Shown here: positions 1-64,000 of the stretch, piece after piece | Position numbering within the stretch: the first letter of the stretch is position 1 | Layout: each line of letters begins with the position of its first letter | DNA from: an uncultured Gammaproteobacteria bacterium | GTDB taxonomy: Bacteria > Pseudomonadota > Gammaproteobacteria > UBA6002 | Assembly: GCA_963705725.1 (NCBI GenBank) | Contig: CAVPKM010000007.1 | Span: 93,568 to 157,567 of the forward strand | Direction: 5' to 3' | DNA length: 64,000 bases | The notes under the pieces: generated by a model | The model's database searches: none | Told to the model about the DNA's origin: nothing | The model's input: only the letters and a program-made list of their open reading frames with translations | Program-made: the position numbers and the translations under genes

Positions 1-7
1 GGATTCG

Positions 8-3000
8 TTGCCTGTGCCAATTAAGCGAGATAACGGCGATCAAACGGAGTTAACCTACCTGGATTCTCGCGGTCGTGTAATTTATGCACAAGATGCAGCC
101 GGTGAGGTTGAGGGCTTTACCTATAATGCGATGGCGAAGGTTGCCCTGCAGTGCTGGCGCTTGACGAACACGGTCAATGGAGTGGTGGTGCACTTGGATG
201 CCAAACGCTTTCATTATGATGCGATAAATCACGTGATCCGTCTTTTTTTGCTTCGTGATAATCAAGCAATACAAATGACCGCTTACCAATGGAATCTTTT
301 TGGCAACTGCATAGCAGAAGGACCGGGTAACCCTAGCTGCCCCCTCATTCGCCGCTTTGATGGTCTGAATCACCCTTGGTTTGATAATGAAGGCGGCCTC
401 GACAAAATCACGCTCAGAAATTTATCAGGGGAAGTGACCGTGCGGTTAACCTCACCGACCAAAGATTTAAGACAGGTGACTTATGATGCGTTGCCCACTG
501 TCCTCACTTGGACCCACTTAGACTTACTGCGAGAAGAAACCGTTCGCGATCGATTGGGACGCAAGATTTTGAGCACGAAGCCAGCTTATAGCCGGCCCGA
601 TACCCGCCATCCCATTGATATTCCCTTAAGTCTTGCTGTGGGCAAACAGTATCCAGCATTCGGCGAGGTGAGCTTAAGTTGGATTGTCCCACAAGAAAAG
701 ACGGTGGTGCTAGAGTGTTTCCTCTGGCCTTTTGGCCATCCTGAACAAAAGCAAGCCTTGCCTATTCAGACAATAAATGGGCGTTGTGGCTTGGGGGTTT
801 CACACTTATTGGATCGTTATCGGTATCAAATTAATTATTATTTTATCAATCCCCTCACCAAACAGCTTGAGGCAACCCCGATGTTTCAAACAGAAGGGGA
901 AGTGCAGATTGTGGGGAATTCGCTCAATCCATGTTTCAACCTCCTGGTCACCGTCGAAAAGGAAAATCAGCTGATATTATCGGGGAATACAGAAGGGATA
1001 GAATCGATCTCGCTCTGGCAGGATAATCAAGAAATTGCAAAGATCCCCGTGCAAGTTCAGCAAGATAAGCGGTGGGTTAATTTAAGTGCTTACCCTTCCG
1101 GTTGTTATACCTTACTCCCTTTAAAAAAGGACAATGTCGCCTTACCTGAAAGCTTGCCCTTTACTATTTATACGACAACACCGTCAAAGGTGCCGCTTGC
1201 AAAAGAAATTCAAGCAAGTTTTAGCTTATCGTTTTTAGCGCAAAATGGGTACCATGGGCAGCTAGGTTGGCAAGTATCTGATTATGCAGCAAGCCCGATC
1301 GTGATGACCTGTCATTACTTAGATCAAGAAGATCAAAGGCGCATTCATGAAGACACGATTTTTCCGGGTACAGATAAAGGCCAGTATACCGACAGCCGAG
1401 GAAACACCTTAATTTGCAATACGGAATTTGCCTATCCTGTTCAGGCAGTGTTGGCTCTTTCTTTATCGATTCAATTGGATGAAGACGATTTAGTGCCAAT
1501 TGCGGCTTATGCCCAACCGAGCGCCGCAGCAGGGGATGGCACAAATGTCATTCTAGCCAGTTATTTTCCCGGAACCACGGTTCTTTATATTGCGCCGCTA
1601 AGCGGGTTTGATCGGCTGCCCACGTTATCGTATTTGGATAGGACATTGGATCGCTTAGCCGATTGGAAGCCCTTGCCGGCGATGGGGATGACGCGAAGCG
1701 GTATTATTGTGGACGTGTCCGATTTCTTGCCTTGTGTGTATCCGTTTAAATTAGCAGATTCCCTTAGCTTTCTGCCGGATTTTGGGCAGGGAGCGGCCTA
1801 TTTCGCCAACCTGCCCGATAATTCGACTTCGCTTACTTTAACAGAAGTCATTCCCTTCGCACTCCCTTATCGAGAAGAAAATTTTCGGTTGTTTTTTACC
1901 GATCGGACATCGGTCGTTGATGTATTAATGCAGCATCAAACAAATGAGACGATAAGAAAGCAGTTAGCTCCCGAAATCTTAGAAGCCTTAATTCAGGCAT
2001 CCTTTACTCTGGGGAAAGCAGCAGAGCTTAATCTGAAAAATCCCTCGCTTGAATTTTGCGCTAAGCAGGAAGTCTTTGAACGTTACCTGCATTTCTTAAA
2101 GGAAAAAGGCGAACTGGGTTGGATCGCGGCGTTGATTTATGCCAAATCGCAAGACATGAGCGTTTATTTTTGGGAAAAATCGCTGGATAAGCCAGGATCA
2201 CTTCACTTAGTTGGGTTTCATGACGCAGGTCAACTGGCGAAAAAAACCTTATATTTTATGGTCTCAGGCTATACCCAATTTCATGTATTCTTACCAGAAG
2301 GAATAGGTTTAGCAGACCGCTATTCCCTCAATCCCACTTATTCTTTTACGGTATCCAAGGGCAGTCAACTTTATCCCAGTAGTCCTTTGCCGGCACCTGA
2401 ACCTATTCATGTGTTGCCGAGTCAGCATTTTGATTATGATCATTGGCACAACCTCACCCAGTTTGTCGATACGCTGGGTCATCCTATTGATTATACCCAT
2501 AACCATCTCAATCAGCGCCTCACACAACGTGATCCCGAAGTGTACATTGTTGAGCCAACCGGACAGCTTACCTTAGGTCGCCCACTGACGTTATGGGGTT
2601 ATAACGAGCGAGGCTTTAAAGTGGGGATGACCAATCCCAATGGCGATACTCAAGCCTTCCTTTGTAATGCCGGTAGCGAGGAAATCTATTGGATACTTGA
2701 AAATGGCGGCGTTGGCCGCAGGCAACAGTTTAACGCCTTAGGGCAGCGCGACAGTCACTGGGATGAGAAAAATCATCGCTGGCAGTATGAACATAATCCC
2801 CATAATCGTGTGACAAAAATTATTTATCCTTCAGGAAAATTCCAGGAGTTTGCCTATAACGAATGCAATTGGCGTTGTTTAGACACAGATTTTGACGGCA
2901 CAACAACGGGTTACAACCAGGATTTGCTGGGCAATGTCACCGATCGGCGGGAGCCTTCTAGCTATGTGACAAGCATGAATTATGATCGAAACGGCGAATT

Positions 3001-6000
3001 ATTAGGGGTGCAGAATCCCGATGGCAGTCAGCTCAGGTGGGTGCGCAATTACTTTGGTCGTGTGGATCGAGAGTTTGATTTAGCAGGTGTCCAAACGGTG
3101 CATATTTATAATTTAGCCAATCAAGAGATTAGAAGATATTCAGATAGCAGGCGATTAAACCACCGCGCCTCCGTGCTGGCTTTCCCTGATCCCACGCTCC
3201 CCACTCTCCTCAACTATGATATTGTGCTGTCAAAGGTTTATACTCAAGACCTTCACTTCCAGTACCTGGGTGGCCAGTTGATGCAGGTGTATGACAGAAG
3301 CCTGCAAACGCTCACGAAGTATACGCGCGATACCGAAGGGCAGGAGCAATCGGTTTGGCTTTATAACCAAGGCAGTCTCGTCAGGCAAGTCACGACTATT
3401 CTGGATGGGATGAGGCGTGAAGCTTGGACAGCTGATTCTGACTTAGTGGTCGCCACGCGCTATGACGCCGCTAGTAATCGCCGGCACATTACCACAACAG
3501 GCATTAACAGCCTTCCCCCACAAGACCTATGGTATTTTTACGATGCAACCGGTCATGTGATCTATGACGGCGCAACCGGCCTACAATTAGTTTATGAAGC
3601 CGGATTTCGGACACGAGAAATCAACGGAAAGGGGCTGTTTCGAACGCTTAATTATAATGCCGATGGCATTTTTAACCGAGCCATTTACCACCAACTTGGC
3701 CGAGTGTCTGTGACGACTGATCGCTACTATCAAGTGAATGGCTTGTTAACGCGTTATACCGAAGCAGATGCTCGAGGTATTTACTACGATCACCACATCG
3801 CCACTTACCCCGGCAGTCACTGGCAGTATAGTGACCTGCAAGTGCTAGATGGCAAACTGCAAAGCTATACGATGTATGGCGGATTCACTCCAATTGGCTT
3901 GCCCACCACTCAGCGTACGGACTATGAGTCGATGCGCGATGAGATGGCCAATTATTATATTGCCTATCGAGACATTAAGCTTGCCGCCGTCACCGGGGAT
4001 CGCTATACCAGGCAGGGGAAGAAGAATAAACTTCAGATTGCTCATCGCTACTTTACGCCAAATGGCACGATCACGTGTGATGAGGGGATAGCAAATGAGG
4101 ATGATCCTAATCATACGCTCACGCGGGTCTATACGAGCACGCAGGATGGCAAGATCCTGATAAGAAATGATTACCAGCCGGTAGAATTTACCCGTCATGG
4201 AGAAAAAATCTCTATTATGCAATGGGTGTCAAGTTCTCGGAATTTTTTTAATGCGAGCGGCGAGATGATCGCGAGCCTCATTAACGACATTACCAACCCG
4301 AATGCAGCAGTCATGGATCACTATTTTGCCCACTGCGAGAATCGCTTTAAGAGTGTTTTCCGCCACCCCAACCGCCTGAGCAGTGATTTAGCCGATGGCG
4401 CATCAGAGAGAAGGGCATTTGAAAAAGCCGCTAGAGCCCCACATCTTTTATTGCCCGATTTTGCGATGACCTATCCGGCGGCGGTGCCACAAAAATACAC
4501 TGTCTCACCCGGGGATCATTTTAAGCAGATTGCACAAAAGTTTTATGGAGATGAAGGCTTTGCTGGCGTGGTGGCACAAATGAATGGCTATGCGTTAACC
4601 GATCCTTTAGTGGTGGGACAAATTTTAATTCTGCCGCAGTACTTACCAAGTACCAATCATGCAGGAAATGTGACTCCCTACGAGCAATTTATGCAGATCA
4701 TGATCGGCAGGCTATCCCCCCATCTTAACTTAACGCTATCGCACCATCATGGATTCGTGGAAGTGGTACATGGGATAGTCGAGAGTGTGGCCTTGATTGC
4801 AGGGGTAGTGATCTCTGCCTTCGTGCCAGTTTTTGCCCCGCTGACGGTAGCAGTCTTCAGTGCGTTAGTAGAAGCAGCCTATCAGGGCGTAGCGGTAGCC
4901 ACACACTTACAGGCACAGTTTAGTTTAGCGCAAGTGATCACAGTGGGATTAGAGGCAGGGATAAGCGCGGGCATATTAGGGGCCGGTCAAGCAGGATTAA
5001 GCACTTGGATGCAAAACCTTGCCAGTCAATCGCTACAAACGGTAATTAAACAAACAGCTCAAATTGGAGTCATGAATCAATTCACCGAAATGATGACAGG
5101 CCTTCGCCACCAGTTTGATTTTGGCGCAGTAGTGGGAGAAGTGGTGAGCACGGCCATGTTGCATCAAGTTAGCCCACAAGCCCAGGCGATATTTAAGGAA
5201 TCGCCTTTTGTGGGTAACATTGTACAAAATGAAGCACGAAGCTTGGTGGGGAACGGCATCCGTGCGGTGATTGATCGCCAAGAGTCAGGGCTAGATCTGA
5301 AGCAGATTACCCTGAATGCATTAGGGACAACGCTGAGTCAGGCGATTAACACGAAGTTAGAGCAAGAAGCGTTAATGGCAGAATATGAGCGAGCCAGGCA
5401 GGAAAGCCTCGCGGCCTCCAGAAATGCGAGGCTTCATTCTCACGCTAACACAATTGATCAATCACGAAACCAGGCTAGTGGAAATAACCATAGCTTTTTT
5501 GCGAGTAATAACAATAATAGGAAAAAAGCAGCCGGCGCCCCGCAGCCGCACTTTTTTACTTCAACCCAAACGACAAAAACAGAACAAGCCAATGCTAAAA
5601 AAACGAATTGGTTGTTCGATAGGTTTGATCAACTCCAAGAAGCAAAAAACACCTCATCATCATTTAGTCATTCCATGACGCCCCTAAATGAAATCCTGGA
5701 GCACAATCCAAATCTTAAGATTGTTGCTCGCGGGCCAGCGGGTGTTGAGTTGTATGATAGAAAAAGTGGTGAGTATTTTACCTATAATATGGCTCGGGGC
5801 ATTCACCAAACTGAGAGAGGAGTTGACCCTGTTTATCCTGAAACACCATTTATGCGTGGCCCGTATGGCTTATTATTTGCTCTTCAGAAAATAGTGCAGA
5901 TTGAGAATTGTAGTATAAATGAATCATTTCAGGAAAAGAGTTTAGAAAATTCAGAATTGCGAGCAAGAGTTCTTAGCAATATTGCTGAAAGTAAAGTTGC

Positions 6001-6433
6001 AAATTTGGCATCCAATTTTAAAATATTAACTGCGAAAGAGAATCAATACAGGAATAGCTATAATCCAGATACTTGGAATATGGCTAATCTAAAGGAAGGT
6101 GATATTATTTTTGGTGGGTTACCTGGGCGTTCGTCCTATTATACTAATTTTCAGACTATATTAACTTCCCTAGGAAATAAAACAGATTTAGGTAAAATTT
6201 TGCAAGTAAAACCTCATAGTAAATTTGGTTATAGGCCTTACATAGGTCAATATGAAGTGCTTCATGATATCCGGATTCCGGCAGGTACCGCAATTAATAA
6301 TCCTGAGCTTGGCGAAGGAATGGGATATCAGTTCTTTATAAATAATAATTTAAGCAATCTTCGTTTAGTAAATCAATTTGATTTAGGAGAATTTTATGAG
6401 CAATCCATGTCAGCACATAAGCTTAGCTATTAA
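8..6433 (+). CDS. Giant YD/RHS-repeat polymorphic toxin with LysM domain (~4490-4636), hydrophobic helices (~4760-4990) and C-terminal toxin domain; 5'-truncated by window edge
   Basis: Many YD-type repeats (YLDSRGRV, YDHWHNLTQFVDTLGHPIDYTHN, YDRNGELLGVQNPDG). LysM motif YTVSPGDHFKQIAQKFYGD..VAQMNG..LVVGQILILP. AT-rich 3' tip followed by a small overlapping ORF. Frame is open to the window start. Confidence 0.9.
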   Translation: MPVPIKRDNGDQTELTYLDSRGRVIYAQDAAGEVEGFTYNAMAKVALQCWRLTNTVNGVVVHLDAKRFHYDAINHVIRLFLLRDNQAIQMTAYQWNLFGNCIAEGPGNPSCPLIRRFDGLNHPWFDNEGGLDKITLRNLSGEVTVRLTSPTKDLRQVTYDALPTVLTWTHLDLLREETVRDRLGRKILSTKPAYSRPDTRHPIDIPLSLAVGKQYPAFGEVSLSWIVPQEKTVVLECFLWPFGHPEQKQALPIQTINGRCGLGVSHLLDRYRYQINYYFINPLTKQLEATPMFQTEGEVQIVGNSLNPCFNLLVTVEKENQLILSGNTEGIESISLWQDNQEIAKIPVQVQQDKRWVNLSAYPSGCYTLLPLKKDNVALPESLPFTIYTTTPSKVPLAKEIQASFSLSFLAQNGYHGQLGWQVSDYAASPIVMTCHYLDQEDQRRIHEDTIFPGTDKGQYTDSRGNTLICNTEFAYPVQAVLALSLSIQLDEDDLVPIAAYAQPSAAAGDGTNVILASYFPGTTVLYIAPLSGFDRLPTLSYLDRTLDRLADWKPLPAMGMTRSGIIVDVSDFLPCVYPFKLADSLSFLPDFGQGAAYFANLPDNSTSLTLTEVIPFALPYREENFRLFFTDRTSVVDVLMQHQTNETIRKQLAPEILEALIQASFTLGKAAELNLKNPSLEFCAKQEVFERYLHFLKEKGELGWIAALIYAKSQDMSVYFWEKSLDKPGSLHLVGFHDAGQLAKKTLYFMVSGYTQFHVFLPEGIGLADRYSLNPTYSFTVSKGSQLYPSSPLPAPEPIHVLPSQHFDYDHWHNLTQFVDTLGHPIDYTHNHLNQRLTQRDPEVYIVEPTGQLTLGRPLTLWGYNERGFKVGMTNPNGDTQAFLCNAGSEEIYWILENGGVGRRQQFNALGQRDSHWDEKNHRWQYEHNPHNRVTKIIYPSGKFQEFAYNECNWRCLDTDFDGTTTGYNQDLLGNVTDRREPSSYVTSMNYDRNGELLGVQNPDGSQLRWVRNYFGRVDREFDLAGVQTVHIYNLANQEIRRYSDSRRLNHRASVLAFPDPTLPTLLNYDIVLSKVYTQDLHFQYLGGQLMQVYDRSLQTLTKYTRDTEGQEQSVWLYNQGSLVRQVTTILDGMRREAWTADSDLVVATRYDAASNRRHITTTGINSLPPQDLWYFYDATGHVIYDGATGLQLVYEAGFRTREINGKGLFRTLNYNADGIFNRAIYHQLGRVSVTTDRYYQVNGLLTRYTEADARGIYYDHHIATYPGSHWQYSDLQVLDGKLQSYTMYGGFTPIGLPTTQRTDYESMRDEMANYYIAYRDIKLAAVTGDRYTRQGKKNKLQIAHRYFTPNGTITCDEGIANEDDPNHTLTRVYTSTQDGKILIRNDYQPVEFTRHGEKISIMQWVSSSRNFFNASGEMIASLINDITNPNAAVMDHYFAHCENRFKSVFRHPNRLSSDLADGASERRAFEKAARAPHLLLPDFAMTYPAAVPQKYTVSPGDHFKQIAQKFYGDEGFAGVVAQMNGYALTDPLVVGQILILPQYLPSTNHAGNVTPYEQFMQIMIGRLSPHLNLTLSHHHGFVEVVHGIVESVALIAGVVISAFVPVFAPLTVAVFSALVEAAYQGVAVATHLQAQFSLAQVITVGLEAGISAGILGAGQAGLSTWMQNLASQSLQTVIKQTAQIGVMNQFTEMMTGLRHQFDFGAVVGEVVSTAMLHQVSPQAQAIFKESPFVGNIVQNEARSLVGNGIRAVIDRQESGLDLKQITLNALGTTLSQAINTKLEQEALMAEYERARQESLAASRNARLHSHANTIDQSRNQASGNNHSFFASNNNNRKKAAGAPQPHFFTSTQTTKTEQANAKKTNWLFDRFDQLQEAKNTSSSFSHSMTPLNEILEHNPNLKIVARGPAGVELYDRKSGEYFTYNMARGIHQTERGVDPVYPETPFMRGPYGLLFALQKIVQIENCSINESFQEKSLENSELRARVLSNIAESKVANLASNFKILTAKENQYRNSYNPDTWNMANLKEGDIIFGGLPGRSSYYTNFQTILTSLGNKTDLGKILQVKPHSKFGYRPYIGQYEVLHDIRIPAGTAINNPELGEGMGYQFFINNNLSNLRLVNQFDLGEFYEQSMSAHKLSY
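4237..5745 (+). repeat. Copy 1 of ~1.5 kb near-identical direct repeat (LysM + TM + linker)
   Basis: Matches 6827-8334 except about a dozen substitutions and one 1-nt indel, by direct comparison. Confidence 0.97.
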
Positions 6434-6662
6434 AATTTGTAAGCTATCAGGTAATACAATAAAAGAAATTTCACAAGGCTGGACAAATGCAAAAAAGGTA
6501 TTTCATTTTACTTATTCAATTAGCTTTGAACTAAAAAATAGGATCAAGACAAAAATACCTACCTTAGAATATTGGACGGAAGAAGACAATCACTACGAAT
6601 ACACAGAAGGTTTTTTTTGTAACGAATGTAAGGAAGGAATCTCATTCCCTTTAAAAGGGTGA
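6396..6662 (+). CDS. Cognate immunity protein of primary toxin, putative Zn-binding (CxH...CxxC)
   Basis: 88 aa, overlaps the toxin stop, AT-rich; PCQH near the N-terminus and FFCNECKEGISFP at the C-terminus. Confidence 0.7.
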   Translation: MSNPCQHISLAIKICKLSGNTIKEISQGWTNAKKVFHFTYSISFELKNRIKTKIPTLEYWTEEDNHYEYTEGFFCNECKEGISFPLKG

Positions 6663-6826
6663 TTTTTTAATTCAATCCGGTCTTGTTACTTTAGAGGTGA
6701 AGGCATAAATTTCTGTGAAAACCTTACTAAACAAGAGGCCTTCATTTATTAGAAGCAATTTAATTTAAATAGTGAAAATCAGGTTAAGGTAAGCGGAAAA
6801 AATTGATACAATCAATCAATTTGTAA

Positions 6827-8334
6827 TCGGAATTTTTTTAATGCGAGCGGCGAGATGATCGCGAGCCTCATTAACGACATTACCAACCCGAATGCAGCAG
6901 TCATGGATCACTATTTTGCCCACTGCGAGAATCGCTTTAAGAGTGTTTTCCGCCACCCCAACCGCCTGAGCAGTGATTTAGCCGATGGCGCATCAGAGAG
7001 AAGGGCATTTGAAAAAGCCGCTAGAGCCCCACATCTTTTATTGCCCGATTTTGCGATGACCTATCCGGCGGCGGTGCCACAAAAATACACTGTCTCACCC
7101 GGGGATCATTTTAAGCAGATTGCACAAAAGTTTTATGGAGATGAAGGCTTTGCTGGCGTGGTGGCACAAATGAATGGCTATGCGTTAACCGATCCTTTAG
7201 TGGTGGGACAAATTTTAATTCTGCCGCAGTACTTACCAAGTACCAATCATGCAGGAAATGTGACGCCCTACGAGCAATTTATGCAGATCATGATCGGCAG
7301 GCTATCCCCCCATCTTAACTTAACGCTATCGCACCATCATGGATTCGTGGAAGTGGTACATGGGATAGTCGAGAGTGTGGCCTTGATTGCAGGGGTAGTG
7401 ATCTCTGCCTTCGTGCCAGTTTTTGCCCCGCTGACGGTAGCAGTCTTCAGTGCGTTAGTAGAAGCAGCCTATCAGGGCGTAGCGGTAGCCACACACTTAC
7501 AGGCACAGTTTAGTTTAGCGCAAGTGATCACAGTGGGATTAGAGGCAGGGATAAGCGCGGGCATATTAGGGGCCGGTCAAGCAGGATTAAGCACTTGGAT
7601 GCAAAACCTTGCCAGTCAATCGCTACAAACGGTAATTAAACAAACAGCTCAAATTGGAGTCATGAATCAATTCACCGAAATGATGACAGGCCTTCGCCAC
7701 CAGTTTGATTTTGGCGCAGTAGTGGGAGAAGTGGTGAGCACGGCCATGTTGCATCAAGTTAGCCCACAAGCCCAGGCGATATTTAAGGAATCGCCTTTTG
7801 TGGGTAACGTTGTACAAAATGAAGCACGAAGCTTGGTGGGGAACGGCATCCGTGCGGTGATTGATCGCCAAGAGTCAGGGCTAGATCTGAAGCAGATTAC
7901 CCTGACTGCATTAGGGACAACGCTGAGTCAGGCGATTAACACGAAGTTAGAGCAAGAAGCATTAATGGCAGAATATGAGCGAGTCAGGCAGGAAAGCCTC
8001 GCGGCCTCCAGAAATGCGAGGCTTCATTCTCACGCAACACAATTGATCAATCACGAAACCAAGCTAGCGGAAATAACCATAGCTTTTTTGCGAGTAATAA
8101 CAATAATAGGAATAAAGCCGCCGGCGCTTCGCAGCCGCACTTTTTTACTTCAACCCAAACGACAAAAACAGAACAAGCCAATGCTAAAAAAACGAATTGG
8201 TTGTTCGATAGGTTTGATCAGCTCCAAGAAGCAAAAAACACCTCATCATCATTTAGTCATTCCATGACGCCCCTAAATGAAATCCTGGAGCACAATCCAA
8301 ATCTTAAGATTGTTGCTCGCGGGCCAGCGGGTGT
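6827..8334 (+). repeat. Copy 2 of ~1.5 kb direct repeat
   Basis: Matches 4237-5745; the T at 5446 is missing after 8035. Confidence 0.97.
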
Positions 8335-8998
8335 AGAATTATATGATAAAGCAAGCGGCCAATATTTTACTTATGATATTGCTCGAGGCATTCACCAAAC
8401 TGAAAGAGGAATTGAACCTGCTTATCCTGATAAATTGGTAATGCGTAAATCCTATGCAGTTATAAAACTTCTTGAGAGAGTAATTCAGCTTGAAAGAGGT
8501 GGCACATTTGAGCCATTTGGCGCAAAGAGCCTAAAAAATTTAGCATTACGATCGCATGTGCTTGCTAATATATCAGAGAGTCAGGTTGCACGAGCTGGTA
8601 GCTTTTTTAAGATTCATTCCTATGTTGAACAAGCTTTATTTAAATTAGATGTGAATACTGAATTAGATTCAGCAACTTTTTGGTCTGGTAAAGATAATCA
8701 GCAACGTGCTACTAGCTTTGCGACAAATATGCATAAAAAAACATTAGAGATGACGACAGGAGGAGAATATTTGGATTCTCTAGATTTGTTTAAGAAATCT
8801 GCTTATGAGCAAGCAGTAAAACCTTGGGATGCTTTATCAAAAAGATTTGCAGAAAATGCTTCTGGTGATGTTTATGCATTTGTGGAGGGAACGCGTCCTA
8901 CAAGTGTATTTAACCGAATAGAATATCTAATCTTAATTGAGAATCCTAAAGTAAATGAAATAGTTCATTCATCAAATGGCATTATATTCAGACCTTAG
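6855..8998 (+). pseudogene. Orphan LysM-TM-toxin module with ADP-ribosyl cyclase (Tox-ARC)-like C-terminus, frameshifted at ~8035 (ORFs 6855-8267 and 8201-8998)
   Basis: cacgctaacac (copy 1) versus cacgcaacac (copy 2). Tip motifs FWSG, TLEMTTGGEYLD, WDALSKRFAENASGDV and SVFNRIE resemble the CD38/ARC core. Confidence 0.8.
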
Positions 8999-9015
8999 TG
9001 TTAATGGAGAACAGA

Positions 9016-9297
9016 ATGTTGAAAAAAATAAATGAAGGTGGTGTTGTTAGTGATAGTGGTTATTCCATACAAATAACTGGTCCAGAAGAGCTTGAGTACA
9101 AATATAAAGATAATATTTTAAAAATTGATATTGGTTACGATCCTAAAAAAAGAACAGTTTTCATTTATGCTAGTGATATAACTCGCTGGGATCGTTCAAG
9201 GAACCACGCTAATGTTTCTAGGGCAGAAAAAGAAAATATAATCGAAAATATAAAAAAAGCGATAAAATTATTACCTGGGAAATTTGAGATTGCTTAA
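9016..9297 (+). CDS. Imm74-like immunity protein (cognate of ARC toxin)
   Basis: Directly after the ARC tip; GGAG RBS at 9006-9009; ends IYASDITRWD...EKENIIENIKKAI, typical of Imm74. Alternative GTG start at 8998. Confidence 0.7.
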   Translation: MLKKINEGGVVSDSGYSIQITGPEELEYKYKDNILKIDIGYDPKKRTVFIYASDITRWDRSRNHANVSRAEKENIIENIKKAIKLLPGKFEIA

Positions 9298-9576
9298 AAG
9301 TTTCTGGTATCCCAATTCGCCCTTTAGCTGTTTTGTTATGCACATTGTTGATAAGATTAAATTTAAATGGTACATTGTGCCTAAAAATTCGCTTGGTAAT
9401 TAATCTGACGGTTTATCTCTGTAATCACGCTATTACAAATAAGTCACTGACTAAGATACTTTTTTGATGAGCAACTTCAGGCGGAACTTATGAATCATTG
9501 CACTAAAATAAGACCCATTAAGCCACACACTCTTATCCTTAAAAAAAAGCAGATTACATAAAGATATCAATTCAAT

Positions 9577-9903
9577 ATGAGAGGAATTGATTTTTCAGAT
9601 CCAGTCGAGCTTTTGGTATTTCCTAGAGGTACTGAAGCGATACAATACATATTTCCAGGACAAATAAATCCTGGAAATTATTTTGCTCCGATTGGAACCA
9701 CTGGTAATAAACTTGGTATTTACACATCAGGTCGCTCTCCGATTACATTTTTTGCTACAAAGGACATACAAGTATTGAAATCAACTACGGCAGCAATGAT
9801 TGACAATTACTCTATGGCCCAATATGCATGGGAAATCCAAACAGAGGGTGGTGCAGCCCAATATTTTAATCTTTCCATTGATGGATGGAGGATTAAACAG
9901 TGA
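9577..9903 (+). CDS. Orphan toxin tip, Ntox46/Tse6-like NAD(P)+ glycohydrolase domain
   Basis: MRGIDFSDPV, GNYFAP, LGIYTSGR, VLKSTTAAMIDNYS and GGAAQYF motifs; no delivery domain upstream. Confidence 0.8.
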   Translation: MRGIDFSDPVELLVFPRGTEAIQYIFPGQINPGNYFAPIGTTGNKLGIYTSGRSPITFFATKDIQVLKSTTAAMIDNYSMAQYAWEIQTEGGAAQYFNLSIDGWRIKQ

Positions 9904-10175
9904 ATCGAATTAATTTTTTTAGGGATACCCTCGTTTGTTGCAAGGCTGCATTGGCAAAAAATCCAAGCGTTTTTCCATTGCAATTAGTAATAAATCAAAT
10001 AGAATTTCTCTTGGAGTTGGAAGAAGGCTGTTCTAACGATATATCAAAATTGTGTACAATTAAAATTGGTTGGATTGCTGCTAGAGAATTAGATGGTTTT
10101 TCTGATGAAACGCTTATAAATAAGCTTCATTTAATTTCCGCTGAGGTTGAAAAAATGAGAAAAGAGAAGTTTTAA
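9900..10175 (+). CDS. Tsi6-family immunity protein
   Basis: All-helical 91 aa, P-x-L-x-x-VINQIEFL...IKIGWIAARELD; GTG start overlaps the toxin stop. Confidence 0.8.
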   Translation: MNRINFFRDTLVCCKAALAKNPSVFPLQLVINQIEFLLELEEGCSNDISKLCTIKIGWIAARELDGFSDETLINKLHLISAEVEKMRKEKF

Positions 10176-10281
10176 TGATTAAAAAAACAAAGAGTATAGA
10201 AGACATCCAGATATTGCTAGGAAAACCTAAAAACTATCCTAATATTTTTTTTATCATTTTTATGAATTTAACTCCTCATTA

Positions 10282-10470
10282 ACTGATATCAATACAGCAA
10301 ATTTCTATTCAGGTAATAATGGTCTAAACCGAATACAAGCAATTAATTATGCGCGGTAAAACCGTGGTAATATTATAGATTTTACTCCTGGAGGGAAGTT
10401 TTAATGGGAGAAAATTGTATGAACGGTTACCTCTAGGTTTAGCTGATGCAGTTTGGAGATCCCTTTCATT
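10282..10470 (+). pseudogene. Decayed second ARC-like toxin tip
   Basis: Translates TDINTANFYSGNNGLNRIQAINYAR*NRGNIIDFTPGGKF, then after a frameshift NGRKLYERLPLGLADAVWRSLS; collinear with the ARC tip at 8650-8840. Confidence 0.7.
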
Positions 10471-10561
10471 TTCGAGAAATCACATATGGACTTAGTTAAT
10501 CCGTGCACTTCTCATTATGAAACTGCGGTTCACAATCGTTTAAGATTTAATGTAAGGATTT

Positions 10562-10822
10562 ATGACAATACTTATTCAATTGGATTATATAGCCTATGTG
10601 GAAAATAAACACGGATTATATATCGGAATGACACGCATTAACAGGCAAGACGGGAAAACTTTTATTAAAATCGATGCAGCTAGCGGATTTACAAATTGGC
10701 TGCCACCACATGCAGAAAAACCTTTAACTCAACGCAAAAAAATTGAAATATTAGCCTTTCTTGAAAAGGCTTTAAGTCTTTTAGATTACGGGTTTGAAAT
10801 TAGCAATAAACCTAGACATTAA
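10562..10822 (+). CDS. Second Imm74-like immunity protein
   Basis: NWLPPHAEKPLTQRKKIEILAFLEKALSLLDYGFEI; lies downstream of the ARC remnant. Confidence 0.65.
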   Translation: MTILIQLDYIAYVENKHGLYIGMTRINRQDGKTFIKIDAASGFTNWLPPHAEKPLTQRKKIEILAFLEKALSLLDYGFEISNKPRH

Positions 10823-10829
10823 AAAAAAT

Positions 10830-11003
10830 TGTTGAAAATTTTATTGATCTAGGAGTTGCTTATGGTATTGAATATTTTACAGCAGGTTTAGGGACATTAA
10901 TCCTAATTCCTGCATTAGCTATAACAAATCATTATATAGATCCCTTATTATAGCTAAGAGTGATGAGGTGTATGACAATTATCATTCCTTGTGGAATAAA
11001 TAA
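10830..11003 (+). pseudogene. 3' fragment of membrane-active toxin tip
   Basis: VENFIDLGVAYGIEYFTAGLGTLILIPALAITNHYIDP / IIAKSDEVYDNYHSLWNK*; homologous to the end of 13329-13757. Confidence 0.75.
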
Positions 11004-11013
11004 AGGAAATAAA

Positions 11014-11434
11014 ATGCAAGTTAATTTTATAATCAAAGAGAAAATAATTGATGTATCTTTATTATTTATCCTCATCACAATAATTAATCATATTTTTAAT
11101 ATTGCCATTATTTTTTAATTTCAAAATTATTCCTAATATTGAGAGGAAAGTGGGAAAAAAATTAAAATTTGAACTATTTTATTATAGTCTACATATTTTT
11201 AATGGCTACTTTATTCGTTATGGCGAGATATTTTTATATATCCTCACAATATATTTAAAAATTCCAAAAAAAATGAATCCCAAATATGTTTTACTAGAAG
11301 TCGCTTATTCGCGTGAATTATTTTCAACATCAGAAATATTTTGGAGTTTTATTGCACTATTTAATTTTGTATTCTTTTTTGTCTTTTTTATTATTTTTAT
11401 AAATTTAATTCCTCATAAAATTTCAATTAACTGA
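11014..11434 (+). pseudogene. 2-TM immunity-like membrane protein, type A copy 1, +1 frameshift near 11090
   Basis: ATG at 11014 matches the starts at 12782 and 14505; catatttttaat versus cattttttaat in the 14505 copy. Confidence 0.75.
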
Positions 11435-11457
11435 GGCAGCTTCTCATCCCTAATAAA

Positions 11458-12063
11458 ATGAACAAATTAACGAGCAGAAATGATAGCAATCCTCCTTTGT
11501 ATAAAGATTGGAGTACCTGGTTAGAGGCAAGCTTAGATGGTACGGCAAGGACTGCCAAACACATGTCACCCCTATATCAAATAATGCAGGAGACTTATCA
11601 TGATGCAGCAATGCTTAGTATCAATCGCGCAATTGAAATGGCAAGGATGAGCCATGAAGTTTCTCATGAGATGTCATACTGGAATGCGAGAAGAAATATG
11701 GCAGTGAGGTCTGCTAATTTTAATTTAATTCAATCAGAACGATATGGGCGATTTTGGTCGGTTACTGATAAACTAAAGCATTTAGGTAAAGTATCCACTG
11801 CGCTTGATGTGGGGCTTAGAGCAGAAAAAATTATTAAGGCTGCTCCCGATCAGCGCGGTCGAGTGGCTTTTGAGCAAAGTGCGACTTTTGTATTAGAAAA
11901 TATTGTTGATGTGGGAGTTGCTTCTGCTGTCGAGAGTACTACAGGAGGTTTAGGAATATTAATACTAATTCCAGCGCTGGCTATAGTAAATCATGTTATT
12001 GATCAATCTCAATTGGTCAAAAAATATAGCGATATTACTTATAATATGTTCATTGGAAAATGA
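11458..12063 (+). CDS. Orphan toxin tip, predicted membrane-active (colicin-like hydrophobic hairpin), variant 1
   Basis: LGKVSTALDVG helix then Gly-rich hydrophobic C-terminus (GGLGILILIPALAIV); followed by a membrane immunity-like gene. Confidence 0.6.
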   Translation: MNKLTSRNDSNPPLYKDWSTWLEASLDGTARTAKHMSPLYQIMQETYHDAAMLSINRAIEMARMSHEVSHEMSYWNARRNMAVRSANFNLIQSERYGRFWSVTDKLKHLGKVSTALDVGLRAEKIIKAAPDQRGRVAFEQSATFVLENIVDVGVASAVESTTGGLGILILIPALAIVNHVIDQSQLVKKYSDITYNMFIGK

Positions 12064-12074
12064 TTGGGGGTTAG

Positions 12075-12485
12075 ATGATAGATTATGATTCATTATTATC
12101 AAATGAAGTTGTATTTTATGTAATAACAGCTTCTCTTTGTATCACTATATTTGATTGTCTTTTTTTATTGCCAATGATTTTTAATTTTAAGATTATTCCA
12201 GGTATTGAGAAAAAAATAAAAAAAAAATTAAAATTTACTTTTATTTCCTATGAAATGTTTTTTTTCCGTGATTATTTTGCTAGATATTGTGAAATATCAT
12301 TATATATTCTTATGAAGTACCTGAGAATTTCAAAAAAAATGAATTCTAGATGTGCTTTAGTAAAGGCTGAATACCATCGTGAGCTATTTTCAAAATTTGA
12401 AATATTTTGGAGCTTTTTTTCGCTATTTAATTATCTAATATTTTTTGCTTGCCTATTTATAATTACACATGGCTTTTCAGGATAA
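12075..12485 (+). CDS. 2-TM immunity-like membrane protein, type B variant 1
   Basis: Paralog family: TM-LP.IFN.KIIP.IE.K.GK.L.F...YF.RY.EI..YI...EIFWS-TM. Confidence 0.7.
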   Translation: MIDYDSLLSNEVVFYVITASLCITIFDCLFLLPMIFNFKIIPGIEKKIKKKLKFTFISYEMFFFRDYFARYCEISLYILMKYLRISKKMNSRCALVKAEYHRELFSKFEIFWSFFSLFNYLIFFACLFIITHGFSG

Positions 12486-12513
12486 TATATGGCCAGTGGC
12501 TTTTGATGCTAGG

Positions 12514-12568
12514 GGTGAGTAGACCAGTGCATTTCAGCCCTAGCTCCTCGCAGGACAGTGCATGAACC
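12514..12568 (-). mobile_element. Degenerate group II intron 3' end (half of domain V + domain VI)
   Basis: Minus strand GGTTCATGCACTGTCCTGCGAGGAGCTAGGGCTGAAATGCACTGGTCTACTCACC resembles typical intron ends (GGTTCACGTACGGTTCTGxGAGGGGCT.GGGGTGAAAT.CC.GGxCTACTCxxC). No RT gene nearby. Confidence 0.6.
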
Positions 12569-12632
12569 AATCTAGAGATACCTGGCAAATCCGAACTGAT
12601 GACAGGCTTTAATCTTTAATATTGAATATTGA

Positions 12633-12772
12633 ATATTGAATATTTTACAGCAGGTTTAGGGATATTAAGGCTGATTCCTGCGTTAGCTGTAACAAATCAT
12701 TATATAGAGCCCTATGCTCTAGCCAGCGGTGATTACATATATGACAATTATCATTCCTTGTGGAATAAATAA
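12633..12772 (+). pseudogene. 3' fragment of membrane-active toxin tip
   Basis: IEYFTAGLGILRLIPALAVTNHYIEPYALASGDYIYDNYHSLWNK*. Confidence 0.7.
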
Positions 12773-12781
12773 GGAAATAAA

Positions 12782-13195
12782 ATGCAAGTTAATTTTATGA
12801 TCAAAGAGAAAATAATGGATGTATCTTTATTATTTATCCTCATCACAATAATTAATTTTTTAATATTGCCATTAGTTTTTAATTTCAAAATTATTCCTAA
12901 TATTGAGAGGAAAGTGGGAAAAAAATTAAAATTCGAACTATTTTATTATAGTCTACATATTTTTAATGGCTACTTTGTTCGTTATGGCGAGATATTTTTA
13001 TATATCCTCACAATATATTTAAAAATTCCAAAAAAAATGAATCCCAAATATGCTTTAGTAAAAGTTGCTTATTCGCGTGAAGTATTTTCAACATCAGAAA
13101 TATTTTGGAGTTTTTTTGCACTATTTAATTTTGTATTCTTTTACATTTTTTTTATTATTGTTATGAATTTAACTCCTCATAAAAAACTCAATTGA
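12782..13195 (+). CDS. 2-TM immunity-like membrane protein, type A copy 2
   Basis: Near-identical to 14505-14921 and 11014-11434. Confidence 0.75.
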   Translation: MQVNFMIKEKIMDVSLLFILITIINFLILPLVFNFKIIPNIERKVGKKLKFELFYYSLHIFNGYFVRYGEIFLYILTIYLKIPKKMNPKYALVKVAYSREVFSTSEIFWSFFALFNFVFFYIFFIIVMNLTPHKKLN

Positions 13196-13213
13196 CGCAT
13201 CACCCCTAATAAA

Positions 13214-13757
13214 ATGAACAAATTAACGAGCAGAAATGATAGCAATCCTCCTTTGTATAAAGATTGGAGTAACCTAGTTAGAGGCAAGCTTAGGATGCAG
13301 CAATCTTAGTATCAATCGTGCAACTGAAATGGCAAGGATGAGCCATGAAGTTTCTCATGAGATGTCATACTGGAATGCGAGAAGAAATATGGCAGTGAGG
13401 TCTGCTAATTTTAATTTAATTCAATCAGAACGATATGGGCGGTTTTGGTCGGTTACTGATAAACTAAAGCATTTAGGTAAGGTATCCACTGCGCTTGACG
13501 TGGGGCTTAGAACAGAAGCAATTATTAAGGCTACTCCCGATCAGCGTGGTCGAGTGGCTTTTGAGCAAACTATAGCTTTTGTGTTTGAAAATATTATTGA
13601 TAGAGGAGTTACTTATGGTATTGAATATTTTACAGGAGGTTTAGGGACATTAATCTTAATTCCTGCGTTAGCTATAACAAATCATTATATAGAGCCCTAT
13701 ATTATAGCCAAGAGTGATGTTGTGTATGATGATTTTTTACATAAAATGAGGAAATAG
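13214..13757 (+). pseudogene. Membrane-active toxin tip variant 2 (65-nt deletion plus small indels; residual ORF 13329-13757)
   Basis: Matches 11458 onward but lacks 11537-11601; diverges after GRVAFEQ. Confidence 0.75.
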
Positions 13758-13758
13758 A

Positions 13759-14181
13759 ATGCAAATTTGTTCTCTGTTAGTAGTAAAAGAAATGATGTTT
13801 AATATATATTTATTATTTTGTCCTATTGTTGCAATTAATATACTCTTTATAATTCCATTAATTTTTAATTTAAAAGTTATTCCTGGTATAGAGAGAAAAG
13901 TGGGAAAAAAATTAAAGTTTGAACTATTTTCTTATAGTCTACATTTTTTTAATAGCTACTTTGTTCGTTATGGCGAAATATTTTTATATATTCTCACAAT
14001 ATATTTAAAAATTCCACAAAAAATGAATCCCAAATATGCTTTAGTACAAGTTGCTTATCCGCGTGAACTATTTTCAACATCAGAAATATTTTGGAGTTTT
14101 TTTGCACTATTTAATTTTGTAATATTCTTTATTTTTTTCATTATTTTTATGAATTTAACTCCTCATAAAAATCTCAATTAA
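13759..14181 (+). CDS. 2-TM immunity-like membrane protein, type B variant 2
   Basis: Same paralog family with a distinct N-terminal TM; begins 1 nt after the toxin stop. Confidence 0.7.
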   Translation: MQICSLLVVKEMMFNIYLLFCPIVAINILFIIPLIFNLKVIPGIERKVGKKLKFELFSYSLHFFNSYFVRYGEIFLYILTIYLKIPQKMNPKYALVQVAYPRELFSTSEIFWSFFALFNFVIFFIFFIIFMNLTPHKNLN

Positions 14182-14400
14182 CTGATATCAATACAGCAAA
14201 TTTCTATTCAGGTAATAATGGTCTAAATCAAATACAAGCAATTAATTATGTGCGGCAAAATCGTGGTAATGTTATAGATTTTACTCCATGCAGAAGAATC
14301 TTTAACTCAAAGCAAAAAAATCGAAATATTAGCCTTTTTTGAAAAGGCTTTAAGTCTTTTAGATTACGGGTTTGAAATTAGCAATAAACCTAAACATTAA
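14181..14400 (+). pseudogene. Deletion-fused duplicate of ARC remnant (10282-10387) and Imm74 3' end (10709-10822)
   Basis: Direct nucleotide match; junction ttactcc/atgcagaa at ~14287. Confidence 0.8.
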
Positions 14401-14504
14401 AAATATTAGCTATAACAAATTATTATATGGAGCCCTATGCTATAGCCAGCGGTAATTACATATATGACAATTATCATTCCGTGTGGAATAAATAAGGAAA
14501 TGAA

Positions 14505-14921
14505 ATGCAAGTTTATTTTATGATCAAAGAGAAAATAATGGATGTATCTTTATTATTTATCTTGATCACAATAATTAATCATTTTTTAATATTGCCATTA
14601 GTTTTTAATTTCAAAATTATTCCTAATATTGAGAGGAAAGTGGGAAAAAAATTAAAATTTGAACTATTTTCTTATACTATAGATTTTTTTAATGGCTACT
14701 TTGTTCGTTATGGCGAGATATTTTTATATATCCTCACAATATATTTAAAAATTCCAAAAAAAATGAATCCCAAATATGCTTTAGTAAAAGTTGCTTATTC
14801 GCGTGAAGTATTTTCAACATCAGAAATATTTTGGAGTTTTTTTGCACTATTTAATTTTGTATTCTTTTACATTTTTTTTATTATTGTTATGAATTTAACT
14901 CCTCATAAAAAACTCAATTAA
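14505..14921 (+). CDS. 2-TM immunity-like membrane protein, type A copy 3
   Basis: Near-identical to 12782-13195; preceded by a toxin-tip fragment ending DNYHSVWNK*. Confidence 0.75.
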   Translation: MQVYFMIKEKIMDVSLLFILITIINHFLILPLVFNFKIIPNIERKVGKKLKFELFSYTIDFFNGYFVRYGEIFLYILTIYLKIPKKMNPKYALVKVAYSREVFSTSEIFWSFFALFNFVFFYIFFIIVMNLTPHKKLN

Positions 14922-14943
14922 CTGAGGCATCACCCCTAATAAA

Positions 14944-15487
14944 ATGAACAAATTAACGAGCAGAAATGATAGCAATCCTCCTTTGTATAAAGATTGGAGT
15001 ACCTGGTTAGAGGCAAGCTTAGGATGCAGCAATGCTTAGTATCAATCGCGCAACTGAAATGGCAAGGATGAGCCATGAAGTTTCTCATAAAATGTCTTAC
15101 TGGAATGCGAGAAGAAATATGGCAGTGAGGTCTGTTAATTTTAATTTAATTCAATCAGAACGATATGGGCGGTTTTGGTCGGTTACTGATAAACTAAAGC
15201 ATTTAGGTAAAGTATTCACTGCGCTTGATGTGGGGCTTAGAGCAGAAAAAATTATTAAGGCTGCTCCCGATCAGCGCGGTCGAGTGGCTTTTGAGCAAAC
15301 TGTGGCTTTTTGGGGGGAAAGAATTGCAGATTCGTTTATCTCTCCTGCAGTAGCCGAAGCTGCAGGTGGTTTAGGGATATTAGCTTTAGTTTCTATATTG
15401 GCGACAACTAATTATTATCTAGACAAAGACCTTAAGCCTATAAGTGATTTTCTTTATGATAAATATAACTCTTTCCAGAAGAAATAA
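14944..15487 (+). pseudogene. Membrane-active toxin tip variant 3 (same 65-nt deletion; residual ORF 15032-15487)
   Basis: Matches 11458 onward; deletion junction at 15022/15023; distinct C-terminal 60 aa. Confidence 0.75.
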
Positions 15488-15495
15488 GGAACAAA

Positions 15496-15906
15496 ATGCA
15501 TACCTTCTCACTACAGCTAACGAAAAATGTAATAATGAATATCTCTGCATTTTCTCTTTTAATTACAATGATAAATCTTCTTCCAGTATTACCATTCATC
15601 TTTAACCATGTCATTATACCAAAAATTGAAAAAAAAATTGGCAAAAGACTCCAATTCGATCCAATATACGATTCTTTATTTTTATGGGGTAATTATTTTG
15701 TAAGATATTTAGTGGTTTCAATGTATATAATGATAAAGATTTCTAATTTTTCTTTTTTGAAATTAAAAAGAAATGCATTAGAAAAGGCAAATTATCGACG
15801 TGAGCTTATTACAAATTGGGAAATTTTTTGGAGTTTAATTACATTATTAAATGCAATAGTATTTTGGGTTTCTCTTCTTTTGCTAATGAAGTTAGTTCCT
15901 AGATAG
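15496..15906 (+). CDS. 2-TM immunity-like membrane protein, type B variant 3 (most divergent)
   Basis: LPFIFNHVIIPKIEKKIGKRLQF...NYFVRY...WEIFWSL. Confidence 0.7.
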   Translation: MHTFSLQLTKNVIMNISAFSLLITMINLLPVLPFIFNHVIIPKIEKKIGKRLQFDPIYDSLFLWGNYFVRYLVVSMYIMIKISNFSFLKLKRNALEKANYRRELITNWEIFWSLITLLNAIVFWVSLLLLMKLVPR

Positions 15907-15919
15907 TTAAGGCTGTTGA

Positions 15920-16077
15920 CAAGTATGCCTCACACGTTGGAGTGACCAATCCCAATGACGATACATAAGCCTTCCATTTACCATCAACTTGGCCGAGCGG
16001 CCTGCTACTATCAAGTGAATGGCTTGTTAACGCGTTATACCGAAGCAGATGCACGAGGTATTTACTATGATCACCAC
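15920..16077 (+). pseudogene. Collinear scraps of the YD-repeat gene
   Basis: Segments match ~2628-2660, ~3681-3703 and ~3723-3796. Confidence 0.75.
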
Positions 16078-16079
16078 TA

Positions 16080-16527
16080 GGTAGCAATGATTGACAATTA
16101 CTCTATGGCCCAATATGCATGGGAAATCCAAACAGAGGGTGGTGCAACCCAATATTTTAATTTTTCCATTGATGCATGGAGGATTAAACAGTGAATCGAA
16201 TTGATCTTTTAGGGATACTCTCGTTTGTTGCAAGGCTGCATTGGCAAAAAATCCAAGCGTTTTTCCATTGCAATTAGTAATAAATCAAATAGAATTTCTC
16301 TTGGAGTTGGAGGCTGTTCTAACGATATATCAAAATTGTGTACAATTAAAATTGGTTGGATTGCTGCTAGAGAATTAGATGGTTTTTCTGATGAAACGCT
16401 TATAAATAAGCTTCATTTAATTTCCGCTGAGGTTGAAAAAATGAGAAAAGAGAAGTTTTAATGGTTAAAAAAACAAAGAGTATAAAAGACATCCAGATAT
16501 TGCTAGGAAAACCTAAAAATTATCCTA
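16080..16527 (+). pseudogene. Degenerate duplicate of Tse6-like 3' end + Tsi6-like gene (copy of 9789-10241)
   Basis: Direct match, with a 1-nt and a 4-nt deletion in the Tsi6 copy (GTG at 16191, stop at 16461). Confidence 0.85.
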
Positions 16528-16826
16528 TCAGGGCGTAGCGGTAGCACACACTAAACGGTAATTAAACAAACAGCTTAAATTGTGTCAAACAGATAGCAGT
16601 TTAGTATCGTTTGACGAAAAACAATTGAGCTGGTTATCAGCAGGACTGGATTGGGTTTTGGTGTCTACGTGGGAAGAGTTAGAGTACGATAATTATTTTT
16701 AAAGTTAAGAAATTTTTCAGAATCTGTTAAAATTGATTGCCATGACAAGCCAATGGTATTAAATAGTTTTGGATTGCTAAGAGACACTATGTTTAACCCT
16801 ACTTACTTAATTGTTGAAACAATAAA

Positions 16827-17390
16827 ATGAAAAGATTTATAGAATTTTTTTCAGTCATCTATTTTTTAATTTATATTTTCACAGAGTCAACTCCATACAT
16901 TGGCCCAGATTATTATAACCTTCTAATTTGGAAAATTTGTTTTCCAATGACAGCTATTATTTTCATTTTGATGACAATAATATATAGAGTAAACGTACTT
17001 GCTTATTGTCGAAAAAAATTCGAAGAAAGAAAAACATCGAAACCCATGCGCTTTGTTATTATCTATGTGGGGTTTCCTTTATTAGGATCGCTTTGTTTAG
17101 TGCATTTCTTCAGCATGGTTCCGGTGCTTCTAACAAAAGAATTCGCTCAAGAGCCTCTGCTTGAAAGGAGAATTATTTCGAAGCTAGAATTTACTCAGGG
17201 AAAAAAACCCTCTAGAAGGAGGACGGTAATAACTTTTACTAAAAATCTTGCTATCGGTCAAAATAATATTAGCTTCATCGGAGACTTACGTGAAAAAAAC
17301 CCCAATATTTGTTTGCAAAAAGGGACAGAAATTATTTTATATGGAAAGAAATGTTTTTTTGGAAGCTATATAGAAGGCTTTAATTGGTGA
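16827..17390 (+). CDS. Hypothetical membrane protein (3 TM), possible orphan immunity protein
   Basis: 187 aa AT-rich ORF with hydrophobic segments at the end of the array. Confidence 0.55.
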   Translation: MKRFIEFFSVIYFLIYIFTESTPYIGPDYYNLLIWKICFPMTAIIFILMTIIYRVNVLAYCRKKFEERKTSKPMRFVIIYVGFPLLGSLCLVHFFSMVPVLLTKEFAQEPLLERRIISKLEFTQGKKPSRRRTVITFTKNLAIGQNNISFIGDLREKNPNICLQKGTEIILYGKKCFFGSYIEGFNW

Positions 17391-17706
17391 TCGTGATGCA
17401 CCATCATCCAGTTGAAATAAACACACCACTCATCGATCAGTATATTTTAAAAAATAAAGCAGAATCTGGAGAATCATCGAAGGATCGAATGTGAAATTAA
17501 TTATTTGTGGGCATGTGCATGGTGATTACCAAGTTAAATATAAAAATGTGATGATCGAAACCGCTCCCGCTACTTGCTTACAATGGCTTCGTGGAACAAA
17601 AATACTGAAAATTGATCAAAAAATAGGTTACAAAATCTATCATTTCGATGACGAATACTATGAGGCGACAACAAAACTTTGGGAAATTAATCAATATGCA
17701 AAATAA
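17387..17706 (+). pseudogene. 3' half of CpdA/Icc-like metallophosphoesterase, 5'-truncated and frameshifted
   Basis: VIVMHHHPVEINTPLIDQYILKN, a frameshift near 17463, then VKLIICGHVH...APATCLQW. Confidence 0.75.
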
Positions 17707-17903
17707 GGAAAAGCTTTCAGTACAATTCTGCGTGAATGCACAAAACTGATTTAACGGATAACGGAGTACTGGAAAATATAAATCATATAATTTTCTCAAA
17801 TGATTCGTTCATTTTTTTCTTAACGCTTCTCTTATATCAGAATCCGCTTTTTCTGGTGATCCAGAATCAAAAGGAGGTTCAGGGTTAGACTCTTATATCA
17901 TTA

Positions 17904-20069
17904 TCATAAATCGAATAAATCTGGCCTTTTTTCTTCATCTGAAGAAAAATTCGCCGTTGCTTTTTGCTCATTTCTATTCATAAACTGAGTCAGCGACCTG
18001 CCTAAATTTGCTGCGATGCTTGGTCCAGTTTCAACAAGAGCAGCGTTAAGTCCATGAGCCGCATAGGCGGACTCCACCGCCTGTCGACATTTTCCAAAAT
18101 GTGGGAAGTTCAGCATATCGGGATGTTGCATTAGTGCTTGATAAAAATCTTGTCGGTCTATTAATTGTTCAGATGATGAAGTCGCCTTGAGCTCAGCTAG
18201 TTCTCGACAGAATAACTCACAAAATAAAGTAGAATTTCTTTTCCAAGCCAGGTCTAGCATGTCATTAAGGTTTCTCAATAAAGAAGCGATGGAATAATCA
18301 ATTGCAATATCCTGCTGAATAGAGAGTTGATCTAAGGTGGAGGGGATATGGGGCTGATCCCAGTGCGTTTTTAAAGTGTAAAATACCATTAAGTAAAACC
18401 CGAGCTTCCCTGCTTCAAGTTGTTCTGCAGATAAAGTAAGGGCATGATGAAAAAGTATGCCGATGGCTTCTTTTTTATGCGCCTCACCTAAATGAAGGGC
18501 AATCGTGACTACTAGGTCTGGGTTGTTGATAGAGGCTAAAATGGGTTGATTCAGAATTAATTGATAGAGATAGCTTCCTGGCGCTCCCATCACTTCATTT
18601 AACACCCCTAAATCATATGCTTCGGCTAAAATAGCCGCACGTTCGGATGCATCGTGAATAGTTCGCATTGCTTTTTTGAATTTAAATGCCACCATAAACT
18701 GAACATCCTTAAGCTCCTCTTGATGTTTAAGGACAAGCTCTAATAATTGATCAAATTGCTTAGAATCATCCAGTTGTTCTAATAGCGCGATCACGCGAGA
18801 AGGGTCTTCTTTAATGACTTTTATTACGTAATCTTCTGCTGGAGCGATTCCAGCTAACCAATCGTGAACATAAGTCGCTGCTTGTTCTCGATTATAAATT
18901 ACTCGTTCAGGATCTTCTTCAAGTCCTAAATAATGCAAGGCCCGTTCTTGCTGCTCCTTTATTGAAACGGTCAGTCTCATTTCATTGCATTCTTGCCAGA
19001 TAGTCATATAAGTTTGGTAATTTGTTTGATTAATCGAAGCTTGCATCACTCTTTCACGGGAATTAGCACAGTATTTAATACGCTTATATAAGGCCTGGTT
19101 CTCAGGGTCAAAATCAACGCTTCGAAAAGAGGGGTCTTCTTTATTCATTAAAATATCTTTAAGACCTTCACGCACGAATGATTCTGCTGCATAGATATCA
19201 TGATAGAGAAAATCTATTACATAATAGGTAATGCAGTCTGGGTGTGGCGTATAAGTCATGCCCCCTTCCTCTTTCGAAAGTAAGTAGTACATCGATAGTT
19301 GTGATTGCGGCTCACTATAGTCTTCCTTATTCTGCTTCTTTTCCATAAGAACTAAACGAAGATTTTCTATTGTTTGAGCGCTATTTTCATTTGGGTTGGT
19401 GACCTTGGGGGATCTATTCCTGTTATAAAAGAAATTGGCAGGTTTATCTGAAATGGGTTTAACAAATGTAGGATCTTTCGACTGCAAGTAATCACAAATA
19501 TCCTTTAACGTACCCCTCTCTAGACTAGGCGCCCTTATGCTATAGGGTTCATGTTTCCAAAAGCGGTCACCGAGTGGAGTGTTCCCATCCAAACAGTCCT
19601 TTAAAAATTTAATTGTTGTATCAAGACCTGAATAATATTCTAGTTTTTTAATCCAATTAAAAAGAGTTTCTTTAGGTATTTCGTCTAATTCTCCATGTTG
19701 TATATTCGGCAATGAAAGCCCTAAAATATAAAGGCTTCTCATCGTGTCTTTATTATTTTGATTAATGGCATCCAAAATGGCTTCTTTGTGCTTTCCAAGA
19801 CAACAGTATGATTGACTACGGGAATTATAATCTATTTCGCAACCAAGCCTTTCCGCTTCGAGGTAATCCTGAACAGCGTTAGCATGTTTCCCTATATAGG
19901 CGTATGCATGGGCACGATTATTAAACGCCATTTTACAATTTTGATCTAAGTTTATTGCCTCACTAAATGCAGTGATCGCCAGTGAATATTTTTTAAGCAT
20001 GAAATAGCTTCTACCCATTATAAGTTGCTTATAGACTGTATTGTGCTGTTCTGCTCTACTTGTAGACAT
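17904..20069 (-). CDS. TPR-containing hypothetical protein, candidate type IVB effector
   Basis: N-terminal TPRs (AITAFSEAINLDQNCKMAFNNRAHAY); helical remainder; acidic C-terminus SSDEEKRPDLFDL. Confidence 0.7.
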   Translation of the reverse strand: MSTSRAEQHNTVYKQLIMGRSYFMLKKYSLAITAFSEAINLDQNCKMAFNNRAHAYAYIGKHANAVQDYLEAERLGCEIDYNSRSQSYCCLGKHKEAILDAINQNNKDTMRSLYILGLSLPNIQHGELDEIPKETLFNWIKKLEYYSGLDTTIKFLKDCLDGNTPLGDRFWKHEPYSIRAPSLERGTLKDICDYLQSKDPTFVKPISDKPANFFYNRNRSPKVTNPNENSAQTIENLRLVLMEKKQNKEDYSEPQSQLSMYYLLSKEEGGMTYTPHPDCITYYVIDFLYHDIYAAESFVREGLKDILMNKEDPSFRSVDFDPENQALYKRIKYCANSRERVMQASINQTNYQTYMTIWQECNEMRLTVSIKEQQERALHYLGLEEDPERVIYNREQAATYVHDWLAGIAPAEDYVIKVIKEDPSRVIALLEQLDDSKQFDQLLELVLKHQEELKDVQFMVAFKFKKAMRTIHDASERAAILAEAYDLGVLNEVMGAPGSYLYQLILNQPILASINNPDLVVTIALHLGEAHKKEAIGILFHHALTLSAEQLEAGKLGFYLMVFYTLKTHWDQPHIPSTLDQLSIQQDIAIDYSIASLLRNLNDMLDLAWKRNSTLFCELFCRELAELKATSSSEQLIDRQDFYQALMQHPDMLNFPHFGKCRQAVESAYAAHGLNAALVETGPSIAANLGRSLTQFMNRNEQKATANFSSDEEKRPDLFDL

Positions 20070-20108
20070 TTATTTCTCCAAAAATAACTTAATGAAAACC
20101 TAATGAAA

Positions 20109-20141
20109 ATATTATATTAAATTAATTAAAATTGTATTAAG
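20109..20141 (-). promoter_or_regulatory. PmrA-like tandem box and -10 upstream of TPR gene
   Basis: Minus strand CTTAATACA-AT-TTTAATTAA-N7-TAATAT; the AT-rich context weakens it. Confidence 0.45.
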
Positions 20142-20441
20142 AAGAAAACATTACTCGAAAAATGAATTGAATCAGATTAAAGGTAACCCTAGCCTCCCGA
20201 AAAAGAGGCTAAAAAGCATTCGTTGAATCATATTGTAGGAACCCTACGATAGGAGCTAACGGGATGGAAAAGTCAAGTAAGAAATGCTTTTTACACCAGT
20301 TCCCGCTGTAATAAACTAAGCTTTACATTAAATTACCCTGGAATTTTAAGCGAAAAGCGGGCTATGGGCAGGATTTATACCCAGAGTATATTTAAAAAAT
20401 AAAGCAGGATTTTGAAAAGTCATCGTAAGTGCTTGATCCTA

Positions 20442-20517
<76 letters not shown>

Positions 20518-20563
20518 AGGGAATGTAATTAAAGCGATTGTTCAGCCTGGAGTCAAGAGAATT

Positions 20564-20833
20564 TTATTCTTTAGGAGTGAAGCCTGGTGGTAGCTCGCTA
20601 CCCCCACTAAAAAGAAATTTTTTCATTTCTTTAACTAGGAATTCTCTGGCATCGGGATCTAACATATTTAATCGATATTCATTAATTAACATAGTTTGAT
20701 GGCTAAGCCACATTTGCCATGCGTGTTTTGAAATATGATCAAAAATTTCTTGACCCAACGCACCAGGAAAGGGGGGGTATTCTAAACCTAACTCTTCAGC
20801 GCCTAGCTTCTTGCAAAAAACTGTTCGACTCAT
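20564..20833 (-). CDS. yggX: Fe(II)-trafficking / oxidative damage protection protein
   Basis: [10 protein letters not shown]...EGL-like..[25 protein letters not shown]. Confidence 0.95.
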
Positions 20834-20932
20834 ATTACCTCTAATTAATAATGGTTACAGGGCATTATAAATAATTTTCAAAAAAAATCATTTAATAAAA
20901 TGCGCTCTAGCGCGGTTATTTAATTGACATTT

Positions 20933-21967
20933 CTATCCAGTGCAGAATTGCAGAATTTTCTTTACTGGAGTGGTTAATCCAATGGCTGGAAGCGCTAGAG
21001 GATTCAACCAACGCCCATTATTTTCATTTAACGATAAAGTTAAGTTTCTTACCATTAAAATAACCGGTGTAATTTCTAAATGAAAGTGAGTAAAAGTATG
21101 GCGAAATTTAGGTTGTAGAGATTTACTTAAAATATGCAAATGATTATCTTTGCAATATTGTTCAATTTTTATTTCTTCGCATTCAGGAAAGCTCCAGAGG
21201 CCACCCCATAGCCCGATATTGGGTCGTTTTTCGAAATAAAATTGTTTTATTTCGTTTTCCAAAATTAACAGACATGTCGTTCTTAAAGGTAGCGCTGCTC
21301 TGACTTTTTTTGTTGGAAACTCTTTCGTCATATTATTTAAATAAGCTTTACAAGAACCTTGTAAAGGACAAATGTGGCAGGAGGGAGTGGTGCGAGTGCA
21401 AAGCGTGGCGCCTAAATCCATTATTGCTTGGGTATAGATATGACAATTAGTCTCAGGCGTGTGTTCTTCAGCAAGTTGCCAGAGAAGATTTTCAACTTTT
21501 TTATTTCCTGGATAACCCACAATTGCATGATGTCGGGTGAGTACTCTTTTTACATTACCATCTAGAATTGTTGCTTTTTTTTTGAATGCGATTGAGAGAA
21601 TTGCACCTGCTGTTGATCGACCAATTCCGGGCAACTGCATTAATAACGTAAGAGACATAGGAAATTGTTGTTGATACTGATTACAAATGATTTGAGCAGT
21701 TTGATAGAGATGTCGGGCCCTTGCATAATAGCCAAGACCACTCCAGTAATGCAAGACCTGATCAATACTGGCTTTCGCTAGTGCAAAAACAGTAGGGAAA
21801 ACAGACATAAATCTTTCAAAGTAAGGAATAACAGTGGCAACTTGTGTTTGTTGCAGCATGATTTCAGAGACCCATACTTTATATGGCGAAATATCTTGTT
21901 GCCAAGGTAAATTTTTTCGGCCAAAAAGAGAGTGCCAGTTTAAAATTTTTTTTGCGAAATCTGACAT
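20933..21967 (-). CDS. mutY: A/G-specific adenine glycosylase
   Basis: VWVSEIMLQQTQV, WSGLGYYARAR, LPGIGRSTAGAI, DGNVKRV, Cys cluster. Confidence 0.97.
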   Translation of the reverse strand: MSDFAKKILNWHSLFGRKNLPWQQDISPYKVWVSEIMLQQTQVATVIPYFERFMSVFPTVFALAKASIDQVLHYWSGLGYYARARHLYQTAQIICNQYQQQFPMSLTLLMQLPGIGRSTAGAILSIAFKKKATILDGNVKRVLTRHHAIVGYPGNKKVENLLWQLAEEHTPETNCHIYTQAIMDLGATLCTRTTPSCHICPLQGSCKAYLNNMTKEFPTKKVRAALPLRTTCLLILENEIKQFYFEKRPNIGLWGGLWSFPECEEIKIEQYCKDNHLHILSKSLQPKFRHTFTHFHLEITPVILMVRNLTLSLNENNGRWLNPLALPAIGLTTPVKKILQFCTG

Positions 21968-21975
21968 AATTAAAA

Positions 21976-24063
21976 TCAACGATCACCGATTAGCTTGCTT
22001 AAGATTTTAGCAGCGGGATATTTTTGAAATTTATGTTTCATTTTATCTTGTAATCCATTTTTTAGTTTTTGTAGATGGTCAGTAAGCGGTTTTTCAATTT
22101 TTTTGACTAATAGCATTTTTGTAAGTACGGAAAAATCAAGATTGACATTGGGTTTAATGAATGTGCCGGTGATTTTGATAGGTACGTTATAGGTAGTGAT
22201 TTCTTTTCCAATTTCTCGGTATTCATCCGATAATTTAGGTTGTGCTAGTGCATTAAGATGGTAGCGTATTTCATTTGAGCTAAGATTTGTACTGCCTTTT
22301 CCTGAAACTTTTAAATATTCAGAAGTTAATAAAATGTCATCTGTAGATAAGATTCCATTAGTAATGAGAGCATTTGCCGAGAGTGCAGAAAAAGCAGTTT
22401 TTTTACTATTCGTCATGGAGGGAGGATGTAAATGTTTAATAAAAGAATGTGCCTTACTCAATTGGTAAATAATATCAATTCCTCTTAGTGAGCCATCATT
22501 TAATATAAATGCAACTTTGCCATTTAGTGTAGATAGAAAAGTTCTTTTTCTATCTATTGTTGACGTGAGGTCTAATGTTAGTTCTGCATTGCCAGTTAAT
22601 TTATCTGCATTAGAAAATTGATGTAATAATTCCTGGATTTTCAAATTGGTAATCTTTTGTTTGATGAAAACAGTAGTTAAATTAGGCTGGCGTTTATCAA
22701 TGATTAAGCTGCCATTAATCCTTCCTTGACAGCAAGAGGCTTGAAGCGGTGAAATGTTAATAATATGATTTGCAGCTGCAATCTGCGCATTAAGATTAGT
22801 TAACAATAATTTGTTTACAATAAGTTTTGCAAGTTGGAACCTGCCTTTAATGGCATAGGTAGCAGGTGGGAGTTTTTTTTCTTTTGATTGATTTTTCGCT
22901 ATTATTGAAGACGTTTTAGATTTGGTTGATTCAGTGCAATAATTTTTTAAATCAATGGCATTCGCACTTAAATCAAATAATACGCTTTTATTTTTTTTAG
23001 AAACTATAATGGAACCATAAATATCTGTTTGGTCAATAATGGCATGTAATTGTTGAAATTGAATTATATTCTTCGTCAGACGTAACTTGCTAATTAACGA
23101 TGCTGAACTGAGCGCCGTAGGGTTTTCAAAATTTAAATTTTGACCTAGGGCTAGCAGAAATTTATTACCATTAAAGTTGTTAGTGCTAATCAAGCCTGTT
23201 AACTGGTCAGGATTATTTTTATCAGTCTCAAGTTCAAGCCTTCCACTCATATCATTTAGATTGAAATTGAATTTTGCATTTGTAGTTTTTTGAGAAATGT
23301 CAGTTGCTAAATCCCCGACTAATTGTAGATGAATATTTTTATCTTGAGATTGGCTATTAATTACAAAATTTTTCAAAAAAACTTGTTCTGTATGATGGGG
23401 TATTAAAATATTTGCATGGAGTTGAACCGCAACATCCTGCCCCTTTTTCTCTGCAAATTTGAGTTCTAATGCAAATGGGAAAAATTTTCCAAATTGAATG
23501 TGATGACTGATCACATTAATCGATGTAAACCTTGTTTGTGTATGGTCGAGTTGATCTAGCCAATTAATTTTACCGTCTTTGATTCTTAAACTTTCAATGA
23601 TCATTGTTGCTAATTTATTTGAAGAAAGATTATTTTTTTCTGTTATTATTTTTTTATCCGTTTTAGCAAAACTCTGCCAATTGACAGTGCCATCCTTATT
23701 TCGTGTGAGATTAATGATCGCGTTATTAAGGGTGATATTTCCAATTTCAATTTTTTTAGTTAGGAGAGGGATAAGCTTTATTTTCATATCCATTTCTTTA
23801 GCTGAAATGAATACTTTAGGCGAGAATTGATGTGCATTATAATAAAGCAGGTTTTTTACTTTAAGTCCAACCCAGGGAAAAACTGACCATTTTATGTCAC
23901 CATTAATTACTAGAACTTGACCAGTTTTGGCAAATACATATTGACTAATCCGTCCTTTATATTTATTCGGGTCGATATAATGACTTAAATAAAAGGCAGA
24001 GCCAATAAGTAAAAAAACGATGAACAATAAAATAAGTGCAATCGAACTAATAATTTTTTTCAT
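21976..24063 (-). CDS. asmA: AsmA family protein
   Basis: N-terminal TM, DPNKYK..I...V...TG..L.I.GDI.WS.FPW.G; conserved position upstream of mutY. Confidence 0.85.
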   Translation of the reverse strand: MKKIISSIALILLFIVFLLIGSAFYLSHYIDPNKYKGRISQYVFAKTGQVLVINGDIKWSVFPWVGLKVKNLLYYNAHQFSPKVFISAKEMDMKIKLIPLLTKKIEIGNITLNNAIINLTRNKDGTVNWQSFAKTDKKIITEKNNLSSNKLATMIIESLRIKDGKINWLDQLDHTQTRFTSINVISHHIQFGKFFPFALELKFAEKKGQDVAVQLHANILIPHHTEQVFLKNFVINSQSQDKNIHLQLVGDLATDISQKTTNAKFNFNLNDMSGRLELETDKNNPDQLTGLISTNNFNGNKFLLALGQNLNFENPTALSSASLISKLRLTKNIIQFQQLHAIIDQTDIYGSIIVSKKNKSVLFDLSANAIDLKNYCTESTKSKTSSIIAKNQSKEKKLPPATYAIKGRFQLAKLIVNKLLLTNLNAQIAAANHIINISPLQASCCQGRINGSLIIDKRQPNLTTVFIKQKITNLKIQELLHQFSNADKLTGNAELTLDLTSTIDRKRTFLSTLNGKVAFILNDGSLRGIDIIYQLSKAHSFIKHLHPPSMTNSKKTAFSALSANALITNGILSTDDILLTSEYLKVSGKGSTNLSSNEIRYHLNALAQPKLSDEYREIGKEITTYNVPIKITGTFIKPNVNLDFSVLTKMLLVKKIEKPLTDHLQKLKNGLQDKMKHKFQKYPAAKILSKLIGDR

Positions 24064-24131
24064 AATCACATTATGCTACCTAATATTGTCGTTTGAATCT
24101 AGAAAATTTGTCATTCATCATAGGATAAGAA

Positions 24132-24788
24132 ATGAAGCGAGAATTAAGAAGTTTTATCATTCGTTCACGAATGACTAATCGTCAAAAACAAGCCATGCAT
24201 GATTATTGGTCTTATTTTGGTATTGAAATAGCCGCCGAGCTGCTTGATTTGCAAACGATTTTTCAGAATACGGCGCCGATTATTTTAGAAATTGGCTTTG
24301 GTATGGGCGGGACGTTATTGCAGCTAGCACAAGCTTATCCGCAGTATAATTTCCTAGGTGTGGAAGTTCATCCTGCTGGTGTAGGAGCGCTATTAGCGGA
24401 ATTAGCTGAAAAGCAAATTTTTAATGTGCGAATACTTTTTACGGACGCTGTGCCTATTTTGCAAAATCATATCCCAGATAACAGCTTTAGCCAGATATTA
24501 TTATTCTTTCCTGACCCTTGGCCAAAGCGAAGACACCATAAGCGAAGAATTGTTCATCCAAGTTTTGTTAATTTGATTTATCAAAAACTTTGCAAAGCTG
24601 GTTATTTTCATTTGGCAACGGATATTACAAATTATGCTGACCATATGGTTAAAGTTCTATCAATGCATCCTGGTTTTGCTATGATTAATGGATGTTCAAG
24701 TTACTTACCGCGACCCAAGACCAAGTTTGAAAAACGTGGAGAACGCTTAGGGCATAGTATTATTGATCTAGTTTACCAAAAACAGTGA
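24132..24788 (+). CDS. trmB: tRNA (guanine-N7)-methyltransferase
   Basis: LEIGFGMG, GVEVH, FFPDPWPKRRHHKRR, TKFEKRG. Confidence 0.97.
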   Translation: MKRELRSFIIRSRMTNRQKQAMHDYWSYFGIEIAAELLDLQTIFQNTAPIILEIGFGMGGTLLQLAQAYPQYNFLGVEVHPAGVGALLAELAEKQIFNVRILFTDAVPILQNHIPDNSFSQILLFFPDPWPKRRHHKRRIVHPSFVNLIYQKLCKAGYFHLATDITNYADHMVKVLSMHPGFAMINGCSSYLPRPKTKFEKRGERLGHSIIDLVYQKQ

Positions 24789-24824
24789 ATTGATATCTTT
24801 TAGTTAGGTTGGAAGGAAAGGATA

Positions 24825-25376
24825 ATGAAAAAAGGATGTATATTCTTACTCGGACTGTTGATTGCTTCTACTAGCGAGGCAGCAATTGTTCAAGGCATCA
24901 TTTATGGAACGGTGCCTGGAAACCCTTATATCAATGGGACAGCTTCACAAGGCTATGATCTCATTGCGAGGAGGTCTTGTAAGGATATGAGTTGTGTGCA
25001 GCAAAATATTAAAGTCATTGACAGCCAGATTGCGGACCTCTTGGCAAGACGATTAGCCTTTGTGAAAAGAGCAGCGCAACTAAAAGGCACTGCAGTTTTT
25101 TCGGGCAATACCCAGCAAAATCCAAATGTGATTACCCAAGTAACGAGACAAGCGCAAGCGCAAGGTTATCCTCCTGAAATCGCACAAGCGGTGTTCCAGG
25201 AAATTGATAAGCAATCACATGCCTATGAAAATAAATTTGCGGGTCAAATTCCTCAGCCTTCACCTAATTCCTTAGGTGTGCCAACTCCTAATATCAATAA
25301 TCCTGTGATTACCCCGACAATTATACCCGGTCAAGGTATTACTCCAACTGTTACACCAGGAGCGGGCCCCCCTTAA
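24825..25376 (+). CDS. Secreted chorismate mutase (AroQ/PchB-like) domain protein with Pro-rich tail
   Basis: Signal peptide; NIKVIDSQIADLLARRLAFVKRAAQLK; P/T-rich C-terminus. Confidence 0.7.
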   Translation: MKKGCIFLLGLLIASTSEAAIVQGIIYGTVPGNPYINGTASQGYDLIARRSCKDMSCVQQNIKVIDSQIADLLARRLAFVKRAAQLKGTAVFSGNTQQNPNVITQVTRQAQAQGYPPEIAQAVFQEIDKQSHAYENKFAGQIPQPSPNSLGVPTPNINNPVITPTIIPGQGITPTVTPGAGPP

Positions 25377-25399
25377 GAATTGACTAAAAACAATGAAGT

Positions 25400-26530
25400 T
25401 TAATAGAAAATTTGAAGCAAATCATTTAAAAAGCGTTTTCCCAGTTCGGTTGTGATCAATGCGTTATCAGTACTAATGAGCAAACCTTTTTGAGTAGCGA
25501 TATTAATTTGATGTTCGATAGCGGATAAGGGTAAACCTGTTCTTTCTTGAAATAAAAGCTTTGGGATGGGCTCATAAAGTCGCAAGGCATTTAATAAAAA
25601 TTCTAAGGGTTTTTCCTGATCAGTCACAATTTTTTCTTCATCTGTAAATTGTTTTCCGTGGAGGTAATGTTTGGGATGACGGATTTTTCTTTTACGAAGG
25701 ATTTGATGCGTGTCAAATAAAGTAATTTTACTATGGGCACCTGCTCCAATGCCGAGGTAATCTCCGTACTCCCAATAATTGCGATTATGCAAGCATTGAT
25801 AATGAGGTTCGCTGTAGGCTGAGATTTCGTATTGAGATAAGCCGTGAGCGTGAAGCAAGGCTTGTCCTTGCTCTTGCATTTTCCAAATTAAATCATCCGG
25901 AGGTAAGCTTGGCGGAAATTGTGCAAAGTAAGTATTTGACTCGATGGTGAGTTGATACCAAGATAAATGTTTGGGTTGAAAAGATAGGGCAATTTCTAGG
26001 TCAAGTAGAGCCTCATCCGGGGTTTGTTCAGGTAGTCCAAACATCAAATCTAAATTGAAATTCTCAAATCCTGCTTCTTTAGCAATTAAAATCGCTTCCC
26101 TTGCTTCTTTCCCATCATGCACCCTGCCAAGGGAGTGCAGCTTGTCTTCCAGAAAGCTTTGTATTCCAAGTGAAAGGCGATTTATTCCAATTTGTCGATA
26201 AGCTTTAAATTTTTTTTGTTCCACCGTACTTGGGTTGGCTTCTAAAGTGATTTCAAGATTGGGAGTGAGTGGCAATCGAGCATTGATTTCTTGAAGTAAA
26301 TGATCAATGGCTTCTACAGAAAATAGGCTAGGAGTCCCGCCGCCCATAAAAATTGTGGTAATTTTACGCCCCCAAATAGTTGGCAGCGCTTGTTCTAGGT
26401 CTTGGATGAGGGTATGAATATATTCTTCTTCAGGTAGCGACTGGTTTATTGGATGTGAATTGAAGTCACAATAGGGGCATTTTTTAATACACCAAGGAAA
26501 ATGGATATAAAGGCTTAAGGGAATAGTCAT
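25400..26530 (-). CDS. hemW: Radical SAM heme chaperone
   Basis: LYIHFPWCIKKCPYCDFNS, GGGTPS, EITLEANP, YEISAY, HNRNYW. Confidence 0.95.
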   Translation of the reverse strand: MTIPLSLYIHFPWCIKKCPYCDFNSHPINQSLPEEEYIHTLIQDLEQALPTIWGRKITTIFMGGGTPSLFSVEAIDHLLQEINARLPLTPNLEITLEANPSTVEQKKFKAYRQIGINRLSLGIQSFLEDKLHSLGRVHDGKEAREAILIAKEAGFENFNLDLMFGLPEQTPDEALLDLEIALSFQPKHLSWYQLTIESNTYFAQFPPSLPPDDLIWKMQEQGQALLHAHGLSQYEISAYSEPHYQCLHNRNYWEYGDYLGIGAGAHSKITLFDTHQILRKRKIRHPKHYLHGKQFTDEEKIVTDQEKPLEFLLNALRLYEPIPKLLFQERTGLPLSAIEHQINIATQKGLLISTDNALITTELGKRFLNDLLQIFY

Positions 26531-26608
26531 GCTCACAATCTTATCCTGCTTTAAATTCAATGGCAAATCACGTATAACGTTCATTAGAATTCTATGAGGG
26601 CAATTTAG

Positions 26609-27151
26609 ATGCGCAAAAAACCGATTATCCTTGAAACTAGGGTGATTGCTAATACACAAATTTTTCAAGTTGAAGAGGTTCGTTTGCGTTTTTCAAATGG
26701 GGTAGAAAGGCGGTACGAACGTTTAAAGGGTCAAAGGCATGAATCTGTTTTAATCGTGCCTGTTCTTGATAAAGATACCATTTTATTAGTAAAGGAATAC
26801 GGGGTAGGAGTAGAGGAATATTATCTTGGGCTGCCTAAAGGATCGGTTGACCAGGGTGAAGATGTCTTAACTGCGGCTAATCGAGAATTAATGGAAGAAA
26901 CTGGTTATGGTGCAAACAAACTACAATTAATGAAATCTCTTTCATCGGCGCCTTCGTATACTGTACGTAAAATGTCTGTAGTGATAGCAACAGATCTTTA
27001 TCAAAAAAGTTTGATTGGCGATGAGCCTGAAGAAATTGAAGTTATTCCATGGAAATTAAGTGCACTCCATCAACTAATTGAACGTGAGGATTTTCATGAG
27101 GCAAGAAGTATTGCTGCTTTATATATGGTTCGCGACATGTTAAACAAATAA
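26609..27151 (+). CDS. nudE: ADP compounds hydrolase (Nudix)
   Basis: LRFSNGVERRYERL, LPKG..D.GE....AANREL.EE.GYGA, EARSIAAL. Confidence 0.92.
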   Translation: MRKKPIILETRVIANTQIFQVEEVRLRFSNGVERRYERLKGQRHESVLIVPVLDKDTILLVKEYGVGVEEYYLGLPKGSVDQGEDVLTAANRELMEETGYGANKLQLMKSLSSAPSYTVRKMSVVIATDLYQKSLIGDEPEEIEVIPWKLSALHQLIEREDFHEARSIAALYMVRDMLNK

Positions 27152-27206
27152 TAACTATTCGGCACAGGACTGAACGTCCATAAATAACTATTATTAGGAG
27201 AAATCA

Positions 27207-28202
27207 ATGACCATAAAAAAACATGTAAAAATTGCCATAACAGGAGCGGCAGGCCACATTGGTTATGCGCTTGTTTTTCGCATTGCAAGTGGAGTGATGT
27301 TTGGACCTGATACGCGAGTTGATCTGCATTTGCTTGAGTTAGAGTCAGCACTGCCGGCATTGGATGGGGTAAGAAAGGAGCTTGAAGATTGTGCTTTTCC
27401 CTTGTTAGGAAATATTGTTTGTACAGCAGACTTAAGCGTTGGGATGAAGGATGCTAATTGGGTTATTTTAGTCGGTGCAGTTCCGCGAAAAGAGGGGATG
27501 GAGCGGTCTGATTTGCTAAAAATTAATGGAGGAATATTCACCAATCAAGGTCGAGCAATTAATGATTACGCATCAGATGATGTGCGTGTATTAGTTGTTG
27601 GAAATCCTTGTAACACTAACTGTTTAATTGCCATGAATCATGCACCTGACATGCCAAATGATCGCTTTTTCGCTATGACGATGTTGGATGAGAATCGAGC
27701 GAAAGCGCAGCTCGCACTAAAAGCAGGAGTGCAAGTGACGACAGTCAAAAATATGAATATTTGGGGCAATCATTCCTCCACCCAATATCCAGACTTTTAT
27801 AATGCAATAATTAATGATAAGCCAGCTATAGAAGTTATCCCTGATGAATCTTGGCTACAAACTAAATTTGTTGAAATTATTCAAAAACGTGGCGCAGAAA
27901 TTATTAAAGCACGTGGTTTATCTTCTGCCGCTTCTGCAGCGAATGCCATCATTGCAAGTGTAAATAATATCATTTTTGATACAGTTGGCATGGAAACTTA
28001 TTCTTTATGCGTTTGTTCAAATGGCCAATATGGTGTGGATAAAGGTTTAATCTTCTCCTTTCCTTGTCGTACAGAAAATGGCGAAATCGTCGTAGTGCAA
28101 AATTTAGAGCATAATGAATTTGGAAAAAAGAAATTAGCGATAACCCTTGATGAGTTACGTCAAGAAAGAGATACAGTGAAGGAAATGGGCTTGATTGAGT
28201 AA
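27207..28202 (+). CDS. mdh: Malate dehydrogenase
   Basis: [36 protein letters not shown]. Confidence 0.97.
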
Positions 28203-28701
28203 AAAAATGGGAGTAGTACTTGCTTTACAAGATCTTGCCGCGCCAGAGGGGGTGTGTTTTGGTTGCGGCCCGAAAAGTGTGCATGGCTTGAGAATCAAAA
28301 GTTATTGGCATGCGGACAATACGCATGTTGTGACAACCTATGCACCAGATTCGCGTTATGTCGGCCATCCGTCTTTAGTTTATGGAGGGCTGATTAGCTG
28401 TCTGGTCGATTGTCATTCAAATTGGACGGTAATAGCAAATCACTATCGCTGCGAAGGCCGTGAAGATGGAACATTTCCACGCATTGATTGTGTAACTGGT
28501 ACATTGAGCGTGAAATATATCAAGCCAACGCCAATGGGTGTACCACTCATGCTTAAGGCACGCGTTGAAGGTGAGATAAAGCGCGCGACCCGTGTGCTGT
28601 GCGAAGTATATGCGGGAAATACTTTGACAGCGCTCGGTGACTCGGTATTTGTAAAAGTAGATATAGGACATTTAGCAAAAACAGCACGTAACTCTGGCTA
28701 A
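28195..28701 (+). CDS. PaaI-like hotdog-fold thioesterase
   Basis: CFGCG...[25 protein letters not shown]. Confidence 0.8.
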
Positions 28702-28738
28702 AATTTGAACGTTTAGCGAATTCTGGCATTTGTGCTGA

Positions 28739-29497
28739 TTAGACCCAAATAGCTAATAGGCCCATTAATCCCATTCCAAGCAGTAAGGATGAAAAATCAT
28801 TAAGATTTTGCTTCAGACGATGAAATTTGAATTGTTGAATAAGTGCATCCAGTGCTCCAATATAGAGAAAAGTTCCTGCAGCCAAAGCATTTAAGCTAGA
28901 TTGCATTAAAATACCACCACGATTCGTCAGCAAACTAATTACTTCAGATGCAAGCGCAATGCCAAAGGGCGTCATGAAGGCATAGAGTAAGATAATAGAA
29001 GTGCTATGTTTTGGGAAAATTTGATATCTTTTTAATGTATTTGCTAATGCAAAACTGTCGCAACTTTTATGGGCTGCGATAGCAATGAAAATAACAAGTG
29101 CGCTGGCGATGGTAGTGTTGATTCCAAGGGTAATGCCTTCGATAACGGAGTGAATGCAAAGCACGATAAGAATGATGCCGCCATTTAATTTAGAATGATC
29201 AGAATTTTGTTTAAAATAGAGAGTGAAATATTTGACTAATTGCAGCAAGATAAAGCCTGCAAGGCAAAGTAAGATTGCATAAGGGTAGGGTTTAAGGCCA
29301 AGGCTTAAAAATCCTGCTTGCGCATCGGGTAGCATGTGAAAGATAGCTGCACCGAGGAAGATTCCGTTGGTAATTGAGTCTGTAATATGGTGCGATCCAT
29401 CATGATGATGTTGCATTTTCATGGGCAATAAGCCTGCCAAGGCTGCCACTGTTAAAATGATAACGCCAGCCAGTATCTTAAATGTTATTATCGACAT
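28739..29497 (-). CDS. ZIP family metal transporter
   Basis: GIFLGAAIFHMLPD, HSVIEG, AHKS, MTPFGI, AAGTFLYI. Confidence 0.9.
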   Translation of the reverse strand: MSIITFKILAGVIILTVAALAGLLPMKMQHHHDGSHHITDSITNGIFLGAAIFHMLPDAQAGFLSLGLKPYPYAILLCLAGFILLQLVKYFTLYFKQNSDHSKLNGGIILIVLCIHSVIEGITLGINTTIASALVIFIAIAAHKSCDSFALANTLKRYQIFPKHSTSIILLYAFMTPFGIALASEVISLLTNRGGILMQSSLNALAAGTFLYIGALDALIQQFKFHRLKQNLNDFSSLLLGMGLMGLLAIWV

Positions 29498-29621
29498 GCT
29501 TTCTACTTTAAGTCAGTATTGAATCGTTTTATTGCTCAAGGCTATAATAACCAAATCGACATAATCTTTCTAACAAATCCCGCACATAAGTAGAATCAAT
29601 CTTACGAATAAAGGATCCATA

Positions 29622-30569
29622 ATGAATTTTAACTTTCTGGAGTTCGAAAAACCCATCGTAGAGCTAGAAGCCAAAATTGAAGAACTAAGGAGAGTAGGAA
29701 CGGATACGGAGTTAAATATTATTGAAGAAATTACTCTTTTAGAACGTAAAAAAGAGGAATTACAACGAACCGTTTTTTCTCATCTTACCCCAGTTCAAAC
29801 CTTACAAGTTGCCCGGCATCCGTTACGCCCTTATACATTTGACTATATTTCTAGAATTTTTACTGATTTTACTGAGCTTCATGGTGATCGCCATTTCAAT
29901 GCTTCACCCACTATCGTCGGTGGGCTAGCGCGACTCGCAGGTCAGTCGGTTATGATTCTCGGTCATCAAAAGGGTCGTAATACAAAGGAAAAACTAGAAC
30001 GTAATTTTGGTATGCCAAAACCTGAGGATTACCGTAAAGCCTTGCGTTTGATGAAAATGGCGCAGTCTTTCAAATTACCTGTTATTACTTTTATTGATAC
30101 GCCTGGCGCATACCCAGGAATTGGTGCTGAAGAAAGAAACCAAAGCGAAGCGATTGCAAGGAATTTGTATGAAATGTCCTTACTCCAAACTCCAATTATC
30201 TGCATTGTCATTGGGGAAGGAGGTTCTGGAGGTGCTTTGGCAATTGGAGTAGGCGATCGCGTCTTAATGCTTCAGTACAGTGTGTACTCAGTGATTTCCC
30301 CCGAAGGCTGTGCTTCTATCTTATGGAAAAGTGCAGACAAGGCATCGCTTGCTGCAGAAGCGATGGGTGTGACTGCAGATCGCATTCTTAAGCTTGGATT
30401 AATTAATGGCATAATATCTGAACCACTAGGTGGTGCGCATCGAAACTACGATCAAATAGCCACTAGAATCAAAGAAACCTTACTGCTAAATCTTGAGGAG
30501 CTAAAAAGAAAATCGATGGATCAATTAATGCAAGAACGCTATCAAAGATTAATGTCATTTGGTTGTTGA
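29622..30569 (+). CDS. accA: Acetyl-CoA carboxylase carboxyltransferase alpha
   Basis: [32 protein letters not shown]. Confidence 0.98.
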
Positions 30570-30619
30570 TTGGTAACCATTCAGCTGCGACAACGCATAA
30601 AATCAATCACGAAGGGTAT

Positions 30620-31882
30620 ATGGTATTAACATTTATAAAACAATTACGTGCGGTGACATCTTTAAAAAACTTTTGTCTTGCTTTTAGTGGCGGTGTGGAT
30701 TCTACAGTGCTTGTGCATCTATTTAATAAATTTAAACAAATTGAACCGAACCTCTCGTTGCGCGCTATTCACGTGCATCATGGTTTGAATCAATTTGCTG
30801 ATGACTGGGTGATCAGTTGCCAAGATATATGTGATCGCTATCACATGCCATTGCTTATTACTTATTTGAATCTACCCAAAAAAACAAAATACAGCCTTGA
30901 AGAGCTAGCTCGCATTGAACGCTATCAAATTTTCAAAACAGAACTTCGTCAAAATGAAGTATTAGTAACTGCTCATCATCAAGAAGATCAAGCAGAAACA
31001 TTATTATTGCAATTATTTAGAGGAGCGGGGCCAAAAGGGTTGGCTTCCATGCCAATGCTGACAAATTTTGGACAGGGATTTTTGCTGCGGCCATTATTAA
31101 ATTTCGCAAAAAAAAAATTATTACAATTTGCTGAAAAAGAGAATCTAAACTGGATTGAAGATGAAAGTAATCGAGATTCAGCTTTTGATCGCAACTTTTT
31201 ACGCCAACAAATATTTCCTCTTCTTACACAAAGATGGCCATCTATTTCAAAAAATTTAGCAAGATCAGCCTGGCATTGTGCGCAAGCAGATCATTTCATC
31301 GAAGCGAAAATCAAGTTGTTTTTCGAAGAAATTTTTTCATCTGAATCAAAAACATTAGATATTTTTAAACTAATTCAACATGATTTTGTCACACAATCCT
31401 ACATAGTAAGATTTTGGCTAAAATTTTTGAAATTTCCTCTTCCAAATACTAAAAAAATTTTTATGTTACTTGAGCAAATGGTCAATGCGAAAATTGATTC
31501 CATGCCTTTACTTTGCTGGCAAGAGGTAGAGATACGTCGATTTAAGGGACAGCTTTATGCTATGCCCTCATTGCCGGCTCATGATGTGACCAAGATAATC
31601 CCCTGGGATCTCAAGGCCGATTTGGTTTTAGATCAAGATAAAATTATTACGCGCCATGAACTAACAGAATTAGGCTTACACTTAGCAGATCTTCAAAATG
31701 TGACAATTCGCTATCGTCGTGGAGGAGAAAACTGCCGATTACCTGGACGACACCACCACCATGCATTAAAAAAACTTTTGCAAGCGTGGCGTGTGCCTCC
31801 TTGGGAGAGAGATCGAATCCCTTTACTCTATACTAACGAAATGTTATGCGCGATTGTGGGTTATACGGCTTGTGGGACCTAA
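30620..31882 (+). CDS. tilS: tRNA(Ile)-lysidine synthetase
   Basis: AFSGGVDS, HVHHGL, TAHHQEDQAET, RPLL, WIEDESN. Alternative TTG start at 30563. Confidence 0.95.
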   Translation: MVLTFIKQLRAVTSLKNFCLAFSGGVDSTVLVHLFNKFKQIEPNLSLRAIHVHHGLNQFADDWVISCQDICDRYHMPLLITYLNLPKKTKYSLEELARIERYQIFKTELRQNEVLVTAHHQEDQAETLLLQLFRGAGPKGLASMPMLTNFGQGFLLRPLLNFAKKKLLQFAEKENLNWIEDESNRDSAFDRNFLRQQIFPLLTQRWPSISKNLARSAWHCAQADHFIEAKIKLFFEEIFSSESKTLDIFKLIQHDFVTQSYIVRFWLKFLKFPLPNTKKIFMLLEQMVNAKIDSMPLLCWQEVEIRRFKGQLYAMPSLPAHDVTKIIPWDLKADLVLDQDKIITRHELTELGLHLADLQNVTIRYRRGGENCRLPGRHHHHALKKLLQAWRVPPWERDRIPLLYTNEMLCAIVGYTACGT

Positions 31883-31930
31883 TTAGTGTTTTAGCAATTT
31901 TTTGTAACTATTCAACCCTGTGCTAAATAG

Positions 31931-33361
31931 TTACAATTTTTTCTTAAGAAGCTCATTAACCTGATTAGGATTAGCCTTTCCCTTTGTTTCTTTCATGATT
32001 TGGCCAACCAGAAAGCCAAATACTTTATCCTTGCCAGCGCGATATTGTGTTACTTGCTGTGGATTAGCAGAAAGCACATTATCAATTATTCTTTCAATTT
32101 CAGTGGTATCTGTGATTTGTATTAGACCTTTTTTTGCGATGATTTCATCAACATTCCCTTCCTTTTGCCACAGGCTTTCGAAAACTATTTTCGCTATTTT
32201 GCCTGAAATCGTATTATCAGTAATGCGGTTAAGCAGCGTTGAAAACTCTAGAGCGGAAATAGGGGAATCAGAAATCTCTAGGTTGGATTTGTTTAAAGCG
32301 GCGGATAGGTCTCCTATCATCCAATTTGCAACAAGCTTGGGAGAAGCCTGCGACTGAGTCAGGACTGTTTCGAAATATTCTGCCATTTCTTTGCTAGAAA
32401 TTAAAATATTGGCGTCATAAGTGGATAGACCATAGTCCCTTTCAAATCGATCACGTTTGGCAAGCGGAAGCTCAGGCAGGGTCTCTTTAATCTTAGCGAT
32501 ATAATCTTCATCGAGTATGACAGGCAATAAATCGGGATCAGGAAAATAGCGATAATCCATTGCCTCTTCCTTGCTACGCATTGAGCGGGTTTCATTTTTA
32601 TCTGCATCATATAACCGAGTTTCTTGGATCACCTTTTGACCAGATTCAATAAGATCAATTTGTCTCTCTACTTCATAGTTAATCGCACGTTCAATAAAAC
32701 GAAATGAGTTAATATTTTTAATCTCAGCTCGTGTTCCAAAGGTTGTTTGACCTTTTGGTCTGACAGAAACATTGGCATCACAACGGAATGAGCCTTCCTG
32801 CATATTTCCATCGCTAATGCCTAAATATCGCACAAGTGAGTGGAGCATTTTTAGATAGGCAATGGCTTCTTTAGCGCTGCGAAGTTCAGGTTCAGATACG
32901 ACTTCAATAAGTGGCGTGCCAGCGCGATTAAGATCAATTCCTGAACGATCTAGCATTTCCTCATGAATAGTCTTTCCCGCATCTTCTTCAAGATGTGCGC
33001 GTGTTATACCAATGCGTTTTTGCTCGCCATTTTCTAGTGTAATATCAAGATATCCTTGATAAACAATAGGGAGTTCATACTGGCTAATTTGGTAACCTTT
33101 GGGAAGATCAGGGTAGAAGTAGTTTTTACGAGCGAATACACTTTTTCTAGCAATTTGTGCATCAAGACTGAGCGCTAATTCGACCGCCATTCTAACAGCT
33201 TCTTCGTTTAGTACCGGTAAAACACCCGGAAAACCCAGATCAATTGCGCAAGCTTGCGTGTTAGGTTCACCGCCATATGCAGTTGATGCACCTGAAAATA
33301 ATTTTGATTTTGTAGCAAGCTGGACGTGAACTTCCAGCCCAATAACGGTTTCCCACTCCAT
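31931..33361 (-). CDS. gatB: Asp/Glu-tRNA amidotransferase subunit B
   Basis: [36 protein letters not shown]. Confidence 0.98.
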
Positions 33362-33377
33362 TTAATACCTCTTAAGC

Positions 33378-34835
33378 TTATGCATATAATTCTGGCATTT
33401 GTTCATGCCACTTTGTGACTTGCTGATATTGATGAGCAATATTTAATAACTTATTTTCCGTAAAATAATTAGAAATTAGTTGAATGCCAACAGGCAAATT
33501 TTCAACAAAACCAATTGGCAAGGATATTCCCGGTAGCCCTGCAAGGTTAGCAGAGATAGTGTAGATATCAGATAAATACATACTGACTGGGTCACTAAAT
33601 TTTTCACCTAGTTTAAATGCTGGAGTTGGCGTAGTCGGGCCAAGTATCACATCTACTGTTTTAAATGCTTCAGAAAAATCTTCGCTAATTAAACGACGAA
33701 TTTTTTGGGCTTTTAAGTAGTAGGCATCATAATAACCAGCAGAAAGCACATAAGTTCCAACCATGATGCGACGTTTTACTTCTTCGCCAAAACCTTCACC
33801 ACGAGATCGTTTATAAAAATCTTCTAGATCTTTTGTTTGTTTAGCATGATAACCAAAACGCACTCCATCATAGCGAGCAAGATTAGACGAACACTCAGCT
33901 GGTGCGACAACATAATAGGCAGGAACAGATAGCTGTTGATTAGGCAAGCTTATTTCTGTGATGATGGCACCTAGTTTTTGGTACTCTTTTATAGATTCTT
34001 CGATAAGTTTAGCGATATCACTATTCAAGCCGGGACCAAAGTATTCTTTAGGCAGTCCTATTCTAAGCCCGTGAAGCGAATCATTGAGCGATGCAATAAA
34101 GTTGGGCTTGGGTTGGTTGGCGCAAGTTGAATCTTTTTCATCATGTCCTGCCATTACATTTAATAATAAAGCCACATCTTCAGCAGTTAAGGCCATTGGG
34201 CCACCTTGATCTAAACTCGATGCAAAGGCAATCATGCCATAGCGTGAGACCCTTCCATAAGTGGGTTTTAGGCCAGTAATCCCGCAGAATGCTGCGGGTT
34301 GACGAATGGAACCACCCGTATCTGTGCCGGTGGCTGCTGGTGTTAAGCGAGCTGCCACTGCAGCAGCAGATCCCCCGGAAGAACCTCCTGGCACTCGTTC
34401 TAAATCCCAGGGATTTCGTACTAATCCATAATAACTGGTTTCATTAGATGAACCCATTGCAAATTCATCCATATTTGTTTTGCCAAGTAATACTGTACCC
34501 GCGTCATATAAGCGTTTTACTATTGTTGCATCATAGGGTGAAATAAAGTTGTCTAACATTTTGGAGCCGCAAGAGGTTTTAATGCCTTTAGTGCAAAAAA
34601 TATCTTTATGTGCAAAAGGGACACCCAATAACGGTGAAGGAATATTTCCTTTAGCGCGCATGGCATCGGCTTCTTTGGCTTGTTGTAAGGCCATATCCTT
34701 TGTAACAGTAATAAAACTATTTAGCTTAGAATCATAATGATGAATGCGATCAAGATAATACTGAGTGAGTTCCACACTGGAATATTGCTTAGCGGAAAGA
34801 TCTTTGCTGATTTCAACAATAGTTTTATTTTGCAT
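33378..34835 (-). CDS. gatA: Asp/Glu-tRNA amidotransferase subunit A
   Basis: [32 protein letters not shown]. Confidence 0.98.
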
Positions 34836-34851
34836 GGTTGATTCTCTTTTT

Positions 34852-35160
34852 TTACTCTTTGATTATGTCATAGGCTTTAGGGACAATATACAAACCAGAT
34901 TTAATTGTTCCTGGCTCAGCAGAATCTTGTAATATCTTACGCTCATTTCCTTCAGTTACACAGTCCTTACGCATGGGTTGTGTCGTGGTGAGTGGATGCG
35001 CCATAGGTGGAATATTTTGAGTTTGCACAGCATTCATCTGTTCGACTAAGTCTAAAATATTAGAAAGATTTTTGACATGCGTCATAATTTCCTCTTCAGA
35101 AATAGCAAGTCGCGCTAGATGAGCAACTCTTTCAATAGTTTCTTTTGTCAATGTAGACAC
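34852..35160 (-). CDS. gatC: Asp/Glu-tRNA amidotransferase subunit C
   Basis: VAHLARL...PMAHP...VPK; first gene of gatCAB; GTG start. Confidence 0.93.
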
Positions 35161-35229
35161 TTAGACCTCTCTTTATCTATAATCTCGACGGTTATAAAAA
35201 ATTCAGTTAAAGTTAACGGCAACCTGTAA

Positions 35230-36300
<1,071 letters not shown>

Positions 36301-36309
36301 GAGAAAAAC

Positions 36310-37227
36310 ATTAAAGAATTATTTCGACGCAGTCCTTTTTTAGGGATACGCCTAATTCTATTGATTGTTGCATCTTGCGTACTAATGATGATGGATCATC
36401 AATTTGCGTATTTTGAACGCCTGCGGTCGTTGTTATCTGTGATTGTAGCGCCAATGCAATATTCAGTTGATCGGCCGGTCGAATTTGTACGTTGGATTGA
36501 TACGAGCTTTACGACTCAACAAAATTTGCTAATCGAAAATGCACAATTACGTGCACGTCAATTGCTACTTTATGCTAAATTACAAAAAGTACTGGCATTA
36601 GAACGCGAAAACGAGCAACTACGAGCTTTACTTCAGTCTGCATCAAATATTCATGAAAAAGTCACTGTAGCACAACTACTTGCTGTTGATCTCGCTCCCT
36701 ACACGCAACAAATTCTCATTGATAAAGGAAGGCGAGAAGGGCTTTATATTGGACAACCGGTACTTGATGCTTATGGTGTCATGGGACAGGTCATTGCTAT
36801 CTCACCGCTAAGTAGTCGAATATTACTCATTACCGATCCACGCAGTGGAGTGCCAGTACAAAACAATCGTAATGGAAATCGAGCGATTGCGGCAGGTATG
36901 GGTTTTGAAGGAACATTAAATTTGATCAATGTGCCAATTACAGCAGATTTTAAAAAAGGTGATGTTTTGGTGACGTCAGGCTTAGGTGGTCATTACCCTC
37001 CCGGGTATCCCGTAGGAGTTGTAAATTATGTTAATTTTTCACGAGGTAGATTTGCAACCGTGACACTGCTTCCTGCGGCTCATGTTAACCAAAGTAGACA
37101 AGTTCTACTCGTTTGGCCGAAAAAAAATGTTTTAATACCGCTGCTTCCAACGATAAATCATGTTAAACAATCTTTAATTTCTAATAATGCAAATTCCTTG
37201 AAGCAAGAAAAAGATGATGATTTTTAG
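36310..37227 (+). CDS. mreC: Rod shape-determining protein MreC (probable ATT start)
   Basis: LERENEQLRALL, IDKG, VTSGLGG.YP.GYPVG; AGGAG followed by in-frame ATT at 36310. Confidence 0.93.
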   Translation: MKELFRRSPFLGIRLILLIVASCVLMMMDHQFAYFERLRSLLSVIVAPMQYSVDRPVEFVRWIDTSFTTQQNLLIENAQLRARQLLLYAKLQKVLALERENEQLRALLQSASNIHEKVTVAQLLAVDLAPYTQQILIDKGRREGLYIGQPVLDAYGVMGQVIAISPLSSRILLITDPRSGVPVQNNRNGNRAIAAGMGFEGTLNLINVPITADFKKGDVLVTSGLGGHYPPGYPVGVVNYVNFSRGRFATVTLLPAAHVNQSRQVLLVWPKKNVLIPLLPTINHVKQSLISNNANSLKQEKDDDF

Positions 37228-37275
37228 GGGAGCTGTGACGCCTAATCAATTAATTAATTAAATGGATGTGGAGTA

Positions 37276-37764
37276 ATGCGACCGAGTGTAACAAAGCGAG
37301 TTCTCGCTATAGGTTTTTCGCTTTGTATTGCGATGATATTAACAATTTTACCTCTACCAAACTGGGCTATTTGGCTTAGGCCACAATGGGTCATGCTGGT
37401 TATGATCTATTGGTGTTTGACGTTGCCTGATCGTATTAGTGTAGGCTTGGCTTGGGCGATGGGTTTGCTGCTTGATGTTCTACTGGGCACCTTACTGGGA
37501 CAGCATGCACTTGCATTAGCAGTTGTCGCTTACTTTATTGTTAAATTTCATCCGCGTATTCGTTTATATCCCATTTGGCAGAAAACGATTATTGTGTTCA
37601 TCCTGTCGTTGGTTTATCTATCTCTTATCTACTGGGTACAGGGGTTGATAGGAATCATACCTAATAACTGGGAACTCTGGTTACCTGCAATAACCAGTGC
37701 ATTGCTTTGGCCATTAGTTTTTATTATTTTAAGAGATTTTAGAAAAAAATATAATGTCATTTAA
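37276..37764 (+). CDS. mreD: Rod shape-determining protein MreD
   Basis: RPQW..LV.IYW.L..P, GLLLD.L.G..LGQHAL. Confidence 0.95.
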   Translation: MRPSVTKRVLAIGFSLCIAMILTILPLPNWAIWLRPQWVMLVMIYWCLTLPDRISVGLAWAMGLLLDVLLGTLLGQHALALAVVAYFIVKFHPRIRLYPIWQKTIIVFILSLVYLSLIYWVQGLIGIIPNNWELWLPAITSALLWPLVFIILRDFRKKYNVI

Positions 37765-37784
37765 CCTACCCGAGAACGAGACAG

Positions 37785-39234
37785 ATGACAAAGAATTTTA
37801 ATATTGCCATACAATCATTGCTTGAACCTGCTTGTCTGACAGAAAATGATTTATCAAAAATTTTTTTCTAAACTGATGAGTCGCTCAATTGATTTCAGCG
37901 ATATGTATTTTCAATTATCGCAACAGGAATCCTGGTTATTGGAAGATGGGATTATAAAAGAAGGAAGCTTCAACATTGATAAAGGTGTGGGAGTTCGTAC
38001 GATTTTTTCTGGTGATAAAACTGCCTTTGCCTATGCTGACGAAATCAGTTTTAAAGCATTGCAAGAGGCAGCGAACGTTGCAAGTAATATTGCTAGAACA
38101 GGTAACAATGGGCAAGCTAAAGCTTGGCATCGCACTAAGGGAAGGGGACTTTATACACAGACCAGTCCGCTCGGCCTTTGGACTGAGGAAGAGAAGATTG
38201 ATCTCCTTAGACGAGTCGATGCACAAGCAAGAAAAATTGATTCCAGGGTCAAGCAGGTTGTAGTGAGTTTAACTGGCTTGCATGATGTGATTTTAATTGC
38301 CGATAGTGATGGCAATTTATCTGCAGATTTAAGACCACTGGTTAGATTTAATGTAAGTGTGATTGTAGAGGAAGGTAATAAACGTGAACAAGGTTTTGCA
38401 GGAGGGGGTGGCAGATATGGTTACGAGTGTTTTTTTAAAGATAACGCTGCTTTAAATTTTGCTCATGAAGCTGTTCGTCAAGCGCTTATTAACCTAAATG
38501 CATTACCTGCACCTGCAGGAACCATGCCAGTTGTTCTTGGACCTGGTTGGCCAGGTGTTTTGTTGCATGAAGCAGTGGGTCATGGTTTAGAAGGAGACTT
38601 TAATAGAAAAGGCAGTTCCATTTTTAGCAACAGAATTGGCCAAAGAGTTGCCTCAGAAGCCTGCACAGTGGTGGATGATGGCACGCTGCCAAATAGGCGA
38701 GGATCTCTAAACATTGACGATGAAGGCGTGCCAAGTTCATGTACGGTATTAATTGAAAATGGTATTTTAAAAGGATATATGCAAGATAAACTCAATGCAA
38801 AATTAATGGGGACCAGTTCTACTGGCAATGGTCGACGGGAATCCTATTCATGTCTTCCATTACCCAGAATGACTAACACCTATATGTTAGCAGGTGAGCA
38901 TATGCCAGATGACATTATTGCTTCAGTTGAAGAAGGTCTTTATGCGGTTAATTTTGGAGGAGGGCAGGTTGATATCACCTCGGGCAAATTTGTTTTCTCT
39001 ACAAGTGAAGCATATTTAATTAAAAAAGGTAAAATTACCCATCCGGTAAAAGGTGCAACTTTAATTGGAAATGGCCCGGAAATTTTAACTCGAGTAACCA
39101 TGGTAGGCAATGATTTAGAACTGGATCATGGGGTTGGAACCTGTGGCAAAGATGGACAAAATGTTCCAGTTGGCGTTGGCCAACCTACATTAAAAATATC
39201 GGCATTAACGGTAGGCGGCACCCAAAGTGAGTAG
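37785..39234 (+). CDS. tldD: Metalloprotease TldD (apparent +1 frameshift in T7 run at 37861-37867)
   Basis: [34 protein letters not shown]. The N-terminal 27 codons from ATG 37785 are in another frame. Confidence 0.93.
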
Positions 39235-39380
39235 AGAAAATATTTCATTCTGCAAGAAAATCGTCAATGTAATTAAAAGTGCTTGACACATGATTCCTGT
39301 AGTTGGTATAAAGCCTGCTCTTTATTTAAACTGTCTGGATGCCTGAATGGCTCGTTTCAATGGATAGATTGAGGAACGAA

Positions 39381-39665
39381 ATGAATAAAACTGAACTAAT
39401 TGAAAAAGTTTCATCGGTTGCGGAAGTTTCTAAAATTGAAGCAACGCGAGTGTTTAATGCAGTAGTTGATACAATTACTGAATCCTTAAGTAAGGGAGAA
39501 GCAGTAACCATCGTGGGTTTTGGCACATTTAAGGTTGCTGATCGAGCAGAACGATCTGGTCGGAATCCCCAAACTGGCCAAGTTATTAAAATTGCTGCTC
39601 AAAAAACACCCCGATTTACAGCAGGAAAACAACTGAAAGATGCTTGTAATAGCGGGAAGAAATAA
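39381..39665 (+). CDS. hupB: DNA-binding protein HU
   Basis: MNKTELI, GFGTF, R.GRNPQTG, PRFTAGK.LK; GAGG RBS. Confidence 0.93.
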   Translation: MNKTELIEKVSSVAEVSKIEATRVFNAVVDTITESLSKGEAVTIVGFGTFKVADRAERSGRNPQTGQVIKIAAQKTPRFTAGKQLKDACNSGKK

Positions 39666-39696
39666 GTCATACTGAGAAATTAATACCAGACGAGAT

Positions 39697-39772
39697 GGGT
39701 GCTTAGCTCAGCTGGGAGAGCGTCGCCCTTACAAGGCGAATGTCGTAGGTTCGATCCCTACAGCACCCACCA
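39697..39772 (+). tRNA. tRNA-Val (TAC)
   Basis: GGGTGCTTAGCTCAGCTGG...TCGCC-CTTACAA-GGCGA...GGTTCGATCC...GCACCCACCA. Confidence 0.97.
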
Positions 39773-39776
39773 TTTT

Positions 39777-39853
39777 GGAGTGGTAGTTCAGTTGGTTAGA
39801 ATACCGGCCTGTCACGCCGGGGGTCGCGGGTTCGAGTCCCGTCCACTCCGCCA
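39777..39853 (+). tRNA. tRNA-Asp (GTC)
   Basis: GGAGTGGTAGTTCAGTTGGTTAGAATACCGGCCTGTCACGCCGG...GGTTCGAGTCCC..CCACTCCGCCA. Confidence 0.98.
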
Positions 39854-39928
39854 ATTAAGCGCATATGCCTGTTGATGCTTTCTATGTATCTAATTTCATT
39901 GCTTCAAAATCGTCGTTAAGGTTTATCT

Positions 39929-41506
39929 ATGTTGCAAAGTGTAAGGAAGTATACAGAAGGATGGATAGCCACAGTCGTAGGAATAATTTTAAGCCTGGCC
40001 TTTCTTTTTTGGGGCGTAGAAAATTATCTTTTGGGAAGTAACAACAAAAATATACTTGCTAAAGTTAATGGGCAGAAAATTAGTAACCGAGAAGTGCAAA
40101 GTGATTTTGAGCGCATGATTCTGCGTTTTAAAGAGCAGTTTGGTGCTAATATAAATTTGCCAACTGTTATGCAACAGCAACTAAAACAACAAGTTTTACG
40201 TAATCTCATTATGCAAAATGTGCTTGTTCAATCCGCACAAAAAGCAGGGCTTCATGTCACTAATCTTGAAACAGCCAAGATGATTAAACAAATGCCCATC
40301 TTTCAAAGCTCAGGTTACTTTTCAAAAGAAAGCTTTAATTTGGTTATGAATAAGATGGGGTACACACAGCAGCAATTTTTTAATGATGTTTCAAAAACTT
40401 TGATGCTGAATCAAGTAGCATCAGGAATTATTGGCAGTGCTTTTTTATTACCCAATGAGTTAAACCAAGCTATTGCGTTAAGTGAGCAAAAACGAGATAT
40501 CGAATATGTGGTTTTAACAAAAGCAAAATTTATGGCTAAAAAGCCGATTGCAAGTGGTTTAGCACAGCACTATTACCAGCAGCATAAAAGTAATTTTACC
40601 CTCCCGGCGAAAATTCAATTAGAGTATCTTGAACTGTCATTGCAAGATTTAAAAAAAGACATAACGGTGACACCTTCCGATTTAGCTAGCTATTTTGATT
40701 TAAATTCGGCCCAAGATCGAAATAATAAACTAGCCATTGAAAATGCTAAAACTGTTATTGCTAGGCAAAAAGCAGAGCAAGCTTTTTTAGCTGCAAACGA
40801 TCAATTAACTGATTTAACTTATACCAATCCAAACTCCCTAAGAAAAGCCGCTGAAGTGCTGGGTTTAACAGTGAAAACTACAGACTTTTTTTCTTCAGCA
40901 GGCGGGAATACTCTATTCACAAAAAATCCCAAAATAATTGCTGCTGCTTTTAATCCTAACAGCCTTAACAATCATACAAACAGCCCTTTAATCGAACTCG
41001 CATCTGGAAGAGTGGTAGTGATAAGAATAAAGTCTTCTCGACCCGAAACCTTTGCGCCTTATCGTGATGTACAAGCGAAAATTAATGTTATCCTTCAAGA
41101 TAAACAGGCCACGCTAAATCTTGAAGAAAAAGTGGCATCCTTTTCTTCGCGAATAAAGAATAATGAGAAAATTGCAAATATTGCTTCTAAAGCGCACCTA
41201 GCCTTAGTAACTAAATCGAAAGTGACTCGCCATGAAAAAGCGATTAATTCAGAGATATTAAAACTTGCGTTCGCTGCCCCCTTCTCTGACAAGCAACCTA
41301 TTGTCAATGCTAAACTTGCAAATGGTGATTATGTATTCTTAGTTGTCAAAAATAGTGTAAATTTTTCTATTGATCAGGCAACGGCTAAAATGCTTGAAAC
41401 TACTGAAAAACATTATTCTGATACTTATGGAAAAGTAGAGTATAACCTGTATGGTGAAAATCAGCTTGCTCATGCTAAAATTAAGCTATTTAAGACACCC
41501 AATTAA
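39929..41506 (+). CDS. ppiD: PpiD-like periplasmic chaperone (SurA N-domain; parvulin domain apparently absent)
   Basis: N-terminal TM, FWGV, AKVNGQKIS; conserved hupB-tRNA-ppiD order. Confidence 0.8.
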   Translation: MLQSVRKYTEGWIATVVGIILSLAFLFWGVENYLLGSNNKNILAKVNGQKISNREVQSDFERMILRFKEQFGANINLPTVMQQQLKQQVLRNLIMQNVLVQSAQKAGLHVTNLETAKMIKQMPIFQSSGYFSKESFNLVMNKMGYTQQQFFNDVSKTLMLNQVASGIIGSAFLLPNELNQAIALSEQKRDIEYVVLTKAKFMAKKPIASGLAQHYYQQHKSNFTLPAKIQLEYLELSLQDLKKDITVTPSDLASYFDLNSAQDRNNKLAIENAKTVIARQKAEQAFLAANDQLTDLTYTNPNSLRKAAEVLGLTVKTTDFFSSAGGNTLFTKNPKIIAAAFNPNSLNNHTNSPLIELASGRVVVIRIKSSRPETFAPYRDVQAKINVILQDKQATLNLEEKVASFSSRIKNNEKIANIASKAHLALVTKSKVTRHEKAINSEILKLAFAAPFSDKQPIVNAKLANGDYVFLVVKNSVNFSIDQATAKMLETTEKHYSDTYGKVEYNLYGENQLAHAKIKLFKTPN

Positions 41507-41606
41507 TTCAATTTGAATAAAAAAAGCCCAATGCATTTGTTTATAGATAATTCTTGCCTGATAAAAATTCTCAATTCGCTAGAAGTTCCATTTTTAATTG
41601 GTATTG

Positions 41607-41624
41607 TGTAAGCTTTTTCTTAAT
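41607..41624 (+). promoter_or_regulatory. GacA/LetA-type upstream activating box
   Basis: TGTAAG-CTTTTT-CTTAAT versus consensus TGTAAG-N6-CTTACA (10/12), ~150 nt upstream of the GGA-rich RNA. Confidence 0.5.
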
Positions 41625-41736
41625 AAAATGTCAGCTCATAGTAGTTCTTTTTTCTGAAATTGAATCTAACTCATTGTATAAAAAAGAAAAAAATTATATT
41701 TAAAGTAATTTTCTGGAACTACTAATTTGGAGGTAG

Positions 41737-41764
41737 TTGAAGCTTAGCTCATATCTGCTATTCT
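41737..41764 (+). promoter_or_regulatory. Putative sigma70 promoter for sRNA
   Basis: TTGAAG-16 nt-TATTCT with extended TG. Confidence 0.4.
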
Positions 41765-41771
41765 GATCAAT

Positions 41772-41985
41772 ACCGTTTAAAGGATTAAGCGGTGAATTAG
41801 CAAGATACTCAATGGATTGTATTTAAGGATGAGTGGTTTTGTAAGGATGCAAGTTGCTAATTCTGTCTCTCCGGCTATGTAGCTGGTGAGATAAGGGTGA
41901 GGTAGTTAGGGTCTGTTTTTTCATGGACGAATCATATTAGGCAAGGATGCCTGAAACAGACCTTTACTTAATCCCCATATTTTTT
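41772..41985 (+). ncRNA. CsrA/RsmA-sequestering small RNA candidate (Rsm/Csr-like)
   Basis: Six A(A/T)GGA motifs, each in a hairpin loop, inside larger stems AATTAGCAA/TTGCTAATT and GGTCTGTTT/AAACAGACC; no ORF. Confidence 0.7.
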
Positions 41986-42124
41986 CAGCCCAAACTTCGA
42001 ATAAAATCATAATTGCTGAGAGCACAGGCAACTCGTTATCAAAAAACATTTCAAATTTTTAAAATAGTCGTTAATATATCAACCACGTTAATTGGTAATT
42101 AAATCTACAATAAGGAAGCAAATC

Positions 42125-42562
42125 ATGCGTAAACTGTCTCTGGTACTTGTTGCACTATTAACAATTTCATTTGCTGGGTGTAATAAAAATAAAAATGATA
42201 ATCCATCAATTGCAGACACCTCTGCTAAGCAAACCCAGCCAGCAGATGAACAAGCTGCTGCAACCACTGGTTCAAATGATCAAACGGCAAATGCTGATCA
42301 GAATCAACCTACTCAAGATCAAGCTGCTGCGACTCAAGATCAAGCAGGTACTGACCAATCAGCTGCTCAAGCTCAAGATAATACTACTGCAAACTCTGAT
42401 CAATCTGCCATGCAGAATCAAACAGCAGCAAATACGCCGGCTCAAGTTGATGAATCTCAACCTAGCCAGGTGCAAATTCCTGGCCTGCCAGATGCTGCTG
42501 CTACCACCCCAAGTACTGATAATACTTCTGATACGACATCTAATACAAATCCTCAGTCATAA
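42125..42562 (+). CDS. Low-complexity Q/A/T/D/N-rich lipoprotein
   Basis: MRKLSLVLVALLTISFAGC lipobox; AAGGA RBS. Confidence 0.75.
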   Translation: MRKLSLVLVALLTISFAGCNKNKNDNPSIADTSAKQTQPADEQAAATTGSNDQTANADQNQPTQDQAAATQDQAGTDQSAAQAQDNTTANSDQSAMQNQTAANTPAQVDESQPSQVQIPGLPDAAATTPSTDNTSDTTSNTNPQS

Positions 42563-42568
42563 TTTTGT

Positions 42569-42592
42569 AACGGCATGCCAAGGCATGTCGTT
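42569..42592 (+). terminator. Hairpin after lipoprotein gene
   Basis: AACGGCATGCC-AA-GGCATGTCGTT followed by a T-rich tail. Confidence 0.5.
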
Positions 42593-42648
42593 CATCTTTC
42601 ATCCTGACTTTTTCTATTTCTCATCATTACGTAAACACCGGAGTCCTT

Positions 42649-43182
42649 ATGCTTAGGCTTATTTCCTTATTACTTATTGTGTTATTCTTATCAGCATGTG
42701 CCACACCAAACACATTAGGTATTTCTAAAGCTGAATGGAACAACTATTCGCCTGTAGAGCGTGAAAAAATAAAAAGTGGCTACTATGCGATATTAAGAGG
42801 AGAGGGGAAAATAAAAAAATCAGTTTCCGATGGAAGTAGGGTGCAAGTAAAGATTTCAGGTGGAAAAATAAAACTACCTCCTTTTGCCAACTTAGAGAAT
42901 TACATTGCCACTAATTTTCTTATTCGAGATGGGCAATGCAAGACGGTCCAAATTTCTGAAGCAACAGCTAAAAATACCATTCCAATGAAAGTTTGTTATT
43001 TAAATAAAACCTTATATTTAGATCCAAGTCGTTATGAAATTGAAAAAAGTGTCGGGTCGATCCAATTGCATTATTCACCTATATGGGATAGAAGCTTCAC
43101 TTATAAAGACGTTAGCAGTAGCGGTTATGTACATCTGACAGGAGTGAATATCACTGTGGCTAGATTTCTCAATGACTCATAA
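42649..43182 (+). CDS. Hypothetical lipoprotein
   Basis: LFLSAC lipobox; 177 aa. Confidence 0.7.
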   Translation: MLRLISLLLIVLFLSACATPNTLGISKAEWNNYSPVEREKIKSGYYAILRGEGKIKKSVSDGSRVQVKISGGKIKLPPFANLENYIATNFLIRDGQCKTVQISEATAKNTIPMKVCYLNKTLYLDPSRYEIEKSVGSIQLHYSPIWDRSFTYKDVSSSGYVHLTGVNITVARFLNDS

Positions 43183-43201
43183 CTGATCCAATGGGATTGA
43201 G

Positions 43202-43873
43202 ATGAATTTACTTGCGTATGAAACTTCTTCCCCAGTTTTTTCAATCTGTTTAGAAACGCAAAATGCAACTTGGCATATTAAAGAACCTTCTCCACAACAA
43301 CATGCCAATATCATTCTAACAGCCACTGCTAATTTGCTATTTAAGGCGGGGCTTTCGCTGTTAGATATCAATGCTCTTGCCTATAGTTGCGGACCAGGAA
43401 GTTTCACTGGCATTCGTATTGGTGCGGCAGTGGTTCATGCAGTGGCTCTTAGCCATCATGTTCGATTACTGGCTATTCCGTCGTTGCAAAATTTAGCACA
43501 AGGCGTTTATCGATGTTTTGCGCATACCCAGATTCTGATTCTACTCGATGCCAAGATGAATGAGGTTTATTATGGACATTATAGGCTTTCAACAGCAGGT
43601 ATTATGGAACCTCAAGAAGCGGATAAATTATGTGCTTTTCAAGAGCTTGATATTTCTCATTTACCTGAAAATGTTATAGTTGTAACCGATCTTGAAGAAG
43701 CAAATCTTCCTGTCTTCTCGCATCATCAAATTATTAAAAAATTTTATCCGGAGGCGATTGACTTAATGCTTCTTATGAAAACAAAACTTATGGATAATGA
43801 TCAAGGAACCTTGGAAAAGGCCCTACCTATTTACTTACGTCAAGAAAATGCCTGGAAAATTGCAAAGGGATGA
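43202..43873 (+). CDS. tsaB: tRNA threonylcarbamoyladenosine biosynthesis protein TsaB
   Basis: LAYETSS, GPGSFTGIRIG, DAKMNEVY, PIYLR. Confidence 0.93.
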   Translation: MNLLAYETSSPVFSICLETQNATWHIKEPSPQQHANIILTATANLLFKAGLSLLDINALAYSCGPGSFTGIRIGAAVVHAVALSHHVRLLAIPSLQNLAQGVYRCFAHTQILILLDAKMNEVYYGHYRLSTAGIMEPQEADKLCAFQELDISHLPENVIVVTDLEEANLPVFSHHQIIKKFYPEAIDLMLLMKTKLMDNDQGTLEKALPIYLRQENAWKIAKG

Positions 43874-43884
43874 GGTATTAATAA

Positions 43885-44991
43885 ATGAAAATATTGCATA
43901 TTTATAAAACTTATTATCCTGAAACGCTAGGGGGTATTGAGTGTGTGATACAGAATATTTCAAGAGAATTGTCAAACAAAAAAGTCACGGCATCAGTCGT
44001 GGTTTGTTCAAAGCAAGCGACTAGAATAGAACGATTTGATCAAAATCAAGTGTATTATTTCAGGCAGAATTGCGAAATTGCATCCTGTCCAATAAGTTTG
44101 GCAATGTTATTGCAATTTAAGAAAATCGCACAGCAATATGATTTGCTTCACTATCATTTCCCTTGGCCATTTGCCGATTTTATTCATCTTGCGCTTCAAA
44201 TTAAAAAGCCAACAGTCATCAGCTACCATTCTGATATCGTTAGACAAGTGTTGCTAAAAAGAATGTATACACCACTGATGAAACTTTTTTTGCAACAAGC
44301 AAATCGTATTGTCGCTTCTTCACCAAATCTCTTAAGAACGAGTGAGCTTCTACAACATTACCAATCAAAAGTTGAGGTCATACCCTATGGGATTGATCAG
44401 AATCAATACCCTACACCCACCCTAGATGAGATAAATAATTGGAAAAAAGTAGTAGGATCAGATTTTTTTCTGTTCATTGGTGTATTGCGATATTATAAAG
44501 GACTGGATTATTTATTAGAGGCAGTTCGTGGAACAGATATCCCCGTTGTTATTGCGGGTTCAGGACCAGAAAGGGACAAACTGCAAGCTTTCGTAGAAAA
44601 ATATGAAATGCGAAATGTCCTATTTCTAGGTAGAATTTCGCAAGAGGCAAAAATGGCTTTATTATATCTTTGCAAAGCAGTTGTGGCCCCTTCTCATTTG
44701 CGAGCGGAAGCCTATTGTATGAGCTTATTAGAAGGATTAATGGTGGGTAAACCCATTATTTCAACAGAGCTTGGTACCGGGACTTCTTATGTCAATAAAT
44801 CAGGTTTTTCTGGCCTTGTTGTTTCTCCCAGTGATGCGATGCAACTGAGGCAAGCGATGTTACATATGCTGCATGATAACAATGATTATGCAAACTTTCA
44901 GCTAGGTGCTAAAGCACATTTTAAAGCGCACTTTAGTGCGGCTACCATGGGCGAAAGCTACCTAAAAGTGTATGAGGAATTATTAGCTTGA
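43885..44991 (+). CDS. GT4 glycosyltransferase (O-antigen mannosyl/rhamnosyltransferase-like)
   Basis: HIYKTYYP..GGIE, HYHFPWP, YHSDIVRQ, GVLRYYKGL, PSHLRAEA. Confidence 0.9.
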   Translation: MKILHIYKTYYPETLGGIECVIQNISRELSNKKVTASVVVCSKQATRIERFDQNQVYYFRQNCEIASCPISLAMLLQFKKIAQQYDLLHYHFPWPFADFIHLALQIKKPTVISYHSDIVRQVLLKRMYTPLMKLFLQQANRIVASSPNLLRTSELLQHYQSKVEVIPYGIDQNQYPTPTLDEINNWKKVVGSDFFLFIGVLRYYKGLDYLLEAVRGTDIPVVIAGSGPERDKLQAFVEKYEMRNVLFLGRISQEAKMALLYLCKAVVAPSHLRAEAYCMSLLEGLMVGKPIISTELGTGTSYVNKSGFSGLVVSPSDAMQLRQAMLHMLHDNNDYANFQLGAKAHFKAHFSAATMGESYLKVYEELLA

Positions 44992-45788
44992 ATACAATAA
45001 AGTTTAAATTAGCTGTAGAGGATATTATCAGCGGTTTACTTAAATGGCGTATTTGGGGCATTTTAGGTTGGCAAGATATCAGGATTCGCTATCGTCGTTC
45101 GCAACTGGGACCTTTCTGGATCACCCTAAGCACGGCTGTGATGATTTATACAATGGGATTTTTATATGGTTCCTTATTTCATATAAATTTAGCTGAGTAT
45201 TATCCTTATCTTGCAAGTGGAGTAATTACCTGGAATTTGATTTCTAATATTATTACCGAATCAACGGATGCTTTTATTAGCTCGCAAGTTTATATTAGAC
45301 AGATTAAATTACATTATTCTATTTTTATTCTTCAAGTATTAACGCGTAATCTCATTATTTTTTTTCATAATCTCTTGGCCTTAATTCCCATCATTATTTT
45401 TTACCATATTACTTTTTCCTTTGAGGTCATTGCTTGTTTATTGTTTGGATTACTTTTTTTCTTTGTTTGTGGTTTTTGTTATGGCACAATTCTTGCCATT
45501 ATTGGTACGCGTTATCGAGATATTAAGCAAATTATTAACAGCTTGATTCAAGTAATTTTTATGTTAACTCCTATTCTTTGGCGATCGTCAATGTTACCTC
45601 AAAAATATCTATTAGCAGCTAAACTCAACCCCTTTTATCACCTTATTACCTTGCTTCGCGCTCCTTTGTCAGGGCAAATTCCTCCTACCAATACCATTTA
45701 TGTTTGTTTAAGTATCTTATTGTTTGGAATGTTTTTACAGCTGGTATTATTAGGCCGCACCAAAAACCGCATTGCATTTTGGATATGA
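44988..45788 (+). CDS. wzm: O-antigen ABC transporter permease
   Basis: DIRIRYRRSQLGPFW, RYRDI, TPILW, NPFYH. Confidence 0.88.
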   Translation: MNTIKFKLAVEDIISGLLKWRIWGILGWQDIRIRYRRSQLGPFWITLSTAVMIYTMGFLYGSLFHINLAEYYPYLASGVITWNLISNIITESTDAFISSQVYIRQIKLHYSIFILQVLTRNLIIFFHNLLALIPIIIFYHITFSFEVIACLLFGLLFFFVCGFCYGTILAIIGTRYRDIKQIINSLIQVIFMLTPILWRSSMLPQKYLLAAKLNPFYHLITLLRAPLSGQIPPTNTIYVCLSILLFGMFLQLVLLGRTKNRIAFWI

Positions 45789-45792
45789 TTAA

Positions 45793-46539
45793 ATGGCTTC
45801 AATCTCATTAAAAAATGTGACCTTAGACTTTCCACTTTATGGGGCGAGTAATCGCTCATTAAAAAAACAGCTTCTACGAATTAGCACGGGAGGCGTAATT
45901 CGACAATCCGATAATGAAGTTGTAACAATTCGAGCAATGGATAATGTGAGTATTCATTTAAAATCAGGAGATGTAGTTGGATTAATTGGTCATAATGGAG
46001 CTGGAAAAAGCACTTTTCTGCGAGTACTTTCTGGTATCTATATGCCAACACAAGGCATGATAGAAGTGAATGGCAAAGTTTCAGCCTTACTTGATCTTTC
46101 CTTAGGCCTCGATCATGAATCCACGGGATACGAAAACATTTTTATTTACGGACTTATTCGTGGTTATAGTCGGAAAGAAATTTTAACCAAGGTACAACAA
46201 ATTATAGATTTTACTGAGCTTGGAGATTATATCTCGATGCCAATTCGAACTTACTCAGATGGAATGAGACTGCGTCTTGCTTTTAGTTTGGCAACTACAT
46301 TATCTGCAGAAATATTGTTGTTAGATGAGGTAGTTGGCGCTGGTGATAAATCCTTTATGGCCAAGGCTCAAAGAAGATTGGAGCAGCTAGTTGATGAATC
46401 TGAATTAGTCGTTTTATCTTCTCACTCTGAAGAGTTAATTAGAAAATTTTGCAATAAATTAATCTGGCTAGAAACGGGAAAAATATCTTTTTACGGTGAG
46501 GTGGAAGAATGTCTTCATCATTATTATAGTCAGGGGTGA
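45793..46539 (+). CDS. wzt: O-antigen ABC transporter ATPase
   Basis: GHNGAGKST, YSDGMRLRLAF, LLLDE. Confidence 0.9.
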   Translation: MASISLKNVTLDFPLYGASNRSLKKQLLRISTGGVIRQSDNEVVTIRAMDNVSIHLKSGDVVGLIGHNGAGKSTFLRVLSGIYMPTQGMIEVNGKVSALLDLSLGLDHESTGYENIFIYGLIRGYSRKEILTKVQQIIDFTELGDYISMPIRTYSDGMRLRLAFSLATTLSAEILLLDEVVGAGDKSFMAKAQRRLEQLVDESELVVLSSHSEELIRKFCNKLIWLETGKISFYGEVEECLHHYYSQG

Positions 46540-46638
46540 GTTAGTCTTAATGTATGGTCATCATTTAGCACACTCAGCCAATTTTTTATTCGAAGGTGGT
46601 CATATGGGCCTCAATTCTGTGTTGAATAGTTTTCATGC

Positions 46639-47898
46639 ATGAAAGTTAAGCACATTGCGATAGCTTGCACCGGCAATATCATCGAATGGTTTGATTTTGC
46701 GATATTTATTAGTTTTGCTCCTATTTTAGGGAAGGTTTATTTCCCTATGACAAATTCAAAATTCTCCACACTTGCTGCCTTTTTCGTATTTGTTACTGGC
46801 TATATTTGTCGTCCTTTGGGTGGGATTCTCTTTGGATTTTTCGGTGATACCGCTGGAAGAGTGAAGTCACTGCAAAGCTCAATTTTAATGATGAGTTTTA
46901 CCACCTTTATTATCAGCATATTGCCAGGTGAAAAAACAATCGGGGTGGCAGCTCCAATAATATTTGTTTTAACGCGAATGTTACAGGGCATTTCAACAGG
47001 TGGAGAGTATTGTGGGATTATGATTTACTTAGCTGAATCAGCTGTATTCTCTCGGCGTGGTCTTGTCACAAGTTTTGCTGGCAGTGGTGCCAATCTTGGA
47101 TTCTTGCTAGCAACATTGGTTATTATCCTATTTAACAATTTATTTTCCGTCGATTTTTTAAATGCTTGGGGATGGCGAATTCCTTTTAGTTTACTTGGAT
47201 TATTTGGTGTTATCATTTTCATTTCTCGCTTTCAATTAACAGAAACACCTGTTTACCAATCTTTGCGTTTAAACCATGCTATTCATCAAAAACCTTTATT
47301 GGCTGCAATGCGTTCTTCACCAAAAAATTTGTTGAAAATATTTTTTTTAACCTGCTTAAGTTCCACTTTTTACATTGTATTGCTTACTTATGCTCCAGAA
47401 GCTGCTTCAAAAATTTCTGGAGCAACATTTTTAAGTGCCCCACATATACAGAGTTTGTTATTAATCACGATGCTATTATTTCTTCCCTGCGGTGGATTTT
47501 TAGGTGATCGCATTGGAAGAAAAAAGATGTTAATGGGTATTTATGTTCTTATAATTTTGTTAGCCTATCCTTTATTTTATTTGCTTAATTCTCAACACGC
47601 TTTTTTAATTTTGTCAGTTTTGCTAGCGTCAGCCATTTTGAGTGCGCTGGATCAAGGCAGTAATCTTGCGGCCTTTGTTGAAAATTGTCCTAGTAACATT
47701 CGTTACAGCGGTCTTGGCTTTGCCTATAACACAGGTAACGCCATTTTTGGTGGGATTGCGCCATTAATGACGAATTTGTTAATTAATTTTGGAAACCCAC
47801 TGGCTCCTGCTTATTATCTTATTATTTGTGGCGTAATGACTTTACCAGCAATACTGACATTGTTGCCAAAGTATGTTCTGGAAATGGATAAGATCTAA
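46639..47898 (+). CDS. MFS transporter, MHS (ProP-like) family
   Basis: GNIIEWFDF, RPLGG..FG..GD..GR, R.LQG.STGGE, WGWRIPF, ETPVY. Confidence 0.92.
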   Translation: MKVKHIAIACTGNIIEWFDFAIFISFAPILGKVYFPMTNSKFSTLAAFFVFVTGYICRPLGGILFGFFGDTAGRVKSLQSSILMMSFTTFIISILPGEKTIGVAAPIIFVLTRMLQGISTGGEYCGIMIYLAESAVFSRRGLVTSFAGSGANLGFLLATLVIILFNNLFSVDFLNAWGWRIPFSLLGLFGVIIFISRFQLTETPVYQSLRLNHAIHQKPLLAAMRSSPKNLLKIFFLTCLSSTFYIVLLTYAPEAASKISGATFLSAPHIQSLLLITMLLFLPCGGFLGDRIGRKKMLMGIYVLIILLAYPLFYLLNSQHAFLILSVLLASAILSALDQGSNLAAFVENCPSNIRYSGLGFAYNTGNAIFGGIAPLMTNLLINFGNPLAPAYYLIICGVMTLPAILTLLPKYVLEMDKI

Positions 47899-47931
47899 AC
47901 TAAGTTTAAATAATGCCATTTTGTGAGGTTG

Positions 47932-47957
47932 CAGGAGGAAAGGGATATTCCCTCCTG
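47932..47957. terminator. Hairpin between convergent genes
   Basis: CAGGAGG...CCTCCTG inverted repeat. Confidence 0.45.
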
Positions 47958-47966
47958 ATAAGTTTT

Positions 47967-50129
47967 TTATTGACTTAATTTAACTTCTTGATTTGGTGCA
48001 AGTTCCAGCTGATTTGAAATTTCAAAAAATCGTGGGTAAAGCGAGAGTTTATTGTCATCAATATTCCAAGCTCGATACCCATAATTTACCATATTAAAAG
48101 CTCGATTTTCAGTATCTGGATCTAGGCCTACAAAACGCATGAAGGTGTTTCTTGACCCTAAATTACCAAATACAATGGTATCTTCTTCAGTCTTTGAATA
48201 AGTGCCAGTTGTTCCAATTGACTGCTTAAATGTAATTTTTTTGCCATCTTTGGAAAGAATAAGCAATCCGGGTTCAAGTTCGTTGAAAAAAGAAAAAATT
48301 GCTCTGATCTGATTCGGATGATCTGGCGATCGACAGGAGAATGTAATGATACGTGGATTAGCTTTAAGGTCAATTTCAAATAGATAATCTTGAAAAGAAA
48401 GCGCTTCTGGTCTGAATTTTTCAGTGTAGCTTTGTGTTAATGAGGCAGTAGTAGGTTTTTCATTTGACGTCAACGCAGCGGATATTTTTTTTCCAATCGA
48501 TGAGAACATACTTGATGTGGTCGAATTTGCATTCTGTTGTGGGCAATTTGGGAAAAAATTTGCTGTTAAATAGAGTTTGCCTGGGAAGTTTGACCAAATT
48601 GCATAGTTTGCATTTTCATAGTTATGCTTTGCATTTTCTAAATTAGTATCAAGTCCAAGAAAGCACATAAATTCATTCCGAATGTCATCATTAGGAAATG
48701 TGACAGCAAGTTCTTGACCCCGATTGGCAGGGTGAACACCACAATGACCTAACCCAGGAGATTTTGCTATTTCAATTGTTTTACCATCATCGCTTAAAGT
48801 TATCGGTATAATCTGATTGAACCTATTATAAAGTTTCAGCATTTGTTGGTGAGGGTTTAAATCACAAGTGATAGAGAGAGTAGATTCATGGGGATTTCCT
48901 GAAAATGCATAAAAATCAGTAGGAAGAGATAAAATTTCAACAATCGCTTCTTTTTGTCGCGTGAGCTCCAGTCCTAATTGTGTAGCCTGTGAGTAGAGTA
49001 CTGAAATTTTGCCCTTATTTTGGGTCTTGCCAGCTCCAAGCAGGGTATCCAGATTATAAATATTTTCTCTTGAAATTTCGCTCTTATCATGTCCATGAAC
49101 CCAATTGATTGTATAGCCTTCAAGGCCTTTGGCCCATTGAATATCCTCATAACCATCAATAGAAAAATCATCAAGTTGAGCAGGTCGTTGTAACCCTGCG
49201 TAATTTCGATTCCAGAGAATAAACTCAACGGGAGCCTCTTCACAACTAAGTTTTTTTGAGTAATAAAATTTATTTAATTTGCCTTTGTCGTAAAGAGTAT
49301 GGACTGTTTTAGCGATGACATGTTCATGAAATTTGGTTTGAATCATATTCAAAATTTCTAAAAAAGTTAGACCCTCGTGAGTCTGATCAAATTTTTCATA
49401 GAATTTTTTTGCAAGATGAATAATTTCTTTAATTCCAATTCCGGCATGGCTAAATATAGTTAATATCCTATTTTCTTCATCGAGTGTATACGAAATCAAT
49501 TCTAAACAAGATAGATAAATAATCTCATAGTTATCCAGGACTTCTTCTACCGTAGTAATTCCATACTGAAGCTCTAAATCTAATCCCATCACTGCAGATT
49601 GAGCATGCAGATCCTCTAGGATAACAGCTCTTGCTGATGGTCTTCCTGATCCTGAAGAAAAGGTGTTTTTTTCGCAAGCATAAATATACTCTTCAGTATG
49701 GTTAGAGGCATTAATTGTCGATAACACACCATTGTCGTATGCTAATCGAAGCACGATATCCATCTCTCCATCACTCTTGCCTCTATCAAATTTTTCATCG
49801 CCAAGCAATCTTACTTTCAGCGTGTTTCGCCATTTGACATTTTCATTTTTAAGTATTTCATTAAATCTATCGCGATTTTGTTGTCCTTTTGTGGCAAATT
49901 CGTGATAGCCTAGCTGATAAATAGCAACCAGTTCCTGATATTCCGCTTGATTAATACCCGATACTATTCCAAATCGAAGGAATAGGTGCAAGAGATACAG
50001 ATTATTAGCATGGACATCCCCTATAGTAATTTCACCGGTTCGCGTGATCCATTCCGCCACCACTTCGGGAGGGGGAAGCTGGTAGATGTCAACCTCTTCC
50101 TGAACTAATTTCAATGAAGGTTCTTGCAT
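47967..50129 (-). CDS. WipA/WipB-like PPP-fold phosphatase, candidate Dot/Icm effector, with duplicated C-terminal domain
   Basis: IGDVHAN, LLGDEKFDRG, SNH, SHAGIG, WNR and HGHD motifs; AGGAG RBS before ATG 50129. Confidence 0.8.
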   Translation of the reverse strand: MQEPSLKLVQEEVDIYQLPPPEVVAEWITRTGEITIGDVHANNLYLLHLFLRFGIVSGINQAEYQELVAIYQLGYHEFATKGQQNRDRFNEILKNENVKWRNTLKVRLLGDEKFDRGKSDGEMDIVLRLAYDNGVLSTINASNHTEEYIYACEKNTFSSGSGRPSARAVILEDLHAQSAVMGLDLELQYGITTVEEVLDNYEIIYLSCLELISYTLDEENRILTIFSHAGIGIKEIIHLAKKFYEKFDQTHEGLTFLEILNMIQTKFHEHVIAKTVHTLYDKGKLNKFYYSKKLSCEEAPVEFILWNRNYAGLQRPAQLDDFSIDGYEDIQWAKGLEGYTINWVHGHDKSEISRENIYNLDTLLGAGKTQNKGKISVLYSQATQLGLELTRQKEAIVEILSLPTDFYAFSGNPHESTLSITCDLNPHQQMLKLYNRFNQIIPITLSDDGKTIEIAKSPGLGHCGVHPANRGQELAVTFPNDDIRNEFMCFLGLDTNLENAKHNYENANYAIWSNFPGKLYLTANFFPNCPQQNANSTTSSMFSSIGKKISAALTSNEKPTTASLTQSYTEKFRPEALSFQDYLFEIDLKANPRIITFSCRSPDHPNQIRAIFSFFNELEPGLLILSKDGKKITFKQSIGTTGTYSKTEEDTIVFGNLGSRNTFMRFVGLDPDTENRAFNMVNYGYRAWNIDDNKLSLYPRFFEISNQLELAPNQEVKLSQ

Positions 50130-50166
50130 AAAATAAACTCCTAAAAAAATAATAATTACTGCCGAC

Positions 50167-50199
50167 ATTATATGAGCACAATATTAAATTAGTATTAAG
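50167..50199 (-). promoter_or_regulatory. PmrA box and -10 promoter
   Basis: Minus strand CTTAATACT-AA-TTTAATATT-GTGCTCA-TATAAT. Confidence 0.8.
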
Positions 50200-50288
50200 T
50201 CAACGATGTCTACCCCTTTAAAATCGGTACAAAAACTGTCATTCTCGCGCAAATTTTACTCATATAGGCTATGCTTCGAGATTTAATG

Positions 50289-50317
50289 GAACAAACTCTT
50301 ACACCGTGAGCAGTTAC
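50289..50317. repeat. 29-bp repeat / IS-end-like element upstream of msrBA
   Basis: gaacaaactcttacaccgtgagcagttac; 26/29 identical to 51232-51260. Confidence 0.75.
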
Positions 50318-50341
50318 CATAAAATAGGGAATTCCTAATTG

Positions 50342-51199
50342 ATGAAGAATAAAGATCGCAGTTTAACGCCAAAGCAACTCCATGTTATTCGTAATGCAGC
50401 AACGGAGCCACCAAGTACTGGAGAATATAATCTTCAGCACGGAGTTGGGACGTATTTATGCCGCGCATGTGGCAAGGCCCTATTTCAATCGGATTCAAAA
50501 TTTATTTCAAGTTGCGGTTGGCCAAGTTTTGACATAGCTGTGCCTAAAGCTGTTTTGTCAAGACCAGATCCAGATGGCTTACGGCAAGAAATTATTTGTA
50601 GCCATTGTCAGGCCCATCTCGGTCATGTATTTGAAGGAGAGAGGTTGACAGAAAAAAATAAGCGATATTGTGTCAATTCACTCAGCCTGGATTTTATCGA
50701 AAATACAGAAATTTTAGACACGGAAGAGGCAATACTTGCAGCAGGTTGTTTTTGGGGAGTGGAATATTTTTTTAAACAATTACCTGGCGTTCTTAAAACA
50801 GAAGTTGGTTATACGGGTGGAACTTTTCCTAATCCTGATTATAAAGTCGTATGTGATGGGATAACAGGTCACGTTGAGGCAGTTCGAATTCTTTATTCGC
50901 CAGAGATGTTAAGCTATGAATCTTTACTTAAATATTTTTTTGAAATTCATGATCCAGAACAAAGCAATGGGCAAGGTCCTGATCATGGTTCGCAGTACAG
51001 AAGTGCAATTTTTTATTATGATCAAATGCAAAAACAAGTTGCGGAAGATCTTGTCACTATTTTAGAAAATAAAGGTTGTAAGGTAGCGACATTAGTGCTT
51101 CCAGTTAATACCTTTTGGAAAGCGGAGTCTTTTCATCAGGATTATTATACAAAAATGCAGCAGAAACCTTACTGTCATACTTACACGAAGCGATTTTAA
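50342..51199 (+). CDS. msrBA: Bifunctional methionine sulfoxide reductase MsrB-MsrA fusion
   Basis: CGWPSF, HLGHVF, RYCVNS, then AAGCFWGVE, GYTGG, GHVEAV, QYRSAIF. Confidence 0.93.
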   Translation: MKNKDRSLTPKQLHVIRNAATEPPSTGEYNLQHGVGTYLCRACGKALFQSDSKFISSCGWPSFDIAVPKAVLSRPDPDGLRQEIICSHCQAHLGHVFEGERLTEKNKRYCVNSLSLDFIENTEILDTEEAILAAGCFWGVEYFFKQLPGVLKTEVGYTGGTFPNPDYKVVCDGITGHVEAVRILYSPEMLSYESLLKYFFEIHDPEQSNGQGPDHGSQYRSAIFYYDQMQKQVAEDLVTILENKGCKVATLVLPVNTFWKAESFHQDYYTKMQQKPYCHTYTKRF

Positions 51200-51205
51200 T
51201 TTAAC

Positions 51206-51260
51206 GTAACTACTATGAACGTTTGTGCGTTGAACAGGCTCTTACCCCGTGAGCAGTTAC
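51206..51260. mobile_element. 55-bp MITE-like remnant with GTAACT(A/G)CT inverted ends
   Basis: Starts gtaactact, ends agcagttac; related GTAACTATTCA motifs at 31904 and 60122. Confidence 0.5.
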
Positions 51261-51276
51261 TAATTTAACTAAGTTA

Positions 51277-64000: not shown

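Follow-up and report, generated by a model that had tools for sequence, protein, structure and literature searches.

Is the giant YD-repeat gene that enters the 5' end of the window (the whole 64,000-nt stretch of DNA analysed here) part of a known polymorphic toxin system, and where is its toxin end exchanged? Such a system (Zhang et al. 2012) has a body that is conserved between members, C-terminal toxins that are hypervariable, immunity genes next to the toxins, and orphan cassettes. The locus and its family show all of these. The features first described lie at or close to the coordinates given for them and do not arise from chance matching; the parts of the locus are collected in Table 1.

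The giant gene and its missing Rhs junction

The start of the giant gene, at L005:11367, lies outside the window, some 6.6 kb upstream of its first base. The assembly splits the gene into two frames, ORF1 and ORF2, which measure 1,534 and about 2,800 codons and are still open, without any other stop; P0001 denotes the 2,143 codons that fall in the window. A public contig of run X2 is otherwise identical but has one extra letter, at L034:522, exactly at the ORF1/ORF2 break; the gene therefore also exists as an unbroken allele (about 4,355 codons), with this single contig of depth 3 as its sole source. The alignment with the homologue P0003 runs uninterrupted across the break, and the N-terminus of ORF1 matches those of long family members (about 60 of the 66 compared are listed). 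The public holders found were soil metagenomes only.

The preliminary description of this locus spoke of a YD-repeat protein of more than 2100 residues. The repeats were confirmed, with the Pfam family RHS_repeat matched at E 3.2e-8 in P0001 and at 2.6e-41 in ORF1, where it is the sole family found, and solved T6SS Rhs shells match them as well (7q97_A, E 5.8e-9); the size has to be corrected to the 4,355 codons given above. The complete protein consists of a family-specific N-terminus, YD repeats with domains inserted among them (about 3,700 residues together), a conserved module, and a variable linker and toxin, with the cognate immunity gene directly 3' of the toxin. The upstream part holds the family-specific N-terminus and YD repeats and no PAAR/VgrG-type architecture, in line with the preliminary description.

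The absence of a PxxxxDPxG Rhs junction, first noted in the window, extends to the source assembly, where the motif PxxxxDPxG[LWIVMF] does not occur, main gene included. Four of 66 long family members do have the motif, but all its positions there, residues 820-3267, are distant from the module. The Rhs-associated core model TIGR03696 matched nothing in the whole assembly (its control was positive in 3 of 14 known genomes) and none of five other module carriers. Likewise, the reported lack of VgrG and PAAR genes in the window holds for the whole assembly (92% complete), in which searches for PAAR and Phage_GPD (VgrG-type), both with positive controls, found none. ShlB (TpsB) was not found in the assembly, in a search whose control was silent.

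A LysM-helix module before the variable end

After the last YD strand come LysM, a hydrophobic stretch, two amphipathic helical repeats, the linker and the toxin. On the single sequence LysM stays under the Pfam cut-off (E 0.006); solved LysM domains are hit at 8e-9 when the family profile is used, and pLDDT is >90 across the domain in the AlphaFold model. The LysM, linker and toxin tip of the preliminary description stand, while its hydrophobic helices shrink to one: residues 1584-1626 alone pass a Kyte-Doolittle value of 1.6 and are the only stretch hydrophobic enough for a classical membrane helix, the other helices being amphipathic. Foldseek matched only the LysM part of the module, and the helical part had no detectable relative of known function.

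A profile search with the module returned 718 protein clusters at E<=1e-30. The 122 modules compared form one BLAST cluster, whereas about 89 clusters are needed for their last 150 residues; conservation drops past residue ~1800, and the tail after the module measures 215-591 aa in 67 of 68 long members. The C-termini of homologues thus vary past the same point, as had been anticipated, and throughout the family the conserved part of the protein closes with the module, ahead of the variable end. Pfam searches of 38 short relatives found SLT and Phage_lysozyme2 (three each), Lipase_3 (two), and Ntox22, TNT, YwqJ-deaminase and HNH (one each). With a constant module and variable ends, the locus belongs to a large class of polymorphic toxins, giant YD-repeat proteins that have not been described so far, as the earlier suggestion of a little-characterised class implied; a literature search found no experiment on any family member.

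Table 1. Features of the toxin locus, in window coordinates.
Feature	Position	Strand	Basis or remarks
Last 2,143 codons of giant YD-repeat toxin gene	2..6433	+	ORF runs off window 5' end; YD repeats to ~4230
Conserved post-shell module (P0001 residues 1485-1812)	4454..5437	+	Alignment and profile search; ends in 'AAxALG' helix
LysM domain (P0001 residues 1499-1545)	4496-4636	+	Pfam, family profile, AlphaFold
Hydrophobic stretch (P0001 residues 1584-1626)	4751-4879	+	Kyte-Doolittle
Low-complexity linker and pre-toxin stretch, common to orphan 1 and G193 homologue	5438..6043	+	
Tip 1, putative NAD(P)+ glycohydrolase domain, Serratia Rhs1-CT(Db10) type	6044..6430	+	PDB 6xtd_A
Likely tip 1 immunity gene, 88 aa	6396..6662	+	Cys/His and CxxC motifs; overlaps toxin gene end
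Orphan 1: module and linker copy (6827-8456), then putative Tox-ARC tip (~8636-8965)	6827..8998	+	
Putative Imm74 immunity gene for Tox-ARC tip	8998..9297	+	Imm74 5.5e-5, under Pfam cut-off
Ntox46 (Tse6-family) fragment without N-terminal third	9577..9903	+	Ntox46 3.9e-6
Tsi6 immunity gene, intact	9900..10175	+	Tsi6 9.5e-8
Stand-alone immunity-like ORF	10562..10822	+	Weakly like Imm74 gene, BLASTP 8e-5 over 42 residues
tox4/imm4 array	11102..15906	+	Repeats; three toxin copies, six immunity genes
tox4a, whole	11458-12063	+	
tox4b, 5' part broken	13200-13757	+	
tox4c, 5' part broken	14930-15487	+	
tox4 3'-end fragments	12683-12770, 14406-14490	+	
Six membrane-protein immunity genes	at 11102, 12075, 12782, 13759, 14505, 15496	+	Small, hydrophobic products
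Far-end relic	16004..16527	+	74-nt YD-region piece, last 125 nt of Ntox46 and frameshifted Tsi6 copy, abutting

Toxin tips, immunity genes and the orphan array

Four tip classes, each with an immunity family of its own, had been read from the window, and four partner families could indeed be identified. Three of the four classes are predicted to attack NAD(P)+. Tip 1 matches the Rhs1-CT structure 6xtd_A at E 2.1e-20, and the essential residues of Rhs1-CT named in PMC10539506 (section 9), F1386, R1418 and Q1452, have Y, R and Q as their counterparts (manual count along the HMMER alignment). By similarity and by these residues, tip 1 is a predicted NAD(P)+ glycohydrolase of the Rhs1-CT(Db10) type. 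Homologous tips are carried by P0045 and by the G193 protein. The 88-aa ORF at the end of the toxin gene matched no known family; a 39%-identical ORF (E 1.4e-12) lies at the equivalent place after the G193 gene, so that tip and partner recur there as a pair, and the partner gene is whole. This ORF is likely to be the tip 1 immunity gene.

The orphan array that follows occupies 6827-16527, about 9.7 kb rather than the 11 kb first estimated. To call it an arsenal is too strong, since its orphans are broken except for tox4a and several immunity genes: orphan 1 and the second Tsi6 are frameshifted, Ntox46 is cut N-terminally, and two of the three tox4 copies lack the 5' part.

As proposed, orphan 1 is anchored by a duplicate of the LysM and membrane-helix region. 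Positions 4237-5445 and 6827-8035, each 1,209 nt long, differ by 5 mismatches; the copy then lacks 1 nt (at 8035/8036), and 421 nt with 37 mismatches relative to the main gene come next. The module is the homology that anchors this orphan, and module-anchored orphans recur in genomes G059, G036 and, with two of them, G343. If a crossover took place between segments 5447-5737 and 8036-8326, which are 96-100% identical, the main gene would acquire the putative Tox-ARC tip in frame. In this array only the first orphan has the module anchor and is homologous to the main gene, so the others could not be swapped by simple homologous recombination.

The tip of orphan 1 resembles ADP-ribosyl cyclases, with matches to the Pfam family Rib_hydrolayse (2.9e-4, under the gathering score) and to PDB 9ro8_A, an 'ADP-ribosylcyclase toxin' (1.3e-3); it is also found on P0008 and on the G343 protein. 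According to Zhang et al. (2012), Tox-ARC is paired mainly with Imm74, and the adjacency seen here agrees with this, both Pfam matches being under the gathering score and the toxin gene frameshifted. The Ntox46 fragment covers profile positions 46-150 of 157 (27.4 bits, cut-off 25), and no open frame continues upstream of it; the adjacent Tsi6 gene scores 32.5 bits (cut-off 26.9). Both belong to their families, the toxin lacking profile positions 1-45. The end of the stand-alone immunity-like ORF has a 117-nt copy at 14287-14403.

The whole of tox4a can be aligned with the end of family member P0066 (4,249 aa), and imm4 resembles the ORF directly 3' of the G112 giant gene, whose product likewise has a hydrophobic C-terminal end. 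No Pfam family matched tox4 at E<=0.1, the ten-helix pore domain PF01024 included, and the PDB sequence search gave no match. In the Atlas, the clusters closest to it are those of colicin pore-forming domains (score 0.96, a lead only); as the structure model is unusable (pLDDT 47.7), the term pore-former derives from this language-model lead. We regard tox4 as probably a helical, membrane-active toxin that is neutralised by a small membrane protein, and possibly as pore-forming. In the far-end relic, the 74-nt piece is a copy of main-gene positions 3723-3796, and indels are present (offsets 6291, 6290, 6286).

Proposed function and comparison with known systems

We consider it probable that the locus is a member of the giant YD-repeat class together with its spare parts, that tips are swapped at the module, and that delivery proceeds as follows. 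The part after the YD repeats would stay in the YD shell or lie against it, as in Rhs, Tc toxins and SGS1. In the target envelope LysM would grip peptidoglycan, and insertion of the helices into the inner membrane would take the tip across; alternatively, the tip could be left in the periplasm, as for the cell-wall-degrading tips of relatives. The immunity genes would shield kin. Peptidoglycan binding, membrane translocation and delivery are what we infer from domain order alone; that the bacterium lives inside cells and turns the toxin on co-infecting bacteria is likewise presumed. The host had been called Legionellales-like, which fits the DotA/TraY gene of the source genome, the WipA-like phosphatase encoded in the window and the name '[Legionellales bacterium]' of some relatives; the GTDB order of the source genome has 5 genomes only. 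A point against our explanation is that NADases aimed at a host, TNT and IFT of Mycobacterium, come with immunity genes as well.

More tentatively, and with the balance somewhat against it, the family may be a separate delivery class: a very large YD cocoon without the Rhs protease junction or the front ends of T5, T6 or T7 systems, with its own entry device (a peptidoglycan hook and membrane-inserting helices) between shell and warhead, concentrated in carriers of Dot/Icm-type systems and serving fights between bacteria that share one eukaryotic host cell.

It is unlikely that the toxin is instead aimed at the eukaryotic host (protist or arthropod), exported with the aid of a type IVB (Dot/Icm-like) system, with LysM binding chitin or another glycan, the helices entering the host membrane as proposed for SGS1, and immunity protecting the producer before export. 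NADases are lethal to any cell type and the WipA-like phosphatase points the same way, as does the presence of DotA/TraY in all 17 module-bearing genomes against 93 of 400 overall (class sample), although this link may be pure ancestry, since the two traits are marks of a single host-associated lineage and related genomes do not count as independent. The YD shell of SGS1, which stores membrane helices and a toxin-like end (PMC9935623), and the brief account of LysM toxins in Verhoeve et al. 2024 (PMC11077975) also count in favour of a host target. However, SLT and phage lysozyme tips (3/38 each) degrade peptidoglycan, Tsi6, Imm74 and a sixfold membrane immunity gene are typical of interbacterial conflict, and a toxin aimed at a host would have little use for orphan immunity genes; searches of the source assembly for DotI/IcmL and DotH/IcmK, with silent controls, gave no match.

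A decaying relic with no working toxin, that is, a foreign island eroding in a shrinking genome, seems very improbable. Such erosion would account for the split main gene, for the broken orphan 1, Ntox46, second Tsi6, tox4b and tox4c, for a GC content of 0.44-0.49 in the island against ~0.37 around it, and for the LRR gene, which precedes the giant gene in five of eight genomes and was not found in the source assembly. Yet it is normal for functional Rhs and CDI loci to have orphans that are displaced and broken, the otherwise identical contig has the letter that joins the two frames, these frames are open, and tip 1 appears to keep its activity residues (F replaced by Y) beside a whole partner gene. 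That the gene encodes an ordinary type VI secretion Rhs effector with a junction too divergent to recognise is hardly credible: its YD repeats do resemble solved T6SS Rhs proteins, and Phage_GPD is matched in 9 of 17 module-bearing genomes against 101 of 401 overall, but the other 8 have no VgrG-type match, the source assembly lacks PAAR, VgrG-type match and Rhs core, the core model is absent from the five other carriers, and the protein, with its family-specific N-terminus, is three times the size of known T6SS Rhs effectors.

The polymorphic toxin that we favour shares features with several known systems. The pre-toxin region of CdiA (DUF637 / PT-VENN) has the same position, as the last conserved stretch before the variable toxin, and is similar in character, with Gly/Ala-rich helices after a hydrophobic segment; it is the module's nearest Atlas cluster (score 0.92). 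Homology of the module to DUF637 is unsupported, PF04830 being found in neither the source assembly nor any of 59 family members and hhalign giving a profile-profile probability of 17.5% over 20 columns, and unlike CdiA the giant gene has no FHA repeats. The mosquito protein SGS1 and the BC cocoons of Tc toxins also have a YD shell followed by predicted membrane-entering helices and a toxin-like end, the helices of SGS1 lying within the shell. SGS1 and TcC, in contrast, keep an aspartyl-protease cleavage site that the giant gene lacks, and SGS1 has no LysM, a word absent from PMC9935623. No sequence match to SGS1 was found among solved chains, and no TcA-like partner was seen. Two toxins of a Rickettsiales endosymbiont combine LysM with different C-terminal toxins in one intracellular bacterium (Verhoeve et al. 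2024); the sentence and figure legend devoted to them in PMC11077975 do not describe a helical module, a missing Rhs core or an anchor role.

Rhs and other YD-repeat toxins (T6SS Rhs effectors, WapA) have the same YD repeats, variable C-terminal toxin, immunity gene directly downstream, and displaced orphan tips and immunity genes, and the tips Rhs1-CT NADase, Ntox46/Tsi6 and, putatively, Tox-ARC/Imm74 are common to Rhs and this locus. Unlike them, the giant gene has no Rhs core, aspartyl-protease junction, PAAR, VgrG or signal-peptide front end, and its product exceeds theirs three- to fourfold in length. A module of about 330 residues, LysM plus helices, here takes the place of conserved junction and recombination anchor, so that what would be new is the exchange of tips at a cell-wall-binding and membrane-helix module instead of the usual Rhs junction.

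A giant gene interrupted by a single break

The frame of the giant YD-repeat toxin gene is open from window base 1 to 6433 on the forward strand, which gives the 2,143 codons of protein P0001. Upstream of the window, which spans G000:C7:93568-157567 in the source genome, lies a YD-rich ORF of 1,534 codons (RHS_repeat, 2.6e-41), whose stop is 54 nt ahead of the first start codon in the window-entering frame. Three intact relatives, P0003, P0016 and P0008, align unbroken across the change of frame at L005:15950-15974 (L005 being the locus that holds this upstream sequence). The first two are the closest relatives, and their two alignments overlap at L005:15944-15956. Residues 1-500 of the upstream ORF correspond to the N-terminal ends of long family members (47% identity to P0003); about 60 of the 66 long members compared are listed as matching. 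Because relatives align across the break and the N-terminus matches, this is one gene with a single break.

Contigs from two soil-metagenome runs were aligned to the locus, giving ten pieces, all at least 99% alike. In one 151-nt contig (depth 3) an extra letter is inserted behind position 522 of the break-spanning locus L034, equivalent to L005:15954 and exactly at the break; the ten pieces show no other letter differences. The two frames are one position apart and both are open across L005:15930-15968. The inserted letter joins them into one frame 13,068 nt long, or 4,355 codons plus stop. Since the variant contig joins both frames, the break is an assembly error or a population variant, as judged from this one low-depth contig. 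A programmed frameshift was ruled out, as there is no slippery heptamer at the site and a one-letter-longer variant exists. The public sequencing runs listed as matching the locus are two in number, both from one study and with 5-8% of its words, and no RNA run is among them. None of the pieces from these runs spans the deletion in the first orphan or bridges the repeats.

Pfam and NCBIfam searches of P0001 returned YD repeats and no Rhs core, and the motif PxxxxDPxG[LWIVMF] was not found in the protein of the giant gene. The core model TIGR03696 had no match in the source genome (G000) or in five other genomes carrying the C-terminal module (carriers), its control ringing in 3 of 14 known genomes. 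These searches bear out the preliminary description of a YD protein that lacks the PxxxxDPxG junction. Between the YD shell and the variable linker and tip there is instead the module itemized in the table.

Table. Parts that follow the last YD-like strand and positions of associated genes
Feature	Position	Strand	Remark
Poorly conserved stretch	directly after last YD-like strand		~70 residues
LysM domain	residues 1499-1545		
Hydrophobic stretch	residues 1584-1626		
Helical unit, two copies	after hydrophobic stretch		consensus QG...A.G.Q..FSW..V
Closing helix	end of module		consensus AA.ALG
88-aa partner of tip 1	window 6396-6662		
Counterpart of 88-aa partner	L039:3379-3645		
Hybrid histidine kinase	L005:9518-11155		just before giant gene, outside window
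71-codon ORF	window 17491-17706	+	between array and TPR gene
721-residue TPR protein	window 17904-20069	-	directly after array
733-residue WipA-like protein	window 47967-50168	-	
LRR_6 gene	L046:6976-10128		upstream of giant gene
LRR_6 gene	L048:7128-10088		upstream of giant gene
LRR_6 gene	L045:238-3672	-	upstream of giant gene
LRR_6 gene	L047:7316-10126		upstream of giant gene
LRR_6 gene (G112)	L050:2461-5706	-	upstream of giant gene

The LysM domain is weak in the single sequence (E 0.006) and firm at the family level, where the family profile matches solved LysM domains at 8e-9; Pfam LysM is found at E<=1 in 35 of 59 members. The structure model has pLDDT >90 across LysM. Outside it, nine helices follow one another in the model and form no compact fold (pTM 0.35), and a Foldseek search of the module against the PDB returned LysM matches only, all with E >0.06. 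A DUF637 identity of the module, a lead from the Atlas, was supported neither by PF04830 on G000 and the 59 members nor by hhalign against 12 DUF637 sequences.

A conserved module with variable ends

Twelve modules went into a profile that was run against a set of 1.84 billion representative proteins. At E<=1e-30 it matched 718 clusters; at E<=1e-10 the number was 3,792, and plain LysM proteins will be among these weaker matches. The best 150 matches and three proteins found earlier form the member set; the module is present in 151 of these 153 proteins, 69 of which have at least 3,000 residues. Of the 68 long members with a module match extending to at least profile position 290, 67 have a tail of 215-591 residues past the module. 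When the 122 proteins in which the module is complete and the tail 200 residues or longer were clustered by BLAST, the modules formed one cluster and the last 150 residues about 89, or 93 once the window's own tips were added. In an alignment of 15 C-terminal regions, which leaves out the truncated or near-duplicate L026, L020 and L008, pairwise identity is 0.25-0.30 over most of residues 1481-1720, uneven from there up to about 1780 and 0.10-0.16 past 1800. That homologues should vary after the same point, as anticipated, is thus what we observe. In their source databases members are named "hypothetical protein [Legionellales bacterium]", "hypothetical protein [Gammaproteobacteria bacterium]" or "YD repeat-containing protein".

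One subgroup (P0005, P0032, P0038 and others) consists of proteins of 5,000-7,000 residues that start with MVA(V/I)VSG..GLGL. In P0005, the sole subgroup member with precomputed domains, an EndoU tip and RTX calcium-binding repeats are present, so the family is not confined to small-genome lineages.

The first tip in the window matches the solved C-terminal domain of Rhs1 from Serratia marcescens Db10 (PDB 6xtd_A) at 2.1e-20. Hagan et al. 2023 (PMC10539506) identify that domain as an NAD(P)+ glycohydrolase and three of its residues as essential; by our own count along the alignment these correspond to Y, R and Q in tip 1. An 88-codon ORF overlaps the end of the toxin gene. A 39%-identical counterpart occupies the same place behind the giant gene of G193, the tip of which is 41% identical to tip 1. 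Both copies of this small protein keep a Cys near the N-terminus, a later His and a CNEC motif. The predicted complex of tip 1 with the 88-aa protein scored 0.48 and one control 0.30, which weighs neither way on binding. The kept Cys and His residues suggest that the partner binds zinc and is a small immunity protein outside the described families.

Orphan 1 ends in an ADP-ribosyl-cyclase-like domain (Tox-ARC) followed by Imm74, a pairing that figures in Zhang et al. 2012 (PMC3482391). After Imm74 come a truncated Ntox46 and an intact Tsi6. Next to these is a unit of ~1.7 kb present three times, encoding a 201-residue helical toxin (tox4a, b and c) and small membrane proteins (imm4). The full length of tox4a aligns with the terminus of P0066 (4,249 residues), and an imm4-like ORF lies directly behind the giant gene of G112. 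A word-index search with tox4 recovered the window's own three copies and nothing else, and its AlphaFold model was too poor for fold comparison; a colicin-like pore-former is a lead at this point. In the tips of 38 short relatives, Pfam detected SLT (3), phage lysozyme (3), lipase (2), and Ntox22, TNT, deaminase and HNH (1 each).

The first orphan was proposed to be anchored by a duplicate of the LysM/TM region rather than by an Rhs core, and the nucleotide sequence upholds this: 4237-5445 is duplicated at 6827-8035 with 5 mismatches in 1,209 nt. The copy starts in the last YD-like strand and so covers everything beyond the shell. After these 1,209 nt the orphan copy lacks one base and continues for 421 nt with 37 mismatches, identity declining past about 5740 in main-gene coordinates. 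Two frames overlap at the deletion, and beyond it the copy reads in the same register as the main frame; for this reason a crossover in 5447-5737 / 8036-8326 would produce an in-frame gene with the Tox-ARC tip. Module-anchored second copies were looked for in nine other carriers and were found behind the giant gene in G059 (1,235 codons), G343 (668 and >434 codons) and G036 (fragments). The later orphans in the window have no homology to the main gene and look like displaced remnants. At the far end of the array, a 74-nt YD piece of the main gene is joined to the final 125 nt of Ntox46 and to a Tsi6 copy with a frameshift.

Genomic setting and secretion markers

An island with a GC of 0.44-0.49, against ~0.37 around it, is made up of the giant gene, two unknown ORFs and a hybrid histidine kinase. 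The kinase (PAS, HisKA, HATPase, receiver) shares this higher GC, and G183 and G211 have similar kinases close to their giant genes (relatives in L048 and L045). In five of eight genomes compared, the gene directly upstream of the giant gene encodes an LRR_6 protein of ~940-1,150 residues, which may serve the family as a partner or in targeting. A search across G000 found no LRR_6 gene.

On the other side of the array, a 71-codon ORF with a GHVH motif looks, by eye only, like the C-terminal remnant of a metallophosphoesterase. Its place between the array and the TPR gene suggests that insertion of the island took place within or next to a broken housekeeping gene, the remnant being judged by eye only. 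The TPR protein has N-terminal TPR repeats and a long unmatched part, and may be effector-like. Elsewhere in the window, a 733-residue protein contains a WipA-like phosphatase domain (E 2.7e-44), a domain known from a Legionella Dot/Icm effector.

G000 has a DotA/TraY homologue (G000:C1:75669-77747, 398 bits). The DotI/IcmL and DotH/IcmK Pfam models had no match in G000, the controls for both searches being silent too; the type IVB system may have diverged, be incomplete or belong to a conjugative type. Neither PAAR nor VgrG-type proteins were matched in G000, which extends to the whole assembly (92% complete) their reported absence from the window, and a search for an HlyB-type exporter gave generic ABC matches under the cut-off.

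In an even sample of the class (401 genomes), the module query matched 21 genomes. We counted 17 as carriers, leaving out G024, G042, G355 and G374, in which the matches cover the LysM part only. The 17 carriers are spread over 13 GTDB families. All of them have DotA/TraY, versus 93 of 400 genomes overall, and 9 have a Phage_GPD match, versus 101 of 401 overall; the module-query and Phage_GPD tallies take in two unpublished genomes, G042 and G298, on which nothing else here depends. Shared ancestry alone may account for the DotA link, as related genomes do not count as independent cases.

Significance and relation to known toxin systems

Polymorphic toxins are usually classed by their front end (T5, T6, T7, Sec) and a known junction (Rhs core, VENN, LXG). 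The module family has neither of a known kind, and catalogues built on these features therefore miss it; hundreds of its clusters are in public data, labelled "hypothetical" or "YD repeat-containing". The interest of the locus is mainly at this family level. The module profile is a handle with which to find members and, with them, many unnamed tips and immunity genes. The family may shed light on toxin release from a YD shell in the absence of the aspartyl protease and on passage of the toxin across an inner membrane. As every carrier in the class sample has DotA/TraY, the idea of bacterial warfare inside shared host cells becomes testable.

The preliminary observation as a whole is confirmed, and there is good support for reading the locus as a polymorphic toxin system whose anchor is not of the Rhs kind; the delivery, target and export route of the giant toxin we infer. 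In the literature searched we found no description of the LysM-helical module, while Fig. S9 in the supplement of Verhoeve et al. 2024 may show the same architecture. That paper (PMC11077975) offers the nearest precedent, in one sentence and a figure legend, namely LysM-bearing toxins with different ends from a Rickettsiales endosymbiont. Mosquito SGS1 (PMC9935623) likewise has a shell, then helices, then a toxin; it lacks LysM, however, and has retained the protease site, and our locus differs on both. In its behavior the locus is like Rhs and CDI polymorphic toxin loci, whereas by core and by front end it falls outside Rhs.
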